64,000 nucleotides of DNA from an uncultured bacterium (GCA_913056395.1 CAJXMG010000001.1:119550-183549); one strand, 5' to 3'. Positions 1 through 64,000 are shown, counted from the first letter of the stretch. Notes: generated by a model not told the origin, from the letters alone. Numbers and translations: made by a program.

Positions 1-314
1 ACCCCTACCTCGCATTCTCCGCCCTGTTGATGGCGGCGATGGACGGTATCAAGAACAAGATCGATCCGGGTCTTCCGTTCGACAAGGATCTTTACGACCT
101 GCCCGCTGAGCAGTTGGCAGAGGTTCCGAGTACTCCGGGATCGCTGGAAGATGCTCTCAACTGCCTGGAGAAGGACCACGAGTTCCTTCTCGCCGGCGAC
201 GTTTTCACTGCCGACGCCATCGCTTCCTGGATCTCCTACAAGCGGGAGCGAGAGGTGGACCAGTTGCGTCTGCGTCCACACCCCTATGAGTTCGCACTCT
301 ACTACGACATCTAG
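1..314 (+). CDS. glnA: Glutamine synthetase type I, C-terminal fragment (5' end outside window)
   Basis: Frame-3 translation reads [24 protein letters not shown]...DKDLYDLP...[29 protein letters not shown]...YEFALYYDI, which is near-colinear with the E. coli GlnA C-terminus. Stop TAG at 312-314. Confidence 0.85.
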
Positions 315-1194
315 TCGTTCCGGTCAGCCGGCGGACGGGTCAGAGGACCTGTCCGCCGGATCTGTCCGCGACCTCTCCGGCAAACTGGATGCCCTGCGTG
401 TCTGGTTCAGAGAGAATGCTCCGGTCGCTGTGGCTCTCTCCGGTGGCGTTGACTCTGCGTTATTGGCTTCTCTGGCTCACGAAGAGCTGGGGGCACAGGC
501 AATAGCCGTCACCGGTGTTTCTCCCAGCCTTTCCCAACAGGAATTGGAATCCGCTCGCAGATTGGCGAGCGAGGTCGGAATCCGGCATCTGGAGTTGGAA
601 ACCCGTGAGTTGGACCGTGAATCCTACAGGGCCAATGCCGGAGATCGTTGCTATCACTGCAAGTCGGAGTTGTACGACGTCATCCTCGATCATCCCCGAT
701 TGAACGGGTATACGGCCATCGATGGGACTCAGGCCTCGGATGTAGTTTCGGACCGTCCCGGAGCAGTGGCTGCCCGTGAGCGGGGAGTTCACAGTCCACT
801 GAGAGCATTCGGCTTCGACAAGGAATCGATTCGGCTTTTGGCCAAAGAGCGCCAACTGTCGAGTCATGACCGCCCTGCACGTCCCTGTCTGGCGAGTCGG
901 GTTCCGGTAGGAACCACCGTCAATGCCGAGTTGCTCGGCAAGATCGAGGCCCTCGAGTCGGTCCTCTCGGGGGAGGGCTTTTCCGTCTACCGGGCACGTT
1001 GTGAGGAATCCCGTCTCGTCGTTGAAATCTCTCCGGAGGAGTTGGCGGAAAGTCTCGGGGGAAGCTGGCGACAGCGTCTCGATGCAATCGCCCGTCAACT
1101 CGGGTTCGCAGAGCGTTGGCTCGACCTGCGTGGATATGGTGGATCGGGATCACCCCGTCTCCAGGCTCTGGCGGGGGATGAGGATGTGGGCTGA
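286..1194 (+). CDS. PP-loop ATP pyrophosphatase, LarE-like (TIGR00268-type sulfur transferase family)
   Basis: SGGVDS PP-loop ([14 protein letters not shown]) and a conserved CYHCK motif. The ORF track starts at 151, inside glnA. The first in-frame ATG after most of glnA is at 286, overlapping glnA by 29 nt, so the start is uncertain. Confidence 0.65.
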
Positions 1195-2683
1195 ACTCTT
1201 TCAGATCCTGCTCGTCCTGTTGCTGGTTTTTTCCGGTATCCACCGATTCATGCTTTGGTTGGGCAGTGGGTTTGTATGGCATTCTGATTCAGCAACGACC
1301 TCTTCAACGAGTGTTTCGTCCCCGCAAAAGCAACAGTGTTCCATGGAAATGTTTCCAAGGGTTCTGATACAGATTCCGGTGTTTAACGATGCCCATGCCC
1401 TGCAGTCCCGACTGGATTGCCTGAAGAGTCTCGACTATCCCCGTTCACTTCTTCAAATCCAGATTCTGGATGATTCCGACGACGGGTCAGCGAATGAAAA
1501 TGCCGCCCTCGTTGAAGCTTTGGTCTCTGAAGGGGTTCCGGTCACTGTGATTCGCAGAGAAGAGCGTACCGGTTTTAAAGCGGGGGCACTGGCCCATGGA
1601 ATGTCCGTATCCGATGCGGAGTTTGTCGCCATTTTCGATGCGGATTTCCAGATACCGGAGCATTTTCTTTCCCAGACCCTTCCCCATTTTGAGGATTCCA
1701 GTGTCGGATGGGTTCAATGCCGCTGGGGATTCGCCAATCGAAACAGCAACTTTCTGACCCGTGCTCAGGCGCGTCTTCTCGATGGCCATTTCCGTATCGA
1801 GCATCAGGCTCGCAGTCGTGGGGGGCGTTTCTTCAACTTCAATGGGACTGCCGGTATCTGGCGCAGGGCTGCCATCGAAGCGGCTGGCGGGTGGAATGGC
1901 AAAACGGTGGTTGAAGATACGGACCTTTCGATGAGGGCATGGGATCAGGGTTGGAAAGGGGTCTACCGCGATGACATCGTCTGCGACGGCTGGCTTCCCG
2001 AGAATTTTTCAGCCTTCAGAACCCAGCAGAGACGCTGGCTTGCAGGCGGGATGGACCTGTTCTTCAAGCGCAAGAGGGATCACTCGGGGAAGCCATTCCT
2101 GACCCGTTTTGATTTCAGCGCACGAGGACTTGCACCACTGGTCAGTGTGGTCGTGGTTCTGCTGGCGATATGGGCTTCCCTGAGAAGAATCTTTCCCGAT
2201 CAACTCGGACCTGAGCCCTGGGTATTCCGATCACTGGGGACCCCCGTGTTTGAGTGGCTCTTTTTCAGCTTTGCCTTTGTTGGAGTGTTGGTCTACTACG
2301 CCTCTACCGGTGGTGGGCGATACAGTCGGTGGCTGGAATCGTTTCTCGTGCTTCTATTGGGAACCGGCTTTGCTTTTTATGCCAGCCTTTGCTGCTTTGA
2401 TGGGATTCTCGGCAGGGTCTCGGAATTTGAACGAACTCCGAAAACAAATCGAGCCACCGGAGGAAGAAGTGCCACACTTTGGGAATGGGCCGTGTTTATC
2501 CTGACAGCATGGCTGATCGTGGAGGTGGCATGGATCGGTGCCTGGTCGGTTCTGCCGCTGATCTCGATGAGTTTTGTTGGGCTGCTCTGGAGTCTTCTTG
2601 GGACCCGATCCCGGGGGACTGCAGAGTCCGCAGGAACCACTCTCTCTTCCCCTTGCCGCAACGTCAGTGATTCCGTAGTTTGA
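1178..2683 (+). CDS. Membrane glycosyltransferase family 2 (processive, cellulose-synthase/NodC-like)
   Basis: N-terminal TM helix, a GT-A fold with DDSDDGS and DAD motifs, a QxxRW motif (RTQQRRWLAGG), and multiple C-terminal TM helices. The ATG at 1178/1184 overlaps the upstream stop at 1192-1194; the ORF-track start at 923 lies inside the upstream gene. Confidence 0.7.
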   Translation: MRMWAELFQILLVLLLVFSGIHRFMLWLGSGFVWHSDSATTSSTSVSSPQKQQCSMEMFPRVLIQIPVFNDAHALQSRLDCLKSLDYPRSLLQIQILDDSDDGSANENAALVEALVSEGVPVTVIRREERTGFKAGALAHGMSVSDAEFVAIFDADFQIPEHFLSQTLPHFEDSSVGWVQCRWGFANRNSNFLTRAQARLLDGHFRIEHQARSRGGRFFNFNGTAGIWRRAAIEAAGGWNGKTVVEDTDLSMRAWDQGWKGVYRDDIVCDGWLPENFSAFRTQQRRWLAGGMDLFFKRKRDHSGKPFLTRFDFSARGLAPLVSVVVVLLAIWASLRRIFPDQLGPEPWVFRSLGTPVFEWLFFSFAFVGVLVYYASTGGGRYSRWLESFLVLLLGTGFAFYASLCCFDGILGRVSEFERTPKTNRATGGRSATLWEWAVFILTAWLIVEVAWIGAWSVLPLISMSFVGLLWSLLGTRSRGTAESAGTTLSSPCRNVSDSVV

Positions 2684-2723
2684 TTTCCACAGGATCGAAC
2701 TCAGGCATGATCGGAGGCGGAGC

Positions 2724-3419
2724 TTGTTGCGAATTGTGACCCTCGACGGGCCGGCAGGTTGCGGCAAGAGTACCGTCTCAAGATTGGTGGCCCGAAAACT
2801 GGGCGGGCGAATGTTCTCCAGTGGGCGTATCTATCGAACTCTGACCTGGATCGGACTCGAGACCGGGGTCGATTTTTCAGATCCTGCCGCAGTTGCTGCC
2901 CTTGCCATCCATCATGACTTGTCTATCACTGCTCCGGGGGATGACTTCAAGGTGCTCGTCGATGGAGTGGATCCCGGTGACGTTCTCGATTCGACACGGG
3001 TGACCGGCAATATTCATTTCATTTCCGGCAATTCAGAGTTGCGTCAAAGCGTTCTGCCGATCCAGAGAATGTTGCCGGAAGACCTTCCCGTTGTTGCTGA
3101 GGGGCGCGATATGGGGACGGTGGTATTCCCCGATGCTCCGGTGAAGATTTTTCTGACCGCAAGTTCCCATCAACGGGCAGTGCGCAGGCAGGCCGAACTG
3201 CGGCAGAGGCTGGAAGAGGATCTCCCTTTTGAAGAGGTGCTTGAGCAGGTCGAGTTGCGTGATGCCCGCGACAGGCAGAGGGATGTTTCTCCCATGCGAC
3301 CTGCAGACGATGCGGCTGAGATCGATTCCACTGAGTTGGGAATTGATGAGGTGGTCGACACAATCATGGAAAGGATCCCGGAAGATTGGATCCCGGCAAC
3401 CGACTCTTCTATCGAGTGA
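2724..3419 (+). CDS. cmk: Cytidylate kinase
   Basis: TLDGPAGCGKSTV P-loop with a downstream IYR motif. Length ~230 aa, TTG start, GGAGG 5 nt upstream. Sits in the conserved cmk-rpsA neighbourhood. Confidence 0.75.
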   Translation: MLRIVTLDGPAGCGKSTVSRLVARKLGGRMFSSGRIYRTLTWIGLETGVDFSDPAAVAALAIHHDLSITAPGDDFKVLVDGVDPGDVLDSTRVTGNIHFISGNSELRQSVLPIQRMLPEDLPVVAEGRDMGTVVFPDAPVKIFLTASSHQRAVRRQAELRQRLEEDLPFEEVLEQVELRDARDRQRDVSPMRPADDAAEIDSTELGIDEVVDTIMERIPEDWIPATDSSIE

Positions 3420-4012
3420 TCCGTTTCATCGCCTGGGTGATCTGCAAGATCCTGTTTCGTCATCGGGCGGAAGGGCATGAAAATCTGCCTACCACGGGAC
3501 CGTTTCTTCTTGCGGTGAATCACACCAGCAATCTGGACCCGGTCCTCGCCGGCATCGCCATGAAGCGACCGTTGGCTTTCATGGCACGGAGCACCCTCTT
3601 CAGCCCTGCGCCACTCGGCTGGTTTCTGCGCAATCTCAACGCCTTGCCCCTGGAACGGGAAGGGGTAGGAATCGCAGGTTTTCGTTCCGTCATGGCCCAT
3701 TTGGAAGCGGGAGGGGCTGCTCTCGTCTTTCCGGAGGGCACCCGCAGCACGGATGGCCGGTTGCGCCGTTTCAAGGGCGGGGTGGTTCGATTGGCCAAAA
3801 TGGCCCAGGTTCCTGTGGTTCCCGCCTATATTTCCGGCAGTCACAAGGCCATGGGGCGTGGAAAATGGCTCCCAAGACCCTTTGGAACCCGGATCTCCTT
3901 CGGAGAATGCATCGACAAGGAGGCTTTCTCCGAGGAAGATAACGGGTTGGAAGTCCTGCGCAGGGCCATGGTGGAACTGATCCCCGAAGGGGAGCCCGGT
4001 TCCGTCGATTGA
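3386..4012 (+). CDS. plsC: 1-acyl-sn-glycerol-3-phosphate acyltransferase
   Basis: HX4D acyltransferase motif (NHTSNLDP) and FPEGTRS motif. Overlaps the cmk 3' end by 34 nt. Confidence 0.75.
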   Translation: MDPGNRLFYRVIRFIAWVICKILFRHRAEGHENLPTTGPFLLAVNHTSNLDPVLAGIAMKRPLAFMARSTLFSPAPLGWFLRNLNALPLEREGVGIAGFRSVMAHLEAGGAALVFPEGTRSTDGRLRRFKGGVVRLAKMAQVPVVPAYISGSHKAMGRGKWLPRPFGTRISFGECIDKEAFSEEDNGLEVLRRAMVELIPEGEPGSVD

Positions 4013-4172
4013 ACTCTGCCACAGTTCTTCCATTCCCGGAGGGACTGCGGAGTCTGCGATGGTCGTCGACAGCAGTCGTTCCCCAAAACCAGGAGTGCCT
4101 GTGCGAGTGGAGGGGTCCGATGGTCGGATCCGCTCGACGGCAATCCGTGACCCACTGAAGGGGCCTTTTTCC

Positions 4173-6044
4173 ATGGCCAAACCAGAACTGCTCAAGCAGT
4201 TTGACCTCAAGGGCGATTCCCTCGAGGACAAAGTCAACGATTTCCTGCAAGGTGACTCCATCGACAAGGTCGATGAAATTCTCAGGGACTCGGTGATCGA
4301 TTTTGAAGAAGAAAAGATTATCCAGGGCAAGGTGGTCAGCATTTCCGATGACTGGGTCATCGTCGATGTGGGCTACAAGGCCGAGGGTGAAGTTCCCAGA
4401 AGCCACTTTGAGGGTGCTGAAATCACCGTCGGAGATTCCGTTGATGTGCTCATCGAGGAAGTCGATGAAGAAGACGGTCGTATCATGCTGTCCAAGCGCA
4501 AAGCGGATCGCATCAAGGGCTGGGAAAAGGTGGTCGACACCCACAACGAGGGGGATGTGGTCACCGGAAAAGTCCTGCGCAAGATCAAGGGTGGCCTGTT
4601 GATCGACATCGGTGTTCCGGTGTTCCTTCCCGCTTCCCAAATCGCCATTCGCAGGGTGGGCGACGTTTCCGAGTTCGTCGGCAAGGATCTGGAGTGCAAG
4701 ATCATCAAGATCGACGAGCCGCGAATGAACATCGTCGTCAGCCGTCGCAAGCTTCTGGAGGAGCGTCGCGACGAATTGAAGTCGAACCTGATGACCGAAA
4801 TCGAACTGGATCAGGTGCGCAAGGGTATCGTCAAGAACATTACCGATTTCGGCGCATTCGTCGATCTGGGTGGCATCGACGGCCTTCTGCACATTACCGA
4901 CATGTCCTGGGGCCGTATCAATCACCCCAACGAGATCCTGACGGTCGAGCAGGAGATCGATGTAAAGGTTCTCAAGATCGACAAGGATCGCGAGAGAATC
5001 TCTCTGGGCCTCAAGCAGACCCAGCCGAGTCCCTGGGACGACATCGAGGAGCGTTTCCCGATCGGTGCCAAGATCAGCGGCAAGGTTGTCAACGTTCTTT
5101 CCTATGGAGCCTTCATCGAACTGGAAGAGGGTATCGAGGGACTGGTTCACGTCTCCGAGATGTCCTGGACCCGTCGGATCTCCAACCCCGGAGAAGTGGT
5201 TTCCGAGGGACAGGAAGTCGATGTGGTGGTCCTCGAGATCAAGAAGGACAAACAGGAGATCAGCCTTGGCATGAAGCAGGTCGAGGTGAACCCCTGGGAG
5301 ATCGTTGCCCAGAAGTACCCCGTGGGGCACTACATCAGCGGCAAGGTTCGCAATCTCACCAACTACGGTGCCTTCGTCGAACTCGAGGATGGCATCGACG
5401 GTCTTCTGCATGTCAGCGACATGTCCTGGACCCGCAAGATCATCCACCCCTCCGAGAAACTGGAGAAGGGTCAAGAGGTCCATGCAGTGGTTCTCGAGAT
5501 CGATCAGGAGCGCAAGCGGATCGCCCTTGGCCTCAAGCAGATGGAAGAGGATCCCTGGGTTCGCGAGATTCCGGACACCTACGCCATCGGTACCGTGGTT
5601 CGGGGCACGGTGACGAAGACCACCAACTTCGGTGCCTTCGTTCAGATGGAAGAGGACCTCGAAGGTCTTCTTCACGTCTCTGAGCTTTCAGGTGACAAGG
5701 TGGAGAGCCCTGAAGAAGTGGTCTCCATCGGTCAGGTTGTGGACGTGAAAGTGATTCGCGTCGACGATGAAAATCGCAAGATCGGTTTGAGTCTCAAGGA
5801 GGTGACTGAGGAGGAGAGCGCACAGCTTGCTGCGCTTTACGCTCAGGCCGCTGAAGGTGAATCCCCGACCGCTGTGGGATCGGTGCCGGAGAATATTCCG
5901 GACGAAGTCCCCGACATCGAGGACGAGCCAGAGGCCCCCGTTGCAGAAATGGAGTCTGCTGATTCAGAAGCGGCTGAAGAGCCTGCTGCTGAAGAAGCGG
6001 AAGAGAGTGCTGGCGATGCGGAAGATTCCGAGAACAAGGAGTAA
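4173..6044 (+). CDS. rpsA: 30S ribosomal protein S1
   Basis: Six S1 domains (repeated GxV..xx.FGAFV...GLLH(V/I)S(E/D)(M/L)SW), with cmk upstream. Start chosen at MAKPELL (ATG 4173); the ORF track extends to 4059. Carries a long acidic C-terminal tail. Confidence 0.85.
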   Translation: MAKPELLKQFDLKGDSLEDKVNDFLQGDSIDKVDEILRDSVIDFEEEKIIQGKVVSISDDWVIVDVGYKAEGEVPRSHFEGAEITVGDSVDVLIEEVDEEDGRIMLSKRKADRIKGWEKVVDTHNEGDVVTGKVLRKIKGGLLIDIGVPVFLPASQIAIRRVGDVSEFVGKDLECKIIKIDEPRMNIVVSRRKLLEERRDELKSNLMTEIELDQVRKGIVKNITDFGAFVDLGGIDGLLHITDMSWGRINHPNEILTVEQEIDVKVLKIDKDRERISLGLKQTQPSPWDDIEERFPIGAKISGKVVNVLSYGAFIELEEGIEGLVHVSEMSWTRRISNPGEVVSEGQEVDVVVLEIKKDKQEISLGMKQVEVNPWEIVAQKYPVGHYISGKVRNLTNYGAFVELEDGIDGLLHVSDMSWTRKIIHPSEKLEKGQEVHAVVLEIDQERKRIALGLKQMEEDPWVREIPDTYAIGTVVRGTVTKTTNFGAFVQMEEDLEGLLHVSELSGDKVESPEEVVSIGQVVDVKVIRVDDENRKIGLSLKEVTEEESAQLAALYAQAAEGESPTAVGSVPENIPDEVPDIEDEPEAPVAEMESADSEAAEEPAAEEAEESAGDAEDSENKE

Positions 6045-7251
6045 TCCTGTTCCTCAGGACAGGGTCGATGACCATTTCGGGGAGAGTCGGGATTTCCCGG
6101 CTCTCCTCGTCATCGTTTCTGCATCCCTTCTGGCACTCTCGTTTTTGATGCCGGTGAATGGATCAGCAATGTCTGTTGCACCGACACTCCATGGGGGAGT
6201 CACCCTCGAACAGACTCATACTGAAGCCAACGACGACCGTATCATTCTGCGCTTTCTCAATGGTCGATTTCGGGATGCTCTCAAAGCTTACCGGGCAGGG
6301 GAATTTGAAAAAGCGTGGAAGATTTCTGAGGCGATTCTGGTCCTCGCTCCCGCCAAATTTGATTTGTACGACCAGGTAAACACTTTGCGACGCCGGGCAC
6401 ATGGTCGCCATCTGAGTCAGAGTACAGTCGCGGTTCGCTTTTCGATCGAGGAGGACCCCCTCGGGGAAGATGAATCTCCCTCCCTCGATGGCGAAGGGAC
6501 TGATCCGCCCCTCTATCCGAAGGCCTATCTCACCGGAATGGTCATCCTCGAGAACCTTTCGGATGAAGTGATCCGCTTCGGGAATGAAGCGGTGGAGGAG
6601 GATATCCTCGGTCAGGTGGTCTGGAGCGTGAAGGACGTCTATCTCGATGGTACCGAACGGATCACTTCAGATACTCGGGTGATCAGGATCGATGGCGGTT
6701 TCAGGGTTGAGCCTGGTGAGAGTCGGGGGATTCCGGTCCAGTTACCGATCCCGGTAGCAAGATCGCGGCCGGTTCTGCAAGAGTGGGTAGTGACGGGCAG
6801 CACTCGTCCCTTGCGCATATCCACACCGGAAGGGGAGATTACCCGGGGATTGCCGTGGATCGAAGAGAAGGGGCGATTTGTCGCACCGGAGCTGGGTGTG
6901 AGTTCTCTTTCACCCACAGAGGCCCTGAAAAAGGCGGCCATCGGAGGCAATGTCGCGGAGATGGTTTTGGCCCGTCATCGCTGGTTCGAGCGCAGGCGGG
7001 AAACAAAAGCAGGTCCGGATTTGACCGATCCGATCATCGAGGAGATGATCTCGCTTCTCGGTGACCATGACGGCAAACTTGACCGCCTGGTTGTGGGAAT
7101 ACTGGAAGAGGTCACCGGGCTTGTCATGGAACGATCTGCTCGGGCATGGAAGATATGGGGACTGTCACGGGAGGTTCGACGGGACGTTCGACCGAACGTT
7201 AGACCGAACGTTAGACCGAACGTTAGACCGAACAGTGGCGAGGGGAGATAG
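6016..7251 (+). CDS. Hypothetical protein with a possible signal peptide; C-terminus is a (V)RPNV x4 tandem repeat
   Basis: 411-aa ORF (ATG start at 6016). Hydrophobic stretch ALLVIVSASLLALSFL near the N-terminus. No recognisable domain. The ORF-track start at 5827 overlaps rpsA; the first in-frame ATG at 6016 still overlaps rpsA by 29 nt, so the start is uncertain. Confidence 0.4.
   Translation: MRKIPRTRSNPVPQDRVDDHFGESRDFPALLVIVSASLLALSFLMPVNGSAMSVAPTLHGGVTLEQTHTEANDDRIILRFLNGRFRDALKAYRAGEFEKAWKISEAILVLAPAKFDLYDQVNTLRRRAHGRHLSQSTVAVRFSIEEDPLGEDESPSLDGEGTDPPLYPKAYLTGMVILENLSDEVIRFGNEAVEEDILGQVVWSVKDVYLDGTERITSDTRVIRIDGGFRVEPGESRGIPVQLPIPVARSRPVLQEWVVTGSTRPLRISTPEGEITRGLPWIEEKGRFVAPELGVSSLSPTEALKKAAIGGNVAEMVLARHRWFERRRETKAGPDLTDPIIEEMISLLGDHDGKLDRLVVGILEEVTGLVMERSARAWKIWGLSREVRRDVRPNVRPNVRPNVRPNSGEGR
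7177..7236 (+). repeat. Tandem 12-nt repeat (agaccgaacgtt) x ~4-5, coding for RPNV repeats
   Basis: Direct reading: cgacgggacgtt cgaccgaacgtt agaccgaacgtt agaccgaacgtt agaccgaacagt. It lies at the 3' end of the 6016-7251 ORF, just upstream of the tyrS RBS (aggggag at 7241-7247). Confidence 0.9.
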
Positions 7252-7252
7252 C

Positions 7253-8461
7253 ATGGGATTCGTACCTGATGAGTCCTTTCAGGAGGTGACCCGAGGTGCG
7301 GTCACCATCGATACTGAGGAAGAACTGCAAAAGAAATGGCAGGCTTCCCAAGAGAGCCAGCAGCCCTTGCGAATCAAGTTGGGTGTCGATCCAACCAACC
7401 CGCAATTGCACGTGGGTCACGCTGTACCCCTGAGAAAAATGCGCCAATTTCAGGACGCGGGTCATCAAGCGGTCCTGATCATCGGTGATTACACCGCCTG
7501 TGTGGGAGATCCGTCAGGGAGGGATAAAACCCGACCGACATTGACCCATGACCAGGTTCGTGAAAATGCAGAAACTTATCTCCAGCAAGCATGGAAGATC
7601 CTCGACAAGGATCGGACAGAACTCTGTTGGAACGGCGACTGGTTTCGGGAGATGTCGTTTCTGGACGTGATCGCTCTCTGCGGCCGCACCACCGTAGCCA
7701 GACAGTTGGAGCGTGACGACTTTCAAAAGCGCTTCAGTGGGGGATTGCCCATCAACCTCCACGAATTTATCTACCCTTTGATGCAAGCATGGGACTCGGT
7801 GAAGGTCAGGGCGGATGTGGAGCTCGGGGGAACCGATCAAACCTTCAATCTGCTTCTTGGCAGGGATTTGATGCGCCAGGAGGGTCTGGAAGCCCAGGTC
7901 TGCATGACATTGCCCCTGCTGGTCGGAACAGATGGCAGCCGAAAGATGTCCAAAACCTATGGCAACTCCATCGGCATTACCGATTCCCCTGAAGAGATTT
8001 TCGGCAAGACGATGTCTATTCCGGACGAAGCCATGCGCGATTACTTCACCCTCGCTACGGATCTGAGTCTTTCCGAGATCGAGGAAAAGTTGGCTCTCAA
8101 TCCCAGAGAGTGCAAAGGCTTCCTGGCCCGTACTCTGGTTCGTCTCTACCACGACGAAGCCGCAGCAGAAGCAGCGGAGCAGCACTTCGTTCAGGTCTTC
8201 TCCAAGGGGGGAGTCCCCGATGACATCGAAGAGTTCGCAGTTCAGGGAGATTTGCTTGAAGAGGGCAAGGTCTGGATCGTCAAGCTGGTGGTCGAGGCCG
8301 GTTTGTCAGCCAGTAACAACGAAGCACGACGCAACGTACAGGCTGGAGGGGTTCGTCTTGACGATCTCCGGGTCGATGATGCGGATGCGCGGGTCGAGTT
8401 GTCAGACGGCATGGTTCTCAGGGTCGGGAAGCGTAAGTTTCGTAAACTGAAACTGGTTTGA
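7253..8461 (+). CDS. tyrS: Tyrosyl-tRNA synthetase
   Basis: HIGH-type motif (PQLHVGHAVPL), KMSKS-type motif (KMSKTYGNSI) and a C-terminal S4 domain. ATG 7253 follows the aggggag SD. The ORF-track start at 7061 is an upstream in-frame extension across the repeat. Confidence 0.85.
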   Translation: MGFVPDESFQEVTRGAVTIDTEEELQKKWQASQESQQPLRIKLGVDPTNPQLHVGHAVPLRKMRQFQDAGHQAVLIIGDYTACVGDPSGRDKTRPTLTHDQVRENAETYLQQAWKILDKDRTELCWNGDWFREMSFLDVIALCGRTTVARQLERDDFQKRFSGGLPINLHEFIYPLMQAWDSVKVRADVELGGTDQTFNLLLGRDLMRQEGLEAQVCMTLPLLVGTDGSRKMSKTYGNSIGITDSPEEIFGKTMSIPDEAMRDYFTLATDLSLSEIEEKLALNPRECKGFLARTLVRLYHDEAAAEAAEQHFVQVFSKGGVPDDIEEFAVQGDLLEEGKVWIVKLVVEAGLSASNNEARRNVQAGGVRLDDLRVDDADARVELSDGMVLRVGKRKFRKLKLV

Positions 8462-8473
8462 TCCGACTCGTCC

Positions 8474-9097
8474 TCAGTCGCGGATCTGATTCCTCACCAG
8501 TGCGTTCACCGCTTTGGGTAATGCGACCATTTCCGCCTCAAAGACCCGTTTGCTCAAACTTGCTACGTCGTCTCCTGAAAGAACAGGAACCTTTTCCTGC
8601 AGAATGATCGGGCCCTGGTCATACTCATTGTCCACGAAGTGAACTGTGCAGCCGGATTCCTGGTCCCCTGCTTCGAGGACCCTTTGGTGAACCCTGTCAC
8701 CATAACAGCCCTTGCCGCCATGACGTGGCAGCAATGAGGGGTGAATATTGATGACCCTGTTTTCCCATGCAGTGGGAATCAGCAACTTGCGCAACCAACC
8801 ACCGAGTATGGCGAACTGGCAACCGGCGTCTTCGAGAGCGGAGAAGATGGCTTCTGAATCCTCGACCCTTTTACAGGGGTGAACCTGGTGGGGGATTCCT
8901 GCTCGGGAAGCCTTTTCGATGCCACCGAGCCCTGCTTTGCTGGCGATCACCAGATCGATTCTGGCGGGAATATCGTCGCGCTGGATCGCCTCGACCAGAT
9001 TTTCGAGGGTTCTGCCTCCTCCGGAAAGAAGAAACCCGACGGAGACCGGGTTGGTCGCCGTCGGGTTCTCACTGTGCAGGTTCTGCATCGACATCAA
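8474..9097 (-). CDS. purN: Phosphoribosylglycinamide formyltransferase
   Basis: VGFLLSGGGRTLENL, INIHPSLLP and HFVDNEYDQGPII motifs typical of PurN. Confidence 0.8.
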   Translation of the reverse strand: MMSMQNLHSENPTATNPVSVGFLLSGGGRTLENLVEAIQRDDIPARIDLVIASKAGLGGIEKASRAGIPHQVHPCKRVEDSEAIFSALEDAGCQFAILGGWLRKLLIPTAWENRVINIHPSLLPRHGGKGCYGDRVHQRVLEAGDQESGCTVHFVDNEYDQGPIILQEKVPVLSGDDVASLSKRVFEAEMVALPKAVNALVRNQIRD

Positions 9098-9099
9098 TT

Positions 9100-9720
9100 C
9101 TAGAGGTCGTTCAGGCTGGTCAGGATTTCACCGATCAAGCCATACTCCTTGGCTTCCTCAGGAGACATCCAGTAGTCCCTGTTGGTGTGCTTCTCAACCT
9201 CTTCAACACTCTTGCCGGTCTCGCTGGCGATCAGTTCATTGCAACGACGACGAAGTTTGAGAATCTCGTCCGCAGTGATCTCGATTTCGGATGCTTTTCC
9301 GCGAACCCCACTGGATGGCTGGTGGATCATGATCCGCGAGTTGGGTAGCGAGAATCTGCGCTCCTTGGGAGTGGCGAGAAGAATCACGGTTCCCGCAGAA
9401 GCATTGAGTCCATTGGTGATGCACAGGACAGGACTGCGGATGAACTTGATGGCGTCGTAAATTGCGAAACCGTCATCTGCAGATCCGCCGGGCGTATTGA
9501 TGAACAAACGGATCGGATCGTCATTTTGGGAATCGAGCCACAAAAGTGCGGGGACCAGTTTGCGGGTCAGCTTTGGAGAAACCTCTTCGGAGATGAAGAG
9601 CGTTCTCTGCTTTTCCATCAAATCCTTGAGGTAATTGCCGGCACCGGCTTCTTTTTTGTTTTCGTCCTTGTCCCCACTGTCATTGAACGTGGGAGAAAGG
9701 TATTCGTCGGGATGGTTCAT
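9100..9720 (-). CDS. clpP: ATP-dependent Clp protease proteolytic subunit
   Basis: ClpP fold motifs (INTPGG, active-site Ser context NASAGT, His context MIHQP). ~40-aa N-terminal extension. Start placed at MNHPDEY; the alternative at 9765 overlaps the upstream gene. Confidence 0.75.
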   Translation of the reverse strand: MNHPDEYLSPTFNDSGDKDENKKEAGAGNYLKDLMEKQRTLFISEEVSPKLTRKLVPALLWLDSQNDDPIRLFINTPGGSADDGFAIYDAIKFIRSPVLCITNGLNASAGTVILLATPKERRFSLPNSRIMIHQPSSGVRGKASEIEITADEILKLRRRCNELIASETGKSVEEVEKHTNRDYWMSPEEAKEYGLIGEILTSLNDL

Positions 9721-9761
9721 CCTATGGACCCCTTTCCGGGTACTCAGTCTCTCGAACCCCT

Positions 9762-10601
9762 TCACTGCAGGAACTGGACGACCAGTTTAGTCAGGAGGGG
9801 TTCGGCTCCTGCTGCGACTTCCAGAATCTCTTCTACGGAAACTTTCTTCAAGTCATCCGGGTCACAGAGATCGGTAACCACGGAAATTGCCGAGGCCCGA
9901 ATCCCTTCATGAGCACAGATGATCACCTCTGGAACGGTCGACATCCCGACCACATCCGCTCCCAAACCCCTCAACATGCGGTATTCAGCCCTTGTTTCGA
10001 GGTTAGGGCCCGGGACGGCCACGTAGACTCCGCTGGAGGCACGGATTCCGGAGGATTGGGCCAATTCGAGCCATTTTTTGACCGATTCCCGGCAATAGGG
10101 CTCGCTCATGTCGGGGAAACGGGGACCCCAGTCGTCATGATTCATACCGGTGAGGGGGTTTTCTCCAAGGAGATGGATGTGGTCATCGAGGATCAGCAGG
10201 TCTCCTTTTTCCAAATTGGGGGAGAGTCCTCCACAACAATTGGAAATGATCGCATGCTCGACTCCCAGTCTTGCGGCCACACGCATTGGCATGACGATGT
10301 CTTCCATGGAGTAACCCTCATACAGATGAAATCTGCCCTGGAAGCACAGGATCCGATGTTGGCCAATGTTGCCGAAGTGAAGTTGGCCACTGTGGCCGGG
10401 TGCAGTCGAAATGGGAAAACCGGGGATCGCCGAGTAATCGATGGTGGTTTTCTCCGAGATCTCCTCGACGAGGCCACCGAGCCCTGTCCCCAGAATGATT
10501 ACCGTATCCGGAGAATCGCCGGGGTTGGCAGCGGCGACCGCTTCAGCAGCGGACTCGATGCGCAAACGTTGTCTCTGGCCTTCTTCCTGAATGGTGCCCA
10601 T
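9762..10601 (-). CDS. Purine nucleoside phosphorylase / MTA phosphorylase family (trimeric PNP)
   Basis: ILGTGLGG motif, RFHLYEGY and VGMSTVPEVI motifs of PNP-I/MTAP. Confidence 0.7.
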   Translation of the reverse strand: MGTIQEEGQRQRLRIESAAEAVAAANPGDSPDTVIILGTGLGGLVEEISEKTTIDYSAIPGFPISTAPGHSGQLHFGNIGQHRILCFQGRFHLYEGYSMEDIVMPMRVAARLGVEHAIISNCCGGLSPNLEKGDLLILDDHIHLLGENPLTGMNHDDWGPRFPDMSEPYCRESVKKWLELAQSSGIRASSGVYVAVPGPNLETRAEYRMLRGLGADVVGMSTVPEVIICAHEGIRASAISVVTDLCDPDDLKKVSVEEILEVAAGAEPLLTKLVVQFLQ

Positions 10602-10619
10602 GGGGGACTTCGCCTTCCT

Positions 10620-10940
10620 TCAGACTTTTCGAATTCCAAGTTCTTCGAGCGTGGTCGTCAATTTTTGCCGATCGAGCCCGGCGAGTAAAAAAGTCTTGTT
10701 TCGCTGATGCTCTCCTCGCAAAAGGCGAACATGACCTTTCGGAATACCAAGGGTACCTGAAAGTACCTTTGAAAGGGTGACATTTGCCTGACCCTTCTCG
10801 GGAGCTGTGGTCACCTTGACCACCAGTGCCCCCTGTCGGATTCCTGAGATGGCATTGATCGAGGCCCCGGGGATCGCCCGGATATTCACTTCGATGCCGT
10901 CAGTAGTCTCTTTGAGGGGAAGATCCTCCAGTGGATTCAC
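10620..10940 (-). CDS. DUF167 (YggU) family protein
   Basis: 106-aa protein with GxxVxVRAxPGAxxN..GIxxGALxVKVTAxPxxGxAN, characteristic of the UPF0235/YggU family. Confidence 0.65.
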   Translation of the reverse strand: MNPLEDLPLKETTDGIEVNIRAIPGASINAISGIRQGALVVKVTTAPEKGQANVTLSKVLSGTLGIPKGHVRLLRGEHQRNKTFLLAGLDRQKLTTTLEELGIRKV

Positions 10941-13504
10941 TCTTTCTCTTCCCCGGTTTCGCGCTGGAGATCCTCAAGGAGGAGGCGCAGGGATTTGTCA
11001 GACTCATTTTTCCAAATCTGGTCTGCTTCCGTGCTTCTTCCGTTGAATTCGAGGAGCAGAGCCAGGAGTTTGGCCCATTCAGCGTCCAATTCGGATTCCT
11101 GCCACAGATCGAGACGACCGCCGGGGGTCAGCTCCTTCCACAGGAGGTAACGACCAGGACCTTCTGAGGTATCCCTGTAAATGACGCGATCTGATCGAAG
11201 GGTGACCCATGGTGCAGAGATCTGTTTATCCGCAGTGGCGACCACACGGGATTTATTGCGAGGCAATGAAACCTCCGTTTGCCGGTCCAGGGTCCGATCG
11301 AATTGTTGCAACAACTGCAGATGTTTTTCGGCGAGTTCGAGGTCAGCGTTGGAGAAACGCTCTTCGAGCAACATCGCCCGCAATTCTCTGGCGGCTTCCA
11401 GGCCACGGAACTGCAGATTCCAAAGATCCCAAGTGCGTTTGAGAACGGGTGCGAGAGAAGCATATCCCGAATCCCCGGAATCCATCTCTGCGGTTTCGAT
11501 CGCGGTGAGCAGTTCAGTTTCAAAGGGCCCGGTTGCCGGAATGGAAGCCCTCGAAACAAGTCCCTGAAACAGGTCTTTTGCTTCCGCTTTTCTTCCCTCC
11601 TGCAGTTTCTCCCGAATCAGCGGCCCTGTCTCACGCCAAAGGTCGATGGCTTGCTGATCGATTTGCGCGAGGAATTGATCCCGGGCATCCCAGGAAGGAG
11701 TGTTTCGATGTTCCTCCGGGTAGGCAGTGATCTCTTGCCGTGCTCTCGCCGGTTGATTGGATTGCAACCAGCCCTCTGCCCGCGGACGGATTCGATTCCA
11801 GTCTCTTTCAGCAGCCTGATTCCTTTGGGTCTGTATACGTATCTCCATTTGCAGATCTTCGATGAGACGGGTAGCACGAAGGGCTGCCCGGGTATCGGGA
11901 AAGTCTGTGACGAGAGCCTGAAGTGCTGGCATGCGCTCAGCGGGGGATTTGGTATTCTCTGTTTCACGAGTCAAGTCCGCAAACAACTCTCTTGCCTGTG
12001 CTTCCTTCTGCAACTCTTTTCGTCTGGAGCTCTCTTTTTCGACCGCTTTCACCACTTCCCGATAACGGTCACGCAGGGGAGAAAGAAGGGCATCGGACCC
12101 GCTGATTTCCCGAGACTCCCAGCCACGAAGGTCAACCTCGAAGTCTTCGAGATCACTTCTGACTTGGGCAAGGTCCACCTCCGGGGATATCCGTTCCTCG
12201 ATGGCACCCAAAATTTGGGAGAGATTCATGGCAGTGGATTCGATTTGTTCCAGCGGATCAGGTTTGGGGGGCAAGTCCCTGTCAGGAATCCACGTCAGGG
12301 CCCAACCACCGATCGAAATGAAAATGAGAACACCAGCGACGATGGAGCCCACGGGAATCGTGGATTTGCCTGCGGGGTAACGGCTGATCAGATGATCGAG
12401 ATCGTGTCCTAATTTTTCTGCGTTCACAGGGCGATCATCCGGTTTCGGAGCCATCATGCGCTGAATCAGTGCGCGCACGTCGAGGGGGATTTGGGATCGG
12501 GAAGTCCACGCCCAGGGGTCGGGAGCTGCGGTGGCATTCATGTGCTTGAGAATCACATCCCTTGCACCTTTTCCCTTATAGGGAGTCTTCCCGGTCAGGC
12601 AGTGAAAGAGCGTTGCTCCGAGGGAGTAAATGTCCGCCCGTTGATCGATGGCTTCACCACGAGCCTGTTCGGGGGCGATGTAGTGCGGAGAGCCGCTGAC
12701 GCCTTCCTTCTGGGAAACCACACCGGATGCATCCGCTTTGCGGGCGATGCCGAGATCGCCGATCTTGACGGTTCCATCCTGCGACATCATCAGGTTGCCA
12801 GGCTTGATATCCCTGTGAACGATCCCCTGCTTTTCAGCGTATTCGAGTCCCTTTGCTGCTTGGCGAACGATATCGAGGGCGATGTCGAGGGGCAGGGCAC
12901 CATTCTCATCAATCCTTTTTTCAGCACTGCCATGATCCATCAACTCCATGGTGAAGTAATGGAGATCGTCTTCCCTGCCTACGTCGTAGACCTGAACGAT
13001 GTGGGGGTGGCTCAACAAGCCTGCGGCACGGGCTTCGCGAATGAAGAGGTCGATGAAGGCGGGGTCACGGGTGTACTTGTCGGAGAGAACCTTGAGAGCG
13101 ACAGGGCGATCCAGGGAGATTTGTCGTGCAGAGTAGACGGTACCCATACCACCACGACCGATCCTTGCGAGTACCTTGCAACCACCCAGGGTTTTGCCAA
13201 TCAGTGGGTCCTCTTCAACCAGAAAGGTCAGTCGGGTGAGGCCGAGGTCGATATGGTCATTGTGTTTGAGCCTGACCCTGTCGGCGATGGTTTCACCGTT
13301 GATCTGAATGCCGTTGGTGCTTTCCAGATCGCGGATCCACCAGCAGGAGTCCTTGAATTCAATCTGACAATGGCGGCGGCTGATTTCTTCATCTCGCAAA
13401 CTTATCTGAGCAGCAGTGTCTCTGCCCACCAGAAAAGCACCATCCGATTTGACGCTCCATGATCGACCCCGATCGGGTCCTTTTTCAGCGAGAATTCTGG
13501 GCAT
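10937..13504 (-). CDS. FHA-domain Ser/Thr protein kinase, membrane-anchored with a large C-terminal region
   Basis: N-terminal FHA (GRDTAAQISLRDEEISRRHCQIEF...WIRDLESTNGIQING). Hanks kinase motifs (LGRGGMGTVY, VALKVL, HRDIKPGNLM, DLGIA, SPHYIAPE). One TM helix (IVAGVLIFISIGGWALTWI). ~430-aa helical C-terminal domain. Confidence 0.85.
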   Translation of the reverse strand: MPRILAEKGPDRGRSWSVKSDGAFLVGRDTAAQISLRDEEISRRHCQIEFKDSCWWIRDLESTNGIQINGETIADRVRLKHNDHIDLGLTRLTFLVEEDPLIGKTLGGCKVLARIGRGGMGTVYSARQISLDRPVALKVLSDKYTRDPAFIDLFIREARAAGLLSHPHIVQVYDVGREDDLHYFTMELMDHGSAEKRIDENGALPLDIALDIVRQAAKGLEYAEKQGIVHRDIKPGNLMMSQDGTVKIGDLGIARKADASGVVSQKEGVSGSPHYIAPEQARGEAIDQRADIYSLGATLFHCLTGKTPYKGKGARDVILKHMNATAAPDPWAWTSRSQIPLDVRALIQRMMAPKPDDRPVNAEKLGHDLDHLISRYPAGKSTIPVGSIVAGVLIFISIGGWALTWIPDRDLPPKPDPLEQIESTAMNLSQILGAIEERISPEVDLAQVRSDLEDFEVDLRGWESREISGSDALLSPLRDRYREVVKAVEKESSRRKELQKEAQARELFADLTRETENTKSPAERMPALQALVTDFPDTRAALRATRLIEDLQMEIRIQTQRNQAAERDWNRIRPRAEGWLQSNQPARARQEITAYPEEHRNTPSWDARDQFLAQIDQQAIDLWRETGPLIREKLQEGRKAEAKDLFQGLVSRASIPATGPFETELLTAIETAEMDSGDSGYASLAPVLKRTWDLWNLQFRGLEAARELRAMLLEERFSNADLELAEKHLQLLQQFDRTLDRQTEVSLPRNKSRVVATADKQISAPWVTLRSDRVIYRDTSEGPGRYLLWKELTPGGRLDLWQESELDAEWAKLLALLLEFNGRSTEADQIWKNESDKSLRLLLEDLQRETGEEKE

Positions 13505-14238
13505 CAGTCGGGGCTCACCGGTGGGTAAAGAGATTGGCCGATCCTCAGAAGGGTGGCGCCTTCACTGACCGCGACTTGCCAATCTGCAGACATGCCCATC
13601 GACAAGTGACGAAAATCCTCGGCTTTTGAAGATTCCATGGAGTGCCGCAGGTTATCACGGAGTTTTCTCAGGGAGCGGAAGACCGGTCGACACTCTTCAG
13701 CAGGTATCTGCGGAGCCATCGTCATCAATCCCTCGAAACGCAATTGGGGGCACCGATCGATCCATTCAGGGATCAACTCCAGAGCCTCTACCGGATCGAG
13801 CCCCGATTTTTGTGACTCCCCCGCAATATTGATTTGGATCAGAACGCCCAAACGGCGATTCAAATGATCTTCCACCCAGCGATCAAGGGTTTCTGCCAGT
13901 CGCTGTGAATCGACACTGTGGATCAGGTCCACTCTGGGGGCGACGACGGAGATCTTGTTTCGTTGTAGTTTGCCGATGAAGTGCCACCCGCCGGGGTCTT
14001 GCCCCGGGTCTGTTTTGGCTTCCAGTTCCTGGGCACGATTCTCACCGAGGGGAGCCTGGCCTTCATCGAGTAACAATCGGGTCTCTTCAGCAGTGATGTA
14101 CTTGGTGACCGGAAGAACACACGGACTCAATCGATCCAACTCATCAGCACCGGTTGGTGCCAGATTTGCGGCTTCATTCTCAATCTCTTGTCGTTTTTGG
14201 AGAAAGAAGTCGAGATCGAGTTGGAGCGTTTTCCTCAT
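13504..14238 (-). CDS. yggS: YggS-family PLP homeostasis protein (alanine-racemase N-terminal-like fold)
   Basis: WHFIGKLQRNK signature of YggS/PROSC. Start at MRKTLQL (14238), 3 nt from the dnaE stop; the ORF-track start at 14361 overlaps dnaE. Confidence 0.75.
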   Translation of the reverse strand: MRKTLQLDLDFFLQKRQEIENEAANLAPTGADELDRLSPCVLPVTKYITAEETRLLLDEGQAPLGENRAQELEAKTDPGQDPGGWHFIGKLQRNKISVVAPRVDLIHSVDSQRLAETLDRWVEDHLNRRLGVLIQINIAGESQKSGLDPVEALELIPEWIDRCPQLRFEGLMTMAPQIPAEECRPVFRSLRKLRDNLRHSMESSKAEDFRHLSMGMSADWQVAVSEGATLLRIGQSLYPPVSPD

Positions 14239-17200
14239 GCACGTTCCTTTGGCTTGGCAATTTCCATCCGAATGGCGCTTTCCCCGAGCAAGGTGCGAAC
14301 CTCCTCGATAAAGCCCGATTCTCCCGAGACCATCTGGCGATTGCCACAGGGAACCCGCCATGCATGTTCATCCACGTGGTCAAAGATCAGGGTGACAGGG
14401 ATCTTGCCAGGGAATCGCTCCATGATGTCACGGGTCTCGAAGAGCATTTTTTCATTCACGTCTGACGGGAATGAAATACCGATCTGCTTGGCAAGTTTTG
14501 AAGCCGCAGATGAGAGAGAGAATGCCCGATTGACGATAATTTTTCTCTCACCGCGTATGCCCTCTTCTTCGGCGACGATCTCAGCGGTTCCCTGAATCAC
14601 AAGGATTTCATCAACGGCCAGGTCTTCCCGGAATTCCAGATAGGCCTTGGGGAAGTAGATGGCTTCCAGTGATCCGGATCGATCCTCGATGGTGACGACG
14701 GCCATCGGGTCGCCCTTGCGGGTTTGCCGGGGGACGATCTGGGAAACCATGGCAGCCAGAGTGACCTGCGTTTTGTGGTGTTTTTCACTGAGTTCACGGA
14801 TGAGGTGGGTTCGTACGGGAAGAAGCTCCTCTTCCTTCCGCTCCAGAGGATGTCCACTGAGATAGAACCCCAATGCGGACTTTTCGCGGGAAAGCATTTC
14901 TCCGTCGGTCCATTTCGGGACCTTAGGCCAATTTTCTTCCGCTACGGGTTCGCTGCCATCACCGAAGAGAGAGAGTTGTCCTGCCTCTCTTTCTGCGTGG
15001 ATTCGCTTTCCTTCCTCCAGGGCGTCGCCGACCGCTGCAGTCATCGTCGAACGTGATTGGCCGAGGTTGTCTAAAGCTCCACCATTGATCAGGGATTCAA
15101 GTACCTTTTTGTTGATCAACTCCGGTTTGACTCTCGTAGTCAGATCATAAAGGGACTTGAAGGGACCTTTCCTGTCCCTCTCCGCAAGAATATGCGCGAT
15201 GACTTTTTCGCCAACTCCCTTAATGGCCACTAGACCATAAACCACCTTGTCTTCTCTCAGGGAAAAGTTGCTTTTGGAGAAGTTGACATGAGGCGGAATG
15301 ACCTCGATGTCCATCTCCTTGCACTCCTCCAAATACGTAACCATGGTGTCGACGGTGGAGATGTAGCAGGACATCACTGCAGCAAGGAACGCCTCGGGAT
15401 GGTTGGCTTTCAGATAGGCACACTGGTAAGAGATCAAGGCGTAGGCTGTCGAGTGTGATTTGTTGAATCCATATTTGGCGAACTGTTCGATCTGTTCGAA
15501 AATCGCCTTTGAAATTTTCTCGGGAACCTGATTTTTTTCTTTTGCTCCGTTGATGAACTGATCGCGGAATTTTTCCATCAGTTCAATCTTCTTTTTACCC
15601 ATCGCCTTGCGCAGGTTGTCTGCGTCGTTCATGGAGAAGCCGGCCATCTGGTTGGCGATACGCATGACCTGCTCCTGATAGAGGATCACTCCATTGGTGT
15701 CATGGAGGAGCTCTTCCAGTGAGGGGTGAAGGTATTCCATTTTTTCGCGACCATGTTTGCGATCGCAATAAAGGTGATGCATGCCTGATCCGATAGGACC
15801 TGGTCTGTAGAGTGCGAGTACTGCGATGATGTCTTCGAAGCAGTCGGGTTTGAGGTTGCGCAGCAACTCCCGCATCCCGCCACTCTCCAACTGGAAGATT
15901 CCATGGGTCTCACCCTGACAAAGCAGGTCATAGGTAGGCTTGTCGTCGAGGGGCAGATTTTCGAGGTCCAATTTTTCACCGGTGGAGTCCTCGATCAATC
16001 GGGTCGCCTTGTCGAGGATGGTCAAATACCTCAGTCCAAGGAAGTCGACCTTGAGAAGACCGATTTTTTCCAGAATCTCCATCGGGAACTGGGTGACGAT
16101 ATCTTCCCCATTTCGGGAAAGGGGGATCAGTTCCGTGAGAGGGCGGTCGGCGATGACCACCCCTGCCGCATGGGTGGAACAGTGCCGGTTGAGTCCCTCG
16201 AGTTTCTGTGCAACTTCGAAAAGTTCGAGGTAACGGGGGTCCCGAGTGGCCTTTGCCAGATCCGGTTCCGACTCGATGGCTTCCTTCAGTTTGATGCCCG
16301 GAACGTCAGGGACTTTTTTGGTGAGTTCGTTTACCTCCGAAAGAGGGATATTGAGAACTCTGCCGACGTCTTTGAGGGCTGCCTTTGCGGCCATCGTTCC
16401 AAAGGTCGCAATCTTGCAGACACGGTCCTCACCATATTTGTCGCGGACGTACTCGATCACCTTTTCTCGACCATCGACACAAAAGTCGATATCGATATCA
16501 GGCATGGAGATACGATCACTGTTGAGGAATCGCTCGAAGATCAGATCGTATTTCAGCGGGCACAGATTTGTGATTCCCAGACAGTAGGAAACGATGGAAC
16601 CAACAGCGGATCCACGGCCCGGTCCGATGGGAATGTCATTCTCCCGTGCGTAGTGACAGAAGTCCCAGGTGATGAGGAAGTACGAAATGAATCCCATATC
16701 GGTGATGATTCCGATTTCGTACTCCAGCCTTTCCCGAGCTCCCTCAGGTGGATCGGGGTAGAGCCTGGCAAACCCTTCTTCGACCAGTTCCCGGAAGCGT
16801 CCGATGTTTTCATCTTCTGCCTTTTGCGCACTGGCCTCGTCAAAAGCAGGTGGCTCGTTCCCCTCAAAATAGACGGGCAGGAACATCTTGTCGGTTTCCA
16901 ATTCGAAATCGACCATCGCTGCGATCTCGTCAGTGTTGGTCAGGTATTCCGGGAAATCTCCGAAGAGTTGTTCCATCTCTTTGCCGGTCTTGAAGTAGAA
17001 CTCTTTCGATTCAAAGGTCATCCGATCGGAATCGTCGATCTGCTTGCCGGTATTGATGCAAAGGTGAACTTCCTGAGCACGCGCGTGATTGTTGGTCAAA
17101 TAGTGGACATCATTGGTGGCGATAATCGGCACACCCATTTTGCGGGCGAGGTCCGGGGCCCTTTCGACGATTCTGCGCTGTTCGGTCAAGCCGTGATCCT

Positions 17201-17741
17201 GGACCTCCATGAAAAAGTGACCGGGCTCAAAGATGTCGATGTAACGACGGGCGCATTCCTCCGCTTTCTCCGAATCACCATGAAGCAAAGCACGATTGAT
17301 TTCGCCGGCAAGGCATGCGCTCGTCGCGATCAATCCTTCAGAGTGAAGCTTGAGGATCTCATGATCGATTCTCGGCTTGTAATAGAACCCCTCGATAAAA
17401 GCGAGGCTCGACAGCTTGCAAAGGTTTCTGTATCCCGCTTCATTTTTTGCCAACAGCACCAAGTGGAAGTGGGGCTGGCGCCCTGCTTCACGCTTTTTGT
17501 CGTGACGACTCCCATCGGTGATATAAGCCTCCATGCCGATGATGGGCTTGATTCCTTCCTGACGACACGTCTGGTGAAACTCGACCGCACCGAACATGTT
17601 TCCATGGTCCGTCAAGGCGAGCGCTTTCATGCCTTGGTCTTTGGCGAGGCGAACCATGTTCGGGATCGTATTGACCCCATCCAGCAGGCTGAAATGGCTG
17701 TGTACATGGAGATGGCAGAATCGATCGGCAGCCTTGGACAA
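14235..17741 (-). CDS. dnaE: DNA polymerase III alpha subunit
   Basis: 1168 aa. PHP domain (FCHLHVHSHFSLLDG...TDHGNMFG), a polymerase core and an OB-fold C-terminus. Confidence 0.9.
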   Translation of the reverse strand: MSKAADRFCHLHVHSHFSLLDGVNTIPNMVRLAKDQGMKALALTDHGNMFGAVEFHQTCRQEGIKPIIGMEAYITDGSRHDKKREAGRQPHFHLVLLAKNEAGYRNLCKLSSLAFIEGFYYKPRIDHEILKLHSEGLIATSACLAGEINRALLHGDSEKAEECARRYIDIFEPGHFFMEVQDHGLTEQRRIVERAPDLARKMGVPIIATNDVHYLTNNHARAQEVHLCINTGKQIDDSDRMTFESKEFYFKTGKEMEQLFGDFPEYLTNTDEIAAMVDFELETDKMFLPVYFEGNEPPAFDEASAQKAEDENIGRFRELVEEGFARLYPDPPEGARERLEYEIGIITDMGFISYFLITWDFCHYARENDIPIGPGRGSAVGSIVSYCLGITNLCPLKYDLIFERFLNSDRISMPDIDIDFCVDGREKVIEYVRDKYGEDRVCKIATFGTMAAKAALKDVGRVLNIPLSEVNELTKKVPDVPGIKLKEAIESEPDLAKATRDPRYLELFEVAQKLEGLNRHCSTHAAGVVIADRPLTELIPLSRNGEDIVTQFPMEILEKIGLLKVDFLGLRYLTILDKATRLIEDSTGEKLDLENLPLDDKPTYDLLCQGETHGIFQLESGGMRELLRNLKPDCFEDIIAVLALYRPGPIGSGMHHLYCDRKHGREKMEYLHPSLEELLHDTNGVILYQEQVMRIANQMAGFSMNDADNLRKAMGKKKIELMEKFRDQFINGAKEKNQVPEKISKAIFEQIEQFAKYGFNKSHSTAYALISYQCAYLKANHPEAFLAAVMSCYISTVDTMVTYLEECKEMDIEVIPPHVNFSKSNFSLREDKVVYGLVAIKGVGEKVIAHILAERDRKGPFKSLYDLTTRVKPELINKKVLESLINGGALDNLGQSRSTMTAAVGDALEEGKRIHAEREAGQLSLFGDGSEPVAEENWPKVPKWTDGEMLSREKSALGFYLSGHPLERKEEELLPVRTHLIRELSEKHHKTQVTLAAMVSQIVPRQTRKGDPMAVVTIEDRSGSLEAIYFPKAYLEFREDLAVDEILVIQGTAEIVAEEEGIRGERKIIVNRAFSLSSAASKLAKQIGISFPSDVNEKMLFETRDIMERFPGKIPVTLIFDHVDEHAWRVPCGNRQMVSGESGFIEEVRTLLGESAIRMEIAKPKERA

Positions 17742-17853
17742 TTGACCTCCGTGAATGAGTGTTTGGGAGCAGGATTTTCCCTGAGTCCCTTCGTTGTATG
17801 GGGAGGATTCCCTCCGGGCAAGGGCTGCGATTCCTTGATGTGGGACTCGGGGG

Positions 17854-18633
17854 GTGAGACCCTTTCTGAAGATGGAGGATCAAGTGACCGAGATCGGTGA
17901 AGAGAAGGCTTCCGGGGAATCTGCAGGGGGCAAAAAAGCCACCTTTGCACGATTACGTGACGAGGAGCAGAGAGTTGCCGGGGGAGGACGCTGGAGCGTC
18001 GATTCCAGCCGTCGCTTCTGTGCCCTGACACGGGAGGAAATTCCCCGGGGGACACCCTTCTGGACCGTCCTCGCTCCAGCAGACCCCGGGGACGCCCCCG
18101 AATCTGCTGGCCGGCTGACCGCTTTCTTTTCACGACAGGACTACTGTGACGAGGCGATGGCCCAGTTGGATTCCTCCAGCTTTTTCGCCCGGTGGCGAAC
18201 CGTGATTCCTGAGGAATCAGGGCCCGAGAAGCGTGTCGTCAATGTGGCTTCCCTGTTGGCGACCTTTCTGGAGCTGGTTGAGCCTCTGCGTTCAAAGTCC
18301 TCCGGTGAGGAGGAGGCCGCCGACGAAGAGGGGGACGGATCCTCCTTTGACCCCGATTCCACCCCTGAATCACCGGAAGGGGAGGATTCTGGAGTTTCCG
18401 CCCTCGGGTCCAGGGGATTGCAAGTGGACCAGTCCACCGACCGCCTCAGGTTGGCGTACCTGCTCGCCCTTTTTCTGGTGCGTAAAAGGGCATTGATCTG
18501 GGAAGACCATGACGAAGAGCTGCTGAAGGTTCGCGAAAAGGCTTCCGAAGAGATTTACGAAATCCCGACTCCTGCCATGGATCGCGAGACCCTTGAGGGG
18601 GCGATTCGGGAGATCGAGTCCATCTTCGGCTGA
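17854..18633 (+). CDS. Hypothetical protein
   Basis: 259-aa ORF divergent from dnaE. Acidic and serine-rich centre. No recognised domain; the start could be the downstream Met at 17872. Confidence 0.35.
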   Translation: MRPFLKMEDQVTEIGEEKASGESAGGKKATFARLRDEEQRVAGGGRWSVDSSRRFCALTREEIPRGTPFWTVLAPADPGDAPESAGRLTAFFSRQDYCDEAMAQLDSSSFFARWRTVIPEESGPEKRVVNVASLLATFLELVEPLRSKSSGEEEAADEEGDGSSFDPDSTPESPEGEDSGVSALGSRGLQVDQSTDRLRLAYLLALFLVRKRALIWEDHDEELLKVREKASEEIYEIPTPAMDRETLEGAIREIESIFG

Positions 18634-19095
18634 TCTTCGACCCAGAAGGAGGGCTCAATCGCCCTCCTGGGGACGCTTCCGTTCTCTCCGTTTCTTCCTT
18701 TCAACATTGATCATGCACGAGTCTGCTCAGTTGCCGTAGGCACATCCTCGTGCCCGCCCCAGATCACTTTTGCTGGGTCTCCACTATACTCCCCACTTTC
18801 AACTCCCCACTTTTCACCACCGGGCAGCCACTCTGGCCAAGGGGGCTGCCAGGGGGCTCTGGAGTGAGTTTGTCCCAATAAGGGTTCAATCGCCTCTGAG
18901 GATCTGAATTCAAACAAAGAGGAATAATTTCGGCCCATAGCTAGGGCGGAAAATTTTTTTGAGGGGTGAAGGCCCAAGATGTGGGGGTGCTCTTGGGGAG
19001 GACCCAAACCCGTTGTGGAGGGCACCTCTTAAGTCCTTATTCTGCATAGATATGTGAAAAATAGTCCCTTGCGGGGGCGAAGAGTGCCCATAAAG

Positions 19096-19120
19096 TGGGG
19101 CCAAGTGGGAACAAAGGGGG
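19096..19120 (+). promoter_or_regulatory. Candidate MraZ boxes (TGGGN direct repeats with 10-bp phasing) upstream of mraZ
   Basis: TGGGG-ccaag-TGGGA-acaaa-GGGGG at 19096-19120, ~85 nt upstream of the mraZ GTG start. The E. coli MraZ operator is three TGGGN repeats separated by 5-nt spacers. A second pair, TGGGG...TGGGG, lies at 18982-18998. Confidence 0.35.
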
Positions 19121-19204
19121 AGGGGTTCCACGTTGTGGACCCGAATGAAACACCCGGAGTTTTCGCCATAGAGGTGAAACCAACCCAGAGACCTGGAGAG
19201 ATCT

Positions 19205-19711
19205 GTGACCGCGCATTTCAAGGGACAGTTCGAGCTGACTCTCGACGACAAGGGAAGAGTGATCATCCCTTCTCGTCTGCGCTCAAAGATCGATCCTCGT
19301 TTCGATGGTGAGGGATTTGTGGCCACTGCCGGAACGGCTCCATGTCTCTGGGTCTACACCTCTGCTGAATGGGATCGGATCTCGGAAGAGGTTCGGAGAT
19401 ACGAGCGGGGTTCTGCGGAGCTCCACGAACTTCAGCGAGACCTGTTTGGTCGGGCGGAAGATTTGAACCCGGACCGTCAAGGACGGGTATTGCTCAACGA
19501 CCGTTTGAGAAATTGGGCGCAACTGGACAAGGAACTGGTCTTCGTCGGTTGCTTCGATCGCATCGAGATTTGGGATTCAACGGTCTGGACCGAACGCAAT
19601 GAAGACCGTGAAGCCTACCAGACTCGCCTCGACGTGTTCATGGGCGAGCACGGTGACTACGCAAGAAGAATGGACAAGTTCTTCGGTGGTGGATCTACCG
19701 AAGAAAAATAG
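19205..19711 (+). CDS. mraZ: Transcriptional regulator MraZ
   Basis: GTG start. Duplicated DxxxR MraZ motifs (DDKGRVIIP and DRQGRVLL). ~168 aa. Heads the dcw cluster. Confidence 0.8.
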   Translation: MTAHFKGQFELTLDDKGRVIIPSRLRSKIDPRFDGEGFVATAGTAPCLWVYTSAEWDRISEEVRRYERGSAELHELQRDLFGRAEDLNPDRQGRVLLNDRLRNWAQLDKELVFVGCFDRIEIWDSTVWTERNEDREAYQTRLDVFMGEHGDYARRMDKFFGGGSTEEK

Positions 19712-19765
19712 GGGGATGGCTGCCGAAGGGGAATCGGCAGCCGGGGAATCGACAGGGGGACAGAG

Positions 19766-20029
19766 ATGATTTCATTACTGGATCAACACGTGGATTCAAA
19801 CCACCGGCAGTCACAGGTGGTCAGCAGAATTCGGGAATTTTTGCAGACAGGTCAGCACCTTGACGAAGCTCCGGAGTCGGTGCTGAGAGACCTCGACGAG
19901 CTGTGGGATCGCGTTCAGCGCGCCCGTGCTCGCGGCGTTGAAGGCGTGCGACTGTCGAAAGGTTTGCACCGGGCTGCACGCGCCAGGGCATTTGGAAAGT
20001 TCGCCGCTCCGACCCTCGACCACATTTGA
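19766..20029 (+). CDS. Small hypothetical ORF between mraZ and rsmH
   Basis: 87-aa ORF that fills the 333-nt gap. No recognisable domain; may not be a real gene. Confidence 0.25.
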   Translation: MISLLDQHVDSNHRQSQVVSRIREFLQTGQHLDEAPESVLRDLDELWDRVQRARARGVEGVRLSKGLHRAARARAFGKFAAPTLDHI

Positions 20030-20044
20030 TTCGGGTCGTTCAGG

Positions 20045-20953
20045 TTGGCCGGGCATGTCCCCGTTCTCCTTGACGAGGTCCTCGATTCTTTGGCCCCGGC
20101 ACCGGGAGAGCATCTTCTGGACCTGACCCTGGGCAGGGCAGGTCATTCTGTGGAAATCCTTCAGCGGACATCTCCTGATGGACGTCTCGTGGGTGTGGAT
20201 CGTGATCCGGTCGCACTCCAGGAGTCGGCCCAGCGATTGCCGGAGGAAAGAGTTCTCCTGATTCAGGGCGACTTCGGCCACCTTCCGGAGTTGCGGGAGA
20301 AGATCGGTCATGAAACGTGGGATCTGATTCTTGCAGATCTGGGCGTTTCATCTCCGCAGATCGATGAGGGGGAGCGAGGGTTTTCTTTTCGCCACGACGG
20401 TCCCCTGGATATGCGCATGGACCCGACGACGGGTGAGACTGCTGCAGAGTACATCGCACGGATTGACGAGGGAGAGTTGGCGCGAATCATCCATGAGTAT
20501 GGAGAAGATCGCCATTCGAGAAGGATCGCAGCGGCGATCATCAGGGCCCAGAAGATCCAGCCACTGGAAACGACCTCCGGGTTGGCAAAGGTCATTCTGG
20601 AGGCGGTTCCCAGAAAAGCGGATCACCATATTCACCCCGCCACCCGCACCTTTCAGGCTTTGAGGATCGAAATCAACAGGGAAATGCCGGCTCTGCAGCA
20701 TCTCCTTGATCGTTGCGGGAATTTGCTCTCTCCGGGAGGGCGTCTGGCGATCCTCAGTTATCACTCTCTGGAAGACCGCAAAGTCAAACAGGCCTTCCGG
20801 AGATTGGTTCGTGAAGGGGATCACGAGCTTGTCACTCCCAAGCCGGTTCGTCCAGGCGAAGAAGAGTTGCAGCGTAATCCGCGGTCGCGATCGGTACGGA
20901 TGCGGGTTCTGAGAAGGTTGCCGGCAGTAAACAGTGGAGGAGCGAATCGATGA
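20045..20953 (+). CDS. rsmH: 16S rRNA (cytosine1402-N4)-methyltransferase
   Basis: HVPVLLDEVL N-terminus and SAM-MTase motifs (DLTLGRAGHS, ILADLGVSSPQID, DMRMD) typical of MraW/RsmH. Confidence 0.85.
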   Translation: MAGHVPVLLDEVLDSLAPAPGEHLLDLTLGRAGHSVEILQRTSPDGRLVGVDRDPVALQESAQRLPEERVLLIQGDFGHLPELREKIGHETWDLILADLGVSSPQIDEGERGFSFRHDGPLDMRMDPTTGETAAEYIARIDEGELARIIHEYGEDRHSRRIAAAIIRAQKIQPLETTSGLAKVILEAVPRKADHHIHPATRTFQALRIEINREMPALQHLLDRCGNLLSPGGRLAILSYHSLEDRKVKQAFRRLVREGDHELVTPKPVRPGEEELQRNPRSRSVRMRVLRRLPAVNSGGANR

Positions 20954-21237
20954 GTCGCAAATCCCTGTGGATGCTGCTTTGGGTTGTCGTCGCCGGTTTT
21001 GGAATGTCATGGGTGGGAATCCAGAAGATGGTCTTGAAAAGAGATGCTTACAAAGGCGCGGATCAACTGAAGGAAACCCAAAGGCTTAATGAGGAGTTGC
21101 AGATCGAAAAGATCCTTCTTGAATCAGCCCTCGTCAGGGAGATGCGACAGGCAGAATTGCGAGAGGCTCTGGTACTCGTGGGGAACTCATTCAGTGAGCA
21201 GGGAGTTCCAACACAGGGAAACTCGGAAGAGCAATGA
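20950..21237 (+). CDS. ftsL: FtsL-like small bitopic division protein
   Basis: 95 aa with an N-terminal TM (LWMLLWVVVAGFGMSWV) followed by a coiled-coil. ATGA overlap with the rsmH stop; sits in the canonical ftsL slot. Confidence 0.5.
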   Translation: MSRKSLWMLLWVVVAGFGMSWVGIQKMVLKRDAYKGADQLKETQRLNEELQIEKILLESALVREMRQAELREALVLVGNSFSEQGVPTQGNSEEQ

Positions 21238-21282
21238 GTGGAAAAATAAATACGCCCGGATAGAGAGTGAACAATCAGTTAA

Positions 21283-23355
21283 ATGATTAGACGAGATCAA
21301 ATCGACGAAGAGACTCAGGGGTTCCCGGTAAATATGTCAGCAGAACCACGCGATGATATGAAACAGCCAAACAAACTCAGCAACATCACTTTTGCAATCA
21401 TCCTGACAGGTTTAACACTGGTATTGGTGAGGTCAGCATGGATGCAACTTTTTCAAAGGGACTATTATCGTGGGGTCCAAGTCGAGGCTCAGTCTCGGAT
21501 TTCTCATGGTGGGGAAAAGCGGGGGCGGATTCTGGATCGAAATGACCAGCCCATGGCCATGGATCGCGAAATCCACAGACTGGCCATCGACCCCGATCAT
21601 TTGTCACACTGTTTTGAATTGAACCTTCAGGATCAAATTCAGCCGAAGAAGTTGTCAGTGGAGGCGATCATCCAAAAACTGGAGAACTCAGGAATTCAAT
21701 TTCTGAGTGATCGTCAGGTGCTGATCGAAGAACTATCTGCAGACATCCAGCACAGCCTTAAAGTACGAAGGAACGGAAAAGGAAATAGAATTAGGTATCG
21801 CCGTTTGGGCGATTTGGCGCCCGATGCGAAGCGTGGAATTCTTGATCAGAGCCTGTCAGAAATCAGCCGTGAATTGGGCAAATGGGTTTTCCCAAAAGTG
21901 GAAACAGAGATGGTCCGGTTTTACCCCTTTGGCACTGTAGGATCGACTTTGATCGGTGAAAAGGGCCGCAGTGAGGGCCTCTGGGGAATGGAGAGTCAGT
22001 TCAATCCAACTTTGCGCAAGGTGAAGAGCCTTGTCAAAGAGCAGATGGCACCCGGGGGCAAGAAGATGGCTCCCAATCGTGAGGCGATCCCGGGCCAGCA
22101 GGGGACAGATGTCCACACCACCATCGACATGACACTGCAGGCAGAACTGGAACATCTCTGCTTTGAAAATTATCAACGAGCCTCGGCGCGTAGTGTTTCC
22201 GCAATGGTGGTCGACCCCTTCACCGGTGAAACTCTGGCCATGGCAACAGTTCCAGGATTGCAGCGAGGTCAAATGACCGAGTTTGCCAATCAGGATCTGA
22301 TCAATGGGAGCCGTGAAGGAATGGAAACGGCTTACGGCCTGATGGCGCGCCTCCAGCGGGTTTCATTGGAACCGGGATCCGTGGTCAAGCCCCTCATTCT
22401 GGCGAGGGCTCTCGAATTGGGAATCCCCCTCGACCTTCCATTGGCTGTGAGGTCCAAAAACCAGAGGATCGATGGTCGCCGTCGACTTTTCCGTGACAGC
22501 AGCCTGCTGAAGGAGAAGACTCCGGAAGGTGCGGTCGTCTTCTCCAGCAACATTGGTATGGTTCTGCTGGGTGTGAAGCATATGAAGAAAAGTGACGTCG
22601 AATCGATTCTCAGGAGATTCGGTTTTGGATCGAAAACCGGCATCGAGTTGCCGGGAGAAGAGTTTGGTCAACTGAAGCCACTTTCAAAGTGGAATCGGTT
22701 TTCCTGGGAGTCGGCCTGCTACGGCTATGAAATGATGGTGACCCCGGTCCAGGTGCTCAGAGCCTACATGGCCATCGCCAATGGGGGATACCTTTTGGAG
22801 CCGACACTACTCAAGAAATCGCAAGATTCACCTGCACCGATCATCCTCAGTGAGAAGGTCGCAGCGGAGTGTCGTCGCGTCCTGGGCCGGGCAGTCTCTG
22901 ACGGTACCGGCAGGCACATCGTCCATCATGTGAGCCCCGAATTGCGGGAGTTGATCCGCGAGGGGAAGTTGCAGATGGCGGGGAAAACCGGCACCACCAA
23001 GTTGATGGACCCGGAAACAGGCCTCTATTCCGAGGACAAGTACAACTCGAGCTTCGTTGGATTTGCACCGGTCGACAATGCCCGCTTCCTGACAGTGGTC
23101 CTCGTGGAGGAGCCTACTCCAGAGGACAACATGTACTACGCCTCCAAATCTGCGGCTCCACTGGGGGCCCAGATCCTGTCGGCGGCCATGAATCTGCCCG
23201 GATTTAACCCCTTTTCGGTGGCATACGATGATCCGCGGGATTCTGAACCATTGATCTTGGCGACCCATGAATCGGCCGATAACCTGAGTCCTTCGGGGAG
23301 TCAGGTGGAGCCGGCCCGGGATTCCGGGCAGGAGGGGGAGCCGGATCGGTGGTAA
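21283..23355 (+). CDS. ftsI: Penicillin-binding protein, class B transpeptidase (FtsI/PBP3-like)
   Basis: N-terminal TM, SAMVVDPFTGETLAMATVP, SxxK (GSVVKP), SxN (FSSNIG) and KTGT (GKTGTTK) motifs. The true start could be a downstream Met. Confidence 0.8.
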   Translation: MIRRDQIDEETQGFPVNMSAEPRDDMKQPNKLSNITFAIILTGLTLVLVRSAWMQLFQRDYYRGVQVEAQSRISHGGEKRGRILDRNDQPMAMDREIHRLAIDPDHLSHCFELNLQDQIQPKKLSVEAIIQKLENSGIQFLSDRQVLIEELSADIQHSLKVRRNGKGNRIRYRRLGDLAPDAKRGILDQSLSEISRELGKWVFPKVETEMVRFYPFGTVGSTLIGEKGRSEGLWGMESQFNPTLRKVKSLVKEQMAPGGKKMAPNREAIPGQQGTDVHTTIDMTLQAELEHLCFENYQRASARSVSAMVVDPFTGETLAMATVPGLQRGQMTEFANQDLINGSREGMETAYGLMARLQRVSLEPGSVVKPLILARALELGIPLDLPLAVRSKNQRIDGRRRLFRDSSLLKEKTPEGAVVFSSNIGMVLLGVKHMKKSDVESILRRFGFGSKTGIELPGEEFGQLKPLSKWNRFSWESACYGYEMMVTPVQVLRAYMAIANGGYLLEPTLLKKSQDSPAPIILSEKVAAECRRVLGRAVSDGTGRHIVHHVSPELRELIREGKLQMAGKTGTTKLMDPETGLYSEDKYNSSFVGFAPVDNARFLTVVLVEEPTPEDNMYYASKSAAPLGAQILSAAMNLPGFNPFSVAYDDPRDSEPLILATHESADNLSPSGSQVEPARDSGQEGEPDRW

Positions 23356-24800
23356 AGGGGAACGGAATATCGCTGATTGATTCCGCGACTGGGGACCTGC
23401 AAGAGGTTCTCGGTGCACCTTTGCTTTCCGGTTCGCAGACCGACTCCTTCAAATGTCTGACCTGGGATGACCGACAGGCTCCCGGAGATCTCTTCATCGC
23501 CATTCGCGGAACGGTTCATGACGGCGCGGCTTCCATCCCACAAATGCTGGAATTGGGAGTCCGTGGCATCATTTCGGAAAATGAGCCTCCCGCCAATCCG
23601 CCGGCAGATCTGACCTGGTGGCAAGTGGAGAATTCACGGGAGGCTTTCGCCCGACTGGTTCACCACGCCTGGGGTGAGCCCGCCGCGCAGATTCCGGTCT
23701 TTGGCATCACTGGGACCAATGGCAAAAGCAGTACGGTTCATCTGTTGGCTTCGATTCTGGATGTCGCAAACATGAACCCGGGTTGGGTAACGACCGTCGA
23801 TCAAAGGATCGCAGGAGCATGTCGAGAGAGTTCCTGCACCACTCCTTCTGCGGATCAGTTGGCTCTCAGTCTTCGTGAACATGTCGAGTCGGGTGGTCGA
23901 TCGATGGTGTTGGAGATCTCCTCCCATGCCATCCATCAACACCGTGTCACGGGAATTCCGCTGGTCGCTGCCGCTGTGACACAGTTGGGGCGCGACCATC
24001 TCGACTATCACGGAACCGTCGAAGAGTACCATGCCGTCAAAAAGGAACTTCGCCATCAAGTCAGGGAGGGGGGCGTTTTCCTGCTTCCCGATCACGTAGA
24101 CAAGGACACGGTGGCATTCGAGGATCTTTTTACGGGCCGACGCTGGACCGGCAAGGTTCTTCAACAGAATGCAAAAGGGGTGCGGGCTATCCTTCAGGGT
24201 GCTGATTGGGAGTTCGAACTGAATTGGAACCGGCCTGCACGCCACGATCTTTCGAATGCTTTGTGTGCTACTGTTCTCGCCGATTCCGCAGGGATATCTG
24301 TTGCCTGTATTCGGGAGGGATTGGTGAGTGCCAAGCCAGTTCCCGGTCGGATGGAAGAAGTTTCCCGGGGAGTCTTCGTCGATTATGCGCACACTCCTGA
24401 CGCTCTCGAATCGGCGTTGAAAGTGTGTCGTGAGATTTGCCGTGGAGAATTGAGAGTCCTCTTTGGTTGCGGGGGGGACCGTGATCAGGGGAAGCGATCA
24501 CAAATGGGCAAGGTGGCTGCGGATCATGCGGATGCCATTTTTCTCACCGATGACAATCCCCGATCAGAGTCCTCCGATCAGATCCTTGAGCAGATCCTCG
24601 TCGGTGTGGGGGATCATCCCCGGGTAGAGAAAAATACGGACAGGCGTCAAGCCATCGGGACAGCCCTTCAGAACCTTCGTGAAGAAGACATCCTGTTGAT
24701 CGCCGGAAAAGGTCATGAAACCACGCAGGAGATCAGGGGGGAGAAGTTTCCCTTCGACGACTGTGAAGTGGTCAGGGATTGGCTGGGGGTGACCACGTGA
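23349..24800 (+). CDS. murE: UDP-N-acetylmuramoyl-L-alanyl-D-glutamate--2,6-diaminopimelate ligase
   Basis: Mur ligase P-loop (GITGTNGKSST) and MurE-type N-terminal domain (DSFKCLTWDDRQAPGDLFIAIRG). Sits in the dcw slot after ftsI. Confidence 0.8.
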   Translation: MVKGNGISLIDSATGDLQEVLGAPLLSGSQTDSFKCLTWDDRQAPGDLFIAIRGTVHDGAASIPQMLELGVRGIISENEPPANPPADLTWWQVENSREAFARLVHHAWGEPAAQIPVFGITGTNGKSSTVHLLASILDVANMNPGWVTTVDQRIAGACRESSCTTPSADQLALSLREHVESGGRSMVLEISSHAIHQHRVTGIPLVAAAVTQLGRDHLDYHGTVEEYHAVKKELRHQVREGGVFLLPDHVDKDTVAFEDLFTGRRWTGKVLQQNAKGVRAILQGADWEFELNWNRPARHDLSNALCATVLADSAGISVACIREGLVSAKPVPGRMEEVSRGVFVDYAHTPDALESALKVCREICRGELRVLFGCGGDRDQGKRSQMGKVAADHADAIFLTDDNPRSESSDQILEQILVGVGDHPRVEKNTDRRQAIGTALQNLREEDILLIAGKGHETTQEIRGEKFPFDDCEVVRDWLGVTT

Positions 24801-26236
24801 AGCCGATTTCACTTTCAGCCCTTGTTTCCCGATTGCGAACCCCCGTCCAGAGTGGCGACGCTTCCCTGGCGGGAATCGATGTGAAAGTTCACTCCAGCTC
24901 CCACAAGGATGGGGGTGAAGTGACGATCACCGGATTCGCCCTGGACAGCCGGCATGTGAAGCCAGGCTTCGCCTTTCTCGCATTTCAGGGGGACAATTGT
25001 CATGGACTCGATTTTGCTGAACAGGCGATAGCGTCGGGGGCCTGCCTGGCGATCTCTGAACCTGGATACGATCGGGAACTCCCGATACCCCTTTTGGAAA
25101 TCCCGGACCTGCGTCAGGGGTTACGTCACTTGGCTACCGCAGAGCAGGTACCGGCTCCCGGCAAGCCCAAAACTGTAGCGGTCACCGGGAGTGTTGGAAA
25201 AACGACGACCTGTCAACTGGGGTCTGCATTGAGTAGCAGTCTCTACTCGACCCACTCGCCCAGAAACTCTTTCAATAATTTCCTCGGCGTCCCCATCACC
25301 ATTCTCGAAGCCTCCGCAGAGACAGAAGTTCTGTGGCTGGAGATGGGAACCAACGAGCCCGGCGAAATTTCGGGATTGGCAGCGATGGGGCAACCGGACA
25401 TTGCGGTGGTTACCGCAGTGGGGGCGACCCATCTGGAGAAGTTGCAGAGTACCGAAGGTGTTTTCCGGGAAAAATTTTCCCTCTTTGATCAGGCCGGAAT
25501 TCAAAGGGCTGTTGCCCCGATTCAATATCGATTTGATTCGATGCCTGTGCCCTGTTGGTGGACAGGGCCGGGAGGAGATGTGGAAATCCAGCCGATTATA
25601 TCCTTGCCGGGAAGGTATCGTTTCGAGCATCGCCCTCAAGGTTTGATCTTCGAATTCGAAACAACGTTACAGGGAACAGGTTCACTTCGCTGTCTCGAGT
25701 CTGCGATCACCGTGGCGTTGGAGTTGGGGATTCCTGTCGAAAAAATACGTGCTTCAACTCCACTCCTCGAGCTTCCTCGCCTTCGCCAGGAACTGTATTC
25801 CATCGATGGTGTGGAGTTGGTGCTCGATTGTTACAACGCTTCACCCCCTTCCGTTGAGGGGGCAATCGCAGACTTAAGTTCCACTTCTGCTTCCCGCAAA
25901 ATGGCTGTCCTCGGCACCATGGAGGAGTTGGGAGCCGACGAGGCGGAATACCATCGGCAAATGGGACAGGCTTGTGCCAATGCGGGACTCGACCATCTTT
26001 GGTGTGTGGGGCGAGGCGCACAGTGGTTGCATGAAGGGGCCCAATCTGCGGGTGGGGCGTCTTCAATCCTTTCCAGAGATGATCACGGTTTGGCCTGCCT
26101 CCTATCAGAGTTGCAGTCTGGGGACCGAGTGCTCTTCAAGGCTTCCAGAAAGGAAGCTCTCGAATCTCTTGCTCATGATTTAAAGAATCGAATGGAAGAG
26201 CGGCTTGCCATGGCGAAGGGGGGACCCCAGGAATGA
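24779..26236 (+). CDS. murF: UDP-N-acetylmuramoyl-tripeptide--D-alanyl-D-alanine ligase
   Basis: FALDSRHVKPGFAFLAFQGDNCHG N-domain and P-loop (VTGSVGKTTT). Start is TTG 24779, or GTG 24797 which overlaps the murE TGA as GTGA. Confidence 0.8.
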   Translation: MAGGDHVKPISLSALVSRLRTPVQSGDASLAGIDVKVHSSSHKDGGEVTITGFALDSRHVKPGFAFLAFQGDNCHGLDFAEQAIASGACLAISEPGYDRELPIPLLEIPDLRQGLRHLATAEQVPAPGKPKTVAVTGSVGKTTTCQLGSALSSSLYSTHSPRNSFNNFLGVPITILEASAETEVLWLEMGTNEPGEISGLAAMGQPDIAVVTAVGATHLEKLQSTEGVFREKFSLFDQAGIQRAVAPIQYRFDSMPVPCWWTGPGGDVEIQPIISLPGRYRFEHRPQGLIFEFETTLQGTGSLRCLESAITVALELGIPVEKIRASTPLLELPRLRQELYSIDGVELVLDCYNASPPSVEGAIADLSSTSASRKMAVLGTMEELGADEAEYHRQMGQACANAGLDHLWCVGRGAQWLHEGAQSAGGASSILSRDDHGLACLLSELQSGDRVLFKASRKEALESLAHDLKNRMEERLAMAKGGPQE

Positions 26237-27399
26237 GTTCCTCTACCGAGATGACTTCCATCACTTCTGCAGATGGCCGATTGCAACCGGCCAAACAGAG
26301 AGTGCCGATCTTTGCTTCTCTGGTTTTCTTGTTGATCATCGGATCCATCGCCCTGTTCAGTGCCACCAGTTATCGTTCAGAGGTTCAGCATGATGACGTC
26401 TGGCAGATGTGGGCGGGTCAATTCAGAGGGTACACTCTTGGCCTGCTATTTTTTATGATCGGTTACTTCGTCTCTCCGCGTCGTTGGTTAACCTCGGGAG
26501 CGAGTGTGAGCCTTGCAGTGGTTCTGGTTCTACTTCTTTTGGGAACCAAATTCTCGCCGATGGGGATTGAGAGAAATGATGCCCAGCGTTGGTTAAAGAT
26601 TGGCAGTCTCGTTTTTCAGCCGTCGGAGTTGGCCAAGTTTGTTCTTCCGGTTTTACTTATCTATCTCACTGGGCCGTGGAAGTTTCAGGGCAATCCCCTG
26701 AATCCGCCGAGTAATACTCCCCGGTATATCCTTTCTGTGGGCCTGATTTTCTTCCCCCTGTTTCTTATCCTGATCCAGCCGGATCTCGGAACCACCGTCG
26801 TCGTCGGAGGCCTCTGCCTGATTCCGATTTCCAGATCCCGACGGCTCCGCCGTTTGGTCAGCATGGGTGCGGTCGGACTCATGGCGATCCTCCTTTTGAC
26901 TCAGACTTCCCGATTCCCTGAGTTCGGAGAGCGATTCAGGGCGATCTGGGACCCCCAGTCAGTGGATCAGGTTTGGGCCGGTTTCCAGTCCATCGGCAGT
27001 GGTGGACTCTTTGGCAGGGGGCTTGGTGAAGGCGCAGGGAAATTGGGTTATCTGCCTTCCGCATACAACGATTTCATCTTTGCTGTCTACGCAGAAGAGA
27101 CCGGGTTCGTTGGAGTGACAGTGGTGGTGGTGCTCTTCGGTACGCTGCTGTGGTGTGGCCGCAAGCTCTGGCAGTCACTGGAAGACGATGATCTTTCATT
27201 GCTGGCGATGGTGTTGACTCTGGCCATCACCGGACAGGCCGCATTGAATATCATGGTCAATCTGGCCTTGCTCCCGACCAAAGGAATTGCTTTGCCCTTT
27301 TTCTCCCATGGATCCACGGGATTGGCGGTATTCATGGGCATGTCAGGTGTGCTCTTGGCCCTGACACGATGTCGTGGCAAGGAGGTCTTGCCGGCATGA
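26233..27399 (+). CDS. ftsW: SEDS-family peptidoglycan glycosyltransferase FtsW
   Basis: ~10 TM helices and SEDS motifs (GSGGLFGRGLGEG, LPSAYNDFIFAVYAEETGFVG, LPTKGIALPFFSHGSTG). ATGA overlap with murF. Confidence 0.8.
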   Translation: MSSSTEMTSITSADGRLQPAKQRVPIFASLVFLLIIGSIALFSATSYRSEVQHDDVWQMWAGQFRGYTLGLLFFMIGYFVSPRRWLTSGASVSLAVVLVLLLLGTKFSPMGIERNDAQRWLKIGSLVFQPSELAKFVLPVLLIYLTGPWKFQGNPLNPPSNTPRYILSVGLIFFPLFLILIQPDLGTTVVVGGLCLIPISRSRRLRRLVSMGAVGLMAILLLTQTSRFPEFGERFRAIWDPQSVDQVWAGFQSIGSGGLFGRGLGEGAGKLGYLPSAYNDFIFAVYAEETGFVGVTVVVVLFGTLLWCGRKLWQSLEDDDLSLLAMVLTLAITGQAALNIMVNLALLPTKGIALPFFSHGSTGLAVFMGMSGVLLALTRCRGKEVLPA

Positions 27400-28502
27400 A
27401 TCGCAGAATCCTCATCGTGGGCGGCCATACGGGTGGGCATCTTTATCCGGCGGAGTCTCTCGCCAGAGAGTTGATAGTCGGGGGAGTGGGAACTCCGGTA
27501 TTGCTGGATCATCAGCGACCTCTTGAACAACGGGTGTTCAACGATGAAGGAATGGAAAAAGTTCTCGCTCCATGGCATGCAAAGGGGCGATTTGCGTTTG
27601 TCTCCTCCTTGCCAGCCGCCATTAAATTTTTGAGACAGCAGAAGATCTCCGCAGTGGTCGGTTTTGGTGCCTTCCCTTCTGTGATCGCCGGGTTGGCAGC
27701 AAAGTGTCTCAGGATTCCCCTCTATCTTCATGAACAGAACCGGGTGATGGGATTGGCAAACAGGATCCTTGCCCCGCTGGCGGAGAAAGTTTTTCTCTCC
27801 TCTCCACTCGTTTCCCCTTCCAGAAATCTGCGCTCAAAAAGCGCAATTCTGGGTTGCCCGATCCGGCCAGAGTTTCAGCCTTGCGAAGCCCCCGACACAC
27901 CCCTGCGTTGCTTGATTCTCGGCGGAAGTCAGGGAGCGGAAGAGGTCAATCACCGGATTCTTGCTGCCGCAGATTTCCTCAAGCCGGAGTTGAAGCAGAA
28001 TCTCAAGGTCGTTCACATGGCGAGCGAGCCGAACACTCAGCAAGTCAGGAAGGCCTGGAGTGACAAGGGCTTCAGTGCCCGTGTAGAACCCTACCTTCCC
28101 GAGATGTTTAAAGAGATGTCACAATCCCATCTGGTGATCTCGCGAGCGGGGGCATCGACATTGGCGGAGTTGACAGCAGTGGGTCGTGGAGGAATCTTCC
28201 TTCCGTATCAGAATCATGCAGATCAACACCAACTTCATAACGCCCGATTCCTAGAAGAATGGGGTGCCGGAATCGTATTGGATTCTGGCACTACAGCGGA
28301 ACACTTCGCCGAGATTCTGGAAAAAGCATTGTTGAATGGCCTATGGCGCGAGTATTCGAGTCGGGCTGGCGAGTTGGGCCGCCCCCGGGCGGCGACCGCC
28401 ATCAGTGAAACGATTCGTATCCATCTGGACGCACGGGAGGGACGTTCCTTTTCCGATCGTCCTGGAGAGCCAGCCTTGTTACGGAATGAGGTGGAAGCCT
28501 GA
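27369..28502 (+). CDS. murG: Undecaprenyldiphospho-muramoylpentapeptide beta-N-acetylglucosaminyltransferase
   Basis: N-terminal GGHTGGHLYPA motif and a GT28 C-terminal domain (ISRAGASTLAEL). Confidence 0.8.
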   Translation: MSWQGGLAGMNRRILIVGGHTGGHLYPAESLARELIVGGVGTPVLLDHQRPLEQRVFNDEGMEKVLAPWHAKGRFAFVSSLPAAIKFLRQQKISAVVGFGAFPSVIAGLAAKCLRIPLYLHEQNRVMGLANRILAPLAEKVFLSSPLVSPSRNLRSKSAILGCPIRPEFQPCEAPDTPLRCLILGGSQGAEEVNHRILAAADFLKPELKQNLKVVHMASEPNTQQVRKAWSDKGFSARVEPYLPEMFKEMSQSHLVISRAGASTLAELTAVGRGGIFLPYQNHADQHQLHNARFLEEWGAGIVLDSGTTAEHFAEILEKALLNGLWREYSSRAGELGRPRAATAISETIRIHLDAREGRSFSDRPGEPALLRNEVEA

Positions 28503-29185
28503 TGGGTGCGTTGATCCGCTGGACTCTGGTGCTGGGAATACTCTTTTTCGGGGTCAGTGGAACCATCGATTGGTGGACTCCCGTGGTCGTGCCTTCGTCC
28601 AATGCCATCAGTGATCGCTCCGTTTCAAGAGTCGATCTAGTTTGGGTTTCCGATTCCGGGACCGGTGAGGTTTCGACGGAGCGTGGGGAACAACGAGAGA
28701 TTCTTCCGGAAAGGCTGGAACCCGGGCCGGGTCAATATCGGGGAGGGATCGTCGATCTTGATGAACCTTCAGATCCCATGATTTCCGGGGGCCGTCAGCA
28801 AACGCAATCGAGGGTCTATTCCGTTCAGCAGGGGGACACACTGGGAGAGATCGCTCAGCGATTTTTGGGCTCTGTGGGGGTTGGCACCCGAAAGCTCCGA
28901 GAACTGAATCCCGAGATTCCCGAGAACGGCATGATCAGGGTCGGGCAGGAATTGTTGATTCCAGCGGTAGTTTCCACGCCTTCTCCAAAGGCTCCCCCGG
29001 TTCAGACACAAACACCGATTTCACCCAGGATTCATGTGGTTCAGGAGGGCGATACCCTCTCCGCAATTACCCGCAAATATTTGGGGCATGAAAACTTCAG
29101 CGAGATTCTGAGTGCCAACCGGGATATCCTCTCCGATCCGAACCAACTCAAGCCAGGTTTGAGATTGAGGATTCCGAATGATTGA
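28502..29185 (+). CDS. Membrane-anchored protein with two LysM domains
   Basis: N-terminal TM (LIRWTLVLGILFFGVSG). Two LysM repeats (YSVQQGDTLGEIAQRFLG...LNPEI; HVVQEGDTLSAITRKYLG...ANRDIL). TGATG overlap with the murG stop, and an 8-nt overlap with the murC start. Confidence 0.7.
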   Translation: MGALIRWTLVLGILFFGVSGTIDWWTPVVVPSSNAISDRSVSRVDLVWVSDSGTGEVSTERGEQREILPERLEPGPGQYRGGIVDLDEPSDPMISGGRQQTQSRVYSVQQGDTLGEIAQRFLGSVGVGTRKLRELNPEIPENGMIRVGQELLIPAVVSTPSPKAPPVQTQTPISPRIHVVQEGDTLSAITRKYLGHENFSEILSANRDILSDPNQLKPGLRLRIPND

Positions 29186-30617
29186 ATCCCATGAGAGGCG
29201 CACAAGGATGCCGGCACAGAAAAACCAAGGGACTGATTCTCCTCAAAATGAGTGGATTCATGTCATTGGTGTCGGCGGCAGTGCGACCCGAGGTTTGGCC
29301 TGCATGCTTCGTCGCCAAGGGCATCCCGTTTCTGGCAGTGATCAGGATCCCGATTCCCGGAGTATTCTGGAAGAACATGGGGTGATCTTCTACGAAGGCC
29401 ATGCCGCTTCAAACCTAGCTCAAGAAGTGCAGACGGTCGTTCATACCCGTGCAATTCACCCTTCCAACCCGGAGTTGCTGGAGGCTCACAAGAGGTCGGG
29501 AGTAAAGATCTACACCTACAGCGAATATCTGGGTTTGATCTCCGAACGCCTGTCGACGATCGCAGTGGCGGGAACCCACGGGAAAACCTCTACCACGGCC
29601 TGTTTGTTCAGTGTTTTTCAGGCTGCAAAAAGGGATCCTTCCCTGATCGTGGGGGGAGAGGTGGTCCAGATTCAAGCCGGTTGGCATCAAGGAGAGGGAA
29701 CCGAGTTTCTGGTTGAGGCTTGCGAGTTTGACAAGGCGTTCCTCGACCTGAAGCCAAAGGCTGCAATCATCACCAATGTGGATTTGGATCACCCCGAGAT
29801 CTACAAAGATCTCGAATCGGTGAGGCAAACTTTCCGTGAATTTCTCGCCAATCTTTCTGACGGTTCCTGGGTGGTTTGCCCCATCGAGGTCAAGGAGGCT
29901 CTCAAAGTCGACGATCGACTGAGGTGGCGTACCTTCGGTATGGAAAACAATGCAGATTTGCAGCTGAAGGAAAGTGTCAGTACTGCAGGCTCTACAAAGG
30001 TTCTGTGGAGTTGGGCAGACGGCAGGGTGTTTTCTGCCACCCTCAATGTTCCCGGTGCCCACACCAGATCCAATGCTTCCGCGGTGGTGGCGCTGGCGGA
30101 TGCCCTGAATATCTCATCTGAAGAGATGGCCCGCGGCCTTGAAAACTACCGGGGAGTTTGCCGGAGATTTGAGAAGCGAGAAATTCTCCCGGGGATTGAG
30201 TGGATCGAAGACTATGCGCATCATCCAGAAGAGGTTCGTGCCACGCTGGAGACCGCTCGGGAGGTCTACCCCCATCAGCGACTTCACGCACTTTTCCAAC
30301 CGCATCAGGCGACTCGATTGAGTGCCTTCAGTAAAGGCTTTGCTGAGGAGTTGTCCCGAGCAGATCAGGTGACTCTTTTGCCAATTTTTTCAGTTCGTGA
30401 AGAATTAGACCAGTTTCCAGAGGACCTTGTCGATCAACTGGCTTTGAAAATCCGTCAAAAGGGCAAAGAGTGTCAGGTCACGGATTTTGAAAAAGCGGTT
30501 TCAGAATTGCCCAAACATCTCCAATCAGGAGATGTACTGATCTCCATCGGTGCAGGGAATGTGTACCAGGTTGGTAATCTCGTTCGAGAGAACCAGCGCA
30601 GGCAGGTGACACAATGA
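29178..30617 (+). CDS. murC: UDP-N-acetylmuramate--L-alanine ligase
   Basis: IHVIGVGGSATRGLA (MurC N-terminal Rossmann) and P-loop (VAGTHGKTSTT). Confidence 0.8.
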   Translation: MIESHERRTRMPAQKNQGTDSPQNEWIHVIGVGGSATRGLACMLRRQGHPVSGSDQDPDSRSILEEHGVIFYEGHAASNLAQEVQTVVHTRAIHPSNPELLEAHKRSGVKIYTYSEYLGLISERLSTIAVAGTHGKTSTTACLFSVFQAAKRDPSLIVGGEVVQIQAGWHQGEGTEFLVEACEFDKAFLDLKPKAAIITNVDLDHPEIYKDLESVRQTFREFLANLSDGSWVVCPIEVKEALKVDDRLRWRTFGMENNADLQLKESVSTAGSTKVLWSWADGRVFSATLNVPGAHTRSNASAVVALADALNISSEEMARGLENYRGVCRRFEKREILPGIEWIEDYAHHPEEVRATLETAREVYPHQRLHALFQPHQATRLSAFSKGFAEELSRADQVTLLPIFSVREELDQFPEDLVDQLALKIRQKGKECQVTDFEKAVSELPKHLQSGDVLISIGAGNVYQVGNLVRENQRRQVTQ

Positions 30618-31513
30618 AACCGCCAACCAACATTCAGGAAAACAAATCGATGGGGGACCTGACGTGGTTCCGCAGTGGTGGTAACGCCAGGTTTTACCTG
30701 TCTCCTTCTTCTGAAGAAGAATTGATAGAGGCCACCAAGTGGGCTTTCCGTGAAGAAGTGCCTTTTCACCTCATGGGCTTGGGGGCCAACTCTCTCTTTC
30801 CGGATGACGGTTATCCCGGTTTGATTCTCCACATGGTCAGGTTTCGACAGAGAGGGGAGCACTATCGAAGTTGCACTCCATCGGTGGTGGAGGTCGATGC
30901 CGGAATCAATCTCGAAAATCTGGTGAAAAAATTGAACGAGGCCGGTCTCGGTGGTTTCGAAAAGTTTGTGGGAATTCCCGGTACCGTCGGTGGATCTGTA
31001 TGGGGGAATGCCGGTGCGCAAAATTCCAGCCTGGGAGACCGGGTCGAATCTGTGAAAATTCTCGACTCGCAGGGTGCTGTCCATTGGGTCAAGGGAGATC
31101 AGATTACATGGAGATACCGTTCCTCCGGCTTGGGAAACCGAATCATTCTTGCTGCACGATTCCAGGTTGATCCTGATCAGGAACCGGAAGAGTTGAAAAG
31201 CCGGAGTGCGGGCTTTTTGCAATACAAAAAAAGTGTTCAGCCTTATGACGAAAAGTCGACCGGCTGCATTTTCAAAAACCCCGGTGCGGGTCGCAGTGCC
31301 GGTCAGTTGATCGATGAGTTGAACCTCAAGGGGTTATGCGAGGGGGGAGCACAGGTTTCCGATTTGCACGGGAACTTCATCGTCAACACTGAGCAGACTG
31401 CAACCACGGCGGACGTACTAGCTCTCGTCAGCAAAGTGCAGGAAAAAGTCTACGAAGAAGAGGGCGTGAGATTGGAACGGGAAGTCATCGTCGTCGGGGA
31501 GGGCAGTGAATGA
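30614..31513 (+). CDS. murB: UDP-N-acetylenolpyruvoylglucosamine reductase
   Basis: FAD-binding domain (WFRSGGNARFY, HLMGLGANSLF, GIPGTVGGSVWGNAGA) and a MurB C-terminal region. ATGA overlap with murC. Confidence 0.75.
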   Translation: MKPPTNIQENKSMGDLTWFRSGGNARFYLSPSSEEELIEATKWAFREEVPFHLMGLGANSLFPDDGYPGLILHMVRFRQRGEHYRSCTPSVVEVDAGINLENLVKKLNEAGLGGFEKFVGIPGTVGGSVWGNAGAQNSSLGDRVESVKILDSQGAVHWVKGDQITWRYRSSGLGNRIILAARFQVDPDQEPEELKSRSAGFLQYKKSVQPYDEKSTGCIFKNPGAGRSAGQLIDELNLKGLCEGGAQVSDLHGNFIVNTEQTATTADVLALVSKVQEKVYEEEGVRLEREVIVVGEGSE

Positions 31514-32352
31514 GTACTCCCAATGCTTCTCAGGGCCAATGGAAAACAGCCTTTGCTTTTTTACTGGCTTTTGTCTTTGTGGGACTTGCTCTCAGGCATG
31601 CCCGCAATGAGGTCGACCTTCAACGAGCTGCGGACGCAGGTTCCTGGAGCCTGACTGAAGACAGTTTTCCGGATTGGTTTCCTCAAACATTGACACCGGC
31701 CCTCAAAGAATTACAGCAGATCCCATCCCGAATTCCCCATGACAGCGTTCACTGGCGTGATCACGTTCGAAGTCAATTGTTGGAGAATCCATGGGTTCAT
31801 TCTGTGGGGTCGATTGAACGTCAGATGGGCGAGATTTCTTTCAGCGCAGTTTTGAGAAGACCCGTCGTCGCCGTCCGTTGTCCTGGAGGGCATCTGTTGG
31901 TGACCCCAGAGGGAAGGGTCATCGATTACGAAGAGGGATATACGCTGGATCCTCACTGGAGGATTCCGGAGTATTCATCCATGGGAGGCAATGCAAATGT
32001 GGAGGCAAACCTCCGCACGTTGCCGGCTGGAGATGAGTGGAGTCAGTTGTTGACATTGGTGGGTGACCTCTTCGATCACGGAATCCTCTCTGATCACTCA
32101 GGGTTTGTGGAGGAACTCCGCTGGAGTCCGCAGAATGATGGTGGATTCTGGTATCTGATCTGTGAGGGGGGACTGCGTCTGGCCTGGGGAAAGGCCACCG
32201 GTTCCGGGTCCAGATTGCCGGGGAGCGTGCGGGATAAAATCACTGCCATGAGAAAAGTGATTGCTGACAAGGATCGATTGGTCCCATTGGCAACCTCCAT
32301 CGACGAAATCAGCCTCTTCGCTGGTCCTAACCCGATCGTTACCCAACGCTGA
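31510..32352 (+). CDS. ftsQ: FtsQ/DivIB-like bitopic protein (assigned mainly by position)
   Basis: ATGA overlap with murB. N-terminal TM (WKTAFAFLLAFVFVGLAL) and a ~250-aa periplasmic domain. It is the last coupled gene of the dcw operon. Sequence similarity to FtsQ is weak. Confidence 0.4.
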   Translation: MSTPNASQGQWKTAFAFLLAFVFVGLALRHARNEVDLQRAADAGSWSLTEDSFPDWFPQTLTPALKELQQIPSRIPHDSVHWRDHVRSQLLENPWVHSVGSIERQMGEISFSAVLRRPVVAVRCPGGHLLVTPEGRVIDYEEGYTLDPHWRIPEYSSMGGNANVEANLRTLPAGDEWSQLLTLVGDLFDHGILSDHSGFVEELRWSPQNDGGFWYLICEGGLRLAWGKATGSGSRLPGSVRDKITAMRKVIADKDRLVPLATSIDEISLFAGPNPIVTQR

Positions 32353-32484
32353 ACACCTCCCGGCTACTGACCCTGAATATCACCCCGGATCCCTCCCATA
32401 ACCCCTCGGAGAGGTAGCGTCTGGGAGGCTCGGGGATTATCCTGATAGCTGTTCAGAGGCAAAAAATGTCGAAAAGGAGCCGGA

Positions 32485-32754
32485 GTGTCCAATCCGGATC
32501 GGTATCGCAGGTTGATCGGGGAAGTGGCCCAGGAGATGGGTTACGTTTCCGCCGAAGCTGTCGACGAAGCTTTGTCTGTTCAGGAGAAGCGCCGATCGGA
32601 GGGACTCAAGGTTCCCCTGTTGGGGCAAATCCTGGTTGAGCTGAATCATTTGACCCCGGAACAACTGCAACAACTGATTGAAGTGATCTACCCCGTCGAG
32701 GAAGACGGGGGCGAAGATCCAGATCCCCCCTCAGAGAGCGGTGAGGAAGACTGA
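32485..32754 (+). CDS. Small acidic protein with a tandem MshEN/GspE-N-like motif
   Basis: 89 aa. RRLIGEVAQEMGYVSAEAVDEALSVQ and LLGQILVELNHLTPEQLQQLIEV fit the MshEN pattern RLGxxLxxxGxLxxxxLxxALxxQ. Its stop overlaps the next start as TGATG. Confidence 0.5.
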   Translation: MSNPDRYRRLIGEVAQEMGYVSAEAVDEALSVQEKRRSEGLKVPLLGQILVELNHLTPEQLQQLIEVIYPVEEDGGEDPDPPSESGEED

Positions 32755-34772
32755 TGTCCGCAGACGACGGCAAGAAAAAACGCAGAGTACCTGCACCCAG
32801 AAAAAAAGCCGGTGGTGGGGAAAGCTCCCGAAGAGTTCCACCGAGAAGAGTCGCTCCGGGAAAGAAGCCCGCAACTCCTTCTGAAGAATCGGTCGATTCC
32901 TCCGCTGCAGAAGAAGCCGCAGCAAAGCAAGCCGCAGCCCAGCAAGCCGCAGCCCAGCAAGCCGCAGCAAAGCAAGCCGCAGCAAAGCAGGCCGCAGCAA
33001 AGCAGGCCGCAGCAAAGCAGGCCGCAGCAAAGCAGGCCGCAGCAAAGCAGGCCGCAGCAAAGCAAGCCGCAGCAAAGCAGGCCGCAGCCCAGCAAGCCGC
33101 AGCAAAGCAGGCCGCAGCAAAGCAAGCCGCAGCAAAGCAGGCCGCAGCCCAGCAAGCCGCAGCAAAGCAAGCCGCAGCAAAGCAAGCCGCAGCAAAGCAA
33201 GCCGCAGCGCGTCAGGCTGGTGCTCCCCAAGGAGATACCGCAAAGAAGCCAGCAGTTCCTGCGCGGAAGGCGAGACCTGGCTCGCGGGCACCTGCTGCAA
33301 CGGGATCCGCTGCCAGAGCGGCCTCACCTCGCAAGGGTGCAGGTCGCCGGGGCGCTCCGCCCGCAAGTGCACGTCGCAGGACAGGCGGAGAAGGTGATCT
33401 TGATGAGTTCGAGGGAGATGAGAAAAAATCACCACTGGTGTGGATTCTAGGTGGGGCTGCAGTGGTATTGATCGGTGGATTGGGCATCGTGATGATGTCG
33501 GGTGATGATCCGCCACCTGAGCCAGCCCCCAGCGCCAATACCGCCGCAAACAAACCCAGCCCCAAACAGCAAGAAGAGATTCGTGAGGAGCGGGCCAGAA
33601 AAGCCCTCGACCGGGTCGAGAAAGCAAACTCTGCCAATCCGACCCAACGCTATGAATGTGCAGCCCGATTGCAAATGGTCGCGATCGATTACTCCAATAC
33701 CCAGGCCGGTGCTGAAGCGGGTGAGTTGAGATCCCAACTGCTCAGGACCTGGAATGACGAAGTCGTCGCCGCCTGGAATGCGCTCCGCGGTGATGTATTG
33801 ACCGCATTCAGTGAGGCACGATTTGAGCAGGCTGAGCGCATGCTTGAAGAATTGCCGCCAGTGTTTTTGGGGGCGGCAGACGTTTTGGAGTCTGCATTTG
33901 AAAATGAAATCGATCGACTGCGGAAAGACGCCAAGGCGCAGGCACGTTTCAAGAAACGTCTGGATGAACTCTCGACCAAGGCCGGGGTCTACGCCCGGAA
34001 AGGCTATGAGGACATTGCGATTGCTGTGATCGAAGCCCTCCCCGAAAAAGTGGAGGAAGATGCTCCGGATGTCTGGCGCTTGAAGGAAGAGTTGATCCAG
34101 AAAATTCAGCGTGACGGCCTCGCCTTGTTGATCGAACAGGAATCGGCTCTGGAAGCGGAATTGGCAGAAGCTCGTCGCCTGGAAGAAGAGCGCAAGCAAG
34201 CCGAGCGTATCCGGCGCTGGCAGGAGCTGCGTGACTCTGTCGCATGGAAACCCCTGTTGAGTCGATTCAACCTGTACAACTGGGTGGCCTCCAGCGACAA
34301 GATGTTGGAGAAACCACTCTGGAGGGTTCTCGATCGCAATGGTGCAGGTGTCATGCTGGTGGACAATCGTTCCGGCCGCGATGCCTACACCGGGGTATAT
34401 TCGAACCATTGGGAAGATTATGTCCTCGAGTTTGAGCTCAACCTGAAGGTGGGGGCATTGCGAATTTCCCCGCGAACCCAGGCGAATGCTCAAATGGGGG
34501 CGATCACCGATGGCACTTCACCGCCTTTGGAATTGGGAGACGATTTCCCGAAGAACCGCTGGCTCAAAGTCACCATGGAGGTCAACGGCAACTCGGTGGA
34601 ACTCCGCTACGGCGATTCGGGTAAACGGCTGACCATGGATTCCGAAACAACTCGACTTCCCTCCACCGGTGGTTTTGTGTTTTACGCAGGTGACGGCACC
34701 CGGCTCGAGATTCGTGGAGTCAGGGTCAAGCTGGTCAATGACACCCGTGAGGGGGGAATCTTCGCCAAATAG
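32754..34772 (+). CDS. Bitopic protein: basic N-terminus, ~20 AAAKQ pentapeptide repeats, one TM, ~430-aa C-terminal domain
   Basis: 672 aa. Reads KKKRRVPAPRKKAGG..., then (AAAKQ/AAAQQ) x ~20, then an Arg/Pro-rich linker, a TM (LVWILGGAAVVLIGGLGIVMM) and a helical plus beta-rich C-terminus. Followed by a terminator. Confidence 0.6.
   Translation: MSADDGKKKRRVPAPRKKAGGGESSRRVPPRRVAPGKKPATPSEESVDSSAAEEAAAKQAAAQQAAAQQAAAKQAAAKQAAAKQAAAKQAAAKQAAAKQAAAKQAAAKQAAAQQAAAKQAAAKQAAAKQAAAQQAAAKQAAAKQAAAKQAAARQAGAPQGDTAKKPAVPARKARPGSRAPAATGSAARAASPRKGAGRRGAPPASARRRTGGEGDLDEFEGDEKKSPLVWILGGAAVVLIGGLGIVMMSGDDPPPEPAPSANTAANKPSPKQQEEIREERARKALDRVEKANSANPTQRYECAARLQMVAIDYSNTQAGAEAGELRSQLLRTWNDEVVAAWNALRGDVLTAFSEARFEQAERMLEELPPVFLGAADVLESAFENEIDRLRKDAKAQARFKKRLDELSTKAGVYARKGYEDIAIAVIEALPEKVEEDAPDVWRLKEELIQKIQRDGLALLIEQESALEAELAEARRLEEERKQAERIRRWQELRDSVAWKPLLSRFNLYNWVASSDKMLEKPLWRVLDRNGAGVMLVDNRSGRDAYTGVYSNHWEDYVLEFELNLKVGALRISPRTQANAQMGAITDGTSPPLELGDDFPKNRWLKVTMEVNGNSVELRYGDSGKRLTMDSETTRLPSTGGFVFYAGDGTRLEIRGVRVKLVNDTREGGIFAK
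32916..33209 (+). repeat. Tandem 15-nt DNA repeat (gccgcagcaaagcaa / gccgcagcccagcaa) x ~20
   Basis: Near-perfect head-to-tail 15-mers visible directly in the sequence. They encode the AAAKQ repeats and create spurious ORFs in other frames on both strands. Confidence 0.9.
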
Positions 34773-34821
34773 AAGATGAACGCGGGCTGTCACTCTGGCA
34801 GGCCTGTGCTGAAGAGTCAGA

Positions 34822-34861
34822 GGAGGGGCTGTCACTGTGGCAGTCCCTCCTTTTTCTTTTT
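34822..34861 (+). terminator. Rho-independent terminator
   Basis: GGAGGGGCTG...CAGTCCCTCC hairpin (10 bp, one G-T wobble) followed by TTTTTCTTTT. Confidence 0.6.
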
Positions 34862-35120
34862 CGAAGAGGTTTTCTTAAGTTGCCCTGATTTATAGGTTTA
34901 GAGCAGCGGATTCTGTGGCATATGGCCCGCTCTTTGCTGTGAAGATCATGGCCGCCCATAGTCTGCGCAGGCTTCTGGCAGGTTGATCGCCCGTGATCGG
35001 TCCTCCGGAGCAGGGTCAGAGGGGGTACCCGGCTGTTGCACGGGAACTTTCGGGAAACAGTGATTCCCCTTTTGTGGCGGTGTCCAACTTTGCGAATTCG
35101 AAACAAGAGGAGAGGCTCCA

Positions 35121-36755
35121 ATGGCCAAGGAACTGACGTTTGAGGACTCCGCCAGAGAAAAGCTGCTGAGTGGAGCGGACAAGGTGGCCCGTGCGGTGAA
35201 AACCACACTGGGACCGAGGGGGCGAACCGCCATCATCGATCGATCCTGGGGTGGTCCAAAGGTCACCAAGGACGGTGCGACCGTTGCCGAGGAGATCGAT
35301 CTCGACGATCGCGTGGAAAACATTGGTGCGCGACTGATGCGCGAGGCGGGCTCATTGACGGCGCGTGAAGCCGGAGATGGCAGTACCACTGCCACCGTGC
35401 TCGCCCATGCCATCTTTTCCCAGGGAATGAGACAGGTCGCAGCGGGGGAGAATCCTGTTTTGCTGCAGCGTAGTCTCCTGACCGTCACCGGCAAGATCGA
35501 CAAGTACCTCAGGGAGATGGCTGCCGAGGTGGAGGACTATGATGCCGTGACCAACATTGCCACTATCGCTGCCAACAATGATGAAGCGATCGGCAAATGC
35601 ATCGCGGAAGCTCTCGAGCGTGTGGGTGAGGACGGAGTTTGCAGCATCGAGGAAGGCAAGAGCACGGAAACGGTTCTTGATGTCGTCGATGGACTGCACT
35701 TCGATCGTGGTTACATTTCGCAGCAGTTTGTTACCGACGCCGATTCAGCCTCTATCACTCTGGAGAACCCCTACATTCTGATCATGGAGGAGAAGGTTTC
35801 GAACATCTCCCAGATCCTGCCTGTTCTGGAGAAGGTGGTCGAGAAGAACCAGCCGCTGTTGTTGATTGCAGAGGATGTGGACGGTGAAGCGCTGTCGACA
35901 CTTGTGGTCAACAGTCAGAAGGGGGCCCTCAAGGTCGTAGCCGTAAAAGCTCCCGGATACGGTGATCGTCGCAAGGCGATGCTGGAAGATATTGCTGTCG
36001 CCACCGGTGGCCGTGCCATTTTCAAGGATTTGGGAATTGAGCCTTCCGGCCTGAAGATTTCTGATTTGGGTAAAGCCAAAAAGGTGGAGATCAACTCCCA
36101 GACCACCACGGTTCTCGAGGGTGGCGGGAAAAAGAAGGACATGAAGGAGCGTACTCGCCTGATTCGCATGGAAATCGACAACGCAAGCAGCGATTACGAT
36201 CGAGAAAAACTGCAAGAGCGTTTGGCCCGTCTGGTAGGTGGCGTGGCTGTGATCCGTGTCGGTGGAGCAACGGAGGGTGAGGTCAAGGAGCGCAAGAAGC
36301 GTTTTGACAATGCCTTGTCCGCGACCCGTTCTGCCCTCGAGGCCGGTATTCTCCCTGGAGGTGGAATCGGTTTGATCCATGCCAGTGCGGAAGTTTCGTT
36401 GTCACGATTCAAGAATCCTCTCGACAAGTTGGCCGCAGTGATCCTTGCCAAGGCTCTTGAGGGGCCTTTCCGTCAACTTGCAGTCAACGCCGACCTTGAG
36501 CCGTCCCGTATTCTGCGGGAGATCAAGGCTGAGGAGAGTGAAAGCTATGGCTACGACTTTGCCTCCCTTGATTACTGTGACATGTATGAAAATGGAATTA
36601 TCGACTCCTGTGCGGTGATTTGCAGTGCCCTGCAAAATGCGGTGAGCACGGCAACGATGCTTCTGACTTCGAATGCGGTCGTCACCGACATTCCGAAGGA
36701 GACTGAGGAAGATGATCATCACCACCATGACCACGAAGGCGTTGGCGCATTCTAG
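35121..36755 (+). CDS. groEL: Chaperonin GroEL (paralog 1, His-rich C-terminal tail)
   Basis: MAKELTFEDSAREKLL...GPRGRTAIIDRSWGGPKVTKDGATVA, AGDGSTTATVLA and GGGIGLI motifs. The C-terminus is EEDDHHHHDHEGVGAF rather than a GGM tail. Confidence 0.9.
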   Translation: MAKELTFEDSAREKLLSGADKVARAVKTTLGPRGRTAIIDRSWGGPKVTKDGATVAEEIDLDDRVENIGARLMREAGSLTAREAGDGSTTATVLAHAIFSQGMRQVAAGENPVLLQRSLLTVTGKIDKYLREMAAEVEDYDAVTNIATIAANNDEAIGKCIAEALERVGEDGVCSIEEGKSTETVLDVVDGLHFDRGYISQQFVTDADSASITLENPYILIMEEKVSNISQILPVLEKVVEKNQPLLLIAEDVDGEALSTLVVNSQKGALKVVAVKAPGYGDRRKAMLEDIAVATGGRAIFKDLGIEPSGLKISDLGKAKKVEINSQTTTVLEGGGKKKDMKERTRLIRMEIDNASSDYDREKLQERLARLVGGVAVIRVGGATEGEVKERKKRFDNALSATRSALEAGILPGGGIGLIHASAEVSLSRFKNPLDKLAAVILAKALEGPFRQLAVNADLEPSRILREIKAEESESYGYDFASLDYCDMYENGIIDSCAVICSALQNAVSTATMLLTSNAVVTDIPKETEEDDHHHHDHEGVGAF

Positions 36756-36761
36756 AAATAG

Positions 36762-38378
<1,617 letters not shown>

Positions 38379-38387
38379 GGGAGTTGC

Positions 38388-39509
38388 ATGGCAACCAGGG
38401 ATTACTACGACGTTCTCGGAGTCGATCGCGATGCGAGCGACTCCGAGATCAAAAAAGCCTATCGAAAGATGGCTCTCAAGTATCACCCGGATAAAAATCC
38501 CGGGGATGAAGCTGCTGAGAGGCATTTCAAGGAAGCGGCTGAGGCCTATGAAATCCTCAGTGATTCCGAGAAGAGAAAAATCTACGACACCCATGGTCAT
38601 GATGGACTCAGCGGCATGGGGGGTGGTGGAGGCTTCTCCGACATCGAGGATATCTTCCGCAATTTCGGAGATATTTTCGGCGGCGGTGGTGGAATCTTTG
38701 GAGACATCTTTGGTGGAGGTCAGGGGGCTGCCCGCAGGGGAGAAAGCCTTCGGGCTCATGTCACGATTTCCCTTGAAGCGGCCGCCAGCGGAACCAGCAA
38801 AACGATCAGGTTGAGACGCAAGGTTCATTGCGGACCTTGTTCCGGTAGCGGAGCAGCAGCGGGAAGTCGCCCCGTAACCTGTAACACCTGCTCCGGCCGT
38901 GGTCAGGTATTGCGTTCTCAGGGTTTCTTCAGTGTTCGCAGTGCATGTCCCACCTGTCAGGGGCAGGGGGAGATCATCGAAAACCCTTGCAAAACCTGTC
39001 AGGGAGCAGGACTCGAACAGAAGAATGAAGAGATCGAGATCGAAATCCCCGCGGGTGTTGAAGAGGGAATGATTCTCCGAGTCACCGGCAGGGGTAATGA
39101 AGGTGCTCGCGGAGTCCCTGCAGGGGATTTGCAAGTCGTCATCGGCTATGAGCGTCATGCCTTTTTCCAGCGCGTCGATGATCATGTCGGATTTGAACTT
39201 CCTGTCTCCTATTCCCAGGCGGTGCTCGGTGCAGATCTGGAAGTCCCCACCCTTGAGGGGAAAGCTGTATTGACCGTTCCCCCGGGTACACAAAGCGGTG
39301 AGATCCTGCGTATGCGAGGGATGGGTTTCCCTTCAGTGCATTCCCGTCGCAGCAAGGGGGACCAGTTGGTCGAAGTGACCATCGAGGTTCCCAAAAAGGT
39401 CAGTGACGAACAGGAAGAGTTGTTGAGGCAACTCGCAGAGATTGAAGAGACTGAAGTCGGTGCTAGAAGGAAGGGATTCCTTGATCGCTTCAAGGAATAC
39501 TTCGGTTAG
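38388..39509 (+). CDS. dnaJ: Molecular chaperone DnaJ
   Basis: J domain with HPD (YHPDKNP), a G/F-rich region and four CxxCxGxG zinc-finger repeats. Confidence 0.9.
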
Positions 39510-39519
39510 GAGCCGAACC

Positions 39520-40128
39520 ATGGAAACCAACAAGCAGGACACATCGATGGAGCATGAAGGTCAGCCTGAAGAGACCCAGCAATCAGGTGAGGGGCAGGAA
39601 TCTGTCAATCAACAGGAAGCGGTCGATCAGGAGTCCCCTGAAATGGGGGAGAAAGACACTGAGACCGTTGAGCAGGATCCTGAAGAAGAGAAGGCTTTTC
39701 TTCTCGATCAGCTTCAGCGTGCACACGCAGAGTTAGCCAACTTTCGCCGCCGAACCCTGGAAGATCAGTCTACCCAGCGATTGCGAACGACCGTTTCAGT
39801 TGTCAGGTCATTTCTACCTGTTCTCGACGGTCTTGAGGCAGCAGTAAAAGCCGGGGCCGACGAGGGCGGTGAAGAAGCCATCCGCGAGGGATTGGCGATG
39901 ATCGCCGAACGCGTGGATTCGGTTTTGAAGGACCTCAAGGTCGAAAAAATCGATTCCAAAGGGGAAGACTTCAACCCTGAGTTGCACGAAGCGATGTTGC
40001 AGGTGGATCAACCGGATGCACGTCAGGGTGAAATCGTCGAGGAAGTTGAAAAGGGTTACCGCTGCGGAGACCTTTTGGTCAGGGCTGCACGAGTCGTAGT
40101 TGCCCGCGGCAGTGAATCTGCTGAATAG
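39520..40128 (+). CDS. grpE: Nucleotide exchange factor GrpE
   Basis: GrpE helical N-terminal motif (ELANFRRRTLEDQ) and C-terminal beta domain (GEIVEEVEKGYRCGDLLVRAARVVV). ATG 39520 is preceded by TAGGAG; the ORF-track start at 39442 overlaps dnaJ. Confidence 0.75.
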   Translation: METNKQDTSMEHEGQPEETQQSGEGQESVNQQEAVDQESPEMGEKDTETVEQDPEEEKAFLLDQLQRAHAELANFRRRTLEDQSTQRLRTTVSVVRSFLPVLDGLEAAVKAGADEGGEEAIREGLAMIAERVDSVLKDLKVEKIDSKGEDFNPELHEAMLQVDQPDARQGEIVEEVEKGYRCGDLLVRAARVVVARGSESAE

Positions 40129-40136
40129 AGATACTC

Positions 40137-40421
40137 ATGCCAACATATGATTATGTCTGTGATGAATGTGAGCACTCCTTTGAGGCTTTTCAGAGAATCG
40201 ACGAAGAGGTTCTGACAGATTGCCCGGAATGTGGCAAATCTGCATTGCGTCGTCTCTTTGGCGCAGGCAGTGGACTTCTCTTCAAGGGGTCAGGCTTTTA
40301 TGAGACTGATTACCGCAGCGACAACTACAAGAAGCGTCAGAAAGAGGACAAGCCCGAGTCCAAGACCAAGTCGGAGGCTTCGAAGTCCTCGAAGAAAGAT
40401 AAGGGAAAGAGTTCCTCGTGA
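40137..40421 (+). CDS. FmdB-family zinc ribbon protein
   Basis: MPTYDYVCDECEH...CPECG CxxC...CxxC zinc ribbon, with a lysine/serine-rich tail. Confidence 0.65.
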   Translation: MPTYDYVCDECEHSFEAFQRIDEEVLTDCPECGKSALRRLFGAGSGLLFKGSGFYETDYRSDNYKKRQKEDKPESKTKSEASKSSKKDKGKSSS

Positions 40422-40624
40422 GTCGATCTTCGAAGTGCCCTGTTTGTAGGGAGCCGGTGGAGGAAACGACCGGGGAGACGCAGCCGAGGATCTTTCCTTT
40501 CTGCAGTGAATCCTGTCGTGACCGCGATTTGGGAGGCTGGTTGCAGGATCAGTACCGTCTGGGATCCCGTCCCCTGGAGTCAGACGAGGTGGATGGATTT
40601 ACGGACACGCCAGCGGGGGATTGA
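40418..40624 (+). CDS. yacG: DNA gyrase inhibitor YacG-like zinc finger protein
   Basis: CPVC...PFCSESCRDRDLGGW matches the YacG signature (CPxC-x-PFCSxRCxxxDLGxW). 68 aa. Confidence 0.65.
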   Translation: MSRSSKCPVCREPVEETTGETQPRIFPFCSESCRDRDLGGWLQDQYRLGSRPLESDEVDGFTDTPAGD

Positions 40625-40674
40625 GTCGCTTCGGCAAGTTGGCAACAGCTGCTGTTGCTGACTATTGGCATCAG

Positions 40675-40716
40675 AAAAGGCCCGGGAGCGAATCGCTCCC
40701 GGGCCTTTTCTTTTTC
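40675..40716. terminator. Bidirectional rho-independent terminator between convergent genes
   Basis: AAAA-GGCCCGGGAGCG-aat-CGCTCCCGGGCC-TTTTCTTTTTC. Perfect 12-bp stem flanked by an A tract and a T tract. Confidence 0.75.
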
Positions 40717-40734
40717 TTTGGTCCAGATCGAGTC

Positions 40735-41352
40735 TTACTCGCCAGCCTGATTGACGAGACGCTTCGGAAGAACCCGGCCTTCCGGCAGTTCGTCAGCATT
40801 GACTTTCTTCACGTCACCACCGGCGTAGACGACCATGACAAATCCCTCATGGTTCTCTTCAATCCCGTTTTCCTTGTCAGCGATGGAATCATCACTTCCG
40901 AGTGCGGTGTCGGTGGCAGTCGAGGACTTGGTGCGCTGACCGAGCCATGCGTAAGAGCAGGAGTCCTCATCGAGAACGAAGTTGCCGTCGGCATCTTTTT
41001 CGGCTGCAACCTCAAGAGAAGAGGGGCAGATGAAAACTTCCGGGCTCAGATCGGAGCCTTCTCCCGAGCTGACCAGCACATTCAGGGACTCGTAAGCGGG
41101 AGGGTTCTTGCCTTTGGCTACTGGGAAGAATCTTTTATCCAGTGCATAGGCGATCGCCGACTGGCCCATGTTTCTGAGATTGTTGGTGCAGCTGACTTCG
41201 TCACCCTTGCGCAGTGCACTCAGGATGTTTCCGGAGAAGAGTGCGGCGAGGGTTCCGATGATGGCGATAACCACCAGCAGCTCGACCAAGGTGAATCCCT
41301 CTGCGCCTCTTCCTCGAAGGGATGCGCTGTCTTGCAATGATTGCTGTTTCAT
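40735..41352 (-). CDS. Prepilin-type N-terminal cleavage/methylation domain protein (pseudopilin-like)
   Basis: N-terminus reads GFTLVELLVVIAIIGTLAALF immediately after a short leader. ~205 aa. This class is abundant in Planctomycetota and Verrucomicrobiota (DUF1559-like). Confidence 0.8.
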   Translation of the reverse strand: MKQQSLQDSASLRGRGAEGFTLVELLVVIAIIGTLAALFSGNILSALRKGDEVSCTNNLRNMGQSAIAYALDKRFFPVAKGKNPPAYESLNVLVSSGEGSDLSPEVFICPSSLEVAAEKDADGNFVLDEDSCSYAWLGQRTKSSTATDTALGSDDSIADKENGIEENHEGFVMVVYAGGDVKKVNADELPEGRVLPKRLVNQAGE

Positions 41353-42073
41353 GAAGTCTCCTTCCGGGAGTCCTGATTAAATGGGGTTCGTGACAGTACT
41401 GGAGCGGGTCTCAAGGTAGGGCCAGCCACCGCAAACAGGAATGTTTCTGTCTGAGGATCGATTGGGCTTCTCCGATCTCGATCTGTGCCAGAGGGCTTCC
41501 CCTTGCCCCCTCAGGCGACCTTTGTCCAGTTCACTGTTGAACTTGCGTGGGTCAGACGGGGGAATTCTTTCCTTTTCCCAAATCTGCCCTGACTAAGCGA
41601 GCATCATAAGCCGGATTTTTACGGATTACCACCCTACCGGGGACGTTGACACCCTCGATGGGGGATTGCTATGATTCTGGCTTCATCCCTGCGAAGATGA
41701 TCATTCGAGCCCTTGCTTTGGATAGAGGCAGGATAGAGGCCGGAAGGGTGCCCGAAACAACGGGATTCTCTTGAGGTTGTGCTTTTGCCGGGATTGAAAG
41801 CGGAAGGAAAATGGTTCGGGGAGGCCCGATTGGCGGTGGATCCGTCGATGGGCCGTCAGGATTCGAACGGGCTGTCTCGCTCGAATCGCTGCTGTTGATT
41901 CTGGTTCTCTTCAGAGGATTCTCCGTATTGGGGCCTGAAGTGAAGTGGATCATCGGTTTTCGTCCTGGTTTTCTGTCTTTGGTGTTACAGCACCGCAATT
42001 CAAAGTACTGTGAATCAACTCAAGGGGAGGCATTTTGCGATCCTCTTTCAGACACACGAGATACGACGGAGTA

Positions 42074-42814
42074 ATGACCATGAAGAACAACTTCCAGAGG
42101 GTCGTACTGCTGGGGCTCGTCACTCTTTTCATGGTGACGTTTTCTGCACCCTTCGGGTTCCTGAATTCCGGATTCGAAGGATCCACTGCCTTCGCACAGG
42201 ATGATCCTGGTATCGCCCGTCTCGAATTGAAGTTCGAGCGTCCACGCCAGATCACTGTTTTTGGTGGTGAAGGCAACGATCTTCGACCGGATGGAGTTCC
42301 GGAGTCGGGGAGGACCTACTGGTACCTCCGCTACACCGTCGAAAACAAGTCCGGCATCGATGGCACTTTCCATGTGGGTATCAAGGCCCGTTCCGACAAG
42401 AATCGTCGTTACGCCAACATCGCTTTGCCCTGGGTGGAAGATGCAGTCGAGCGTCGGGAGGGCAAGATGCTCTTCTCAAGAGCCGATCTGCTGAAGAAGA
42501 ATGGTGCCGGAGATCTGGGAATGAAGGTCAATGCCGGTGACAAGGTGGAATGTGTGGCCATCTTTAATGCCATCGACCCAGAGGCGGACAAGGTGATGGT
42601 CGATTTCCACGGCCTTGTTGACGATATCGAGGTGGAGGAAACCCCCGGTGGCTCTTTGAAGCTGACCGAGAGAGTCCTGCGTCTGAATTTCGAACGTCCT
42701 GGTGACGAGTTCTACACCTCCATGGACCTCTTCCGCTTCAAGAGCAAGGCCTGGAGAATGAATACCCTCGAGTTCAGCGGACCAGATCTGACCCCGGTTA
42801 CCCGGGATCAGTGA
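42074..42814 (+). CDS. Secreted hypothetical protein
   Basis: Signal peptide (MTMKNNFQRVVLLGLVTLFMVTFSAPFG). No recognised domain. The ORF-track start at 42035 is an in-frame upstream extension. Confidence 0.5.
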   Translation: MTMKNNFQRVVLLGLVTLFMVTFSAPFGFLNSGFEGSTAFAQDDPGIARLELKFERPRQITVFGGEGNDLRPDGVPESGRTYWYLRYTVENKSGIDGTFHVGIKARSDKNRRYANIALPWVEDAVERREGKMLFSRADLLKKNGAGDLGMKVNAGDKVECVAIFNAIDPEADKVMVDFHGLVDDIEVEETPGGSLKLTERVLRLNFERPGDEFYTSMDLFRFKSKAWRMNTLEFSGPDLTPVTRDQ

Positions 42815-43098
42815 TGGAGTTGAACAGAGGAGGGGTTTCGGAGATGACGCCAGATCATGGAAGATTTCTGAGCGAACTCTCCGAAAAGGAGCGCACGCTC
42901 CTGATCCTGCGTGAAGAACTTTACGAAGGATCCTGGAAGGAAATGATTCTGGATCTCTCTGCAAGGCTGCAGAAAGGACCCCAGGTCTTTGAGCTGACGG
43001 AAACGATTGAGGCCGACCTCGAACGAATCGAGGAGTTGGCGCAATACGAGAAGGAACACGACATCAATCTCGGGGATTACCTCGAGGATGAAAATTAA
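42811..43098 (+). CDS. Small acidic hypothetical protein
   Basis: 95-aa ORF with an ATGA overlap with the upstream gene. Helical and glutamate-rich. Confidence 0.4.
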   Translation: MMELNRGGVSEMTPDHGRFLSELSEKERTLLILREELYEGSWKEMILDLSARLQKGPQVFELTETIEADLERIEELAQYEKEHDINLGDYLEDEN

Positions 43099-43171
43099 GA
43101 CCTGATTGGACTGCAACCGGATTTTTTCCAAGTCCGGCTTGTGATTCGATATTGAGTGGAGAACCGAGCCC

Positions 43172-44380
43172 ATGAACTCGCGCATTTCACTGAGTTTGAT
43201 GATTCTGCTTCTGGTGATTCCCGTGCTTGCCGGATGTTCCGGTGGTGGGGAAACTCGAGATGAGGGATCTGCTTCCAGCATGCAATCCAAGGCCACTGCA
43301 GCGAGCAGGAATGACAGTGGAGCTGCCGGTTTCAGCAAAGAGGATGTCGCCCCCATGGGCCTGGATCTTCGCTGGAATTACCGTCACTCCGGACCGATCC
43401 ACCAGAGTTATGTCGCCAATGGGAATATCTACATCGTGTCCAGCACGAGAGATTATCCCCAAGTATTGGTAAAGATCGATGGGGAGAGTGGCCTTCCACG
43501 GTGGACTTACCCTTTGGAGGAGCGCCTTGAGCATGCCCCTTCAGTCTACGTTTATCCTGAAGAGTTGCGCTCCAGCCAGCCGGATGAGCTTTTCATCGTC
43601 CAGCGGGGTCGGGTTCACTGTGTGGATGATCAGTACGGTGCTCGTAACTACGTGGTCAAGTGCGACTTCCCCATTTCCACCGGTGTCTCTCCAGGAATGG
43701 AGAATCTGGTCATTGGTGGCTTTGACATGCGTGCCTACGGAATTTCGAAGAAGGACCGTTTCGTTAACTGGACCTTCCTGACCGGGGGTGGAGTGACGGC
43801 GGACGCCGCCAACTACCTCAATGCCTCCTATGTGGGCAGTGAAGACGGAACCGTCTACAAGCTGCTTCAGGGTGCGGGATTCGTCAAAAGTGACTGCTGG
43901 GATTACCGAACCTACGGAGCCATCGAGGCTTCCCCGACAGTCTCCGGTGATCGAATCTATGTCGGTTCCAGGGACACCAAAGTGCACTGCTTCTCCGATG
44001 CCGGCGAAGAGGCCTTTTTGCATTGGTCCACACCGACCGGAAAGCCAGTAGTTTCCAGTCCAGTTGTCTCAGGCTCCTCCGTTTTTGCAGTCTTGACGGA
44101 TGATCGCTACAGGGTCCCTGTCAGTGAGGTTGTTTGCCTCGACAGCGCTGATGGCAAAGAAAAATGGCGCCTTGGAGGATACGACCGAATCCTTTTCAGT
44201 GGACGTGATTCTGTTTCGTTGCTGAACTCTGCAGGATTATTGGTGAACTGCTCCGCGAGTGATGGCAGGGAGCGTTGGTCCCTCGATACCTCGGCCTGCG
44301 ATTCTGTTGAGGCCATTGGTCAAGGCATGTTGCTGGTCTATGGTGATGGGCTTCTGCAGAGAATCCAGATTCGCCGTTAA
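43172..44380 (+). CDS. Lipoprotein with PQQ-like beta-propeller repeats (BamB-like fold)
   Basis: Lipobox (VLAGCSGG). Repeated ...YVGSxDGxVYxL / IYVGSRDTKVHCF blades. Followed by a terminator. Confidence 0.55.
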   Translation: MNSRISLSLMILLLVIPVLAGCSGGGETRDEGSASSMQSKATAASRNDSGAAGFSKEDVAPMGLDLRWNYRHSGPIHQSYVANGNIYIVSSTRDYPQVLVKIDGESGLPRWTYPLEERLEHAPSVYVYPEELRSSQPDELFIVQRGRVHCVDDQYGARNYVVKCDFPISTGVSPGMENLVIGGFDMRAYGISKKDRFVNWTFLTGGGVTADAANYLNASYVGSEDGTVYKLLQGAGFVKSDCWDYRTYGAIEASPTVSGDRIYVGSRDTKVHCFSDAGEEAFLHWSTPTGKPVVSSPVVSGSSVFAVLTDDRYRVPVSEVVCLDSADGKEKWRLGGYDRILFSGRDSVSLLNSAGLLVNCSASDGRERWSLDTSACDSVEAIGQGMLLVYGDGLLQRIQIRR

Positions 44381-44412
44381 CAGTAAGTTGTCGTCTCTGT
44401 TAAGACTCTGAA

Positions 44413-44449
44413 CCGGTGCCGATTCGATTTGAGTCGGCACCGGTTTTTT
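44413..44449 (+). terminator. Rho-independent terminator
   Basis: CCGGTGCCGA-loop-TCGGCACCGG followed by TTTTTT. Confidence 0.7.
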
Positions 44450-44462
44450 GTGTGGGCTGATT

Positions 44463-45818
44463 TCAGTCAATTTGCGGGTGAGTGACTCTCAGTAAATGGA
44501 AACCGAGGGGGCCCGGTTTTGTCGATGCCTTGGAGCTCAATCGGACTTGTGGCCCACAGATCCCTGGAGAACCGATCACGTCGCCGGATTCGGGGTCCTC
44601 AAAAACAGGCCACAAGGATCTGAGTTCCGCTGGAATACCGGCAAGACGCAGTGATTCCACAGAACGGGTGACTCTGCCTGGCCAACGATCCTCTTCACTC
44701 CAACAGCGCAAGAGCAGGGGGGTGGGATTCTCCACCTCCCATTTGAGATCGAGGTGGAAGAGAGGGTGGTCAGGATGGGTCATGACCGGCTCCCATCGGG
44801 CAGTTGTCGGTAATTTTTTTGGCGAGACGTGAATCCAACCTCCGCACCGACGGGCGACTCTCTGTCCGGGGAGTTCGGTTTCAGAGGTCTTCTCTCCCCG
44901 GGTCAGCAGGAGCAGTTGCTGCAGATGTCCTCGATCCAATTGCTGCTTCGAACCGTCACCCCGCAAAGTTTCGCGAAAGAGGTCGGTCGACTCATGATCG
45001 GCCAATTCTTCCCATGTCTCCGGCGGGAAAGAGATGAATTCCTCCCGATTGAAGAGACGACTTTGAAGGGGGTTCAGTTTCTGTTTTGACTGATACCAGC
45101 GTTCTCTCATCTCAACGGAGAGATGATGCAGGTGAGTGATCAACTCGGGACTCTCCTCTTCAAGGAGAGGAATCAAACGGTGGCGAATCCTGTTTCTCCG
45201 GTGTTGAGGAGAGGTATTGGTGGAATCCTCCACGGCTTTCAGTGATCGACTGTGAAGGAAGTCGGCCAGAGTTTCTTTCCGGCACCCCAGCAGAGGTCGC
45301 GCGACATTCAGGCCGGAATCTCCCAATGGGGTCAGGGGGTGAATCCCTGCCAATCCCCGCAAACCGCAACCCCTGAGGAGGTTACCCAACAGTGTTTCAG
45401 CCTGATCTTCGATGTGATGGCCGAGGAGGATGTGGCTGCACTTGCGAGCGTGGGCGATTTCTTCAAAGTGGAATCTGCGGCGATCTCTGGCCACCGTTTC
45501 CATGGAGGGCTTGCCGTTTCCCCATTGCAGATCCAGATTTTCATGGACGATGTGCAGGGGGATTGACCAGCGTCGACACAATTGAAAGCAGTGTGCGGCA
45601 TCCCGATCTGCCTCTTCACCGCGCAGCCCGTGATGTAAATGAAAAGACTCGATGGGCCTTGGAACTTCCCGGCTCTGATTCACTTCTGCCACGGCGGCGA
45701 GAAGTGCCACAGAATCGACTCCTCCGGAGAGGCTGATCAGTAATCCCGACTCGTTGGGGGTGGGCAGTGAATCAAGAAAAGAATCGACGGCGGATAGAAC
45801 CGGGTGGGGCTGTTTCAT
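44463..45818 (-). CDS. tilS: tRNA(Ile)-lysidine synthetase
   Basis: N-terminal PP-loop (LISLSGGVDSVALL). ~450 aa with a C-terminal substrate-binding domain. Confidence 0.75.
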   Translation of the reverse strand: MKQPHPVLSAVDSFLDSLPTPNESGLLISLSGGVDSVALLAAVAEVNQSREVPRPIESFHLHHGLRGEEADRDAAHCFQLCRRWSIPLHIVHENLDLQWGNGKPSMETVARDRRRFHFEEIAHARKCSHILLGHHIEDQAETLLGNLLRGCGLRGLAGIHPLTPLGDSGLNVARPLLGCRKETLADFLHSRSLKAVEDSTNTSPQHRRNRIRHRLIPLLEEESPELITHLHHLSVEMRERWYQSKQKLNPLQSRLFNREEFISFPPETWEELADHESTDLFRETLRGDGSKQQLDRGHLQQLLLLTRGEKTSETELPGQRVARRCGGWIHVSPKKLPTTARWEPVMTHPDHPLFHLDLKWEVENPTPLLLRCWSEEDRWPGRVTRSVESLRLAGIPAELRSLWPVFEDPESGDVIGSPGICGPQVRLSSKASTKPGPLGFHLLRVTHPQID

Positions 45819-46669
45819 TCGATGTTTTGAACCCGAAGTTGCAGTTTGATCGGTGTTTTCACCCCAGCGGGGGCAGCTTTCAAAGGATTGAGACCGGCGA
45901 TCATGTCACGAATCCCGAAGGCATCAATTTCTACACCGGGAGCCGGTTTGAGAGAGAGATCGTAGATCCAGCCTTCACCGTCTATCCAGAATGAGAGCAG
46001 AAACTTGCCCTGACCTTCCGCATCCGAGACAGAGACTCCGCGTCCATGAAGTACGCTCAATCCCCGGCGAATCGGTTCCCGTACCTCGAGCATCAGCCAG
46101 CGGTCTCGGGCTTTGTCGCTCTTGGACAGCTGTAAAGTTTCGCTGAGGAGTGACTGAATCCTCTCAATCTCTCCATCTTCCACGGGTGATTCCGGCTCAG
46201 CGGGAGCATCGAGTGGGAGATCGGGAATTGTCGATTCAGGGCTGGGGATCGTCGGCGGGATCGGTGGATTGGATTCTGGAGAAAGGTCGGTAGGAGGATC
46301 CTCTTCGATGGGCGATTGTTCTTCGATGGTTTCCTGATCCAGCTCTTCCTCGGTGGTGCTGATTTCTTCTTTCGCAGGAGGTGCAGGCTCTAGTTCCGGT
46401 TCCCTCGCGAGTAATTGGATGGACATGGGGCCAGACTGGGCGGGCAGTGCTCCCCGGTTTCCGGGAGCGGGTAACAGGATCAGCAGACCCAAATGAAGGA
46501 AAATTGAGAAGAGTGCTGCAATCTGCAACCAGGTGTCTTCACTGAAGGAGGATTTCTTTGGAAAGAAGGAAGGCTGATCTGAATCTGCAGCGGACGGTGA
46601 ATTTCGGAGAGACCGCAGGAAGGTGAGAGCACGGGAGATACCGGTAGTGAGGATCTCTTTGCCCTTCAT
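45815..46669 (-). CDS. TonB-like protein (TM, Pro/Glu-rich spacer, C-terminal domain)
   Basis: TM (WLQIAALFSIFLHLGLLILL). Long P/E-rich linker (PIPPTIPSPESTIPDLPLDAPAEPESP). C-terminal ~90-aa domain resembling the TonB C-terminal fold. Confidence 0.45.
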   Translation of the reverse strand: MKGKEILTTGISRALTFLRSLRNSPSAADSDQPSFFPKKSSFSEDTWLQIAALFSIFLHLGLLILLPAPGNRGALPAQSGPMSIQLLAREPELEPAPPAKEEISTTEEELDQETIEEQSPIEEDPPTDLSPESNPPIPPTIPSPESTIPDLPLDAPAEPESPVEDGEIERIQSLLSETLQLSKSDKARDRWLMLEVREPIRRGLSVLHGRGVSVSDAEGQGKFLLSFWIDGEGWIYDLSLKPAPGVEIDAFGIRDMIAGLNPLKAAPAGVKTPIKLQLRVQNIE

Positions 46670-46675
46670 CTCCGC

Positions 46676-48469
46676 TTACCCCCTTCGGTCGACCAAATCC
46701 CCTACCCAGCGTTGCTGGAGTTTATGCAAGGTATCGGCCTCTTTGGTGCTTCTCAAGAAGGCCTCCAGTCCCAGATCCCGAATTTGTTGCAACCTGAGGG
46801 GGATCAAGGCCCTCGGAGTCGTATCCAGCAACTGGTCGACGATGGCTCCACATGCCGCCCTGTGAACTTCATGGTCCACATGCACCATTTCAATAAGGTC
46901 CCTGACGTCGGGCAGGCGTCCCTGTTCAAGGGCCTGAACGAGAAGGAATTGGTCCCTGGCTCTCGCCAATGGCCCTCTCGCCCTTGCTGAGAGTCCTTCC
47001 TGAAGCCATGGAGGACAACGCGGCGTCTCGAGAACCGTGTCGATCAGTGAGCGGAACAGTTCTCGGGGAAGTTGATCCTGACACAAAAAGGGGATGTCGC
47101 GGACCACGTGCAGGGTCAAATTTTGTATCTGTCCATACTCGCTGAAGGATTCCAACCGAACCGGCCCTCCGGTGCTGCCCAGATACTGATCCAGCTCCTC
47201 GAGGGAGGAATGTTCGAGGATGACAGGGATCTGGGGAGGGGATCCTGAAAATGCAAACCGGTTCCAGAATTGACGGTACCATTCAGTGGCGATTTTCTCG
47301 AGGAGGGGATCTGTGAAAGTCTCCCCGCGTAACTCTTCCACGGCTGCTCGGGAGAGATCTTGACGAATCTTCACGGCATCGATTTCTTCGCCAACCAACT
47401 GAGTGACTTTTTTCAAATGAGGAGTCATGTCGAGGGGGTGCTCCGATTGGGCGGATTCTTTGGCTAGGGCCAAATGCAACGCAGGTGAATCGGGGAGCCA
47501 GGTCAATACTCCGGTCAATGATTCGTGACCATTTTCGATCCATGCCAGAGCCAGTGCAGATCGGCAAAACGGCCATGAATTTGTCGATCGTCGGAGCAGT
47601 TTTTCCAGAGTCTGTTGTAAGGCAGGGAAGTCCGAACGCTCGAGAAGTTGTAGCGCCGCTAACCGCGATTGCTCTTCATAAACTTTCAACCAGCCTCTGG
47701 ATTCGGCTGGGTATCGGCGAGCCAGCTCTTCCAGTCTGTCGATGACCTGCTCAGATTCACCGCGTTCGATGCACGACAGAATCTCTTTTTCCATTTGGAA
47801 AAGTCTCGACTGCTCCTTCAGGACAAGAGGGCGAAGTCGACTGACTTCGGGGTCCGTCCCAGGAAGCGTGACGACTTCATTCCACAGAGTCAGTGCGGTT
47901 TCGACCGATTCTTTTTTGAGTTCCAGTTTCAACTCTGCCACGAGGCACTCCCGGTAAAGGGGGAGTAATCCGTGCAGATCGGGACGATGGATGTACTCCT
48001 TGCGCAGCCATGGCAATGCCGAGCCCGGGAATCCTCCCTGCAGTCTCCGGCGACATTCTGCCAGCATGGAATCATTGGCAGGGATTCTGACAACGTAGTC
48101 GACGAGGTGGCGTTGGAGGCGGATCGTTCCTTCCGGGACCTCCAGAAGCAGGTGGTGGCGACCGATTTCGCAGATCTTGCCGGTAATCTGGTGGCCATTT
48201 TTGAGCCAGACTTCATCCCCCTGAACCCGGACAGGCCCGAGGACGCAAAGGCTGAATACAGCCAAAGCGAGGGCGAAAACGAAGCCCTCTGCTTGTGCAG
48301 GGGGACTTCCCTCTCTTTTCCGGGAGCAGTTGACGAGGGGACTCACCACGAGTGATGATCCTTTCTTCCGGGGGTTACCCGGTGCGTCACGCACGGGGGG
48401 CTGGTCGATCCAGGCCCTACAGTGGCGACATCTGTTTATCGACCTCCCTGGAGGGGCCCTGAAGGCCAA
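46676..48469 (-). CDS. Secreted/periplasmic helical hypothetical protein
   Basis: Hydrophobic signal-like segment (FVFALALAVFSLCVLG) followed by a VWLKNGHQITGKI motif and ~500 aa of helical sequence. Start uncertain. Confidence 0.4.
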   Translation of the reverse strand: MAFRAPPGRSINRCRHCRAWIDQPPVRDAPGNPRKKGSSLVVSPLVNCSRKREGSPPAQAEGFVFALALAVFSLCVLGPVRVQGDEVWLKNGHQITGKICEIGRHHLLLEVPEGTIRLQRHLVDYVVRIPANDSMLAECRRRLQGGFPGSALPWLRKEYIHRPDLHGLLPLYRECLVAELKLELKKESVETALTLWNEVVTLPGTDPEVSRLRPLVLKEQSRLFQMEKEILSCIERGESEQVIDRLEELARRYPAESRGWLKVYEEQSRLAALQLLERSDFPALQQTLEKLLRRSTNSWPFCRSALALAWIENGHESLTGVLTWLPDSPALHLALAKESAQSEHPLDMTPHLKKVTQLVGEEIDAVKIRQDLSRAAVEELRGETFTDPLLEKIATEWYRQFWNRFAFSGSPPQIPVILEHSSLEELDQYLGSTGGPVRLESFSEYGQIQNLTLHVVRDIPFLCQDQLPRELFRSLIDTVLETPRCPPWLQEGLSARARGPLARARDQFLLVQALEQGRLPDVRDLIEMVHVDHEVHRAACGAIVDQLLDTTPRALIPLRLQQIRDLGLEAFLRSTKEADTLHKLQQRWVGDLVDRRG

Positions 48470-48507
48470 TTCCGGGATTTTTCACATGTTCGAGAGGAAG
48501 GGATGCG

Positions 48508-49926
48508 GTGTCTCAGGAACGATATGTCGATCCAGTCGCACAGCGGTATGCCTCGTCCGAAATGCAGGTGCTCTTTTCACCCCTGGAGCGGGCCAAGACG
48601 TGGCGTGACGTCTGGATTGCCCTCGCCCGTGTTGAACAGCAGTCCGGGCTTCCGGTCTCGGAAAATCAGGTCATCGAGCTGGAGAAAGCCAGAGATCAGA
48701 TCGATCTCGACAGGGTTGCAGAGATTGAACGTGAAACTCGTCACGATGTGATGGCGCACATTCACCATTACGGAGAAGTGGCGCCGGGAGCAGCGGGAAT
48801 TATTCACCTCGGAGTGACCTCCTGCTTTGTGACTGACAATGCAGATCTGGTTCTCTTCCGGCGTGCTTTGGAGATGATTGAGAATCGACTCCTCCTGGCG
48901 ATTCACGATCTCGGAAGTTTCTGTCGCAAACAGGCAAACGTACCCACCCTCGGATTGACGCATCTTCAGCCCGCACAGTTGACGACAATAGGAAAACGCG
49001 CCTCCTTGTGGTTACAGGATCTGGTGGATGCCTATACGGATCTGGTCGAGTTCCGTGAAAGACTTCCATTGCGGGGGCTTAAGGGAACAACCGGAACGCA
49101 GGCAACTTTCCTTCACCTTTGTGGGGGCGATGGTGACAAGGTCGATCAACTGGAGTCCAATCTGGCCCGTGAATTGGGCTTCGATCGCGTGTTTGATCTT
49201 TGTGGGCAAACATATCCGAGGATTTGGGACCACAAGCTGGCTTCCCGCCTGACAGATGTGGCCATTGCGGTTCATAAGGCCGCCACCGATATCCGATTGT
49301 TGCAATCCTGGGGAGAAGTTGAAGAACCTTACGAGTCAACACAGGTAGGATCCTCGGCGATGCCGTACAAGCGCAATCCTATGCGATCCGAGCGATTGTG
49401 TGCTCTTTGTCGCCATGTGATGACTTTGGCACCGGGTCTCGGTCAACTGGCTGCCAACCAGTGGATGGAAAGAACCCTCGATGACAGTGCCCAGAGAAGG
49501 GTTCAGATTCCAGGACTCTTCCTCGCTTTGGATGCCATCCTGATCATCTCCAGAAATGTCTTTGCGGGATTGGGTGTTCACGATGATGTCCGCATGAAGC
49601 GAATCGATGAGCACCTGCCATTTATGGCCGCTGAAGAATTGTTGATGGAAGGAGTCTCCCGGGGGGGAGATCGCCAGCAACTCCATGAGCAAATTCGGAA
49701 ACACGCGTGGGCAGCCCGGGAAGCCGTCGTCAGGGGAGAAAAAAATCCTCTGAGAAGTCTCCTCGAAGCAGATGAAATCCTCTCTCCGGTCGTAGCAGCA
49801 TTGCCCGATTGGGATGCCCAGAGATTTACCGGAAGGGCTGGAGATCAAACTGTGCGGTACCTTGATCAAATCGTCGCGAAACTACCCCAACCGAGTGAGG
49901 ATCACCTCACGGATCTGAAGGTTTGA
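48508..49926 (+). CDS. purB: Adenylosuccinate lyase
   Basis: Fumarate-lyase signature (GSSAMPYKRNP). Colinear with PurB, including the ASEM N-terminal motif. Confidence 0.85.
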   Translation: MSQERYVDPVAQRYASSEMQVLFSPLERAKTWRDVWIALARVEQQSGLPVSENQVIELEKARDQIDLDRVAEIERETRHDVMAHIHHYGEVAPGAAGIIHLGVTSCFVTDNADLVLFRRALEMIENRLLLAIHDLGSFCRKQANVPTLGLTHLQPAQLTTIGKRASLWLQDLVDAYTDLVEFRERLPLRGLKGTTGTQATFLHLCGGDGDKVDQLESNLARELGFDRVFDLCGQTYPRIWDHKLASRLTDVAIAVHKAATDIRLLQSWGEVEEPYESTQVGSSAMPYKRNPMRSERLCALCRHVMTLAPGLGQLAANQWMERTLDDSAQRRVQIPGLFLALDAILIISRNVFAGLGVHDDVRMKRIDEHLPFMAAEELLMEGVSRGGDRQQLHEQIRKHAWAAREAVVRGEKNPLRSLLEADEILSPVVAALPDWDAQRFTGRAGDQTVRYLDQIVAKLPQPSEDHLTDLKV

Positions 49927-50852
49927 TGTCAGCCCTGCGAGGACAGGTCATCTTCAGGTCCAGCAGAGAAGTTCGTGTTCTTCACGAAGGAGAGGTCTTT
50001 CGCTGTGATCTCGCTGGTCGCCTGAGAAAAGCGGGGGCTAATCCCATCGTTGTAGGGGACTGGGTTGAGTTTGAGCGTAATGAGAACACGGACGTCGAGT
50101 CGGACGGTCGTGTCCTTTCGGTTGAGGAACGCAAAGTTTGGTTATCACGCAGGCGTGACGTCGGCAAAGCACGTGAACTGATTCTCGCTGCAAATGTCGA
50201 CCAGGTTGCAGGCGTTTTCTCTGTCAAAAAACCTCGAATCAAATTCGGGGCGCTTGATAGAATCTTGATGGCCAGTGAATGCATGTCGCTTCCTGCTTTG
50301 GTGGTCATCAACAAGACAGATCTGGGGATACCTGACGAAATTGAGGACAGACTCTCTGTCTACCCGGATTTGGGGTATGAAATCCTGCGCACTTCCGCTG
50401 AGACAGGTGAAGGTCTCGATTTGCTCGAGAAAAAACTTCGTGGAAAAGCGACGGTGTTGTCTGGTCCCAGCGGAGCAGGTAAATCTTCGTTGATTTCAAA
50501 GGTGCTGGGAATTGATCTGAAGACGGGTGAAGTCAGTGAGCACAATGAAAAAGGGAAGCACACGACCACAGCCGTGACATGGCATCCGGGAGCCGCTGAT
50601 TCTGCCATCGTTGATACACCCGGTTTTCGTGATTGGGCTCTATGGGGCCTGGAGCCCAGAGAACTGGCCCATTGGATGCCGGATCTCAAAAGACATCTTC
50701 ACGATTGTAAATTCAACGACTGCATGCATCGGGAAGAGCCGGGTTGTGGCATTCTGGGAGCTGTTGAGAGTGGGGATCTGGACCCCCGTCGTTATCGATC
50801 CTATCTCGGAATACTGGAGTCGGTGCTGGAGAGAATCGAAAGGGATCGTTAA
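49923..50852 (+). CDS. rsgA: Ribosome small subunit-dependent GTPase A
   Basis: Circularly permuted GTPase: NKTDL comes before GPSGAGKSSL. C-terminal zinc finger (HDCKFNDCMHREEPGC). ATGA overlap with purB. Confidence 0.8.
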   Translation: MMSALRGQVIFRSSREVRVLHEGEVFRCDLAGRLRKAGANPIVVGDWVEFERNENTDVESDGRVLSVEERKVWLSRRRDVGKARELILAANVDQVAGVFSVKKPRIKFGALDRILMASECMSLPALVVINKTDLGIPDEIEDRLSVYPDLGYEILRTSAETGEGLDLLEKKLRGKATVLSGPSGAGKSSLISKVLGIDLKTGEVSEHNEKGKHTTTAVTWHPGAADSAIVDTPGFRDWALWGLEPRELAHWMPDLKRHLHDCKFNDCMHREEPGCGILGAVESGDLDPRRYRSYLGILESVLERIERDR

Positions 50853-50919
50853 TCCGGTTTTTTTCAAGGGATCAGGCCTTCTGCAATCGTCATACAGGCA
50901 AGAAAGTATTGGTTAGCCA

Positions 50920-51504
50920 TTGAATCGCCATGAATCGGAGTCAGTGGAAAAGTTGGTGCGTCGGGCAAAGTCCGGTGACCGCGAAGCTTTTCGTCAACTG
51001 GTTCTGCAGTACCAGCGAATCGCTGGAGGAGTGGCATACGGAATTTTGAGTGATACTCACCTTGCTGCAGATGCGGTTCAGGATTCTTTCGTTCACGCAT
51101 GGCAAAAATTAGGGCAACTAAAGGAAAATCAAAAGTTCAAAAGTTGGTTTCTGATGATTGTTCGTTCGAGGGCAATCGATTTGAAAAGGCGAAGATTCTC
51201 AAAGGTCAGGGAATCTTTCAGCATCGATGAGTCTATCGATTCCAGTGCTGAAAAAGGACCTGCTGAAGAGTTGGAAACTCGGGAGAGATCGCATTTGATC
51301 CGTGAGATGTTTCGTGAGTTGCCGGATGAGTATCGTGAGATTTTATTGCTCAAACACCAGTTGAAGCACAGTTATCAAGAGATCGCAAAAATTCATGGGA
51401 CAACACCGAAGGCGGTGGAATCAAAATTGTCCAGAGCCCGAAAGTTGCTGGCTGAGAAGTGGCAAAAACTCCAGGACATTGAGTCAGGAGATTCCAATGG
51501 TTGA
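50920..51504 (+). CDS. ECF-type RNA polymerase sigma-70 factor
   Basis: Sigma region 2 (FRQLVLQYQRIAGGVAYGILSDTHLAADAVQDSFVHAW) and region 4 (YREILLLKHQLKHSYQEIAKIHGTTPKAVESKLSRARKLL). TTG start. Confidence 0.8.
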   Translation: MNRHESESVEKLVRRAKSGDREAFRQLVLQYQRIAGGVAYGILSDTHLAADAVQDSFVHAWQKLGQLKENQKFKSWFLMIVRSRAIDLKRRRFSKVRESFSIDESIDSSAEKGPAEELETRERSHLIREMFRELPDEYREILLLKHQLKHSYQEIAKIHGTTPKAVESKLSRARKLLAEKWQKLQDIESGDSNG

Positions 51505-52525
51505 AAACAGGGATTGCGAAAACATTCGTCACTTGATTTCTCTGGAACTCGATAGCGAGATCCATGATCAGCAAAGAGTTCAATTAGATGCGCATCTTGA
51601 TGACTGCAAGGAGTGCAGAGAGTGGGAGCGTTTGCTTCAATCAGGGTTGGAAAACATCGACACCGATTTCAGTGAGGTTTCCGGTGAACTGGATGATCTG
51701 CTTCGGGAAAACCTGAAAACCTCTGATCTCTCTGATCCGAAACCTGAAGACACGGAGTCCCGCCATGGAGGTGGAGTTGCGGCCTCCAGGCTCTCTTTGG
51801 TCTTAATGTTGATTGCTTTGACAGTGATCGGTTACCTCATGCGATCTGAAACGCCCACAGATCGATACCCAGTGACAGCTGAAATCTCGGGAATGTCGCT
51901 CATTGAAAGCCAGGGAGAGGTCAAAAATATCTCAGGGAGCGAGATGGCTTCGCTTTCATTTCAGGTTGGTGAAACGCTGACCTGCAATGAAGGGAGTGCA
52001 CGCCTGCTTGACGACAACGGATTTGAGGCTGAGGTTTCATTTGAATCGGTTGTTACGTTGAGATCACCTCGGGAATTCCGGATTCATCGGGGTGAGGTAC
52101 GCTTCACACTGAATCCGGGGGAGGGCAGGCTGAAAGTCAGCACTGAGGAAGTGGATGTTTCAGTGGTGGGGACAGAGTTTATTGTCCGCCGATGGGACAA
52201 AGTAGGGAGAACCGAAGTTTTTGTGCTGGCTGGAGAGGTCATGGTTCAGTGGGGTAAGCGAATTCCATTACCGGTCAGGGCAGATGAATGGGTAGAAGTT
52301 TCAGGCAGAGGGTTCATGTTTCACTCCAGTCGAGAACCGGTTTTGACCCCTTCTGGAGATCCGATTTCCCGCCCAGATGCAGGTATCGGTGGAGAGCAAC
52401 CTGATAGCGAGAGACTCTTTAGGGATATTCCAAAGAGAAGTGTTGTAGACGAGAGTGATCAAAAACCACTCGACATGCCTTTACGGCAACCGAAGGAGTC
52501 GAACCCGGATGGAGAAGATGGTTGA
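51497..52525 (+). CDS. Anti-sigma factor (zinc-finger N-terminus, TM, FecR-like C-terminal domain)
   Basis: ATG overlaps the sigma stop by 8 nt. HxxxCxxC zinc anti-sigma motif (HLDDCKECREW). TM (LSLVLMLIALTVIGYL). FecR-like beta region. Confidence 0.65.
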   Translation: MVENRDCENIRHLISLELDSEIHDQQRVQLDAHLDDCKECREWERLLQSGLENIDTDFSEVSGELDDLLRENLKTSDLSDPKPEDTESRHGGGVAASRLSLVLMLIALTVIGYLMRSETPTDRYPVTAEISGMSLIESQGEVKNISGSEMASLSFQVGETLTCNEGSARLLDDNGFEAEVSFESVVTLRSPREFRIHRGEVRFTLNPGEGRLKVSTEEVDVSVVGTEFIVRRWDKVGRTEVFVLAGEVMVQWGKRIPLPVRADEWVEVSGRGFMFHSSREPVLTPSGDPISRPDAGIGGEQPDSERLFRDIPKRSVVDESDQKPLDMPLRQPKESNPDGEDG

Positions 52526-52531
52526 AGCAGA

Positions 52532-53452
52532 TCAATTCGACTTCAGGGAGATATCCGTCGACTTCTTGAGTTCATACACACGACCATTGATCAGTCGCAC
52601 ATGGCGATCCTGATAAGTCCACTGTTCAATCATTTGTTGATCTATTCGAACCCAGTCTACCTTTTGTGGGTCTCCCCAAGCAGATCGTACAGACTTTCTC
52701 TGGCTACCAATTCCTACGGGAGTGTTTATGGATTTTCTTGAGGTCTTTTTGAGCATTTCGTTCAAGCCGTGCCTAGTCTGATTTAACAGATTCGATCTAA
52801 TTTCCGAGATAAACCCATGGGGTGTTGCAACCAGACCAAGGCTTTTTGCTAAATCACTAGAGGATATCCAAGTTGAATTAAAGGGGTGCAATCCAGCAAG
52901 GGAAGCCGCCTTTTCAATTTTAGACACCTCGATCAAACTCGATAATTCTGGTGAACCAGAAAAGAAATCGCCACCCAGTCTTAACCATTCAGCTTGATGA
53001 TCCGAGGATCCCGTACGAAGAGACTTCCACAATTCCCATCTTTCAGAAGAGTTGGATTCTCTGACCAGGAATCTGTCAATAGCACTGACAAGATTCACGT
53101 CCGAGTTAGCGAGAGCTTTCTCCCTGGCTACCATTTGTTCTTCTATCACCACGGAGATGGGGACTTCTCCGAGGTAATCAACAATCTCGAGTTGGTCCCC
53201 ATGATTCAATAATCGTACATTCAGACATGAATCCTGATTTTGATCACTGATTCGTGGTATTTGGATCTTATGGGAGACGAGTACCTCTTGCTTGATACCT
53301 GAGATACGAACGGAATTTCCTACACGCTCTAATAATCGGGTATACACCTTTGCATGAGGGGGAGAGAAGTGGTTTATCTGATCACTGACACACTGGTTTT
53401 CAGGTTGTGCAGCAAACCCTAAGGTTACGAGAAGTGTGAATTGTAAAAACAT
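52532..53452 (-). CDS. Secreted hypothetical protein
   Basis: Signal peptide (MFLQFTLLVTLGFAAQP). Lower GC than flanking DNA. Its start is adjacent to the stop of the upstream 976-aa gene. Confidence 0.45.
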   Translation of the reverse strand: MFLQFTLLVTLGFAAQPENQCVSDQINHFSPPHAKVYTRLLERVGNSVRISGIKQEVLVSHKIQIPRISDQNQDSCLNVRLLNHGDQLEIVDYLGEVPISVVIEEQMVAREKALANSDVNLVSAIDRFLVRESNSSERWELWKSLRTGSSDHQAEWLRLGGDFFSGSPELSSLIEVSKIEKAASLAGLHPFNSTWISSSDLAKSLGLVATPHGFISEIRSNLLNQTRHGLNEMLKKTSRKSINTPVGIGSQRKSVRSAWGDPQKVDWVRIDQQMIEQWTYQDRHVRLINGRVYELKKSTDISLKSN

Positions 53453-56382
53453 TAATTCTGCTCCTTCACAACACAGAGTGTTCCATCTGATAGACTGACC
53501 AGGATTTTCCCTGAATCGATTACACTCATATCATTCGCTTGTGCACCAAGAGCTACTTCTCCCATTAAATTACCGACAAGGTCAAATAATCGTAAAATAC
53601 CATCTTCACCAGCAACCCAAGCAAGGTTGGTATTTGTTGAGTGTCTAAGAGGGGAGCATGTACTCGAGATAGAGAGTGGATTTTCCTGGAAATCTTGCCC
53701 AGTCACATGGACCCAGCCTTTTGATGAATTGTAGAAGGTGATGTCATTAAATGATCTCGGTGTCGATTTGGGTGTCGGAAGGTCTTTGATTTTTCCATTA
53801 AACCAATTGTTTTCATCTCGGAACAACTTGCTGACCTCTGTCAGAGTGCTGTAGTGGTCTGCAGGGATCACGTAGGGAGACGATAAGACTTCTCCCAAAC
53901 TTGTGAAGTGCTGGCAATTTCTCATAGAGTCTATGGCAATGATTTCGCTTGAATCGACTTCAATGAGAGAAGCGATTGGAGCAGGCATTTTCTGAGTATG
54001 AATCCGTCTACCCTTAGAATTATGAAAGTAGATGTTTCCGTTTGCATCGCCGAGGACCCACCTGTTATCGCCAGAAGGGGTAGCGCTGGTCCACGGGGCA
54101 TCATTGAGCGAGCCAATTGGTTTAGATTTTCCATTTCGAGAAAACACAACTGGTTTGCCAGCAAGTGGCAATGCCAAAATCTCTTTGTCTGACATGAAAA
54201 GTTTAGGTGCAGGATGTCCCTCTATACCTACAGAATAGGTTTGTTCAGCATGTAAGAGATCTTTACTCAATCGGGTGACTTTTCCATTCCTGTCAGAGGT
54301 GAAAATCCAATCCCCGATTACTGCTAAGTGCTCTGCAGAATCCGCGACCTTCATGGTTTGATCGGGGCTCCTTACAAGTGAGACCAATAAATGTGGAACC
54401 GTGTCTGCCGTTACTTTTATTTTTCTTGATCGGCAACCTTTTTTCTCAAGTATGACTTCCGAATACTCATGATCAGAAAGTGTTAGGATCAATGGGCTTT
54501 TACCCAACTGATTGCCCATACTGTCAAGAATTCTTGCACCCGCGGGTATGCTTTCGATTACTACGGGGTAACGAACCATGTTAACGAGGTCACTTGGAAG
54601 TGTCTTTAGATCAAGTTCTGCGATGTCGTCGACTAACGCCCTTGCTTTCAGAGGCTGCCCCTCTTTAAGCAGTTGGTTTGCTTTTGAAATGGCCGTTTCC
54701 ACCTTATGCCTAAGACTCTGACGCTGAAAGCGGGCTTCTTCCCTGGCTCTATGTAGGTTGTCTTTTTCAGAAGTGATCTCATTGGAGATCAACTTACGCA
54801 TTCTAATAGCATTTTCAGAGCCACTTCTCGCTGAAAGAGTCCATGGGTGGATTTGATTAACTCGTTCATAAGCTTCTGCAGCAGTGATGTACTGGTGGAT
54901 TGCATTTGCGTCTTTTTCGATTTGCTTGGCTGCTACGAGCATCCCTCTGGCTCTCCATTCGGAAGAGATAAAATAAATCAAAACAATACAAAGCAGTGAC
55001 CCTACTGAAATCGTAGCGACTTTTTTTCTTTGCTTGTTTGCTTCTATCTCATTCTGTCTCTGGAGAATTTCTTCAAGCGTCTTATCATCCAAGCCCTGAT
55101 CAGGGCTCAGAGACCTGAGTACTTTTTCTGCTCTAAGTGCAATCTCTGGGGATTCTTTCTGTGATAATGCGATCGCTTTTCTAAGGCAATCTTGAGCTTC
55201 GGGTGATTTGGTTTTGTAAAGGGCTTCCCCTAGTTGGAGCCAATACGCCGCTTCTTTACCTCGAAGATCTTCCGCTTCTTTGAGAACAGTCGTCAATTTT
55301 TGATAGTCGCCGTTCTTTCGTAAAGCTTTGCAAAGATCTTCATGGATTTGAGGGAGCTTTTTTGTGGGAATGGCGTCGCGGATTTGCCAGCAGGTCAATA
55401 AATCTTCAATTTGACCTGTTGTTAGAATCAATAAGCGCTGTAACTTCTTCCAAGCTTCTTTCTTTTCACCTTTGGCTAGTAAGAGCGAGACTATTTTTCT
55501 TAGAAAATCAGTCTGAATTTCTGGGTTCGCATGTCCTGCGCAATCACTCGCCTCTTCAAGCAAATCCATCGATACGTCAGAGTTTTGTACTTCCAGCAGA
55601 GTTTCATAAAGCGCCAAGGCTGACTGTGGAATTTCAGAGGCTCGATCTCTTGCCCTACGAATCATCTCATTCGTATCAGCTTCTCGTATGATTTTTTCCT
55701 CGAGAAATCTGTAAACTACCATGCACGTGTCAAACTTCGTGAGGGGGGATGACTCGAGAATCTCCTCAAGAGTACTTTTTCCATCAACCAGCTTGTAGAT
55801 TGCATGGTTCTCTGCAGGTTGTGGGGCTCCTTCAACTGGAATAAGAATCCACTTAAAGTTCTTTATTCTTTGGCGAATCACTGTCCATTCATCTGCCTGG
55901 CGAAGGCCTTCGATGATGACACTCATTGGGTCAACTTGAATCCGTGTGACGTGAGACGCATCGTCTTCATTCGTTGACTTCAATTGTTCTGGAAAAAATT
56001 CAAAGTTTCCTTTTGTCCATAAAAAAAGATCGAATAGTTCTTCTTCGATTTTTTTTCTTAATGCTTTTTCAAGGGCTTTCTCTTCAATGAAGCCTCGGTC
56101 TATCAATGCACGCCCGAGCAGGATTCCTGTTTCCTCATGATCCTTACCAGCCTGTTCGAGTTCCTCAGCTGAGACGAGACCTTCTCTGAGTAAAATGCTT
56201 CTCAAGCGGAGTTGTCTCGAAGATCCGGTTCGCACAAGAGTAATGTGTCCGGTTTCGAAAACTATCGACACCTTTTCGTCATCACGACAAATCTCAAGAG
56301 TTCCTGAACGAGCCCCTTGTGAAAGTGTCTGCAGGAGTTCCTGCAGTCCGAAGTGCTCAAGGTGTCCTTTTAAGATGCTCAT
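53452..56382 (-). CDS. Large multidomain protein: DUF4388, MshEN-like motif, TPR-like helical region, TM, C-terminal beta-propeller
   Basis: N-terminal DUF4388-like region (LKGHLEHFGLQELLQTLSQGARSGTLEI...). MshEN-like LRLRSILLREGLVSAEELEQA plus ILLGRALIDRGFIEEKALEKAL. One TM (VATISVGSLLCIVLIYFISS). C-terminal repeated propeller blades. Lower GC than flanking DNA. Confidence 0.6.
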   Translation of the reverse strand: MSILKGHLEHFGLQELLQTLSQGARSGTLEICRDDEKVSIVFETGHITLVRTGSSRQLRLRSILLREGLVSAEELEQAGKDHEETGILLGRALIDRGFIEEKALEKALRKKIEEELFDLFLWTKGNFEFFPEQLKSTNEDDASHVTRIQVDPMSVIIEGLRQADEWTVIRQRIKNFKWILIPVEGAPQPAENHAIYKLVDGKSTLEEILESSPLTKFDTCMVVYRFLEEKIIREADTNEMIRRARDRASEIPQSALALYETLLEVQNSDVSMDLLEEASDCAGHANPEIQTDFLRKIVSLLLAKGEKKEAWKKLQRLLILTTGQIEDLLTCWQIRDAIPTKKLPQIHEDLCKALRKNGDYQKLTTVLKEAEDLRGKEAAYWLQLGEALYKTKSPEAQDCLRKAIALSQKESPEIALRAEKVLRSLSPDQGLDDKTLEEILQRQNEIEANKQRKKVATISVGSLLCIVLIYFISSEWRARGMLVAAKQIEKDANAIHQYITAAEAYERVNQIHPWTLSARSGSENAIRMRKLISNEITSEKDNLHRAREEARFQRQSLRHKVETAISKANQLLKEGQPLKARALVDDIAELDLKTLPSDLVNMVRYPVVIESIPAGARILDSMGNQLGKSPLILTLSDHEYSEVILEKKGCRSRKIKVTADTVPHLLVSLVRSPDQTMKVADSAEHLAVIGDWIFTSDRNGKVTRLSKDLLHAEQTYSVGIEGHPAPKLFMSDKEILALPLAGKPVVFSRNGKSKPIGSLNDAPWTSATPSGDNRWVLGDANGNIYFHNSKGRRIHTQKMPAPIASLIEVDSSEIIAIDSMRNCQHFTSLGEVLSSPYVIPADHYSTLTEVSKLFRDENNWFNGKIKDLPTPKSTPRSFNDITFYNSSKGWVHVTGQDFQENPLSISSTCSPLRHSTNTNLAWVAGEDGILRLFDLVGNLMGEVALGAQANDMSVIDSGKILVSLSDGTLCVVKEQN

Positions 56383-56497
56383 CTTTCAACTTCCGTTTTG
56401 GTACCGCTGGTACTCTTATCTGGAGGTCGAAAGGTGCTGTATCCCATCTGTATCAGAACGGGTAGCATCTTCAGTAGACCTCGAATAAGGATACAAA

Positions 56498-57706
56498 ATG
56501 GATGCCAGATCAACCAACTGGGGATTTAACAGTGAGAATGGGAGATGTCATTATAATGCCTCTCCGGGCCTCTACGTGCATGTCCCGTTTTGCCGCAGCA
56601 GGTGTACTTATTGTGATTTCCACGTGGCAGCTATGCGCCCGACAGTGATGGTTGACTATATTGAGGCTTTGAAATCCGAAATCGATCAAGTCGCAAATTC
56701 TGGCTTCATTCCGAAAACGATCTTTATAGGAGGCGGCACTCCTAGTGCTCTTCCCCAAGAACAATGGATTCAGCTCCTGGAAGCTCTTGCAGAGTCATTT
56801 TCCGATTCATTAGTGGAATGGACCATCGAGGCGAATCCGGAGTCGATCAATCCCCAAAAAATTAAAGCGGCATTACAAGCTGGCGTGGATCGATTCAGTA
56901 CCGGTGCACAGACCTTTTCAGAGAAGGGGCTTTCCTTGATGGGGCGCAGGCATAATGCGCAGAGGGTTGTGGAAGTACACCGGTGGTTTGAAGAGTTAGG
57001 AGTTCCTCGAACTAGCCTGGACATTATTGTGGGTTGGCCCGGACAAGATCTGGAGTCTATCGATAATGACCTTGCTGCAGTTGAGCGGATTGATCCGGAC
57101 CACATTAGTCTCTATCACCTTAGTTATGAATCAGGCACTTGGTTGCACGCAATGCGGGAACGAGGTGGGTTGAAGCCATTGCTGGACGATACCTGTATAA
57201 AATTCTCCAATGCTTTTCTCAGTGGTTTGAGATTGCAAGGCTATCGGCGATATGAAGTTTCTAATTTGGAGAAGCGGGGAGGTGTCTCCTGGCACAACCT
57301 GAATTATTGGCAACGGGGTGAGTATTGGGGGATTGGAAGTGGAGCTGCTTCATTTATTGAAGGACAAAGGTGGAAAAACAAGCCTGACGTGGGGGCTTAT
57401 ATCGCAGCTGGTGGTTCACCTGAGCGGATAGACCTCGAAAAGTCTGGTGAATTGGACATTGTCGTTGAGTTGATCATGTTGCAGTTGAGATTGTCCTCCG
57501 GTTTAGACCTCAATCATTTTCGGAATCTGACGAAACACCAGTTTAAGGATCTCTGCAAAGGGAGTTTGCGTAACTTCACTGAAAAGGGTTTTCTTACAGA
57601 GGAAGCGGGCTATGTGCGCGCGACTCAAAGGGGATTCGACGTTCTCGATTCGATGATCCTGCAGTTTGTGGAAGATGCCGAAAAGAGATTGAATGCGCGA
57701 ACGTGA
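56498..57706 (+). CDS. hemW: Radical SAM heme chaperone HemW / HemN-like
   Basis: CxxxCxxC radical SAM motif (FCRSRCTYCDF). HemN-like C-terminal domain. ~400 aa. Confidence 0.75.
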   Translation: MDARSTNWGFNSENGRCHYNASPGLYVHVPFCRSRCTYCDFHVAAMRPTVMVDYIEALKSEIDQVANSGFIPKTIFIGGGTPSALPQEQWIQLLEALAESFSDSLVEWTIEANPESINPQKIKAALQAGVDRFSTGAQTFSEKGLSLMGRRHNAQRVVEVHRWFEELGVPRTSLDIIVGWPGQDLESIDNDLAAVERIDPDHISLYHLSYESGTWLHAMRERGGLKPLLDDTCIKFSNAFLSGLRLQGYRRYEVSNLEKRGGVSWHNLNYWQRGEYWGIGSGAASFIEGQRWKNKPDVGAYIAAGGSPERIDLEKSGELDIVVELIMLQLRLSSGLDLNHFRNLTKHQFKDLCKGSLRNFTEKGFLTEEAGYVRATQRGFDVLDSMILQFVEDAEKRLNART

Positions 57707-58238
57707 TATTCCGTTGGTGGAAATCAGCCTTGCGGTGAGATTTCTGAGGCAACGCGATTGGCTCGACAGCGAAGTCCTGGACCGCTTGCTGGCTCTCCGA
57801 GAGTCCAGAAGCGGACTGAACGGATTATTGGGGGTGATTCAGGAAGAGGCCCTTCTCTGTTCAGATAGAATTGAATCGCTGGTCAAGAGAGTCCGAAATC
57901 AAATGCGCCGAATCCATGCTGAGTTGCCCGAAACACGGGTTTTCGACGGAAGGTTTGGCCGAATCGCCCTTTCTGCAGGTTGGATCTCCCACCAAGACTT
58001 GGAAAATGCCCTTTTGGAGCAATCCCGATTGAGGCGAATCGGCCTCAAATTTCGATTGGGTGAAATTTTATTCAAAATGGGCCTTCTCAGTCGTCAGCAG
58101 GTTGAGTCGGTTCTCGAGCAGCAAGGTCAGCGATCCAAAACATGCCCAGGTTGCCAATCTGTAGCGCCATTCACGGCAGAAATCTGTCATTGCGGGCAAA
58201 TTTTGCAGTCTGCTCCACTTCTGTGCCCTGTCGTCTAA
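57693..58238 (+). CDS. MshEN-like domain protein with C-terminal Cys4 zinc ribbon
   Basis: RFGRIALSAGWISHQDLENALLEQ and RLGEILFKMGLLSRQQVESVLEQQ both fit RLGxxLxxxGxLxxxxLxxxLxxQ. C-terminus reads CPGCQ...CHCGQ. Overlaps the hemW stop by 14 nt. Confidence 0.5.
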   Translation: MRERDIPLVEISLAVRFLRQRDWLDSEVLDRLLALRESRSGLNGLLGVIQEEALLCSDRIESLVKRVRNQMRRIHAELPETRVFDGRFGRIALSAGWISHQDLENALLEQSRLRRIGLKFRLGEILFKMGLLSRQQVESVLEQQGQRSKTCPGCQSVAPFTAEICHCGQILQSAPLLCPVV

Positions 58239-58358
58239 GGACCTGGTACTCATTTTTGGCAGTGATCGCCATTTGCCAGTTTTGGACTTCCCATCCTAGT
58301 CTTCTATGAGGTACCAGCACCGACTGTGCTGGAAATGCGTGACAGGTAGGGGAAACAG

Positions 58359-58949
58359 ATGAAGGACGAAAATTTGAAGTCCAATCCTGAAGAATCCTCC
58401 GCAAACAGCGGAGAATTGCCGGAAGTGAAGGCGGTCCCAGTGGATTCTCCTCCGCAACCGAAAATTATCTCTCATGAAGAGCTCAATGAAGATGACGTCA
58501 TCGTCTATCTGGACGACGACATTGAAGTCTGCAATCCGGAAAACAACCCGGACCTGCTCTCCCATCGCCCAGGTGAGGAAGACGTGCTGACCGAGTTTGA
58601 GAGACTTCCCGAAGTTCAGGCTGAGCTGGTTGAGGATATTCCAGAAGTTTTGAGCGTGGATGACGTCACCGCTCTGGTTTCGGAAGAGGTCGATACAGAT
58701 TGGTCAGAGTTCTTTGCTGATCATGCACTTGTTTTAGAGAGAGCTAGGGATTTTGTTAGCGAGCATCGAAAATGGTTTGCCGGTGCGGCTGCAGTACTCT
58801 TGCTGGTTGTTGTTGCGACTCTTTTCCCAGGTGGAAGTGATTCAAAAGGAGCTTCCGCCACCTCGGAAGTCAATGCTACGGCAGAAGCCTACGATCAGTG
58901 GGTCGATCAGGCATTGAGTGGCCACCTGTCCGAGATCGGAGAATTCTAA
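58359..58949 (+). CDS. Acidic hypothetical protein with C-terminal TM
   Basis: Asp/Glu-rich with a single TM (FAGAAAVLLLVVVATLF). Its stop overlaps the next start as TAATG. Confidence 0.4.
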   Translation: MKDENLKSNPEESSANSGELPEVKAVPVDSPPQPKIISHEELNEDDVIVYLDDDIEVCNPENNPDLLSHRPGEEDVLTEFERLPEVQAELVEDIPEVLSVDDVTALVSEEVDTDWSEFFADHALVLERARDFVSEHRKWFAGAAAVLLLVVVATLFPGGSDSKGASATSEVNATAEAYDQWVDQALSGHLSEIGEF

Positions 58950-59812
58950 TGCTCAGAGCACTGACCATAATCATGACAGTCTGCCTGATTCTTACGCCAG
59001 GTTTGGTTCAATCAGGAACAATCGTTCTTAAAAATGGACACGTCATCAACGGTAAAGTCATCGTTAGTGACGATGAAAAAGTGATCATGAGTTGGGGTAA
59101 TGGCAGAACGACCATTTACCACCGGTTTATAGAGTCGGTTTCTTTGACGGAAGAAGAGAAACTCGCCGTCCGAAAATACAACACCGCTAAGTCGGATTCT
59201 GTTTCAAGAGAGGTGACAGAGGCGATCCAGTTGCCAGAGTTCAGTGAACTTCATGGTGAAGTTGGTGTTGAAGTAGTGGCGAATGAAGACGAACTCGATT
59301 CTAGCTCCAGTGAAGATGGAACTGAATTTGATGAAGTTGCGACCTCTTCAGAAGTGGAAAATTTCTCAATACCGCTTCTCGAGCAAAGAAACTTTCCCAG
59401 ATTTGGACTTTCCCTGAATATACCTGATTCATGGACTGTTCAAGAGTTCAAGGATTCTCTCAGCATTCGCTCTGATTGTGGGGGAGTACTGTTGGCTCTG
59501 GATCGTTACCAAGGTGGGACTCTGTCTGCTGGCAGGGCAGCGGTTGGACTTCAGGGAATGTTGAACGACCAGGGATTTCAGCAGGTGCAAAATGGTTTAA
59601 GCGAATTCATGGGGAATTTAGACGCAGGTTTTCAAGTGGAAAGTCTTTCGCCAGGTCAAAACCACCATTCGGTTCATGCCCTCGTGAGTCATGAATCGGG
59701 TGAGAATCAGCAACTTTTTTCACTCTACAGGTCGCTGAGCTGTCAGGATGAAACACGCCATGTATTAGAATCTGTAATGGAATCAATGGAGTTTGTCCGC
59801 CTGAACCCCTGA
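58949..59812 (+). CDS. Secreted hypothetical protein
   Basis: Signal peptide (MLRALTIIMTVCLILTPGLVQSG) followed by IVLKNGHVINGKVI, the same motif seen in the 46676-48469 protein. Followed by a strong terminator. Confidence 0.5.
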   Translation: MLRALTIIMTVCLILTPGLVQSGTIVLKNGHVINGKVIVSDDEKVIMSWGNGRTTIYHRFIESVSLTEEEKLAVRKYNTAKSDSVSREVTEAIQLPEFSELHGEVGVEVVANEDELDSSSSEDGTEFDEVATSSEVENFSIPLLEQRNFPRFGLSLNIPDSWTVQEFKDSLSIRSDCGGVLLALDRYQGGTLSAGRAAVGLQGMLNDQGFQQVQNGLSEFMGNLDAGFQVESLSPGQNHHSVHALVSHESGENQQLFSLYRSLSCQDETRHVLESVMESMEFVRLNP

Positions 59813-59840
59813 TCAAAATCTTTCTAGTCATGAGCAAAAG

Positions 59841-59878
59841 AAGTGCAGAGCGAGAATTCGCTCTGCACTTTTTTTTTG
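59841..59878 (+). terminator. Rho-independent terminator
   Basis: AAGTGCAGAGCGA-gaat-TCGCTCTGCACTT followed by a run of 9 T. Confidence 0.8.
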
Positions 59879-60507
59879 TAGTTGGCTGAAAAAAAAGTTG
59901 AACTGACAGAAAATATCCCGTTACCATATTCCCAAGGTTAGGGGAAAGCGGAGACGAGGTGGCCGGAAGGGGATCCGGTGATCGGCCTGAAGAGGGCAGT
60001 TTCCGAAACAGCGAAGATCTACTAGGCACAAAAAATTGGTTTCATGCCGGTTGATAGGTCGTTGTTCCGAACTTTCTTTTGCAGGCTGGGTACACCTGTT
60101 TCTTTTCGAACGACTTGGGTTAAGTCGTCTCGGTTTTCCACTGGTTTGAGTTGCTGTAACTTTTGAGCAGATCTTGTGCCCTTTGCAATGGTGAAATCCT
60201 TGCGAATCGCTATGGGTGCTCAAATGTTGTGCCGCTGTGATTGTGGTTCTAGGGATGGCAAATCCAGTGCACGGTTGTTTTCGGATGAGTTTTGAAAATC
60301 CGAAGATGCGATGGTGACTCGTTGGGGGAATTAAGGGGTGAAAGATGTTCCTTGCATCTTTAACGCCTTTTCCGTCATACTCTTGGAGATTTCTATCGGC
60401 GAGCGGTCCTGGGCAGTGGTTGTCCTGTTCCCGTTCACCGATCGCTCCCTCGGAGGGGAGCGGATGCATCAGGGTTGAGGGGCACTGCCCCCGATAGGAG
60501 TTGGCTC

Positions 60508-60870
60508 ATGGCCAAGAAGAAAGCGGCGAAGAAAAAGGTCGCCAAAAAGAAGGCAGCTAAGAAAAAAGTTGCCAAGAAGAAGGTAGCGAAGAAGAAGGCC
60601 GCCAAGAAAAAGGTGGCGAAGAAGAAGACTGCCAAGAAAAAGGTAGCGAAGAAGAAGACTGCCAAGAAGAAGGCGGCGAAGAAGAAGACTGCCAAGAAAA
60701 AGGTAGCGAAGAAGAAGACGGCGAAGAAGAAGACTGCCAAGAAGAAGACGGCGAAGAAGAAGACCGCCAAGAAGAAGACGGCGAAAAAGAAAGTAGCCAA
60801 GAAGAAGGCGAAGAAAAAGGTCGCCAAGAAGAAGACTGCCAAGAAGAAAACCGCACGTAGAAAAAAGTAG
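60508..60870 (+). CDS. Histone H1-like lysine/alanine-rich DNA-binding protein
   Basis: [25 protein letters not shown]..., ~120 aa of (A/V/T)AKKK repeats. AGGAG RBS 8 nt upstream. The DNA is an imperfect 12/24-nt tandem repeat (gccaagaagaag...). Confidence 0.7.
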
Positions 60871-61039
60871 CGGCGCCTTCAGGTCAGTCACGCCCGTGGC
60901 GAAAGGGAACCCAGCGTTCCAGGTCTACACCTGATACGAGTCCCAAGTACAGTTACTGGGACTGAGAATGCGAGGATCCCGGCTGAAGCCGGGCGTACCC
61001 TGGGGGCGAATCTTCCCCCTGCTTTCTCCGGGGCAACTT

Positions 61040-61082
61040 GCGCGGAGATACGGAATCATTTCCGTATCTCCGCGCTTTTTTT
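61040..61082 (+). terminator. Rho-independent terminator
   Basis: GCGCGGAGATACGGAA-tca-TTCCGTATCTCCGCGC, a perfect 16-bp stem, followed by TTTTTTTT. Confidence 0.85.
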
Positions 61083-61116
61083 ATGAAATGAAACCCTAAA
61101 CGGTTTGTTTTGATCG

Positions 61117-61836
61117 ATGGGAGGGAGGCCGAGGTTGTCGATTGAAATCGAAGTGGTGCGGGAGCTTCTTCAATCCGTCGAAAAAGTTGCGGTATTTACC
61201 GGTGCCGGAATGAGTGCAGAAAGCGGTATTCCGACTTTTCGTGGAGATGGGGGCTTGTGGAGAGGAAGAAGGCCGGAGGAGTGGGCGACACCGGAAGCGT
61301 TTATTCAATCGCCGAAGGAGGTCAGAGAGTTTTATCAATGGAGACGGGGGATTGTCGAAGACGCACAACCCCATGCTGGGCACCTTGCGTTGGGTGAATG
61401 GTCGAGGGGCGATTCCCATCAAGTTGAAATCGTGACCCAAAATGTGGATGGGCTTCATCAAAGGAGTGGCTGCTCCCGGGTGTGGGAACTTCATGGCACT
61501 CTCTGGTCCCAGCACTGTCATGATTGTGGAACTCCGGAAAGTGATCTCGAAAAAACTCACTGCCCTTGTGGGGGAAGATTGCGCCCTTCGGTCGTCTGGT
61601 TTGGTGAGGGTCTGCCGTCAGAAGTTTGGGCTGAGTCGGAACGGATCATGCGGGAGTCAGAGCTCGTCCTGGTGATTGGAACTTCTGCGGTGGTCTATCC
61701 CGCTGCAGGTCTCGTCGGTATGGCTGCAGGAGCGGGGATTCCCGTGGTTGAAATCAATCCGCAACCCGCTCTGGATAATCAGACCGTCTCTATCACGGGC
61801 ACTGCTGCACAGGTCCTCCCCATTCTTCTCGCATAA
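61117..61836 (+). CDS. cobB: NAD-dependent protein deacylase, Sir2 family
   Basis: FTGAGMSAESGIPTFRG, QNVDGLHQRSG and a Zn-binding pattern (CHDCG...CPCGG). The true start may be TTG 61135, which has GGAGG 8 nt upstream. Confidence 0.8.
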   Translation: MGGRPRLSIEIEVVRELLQSVEKVAVFTGAGMSAESGIPTFRGDGGLWRGRRPEEWATPEAFIQSPKEVREFYQWRRGIVEDAQPHAGHLALGEWSRGDSHQVEIVTQNVDGLHQRSGCSRVWELHGTLWSQHCHDCGTPESDLEKTHCPCGGRLRPSVVWFGEGLPSEVWAESERIMRESELVLVIGTSAVVYPAAGLVGMAAGAGIPVVEINPQPALDNQTVSITGTAAQVLPILLA

Positions 61837-62084
61837 ACGGGGTTGAAACTGATCTGGAAAAGGGTGTGGCTTGACCTGTGTCCTCGGATTTTGAGTTCAG
61901 GAAAAGGGAGTTCATGAATGTGGGACTGATTACAAAGAGGAATCGGAGAGATTTACTCAGGTTGATCAGGCAAACTGCAGGCACCGGTGAGGAGGGCCCA
62001 CATAAACCGGTTAATCAGACCAGCATGTCAACCATGGATGAGACTGATCCAAACAGGGATTAGGTGGACCAGAAAAGAAAAGAG

Positions 62085-62168
62085 TGCCGAGGGGGGGACT
62101 CGAACCCCCATGAGCCGAAGCTCATCAGATCCTTAGTCTGACGCGTCTGCCAGTTCCGCCACCTCGGC
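62085..62168 (-). tRNA. tRNA-Leu (class II, long variable arm); anticodon reads AAG
   Basis: Reverse complement folds as acceptor GCCGAGG/CCTCGGC, discriminator A, D-arm GCGGAACTGGCAGACGC (E. coli tRNA-Leu-like), anticodon stem TCAGA/TCTGA with loop CTAAGGA, variable stem-loop TGAGC-TTCG-GCTCA, and T-arm GGGGG-TTCGAGT-CCCCC. Confidence 0.8.
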
Positions 62169-62257
62169 AATGATCGGAAACAGGAAGTTTAGGTGGCAAT
62201 ATTCCTGTGTCAAGTTTGACCGGAATATTGCCTCCCAACTTCTTCAAAAACGCTGAT

Positions 62258-63079
62258 TTAGGGCGCTGCTCCCTGATCGATCCAATCTTTGACCAATTGG
62301 ATCTCAGCCGGGGTCAGACAGCAGAAGCCGCCGATGGGCATCTGTGAGCCGGCCGCGGCAGTAGAACAGCCTGCAGCCTGAGCCGCAGCCACATGGGTTC
62401 CCTCGATTTTACGGAAGAGCCAACTGGCGGAGGAGTCGCCAGGCTCGACGAAGTCGTAAGAACCGCACTCCGCAGAGGGCTGATTGACCAAAGTGGCGTA
62501 GGAGTCATTGGTCATGCTGTCTTCAAGGTTCAAGCCCCCAAAGTTCGATGGGGGAGCATGGCAAACGGTGCACTTGGTCTGGATCACCTGCGGGTATACA
62601 TCTCCGAAATAGGAATATGTGGGGGGCAGGCAAACCGGGTCTGTCGCACAGTCCGAATCCGCACAGTCGATGTCACCGTCAAGATCGTCGTCGACATTGT
62701 TGTCGCAAATCTCTGCCGGGGGAGCAGTGCAGCCGCTGCTTGTGGTGGGGCAGTCGAGTCCATCGGGAGTGGGGTCTTGTCCACAAGTGATGGGGGCAGG
62801 CGGAGGGCCGGCGTTGGAAAACAGGATCGATAGTAGTGAAACCGGGTCACTGATATCGGTGTTTCCGTCGTCATTGACATCGCAGGCATCCGGGCAGAGC
62901 GCCGGGCCAGCTCCGGAAAAGAGAATACTCAATGAAAGGACCGCATCGGCAATGTTGATCTGGTCATCCAAATTGCAATCGCCACGGCTGAAATTTTCCT
63001 GGGCTGAAACCGGAACGGTTGCCACAAACATGGCAAACAGGACCACCACTAGGGGGCTGATAAACCTCAAATTTGTCAT
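62258..63079 (-). CDS. Secreted protein with two dockerin-like Ca-binding repeats and a PSCyt1-like CxxCH domain
   Basis: Signal peptide (MTNLRFISPLVVVLFAMFVATVPVSAQ). DCNLDDQINIADAVLSLSILFSG and DVNDDGNTDISDPVSLLSILFSN dockerin-type repeats. Cys-rich linker. CTVCHAPPSNFGGLNLED matches the planctomycete cytochrome C (PSCyt1) pattern. The ORF-track start at 63199 is an upstream extension. Confidence 0.55.
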   Translation of the reverse strand: MTNLRFISPLVVVLFAMFVATVPVSAQENFSRGDCNLDDQINIADAVLSLSILFSGAGPALCPDACDVNDDGNTDISDPVSLLSILFSNAGPPPAPITCGQDPTPDGLDCPTTSSGCTAPPAEICDNNVDDDLDGDIDCADSDCATDPVCLPPTYSYFGDVYPQVIQTKCTVCHAPPSNFGGLNLEDSMTNDSYATLVNQPSAECGSYDFVEPGDSSASWLFRKIEGTHVAAAQAAGCSTAAAGSQMPIGGFCCLTPAEIQLVKDWIDQGAAP

Positions 63080-63297
63080 GTGATCAATCCTCAACTGCGG
63101 GACAGGTTTTTCATTTTGCGGCTTTGGGACCGCTTCAGATGTATAGGCCAGTACCCATTTTATCGCATTCAAGGCGGCCCGCAACTTCACCCTTCCCAAT
63201 GTTGTAAAGCTGTTCGTCTCGATTCATCGACTCCAGAGGGCTAAGATCCGGCCTGAGTAGCCGGGAATTACAGCCGGAATAGTCGAGAGAAGGATGC

Positions 63298-64000
63298 ATG
63301 ATCAGCCAAAGAGTCCGAACCATTACCCCTTCAGCAACCCTTTCCCTGAATGCACGACTTCAGGAGATGCGTGCTCAGGGGTCAGAGATCATCAATCTCA
63401 GTGTCGGGGAACCGGACTTTGAGACTCCCAAGTTCATTCGGGATGTTGCCCATGATGCGATGGAATCTGGTTGGACTCGATACACACCAACGAGTGGTCA
63501 TCCCGAGGCCAGAGAAGCGGTCTGCCGTCATGTTCTTCGGACACGAAATGTCGAAGTTAAACCTGAGCAGGTCATTCTGTCATCCGGAGTGAAGCATTCC
63601 CTTTCTCAGGCATTGTTGTCTCTGGTGAATCCCGGAGACGAAGTGATGATTGGTGCCCCTTACTGGGTTTCCTATCCTGAACTGATTCGTCTCGCAGACG
63701 GGATTCCGGTGGTCGTCGAAACTCGTATCGAAGATGGTTTCCGCCTGACCCGTGAAGCACTCGAAGCCCAACTGACTCCAAGGACGATGGGAATCATACT
63801 CAACGAGCCAGGTAATCCGACAGGTGTTGTCAGCAGTGCGTCAGAAGTCTTGGAGATCATCGAGTTTGCCCGCGATAATGATTTGTGGGTGATCAGTGAT
63901 GAAATTTATGAAGCGATGGTTCACGAGGGCAAACTCAACAGTCCGTTCAGCATCGACCCGGAGCGGGTCAGTTATATCTCGGGTCTGTCCAAATCTTTTG
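63298..64000 (+). CDS. Aspartate/aromatic aminotransferase (class I), N-terminal part (3' end outside window)
   Basis: Manual translation from ATG 63298 (RBS gagagaagga) gives MISQRVRTITPSATLSLNARLQEMRAQGSEIINLSVGEPDF...GNPTGVV...SGLSKSF, the class-I aminotransferase PLP-lysine context. Confidence 0.75.
   Translation, partial: MISQRVRTITPSATLSLNARLQEMRAQGSEIINLSVGEPDFETPKFIRDVAHDAMESGWTRYTPTSGHPEAREAVCRHVLRTRNVEVKPEQVILSSGVKHSLSQALLSLVNPGDEVMIGAPYWVSYPELIRLADGIPVVVETRIEDGFRLTREALEAQLTPRTMGIILNEPGNPTGVVSSASEVLEIIEFARDNDLWVISDEIYEAMVHEGKLNSPFSIDPERVSYISGLSKSF

Follow-up and report, generated by a model that had tools for sequence, protein, structure and literature searches.

Results

Three genes with tandem half-motifs

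The window, i.e., the whole stretch of 64,000 nucleotides analysed here, comes from an uncultured marine planctomycete. Three of its open reading frames, called P1, P2 and P3 below, are present where the initial annotation had placed them, and each of the three contains two tandem 24-residue half-motifs.

P1 (32485..32754, plus strand; from the open reading frame and profile matches) is a stand-alone MshEN_N protein of 89 amino acids, 94% identical to its ortholog in the MAG MCMED-G47. It starts with GTG, a few bases downstream of a Shine-Dalgarno-like AAGGAG, and is predicted to form helices at residues 4-18, 23-38, 46-52 and 58-68, followed by an acidic, disordered tail (74-89). Half-motif I (residues 10-33, LIGEVAQEMGYVSAEAVDEALSVQ, 32512..32583, plus strand) is preceded by an invariant DRYRR and retains L1, I/F2, G3, G10, a hydrophobic residue at 17, L21 and Q24 in 20 orthologs. 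After a spacer of 11 residues (34-44) follows half-motif II (residues 45-68, LLGQILVELNHLTPEQLQQLIEVI, 32617..32688, plus strand), where L1, L2, G3, L/V17 and I21 are conserved and I or L replaces Q at position 24.

In 21 of 21 related loci P1 is located where the dcw cluster ends, with its stop codon overlapping the start of a conserved downstream partner, p672 (32754..34772, plus strand). This membrane protein of 672 amino acids has a basic N-terminal region of the type (AAAKQ)n and a single transmembrane (TM) helix; its C-terminal part is extracytoplasmic and has no family assignment. The gene order murC-murB-p280-P1-p672-groEL is preserved in 19 species-representative loci and two metagenome contigs; across the 19 loci, identity is 57-94% for P1, 40-87% for murB and 30-88% for p280. 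The initial annotation placed P1 after ftsQ, a label that finds no confirmation: the 280-amino-acid gene upstream (p280) has no FtsQ or POTRA match.

P2 (53452..56382, minus strand) is a membrane protein of 976 amino acids with an N-terminal PATAN/DUF4388 domain at residues 5-166. The DUF4388 label is confirmed by PF14332 (96.9 bits, E = 1.1e-27), which covers these residues end to end (profile positions 1-121 of 122), and the P2 orthologs bear the annotation PatA_N. The rest of the protein comprises TPR-like helices and a hydrophobic stretch interpreted as a TM helix, together with a weak match to PEGA (residues 607-671) and a C-terminal repeat region. The first 190 or so residues are far better conserved among orthologs than the whole protein (55%).

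P3 (57693..58238, plus strand), of 181 amino acids, is made up of a degenerate MshEN_N unit (residues ~5-75), an intact MshEN_N unit with a long spacer (residues 87-144, 57951..58124, plus strand) and a C-terminal zinc ribbon. The intact unit consists of motif I (residues 87-110, RFGRIALSAGWISHQDLENALLEQ, 57951..58022, plus strand), the conserved 10-residue spacer SRLRRIGLKF and motif II (residues 121-144, RLGEILFKMGLLSRQQVESVLEQQ, 58053..58124, plus strand). Among 13 aligned family members, both motifs keep positions 2, 3, 17, 21 and 24, with L or I at position 2 of motif II, while position 1 varies in motif I (R/K/A) and is R in 12 of 13 sequences in motif II. The zinc ribbon (residues 148-172, 58134..58208, plus strand) has the arrangement C151-x2-C154 ... 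C165-x-C167, with C151, C154 and C165 invariant in the alignment and C167 nearly so. These cysteines, together with a weak match to UPF0547, support the earlier zinc-ribbon label, and in the AF2 model the segment contains two short beta strands. Upstream lies hemW (56498..57706, plus strand; TIGR00539, 227.6 bits against a cutoff of 205.4), which encodes a radical-SAM heme chaperone and overlaps its operon partner P3 by 14 nucleotides in conserved synteny. The larger arrangement, with P2 on the minus strand beside hemW-P3 on the plus strand, is retained in five loci.

Homology to MshEN_N

None of the six motif copies matches the literal pattern RLGxxLxxxGxLxxxxLxxxLxxQ exactly; nearest to it are the two copies of P3, one with F for L at position 2 and the other with V for L at position 17. 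By a crude single-motif score, the 24-mers of P1 and P2 are no better than random frames and only profile methods separate them from noise, and the same hairpins give spurious partial matches to FumaraseC_C. The crude score and the spurious matches speak for a chance likeness of amphipathic helical hairpins, compositional or of low complexity, in place of homology. A custom HMM trained on 16 MshEN_N sequences, all from outside the window, gives 46.1 bits for P1, 39.0 for P3 and 33.3 for P2, the value for P1 being somewhat too high, as some of the training sequences had been found by their similarity to P1. The next best of 907 six-frame segments of at least 40 amino acids scores 2.0 bits, so that a gap of at least 31 bits separates the three reading frames from every other segment of the window. 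NCBIfam NF053729 ("c-di-GMP_motif, MshE-related"; 53 positions, cutoff 38 bits) scores P2 (38.4) and P3 (38.1) above its cutoff and P1 (36.9) just below. When the PDB is searched by sequence, P3 matches PilF (6f8l, E = 6e-8; 8pfa, E = 2e-3), and the P1 profile matches PilF (6f8l, E = 1.3e-10) and MshE (5htl, E = 2.6e-5), in both of which the matched domains bind c-di-GMP. Remote tblastn, finally, leads directly from P1 to the N-termini of PilB/GspE ATPases of 576-614 amino acids in Phycisphaerae, at 43-50% identity. The HMM gap, the PilF matches (E from 1e-8 to 1e-10) and the path from P1 to PilB effectively refute a chance likeness, which is left with a negligible probability. On these profile comparisons the segments of P1, P2 and P3 are homologous to bona fide MshEN_N, and the initial claim of an MshEN-type motif in three proteins is thereby borne out.

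The models agree with this for P1 and P3, whose predicted fold is MshEN_N-like, with four helices per unit (AF2 pLDDT 76 for P1 and 80 for P3). Foldseek found nothing significant in the PDB for the P3 model. The profile check proposed at the outset, PF05157, matches none of the three proteins at E ≤ 10. A positive control with genuine PilB ATPases places PF05157 on residues 68-156, on the C-terminal side of the motifs, a placement already noted in the supplement of Wang et al. 2016 (PMC5013675). Because the model does not span the motif region, its failure says nothing about the motifs. From the missing match and the positive control follows, however, that P1, P2 and P3 carry MshEN_N alone, without the alpha/beta sub-domain MshEN_C/T2SSE_N1; the original domain call stands, with the correction that the proteins have this one sub-domain only.

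Three architectures

Outside the module, the architectures of P1, P2 and P3 are unrelated, and the spacers between the half-motifs differ: 5 residues in P2 (EETGI), 10 in P3 and 11 in P1. A spacer of 5 residues is thus found in P2 only; it is not absolute for MshEN_N, since the binder PilF GSPII-C has 7. The families of P1 and P3 align by hhalign with 97.3% probability (E = 1.7e-11, 62 columns), and share an extended helix 2 and a spacer Q-x-R-L-R-x-x-G, of 10-11 residues instead of 5. By this alignment, P1 is homologous to the second unit of P3, and the two constitute one long-spacer subtype.

P3 belongs to a large family with the order (degenerate MshEN_N)-(long-spacer MshEN_N)-(zinc ribbon), which has no Pfam model of its own. 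Its profile matches 2,555 cluster representatives at E ≤ 1e-3. Among the 148 best representatives, 104 have the tandem motif followed by CxxC..CxxC, and in 97 of these 104 the spacer is 10 amino acids long. When the module is defined as an N-terminal MshEN_N unit, a second unit with a 10-residue spacer and CxxC...CxxC within about 12 residues, P3 fits except for its degenerate first unit and the C-x-C of its second knuckle. The module is found stand-alone or N-terminal to Ser/Thr kinases (often), histidine kinases and other outputs, with a protein kinase domain in 27 of 58 long family members. A literature search found no paper that joins 'MshEN' with 'zinc ribbon'.

In P2, the segment that scores as MshEN_N by NF053729 and the custom HMM (residues 59-111, 56050..56208, minus strand) consists of two helical hairpins inserted where the N-terminal half of PATAN meets the C-terminal half. 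The MshEN_N copy of P2 is, in other words, the alpha-clip of its PATAN domain. The preprint of Han et al. names Makarova et al. 2006 as the source for the relation between the alpha-clip and the N-termini of GspE/PilB. On PilB1, PATAN domains bind to the N-terminal half (residues 1-366), and it is at this end of the ATPase that MshEN domains are located. Motif I of P2 (residues 59-82, RLRSILLREGLVSAEELEQAGKDH, 56137..56208, minus strand) has R for G3, G for L21 and H for Q24, and motif II (residues 88-111, LLGRALIDRGFIEEKALEKALRKK, 56050..56121, minus strand) has K for Q24. All four substitutions are fixed in five orthologs.

Ligand contacts and possible c-di-GMP binding

To relate these sequences to ligand binding, 12 contact positions were scored, in each half-motif position 1 by the extended consensus (R/K/L)LG, where Leu raises affinity, hydrophobic residues at 2, 17 and 21, Gly3 and Gln24. 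P3 retains 12 of 12, P1 11 of 12, lacking only the second Gln, and P2 8 of 12. The backbone NH of Gly3 reads the guanine of c-di-GMP, the MshE mutants G11L and G40I have lost binding, and in PilF GSPII-A an Ala at position 3 is enough to block the pocket. Since P2 has Arg in place of Gly3 in motif I and retains neither Gln, it is probably not a binder, and binding by P2 is graded unlikely on its residues; for P3 and P1, binding is plausible by the same measure.

The initial annotation had joined all three proteins, the DUF4388 protein P2 included, in one c-di-GMP-responsive adaptor family. In its favour, NF053729 scores P1, P2 and P3, and an imperfect motif need not preclude binding, as a binding screen picked up Bd1509 and Bd1596. 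The fixed substitutions at the P2 contacts, the MshE mutants, the blocked pocket of GSPII-A and three architectures unrelated beyond the module make such a family improbable. What emerges in its place is a homologous pair, P1 and the second unit of P3, and a PATAN alpha-clip.

A more serious alternative, if still an unlikely one, is that none of the three proteins binds c-di-GMP and that the bundles are ligand-independent 'landing pads' for other proteins, with structural or interaction roles. Presence of the motif is insufficient for binding, because PilF GSPII-A has the motif and does not bind, and the same is true for XpsE; in GSPII-A, where helix 1 is extended and capped, restoring the ideal motif may still not bring about binding. 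In the AF2 model of P1 and in that of P3, helix 1 starts six to eight residues ahead of the motif. Furthermore, the spacers of 10-11 residues are unlike those of every structurally characterised binder (5-7 residues), the turn Gly (position 10) lacks conservation among P3 relatives and is replaced by N in motif II of P1 from the window, and no gene for a GGDEF, EAL, HD-GYP or PilZ protein was found among the window genes scanned. Against this stands that position 2, Gly3, the hydrophobic residues at 17 and 21 and both Gln are kept in relatives of P3 down to 28-31% identity, and that P1 orthologs keep the same positions except the second Gln. Contacts that are conserved while the non-contact turn Gly drifts are what selection for ligand binding would predict, rather than selection for fold alone. 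The module also precedes kinases, as is typical of sensor domains.

The reading that we favour, and regard as probable, is therefore one of three architectures with one intact MshEN_N-type bundle each, where P3 and P1 would be c-di-GMP adaptors and P2 ligand-independent. P3 and P1 appear to keep the c-di-GMP contacts (Leu/Arg1, hydrophobic 2, Gly3, the Leu17/Leu21 cluster and Gln24), so that they are probably small c-di-GMP-dependent adaptors acting on conserved, translationally coupled partners. Judged by gene order alone, the target of P1 would be p672, the membrane protein encoded where the peptidoglycan/dcw cluster ends, and P3 would act with HemW and possibly also with the adjacent PATAN protein P2. 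The alpha-clip of P2 most likely acts without ligand, as a structural element or a contact for other proteins, in the manner of the non-binding relatives PilF GSPII-A and XpsE.

Comparison with known systems

In MshE, PilB and PilF, MshEN_N is a four-helix bundle of 53 residues that binds one c-di-GMP (Wang et al. 2016, PMC5013675; Neissner et al. 2024, PMC11731258). V. cholerae MshE (5HTL) and T. thermophilus PilF GSPII-B/C (8PDK) have two tandem 24-residue half-motifs, as have P1, P2 and P3, and their (R/K/L)-h-G start, hydrophobic residues at 17 and 21 and Gln24 are conserved in P3 and P1. In contrast to these ATPases, the three proteins lack both the MshEN_C/T2SSE_N1 sub-domain and the ATPase itself. 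The spacers of P3 and P1 are longer, at 10-11 residues, than those of MshE (5) and GSPII-C (7). In P1 the second Gln is missing; in P3, position 2 of motif I is Phe and the turn Gly is not conserved.

Recurrence of the MshEN_N module within one genome, stand-alone and fused, is already published. Supplementary Table 4 of Wang et al. 2016 (PMC5013675) contains, as MshEN_N-only proteins, (MshEN_N)2 cce_1044, REC-MshEN_N Bd2402 and MshEN_N-AAA_31 EpsG, as well as (MshEN_N)2-CheX and Ser/Thr-kinase fusions, and M. xanthus has 17-22 copies per genome. There, as here, the module is a portable regulatory domain, stand-alone or fused and present several times per genome, and P1, P2 and P3 add further members to this documented type. 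Absent from that table are a single-unit protein of 89 amino acids with an acidic tail, as P1, and the combination of degenerate unit, long-spacer unit and zinc ribbon, as in P3.

PATAN domains (DUF4388/PatA_N, PF14332) with an alpha-clip are described (Makarova, Koonin, Haselkorn & Galperin 2006) for cyanobacterial PixE, PixG and PatA and for myxobacterial FrzS-type proteins, and PATAN-type entries occur in the MshEN alignment of Wang et al. 2016 (PMC5013675). P2 resembles these in its end-to-end match to PF14332 and in a two-hairpin insertion at the alpha-clip position. It differs in that it has no REC domain and is a membrane protein of 976 residues with TPR, PEGA and a repeat-rich C-terminus, and in that Gly3 and both Gln are gone from its alpha-clip. 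The best analogue for this alpha-clip is PilF GSPII-A (9G1W) and X. campestris XpsE-N (2D28), where an MshEN fold with a recognisable motif deviates at key positions and does not bind, and which have been proposed to be landing pads for proteins. Those two lie N-terminally in secretion and pilus ATPases, whereas the alpha-clip of P2 lies inside a PATAN domain.

Detection of the MshEN_N Motif

The initial annotation ascribed a tandem MshEN-type motif to three proteins, and their open reading frames are present as it had them: P1, a stand-alone protein of 89 aa (32485-32754, plus strand); P2, a PATAN/DUF4388 membrane protein of 976 aa (53452-56382, minus strand); and P3, a protein of 181 aa in which the motif is accompanied by a zinc ribbon (57693-58238, plus strand). 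MshEN_N is a four-helix c-di-GMP sub-domain of 53 residues, composed of two tandem 24-residue half-motifs (I and II, each numbered 1-24) and a spacer.

When all six frames are scored with a crude position-weighted 24-mer, only the two copies in P3 stand out (15/15), and the copies in P1 and P2 reach 10-12, which is the level of random frames. This score was dropped for a hidden Markov model because the P1 and P2 copies could not be separated from noise. The model was built from 16 MshEN_N sequences outside the window (MshE, PilF-B and -C, planctomycete and Omnitrophota PilB N-termini, and entries of the alignment by Wang et al.) and run over the 907 window segments between stop codons that are 40 aa or longer. 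P1 scores 46.1 bits, a value partly inflated by training sequences that had been found through P1 itself, P3 scores 39.0 and P2 33.3, while the next of the 907 segments scores 2.0. The 53-position NCBIfam model NF053729 ("cyclic di-GMP-binding domain, MshE-related"; cutoff 38 bits) gives 38.4 bits for P2 (residues 62-110), 38.1 for P3 (residues 87-144) and 36.9, below the cutoff, for P1. Among PDB sequences, P3 matches Thermus thermophilus PilF (6f8l, E = 6e-8) and the isolated c-di-GMP-binding domain (8pfa, E = 2e-3), and the P1 family profile matches 6f8l (E = 1.3e-10) and Vibrio cholerae MshE (5htl, E = 2.6e-5). Remote tblastn matches of P1 in genomes fall on the first ~60 residues of PilB/GspE ATPases of 576-614 aa from Phycisphaerae, with 43-50% identity. 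From these results together follows that the motif is real and far above chance, and as judged by sequence all three segments are almost certainly homologous to MshEN_N.

The profile by which the annotation had proposed to verify the motif, PF05157/MshEN, gives no match at E ≤ 10 in P1, P2 or P3. In genuine PilB/MshEN proteins (L028, 7974-9737; L032, 2887-4638; L041, 8001-8453), PF05157.20 ("MshEN") covers residues 66-159, with 68-156 as its span in PilB ATPases, downstream of the 53-residue motif region, and the scan was rejected as a test for this reason. Wang et al. 2016 (PMC5013675) described the then-current Pfam model as covering neither helices 1-3 nor the binding site. Since PF05157 is absent and its model sits downstream of the motifs, the three window proteins contain the MshEN_N sub-domain only, without MshEN_C/T2SSE_N1. 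What Pfam reports on MshEN_N hairpins instead are partial matches to DUF4388 (profile positions about 33-76) and FumaraseC_C. As PF05157 does not lie over the c-di-GMP motif, Pfam-based censuses miss proteins that have MshEN_N alone.

Ligand Contacts and Predicted Binding

In MshE (Wang et al. 2016, PMC5013675), the guanine is stacked on by Arg at position 1 and recognised at O6/N7 by the Gly3 backbone NH, Leu2 packs hydrophobically against Leu17 and Leu21 from the opposite half-motif, Gly10 makes the inter-helix turn, Gln24 contacts the ribose-phosphate, and binding is abolished by G11L and by G40I. Position 1 was later widened to R/K/L, with Leu raising the affinity (Neissner et al. 2024, PMC11731258). 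The GSPII-A domain of PilF remains a non-binder even with the consensus restored: its site is blocked by an elongated, capped helix 1 and by inter-subdomain contacts, and Ala at position 3 obstructs the pocket (Neissner et al. 2025).

All 12 contacts are kept in P3. Across 13 sequences of its family, positions 2, 3, 17, 21 and 24 are conserved, position 1 varies (R, K or A in motif I, and R in 12 of 13 in motif II), and the turn residue Gly10 is not conserved; the spacer has 10 residues (SRLRRIGLKF). P1 keeps 11 of 12 contacts, fixed or conservatively substituted in 20 orthologs; its second Gln is I or L, its spacer has 11 residues, and Gly10 of motif II, N in the window, is G in 14 of the 20. 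P2, with the canonical spacer of 5 residues, keeps 8 of 12, and its deviations are fixed in all five orthologs, which were gathered from contigs reached via P3: Gly3 to Arg, Leu21 to Gly and Gln24 to His in motif I, and Gln24 to Lys in motif II. When homologs of the P2 N-terminus were sought by word index, only 2 proteins came up. On this pattern of contacts, binding of c-di-GMP by P3 is slightly favoured, binding by P1 is possible with the balance tilted somewhat against it, and for P2, with fixed changes at four contacts, canonical-mode binding is predicted to be absent and any binding would be very unlikely. Among the window genes scanned, none matches GGDEF, EAL, HD-GYP or PilZ.

Relationship between the Three Proteins

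The three proteins had been proposed to form a single c-di-GMP-responsive adaptor family. They are not one family: the P2 copy is the "alpha-clip" insertion of a PATAN/DUF4388 domain (PF14332, E = 1.1e-27), and P1 and the second unit of P3 are homologous to each other. An hhalign comparison of their families gives 97.3% probability (E = 1.7e-11) over 62 columns with a single gap, pairing residues 6-68 of P1 with residues 83-144 of P3, and in both units helix 2 is extended and the spacer reads Q-x-R-L-R-x-x-G. P1 thus represents, as a protein of its own, the long-spacer unit of P3, i.e., an MshEN_N with a spacer of 10-11 residues.

The relation between alpha-clip and MshEN in P2 is already known. 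The preprint by Han et al. credits Makarova et al. 2006 with the observation that alpha-clip repeats also start the ATPases of type II secretion and type IV pili. PATAN-type sequences, which run from about residue 50-58 to a terminal "...LF.W", stand unlabelled in the MshEN alignment of Wang et al. 2016 (PMC5013675). A literature search for "DUF4388" together with "MshEN" returned only the ComFB paper and its preprint, neither of which links the domains.

AlphaFold2 predicts eight helices and, after them, a small beta ribbon for P3 (pLDDT 80, alignment of 13 sequences), and four helices with a disordered acidic tail for P1 (pLDDT 76, 17 sequences). When the whole P3 model was compared with the PDB in Foldseek, there was no significant match.

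The P3 Family and Its Locus

A profile of the P3 alignment, searched against 1.84 billion cluster representatives, gives 2,555 matches at E ≤ 1e-3, 701 at E ≤ 1e-10 and 25 at E ≤ 1e-30, where some of the weaker of the 2,555 are probably generic MshEN_N rather than P3-type modules. Among the best 148 of these representatives, 104 have the tandem motif followed by CxxC...CxxC; the spacer has 10 residues in 97 of the 104, and Gln is kept at the two sites in 94 and 103. Stand-alone proteins of at most 260 aa account for 46 of the 104, and the other 58 are longer. In 27 of the 58, the module, which consists of an MshEN_N, a long-spacer MshEN_N and a zinc ribbon, is N-terminal to a Ser/Thr kinase domain; 7 contain FGE-sulfatase, 3 HisKA with HATPase_c, and 3 Amidase_2. 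Most relatives have a canonical MshEN_N as their first unit, which in the lineage of P3 is degenerate. P3-type modules are also seen beside TPR regions, with up to 2-3 copies in one protein (representatives P0033-P0180). Pfam has no model for the module, on which it gives only the partial DUF4388 and FumaraseC_C matches, and a search for literature joining "MshEN" with "zinc ribbon" found none.

P3 starts 14 nt inside its upstream neighbour hemW, a radical-SAM heme chaperone gene (56498-57706, plus strand; TIGR00539, 227.6 bits, cutoff 205.4), and five loci from different samples show the hemW-P3 pair in divergent orientation to P2. According to the Han et al. preprint, the part of PilB1 to which PATAN domains bind is its N-terminal half (residues 1-366). 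MshEN domains are located at this end of the ATPase, and a contact between P2 and P3 is therefore conceivable.

An ECF sigma factor and a zf-HC2/FecR anti-sigma gene (50920-52525, plus strand) adjoin the p306-P2 gene pair, and a sigma/anti-sigma pair is found at the same place in loci L005 and L006. Elsewhere in the window is a gene for an 855-aa FHA-Ser/Thr kinase protein (10937-13504, minus strand).

The P1 Locus

P1 follows a dcw/peptidoglycan cluster that extends from mraZ to murC, murB and the 280-aa membrane protein p280 (19205-32352). The place of p280 in dcw clusters is usually occupied by ftsQ, the name given to it in the initial annotation, and p280 has no POTRA/FtsQ match in Pfam or NCBIfam. 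Neither ftsA nor ftsZ follows the cluster in the window. A LysM protein gene (28502-29185) lies directly upstream of murC and has a counterpart between murG and murC in the related locus L002.

The order murC-murB-p280-P1-p672-groEL-groEL is kept in 19 species-representative MAGs and two metagenome contigs; across the 19, identity is 57-94% for P1, 40-87% for murB and 30-88% for p280. In the scan of species-representative genomes, the closest P1 ortholog is in MAG MCMED-G47 (94% identity), the clade is one of uncultured marine Planctomycetota, and more distant relatives include UBA1146 MAGs. The GC content of the window is 53.7%. Behind p672 lie two tandem GroEL paralogs and then dnaJ, grpE and an FmdB-type zinc-ribbon gene (35121-40421, plus strand); wherever a related locus reaches far enough, the groEL pair again comes after p672.

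The gene for p672, a 672-aa membrane protein (32754-34772, plus strand), starts on the stop codon of P1 (TGATG). That P1 is the frameshifted N-terminus of p672 is ruled out by this overlap, which occurs in 21 of 21 related loci in two forms, TGATG or ATGA. The N-terminal region of p672 is very basic, as a 15-nt unit for (AAAKQ)n is repeated there 20.5 times (32902-33208), and is accompanied by one transmembrane helix and a C-terminal outer domain that lacks a convincing family match. For p280, p672, p306, p196 and p304, Pfam, NCBIfam and the PDB gave no convincing match. P1 is probably a small adaptor acting on p672, for which it is suggestive that its acidic tail would face the basic tail of p672, and it may respond to c-di-GMP.

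In two MAGs, bin129 and MCMED-G47, there is also a P1 paralog of 89-96 aa (L026, 7926-8216; L027, 7947-8216) with 35% identity and the same long spacer. In L026 the next gene downstream of it is lpxK, and the surrounding LPS-core cluster includes a heptosyltransferase and an hldE-like gene, which makes the paralog a second case of a small MshEN_N protein linked to envelope biogenesis.

Discussion

The enzymes that make and break c-di-GMP far outnumber its known receptors. If P3-type modules bind the nucleotide, an input signal could be predicted for about 2,500 protein clusters, whose best matches include many Ser/Thr or histidine kinases in which Pfam leaves the N-terminal region without a model. 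If P1 binds, a receptor would be hard-wired to the operon for cell-wall synthesis in a clade of uncultured marine planctomycetes that divide without FtsZ; a search of the literature on planctomycete c-di-GMP and division found nothing specific. If neither binds, the 24-residue motif by itself over-predicts receptors.

Taken to its full extent, the proposal would be that P1 and p672, coupled in translation, constitute a switch under c-di-GMP control where the peptidoglycan/dcw cluster of FtsZ-less planctomycetes ends, and that the long-spacer MshEN_N, with or without zinc ribbon, is an unrecognised, widespread c-di-GMP input domain for Ser/Thr kinases, histidine kinases and envelope-biogenesis proteins. 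As a whole, this is unlikely. Modestly new are the coherent long-spacer subtype, its zinc-ribbon architecture with the frequency by which this forms a kinase N-terminus, and the rigid linkage of P1 to the dcw cluster.

The occurrence of the motif outside ATPases has precedents. Wang et al. 2016 (PMC5013675) found it in >10,000 proteins, with up to 22 per genome in Myxococcus xanthus and with many MshEN_N-only architectures, either stand-alone or as fusions with REC, CheX, kinases and others. By a later count M. xanthus has 17, of which most were never assayed; the same applies to most non-ATPase MshEN proteins, and to M. xanthus PilB and MXAN_7500. Since multiple copies in multiple architectures are thus on record, three MshEN_N proteins within 26 kb of a planctomycete genome conform to a documented pattern.
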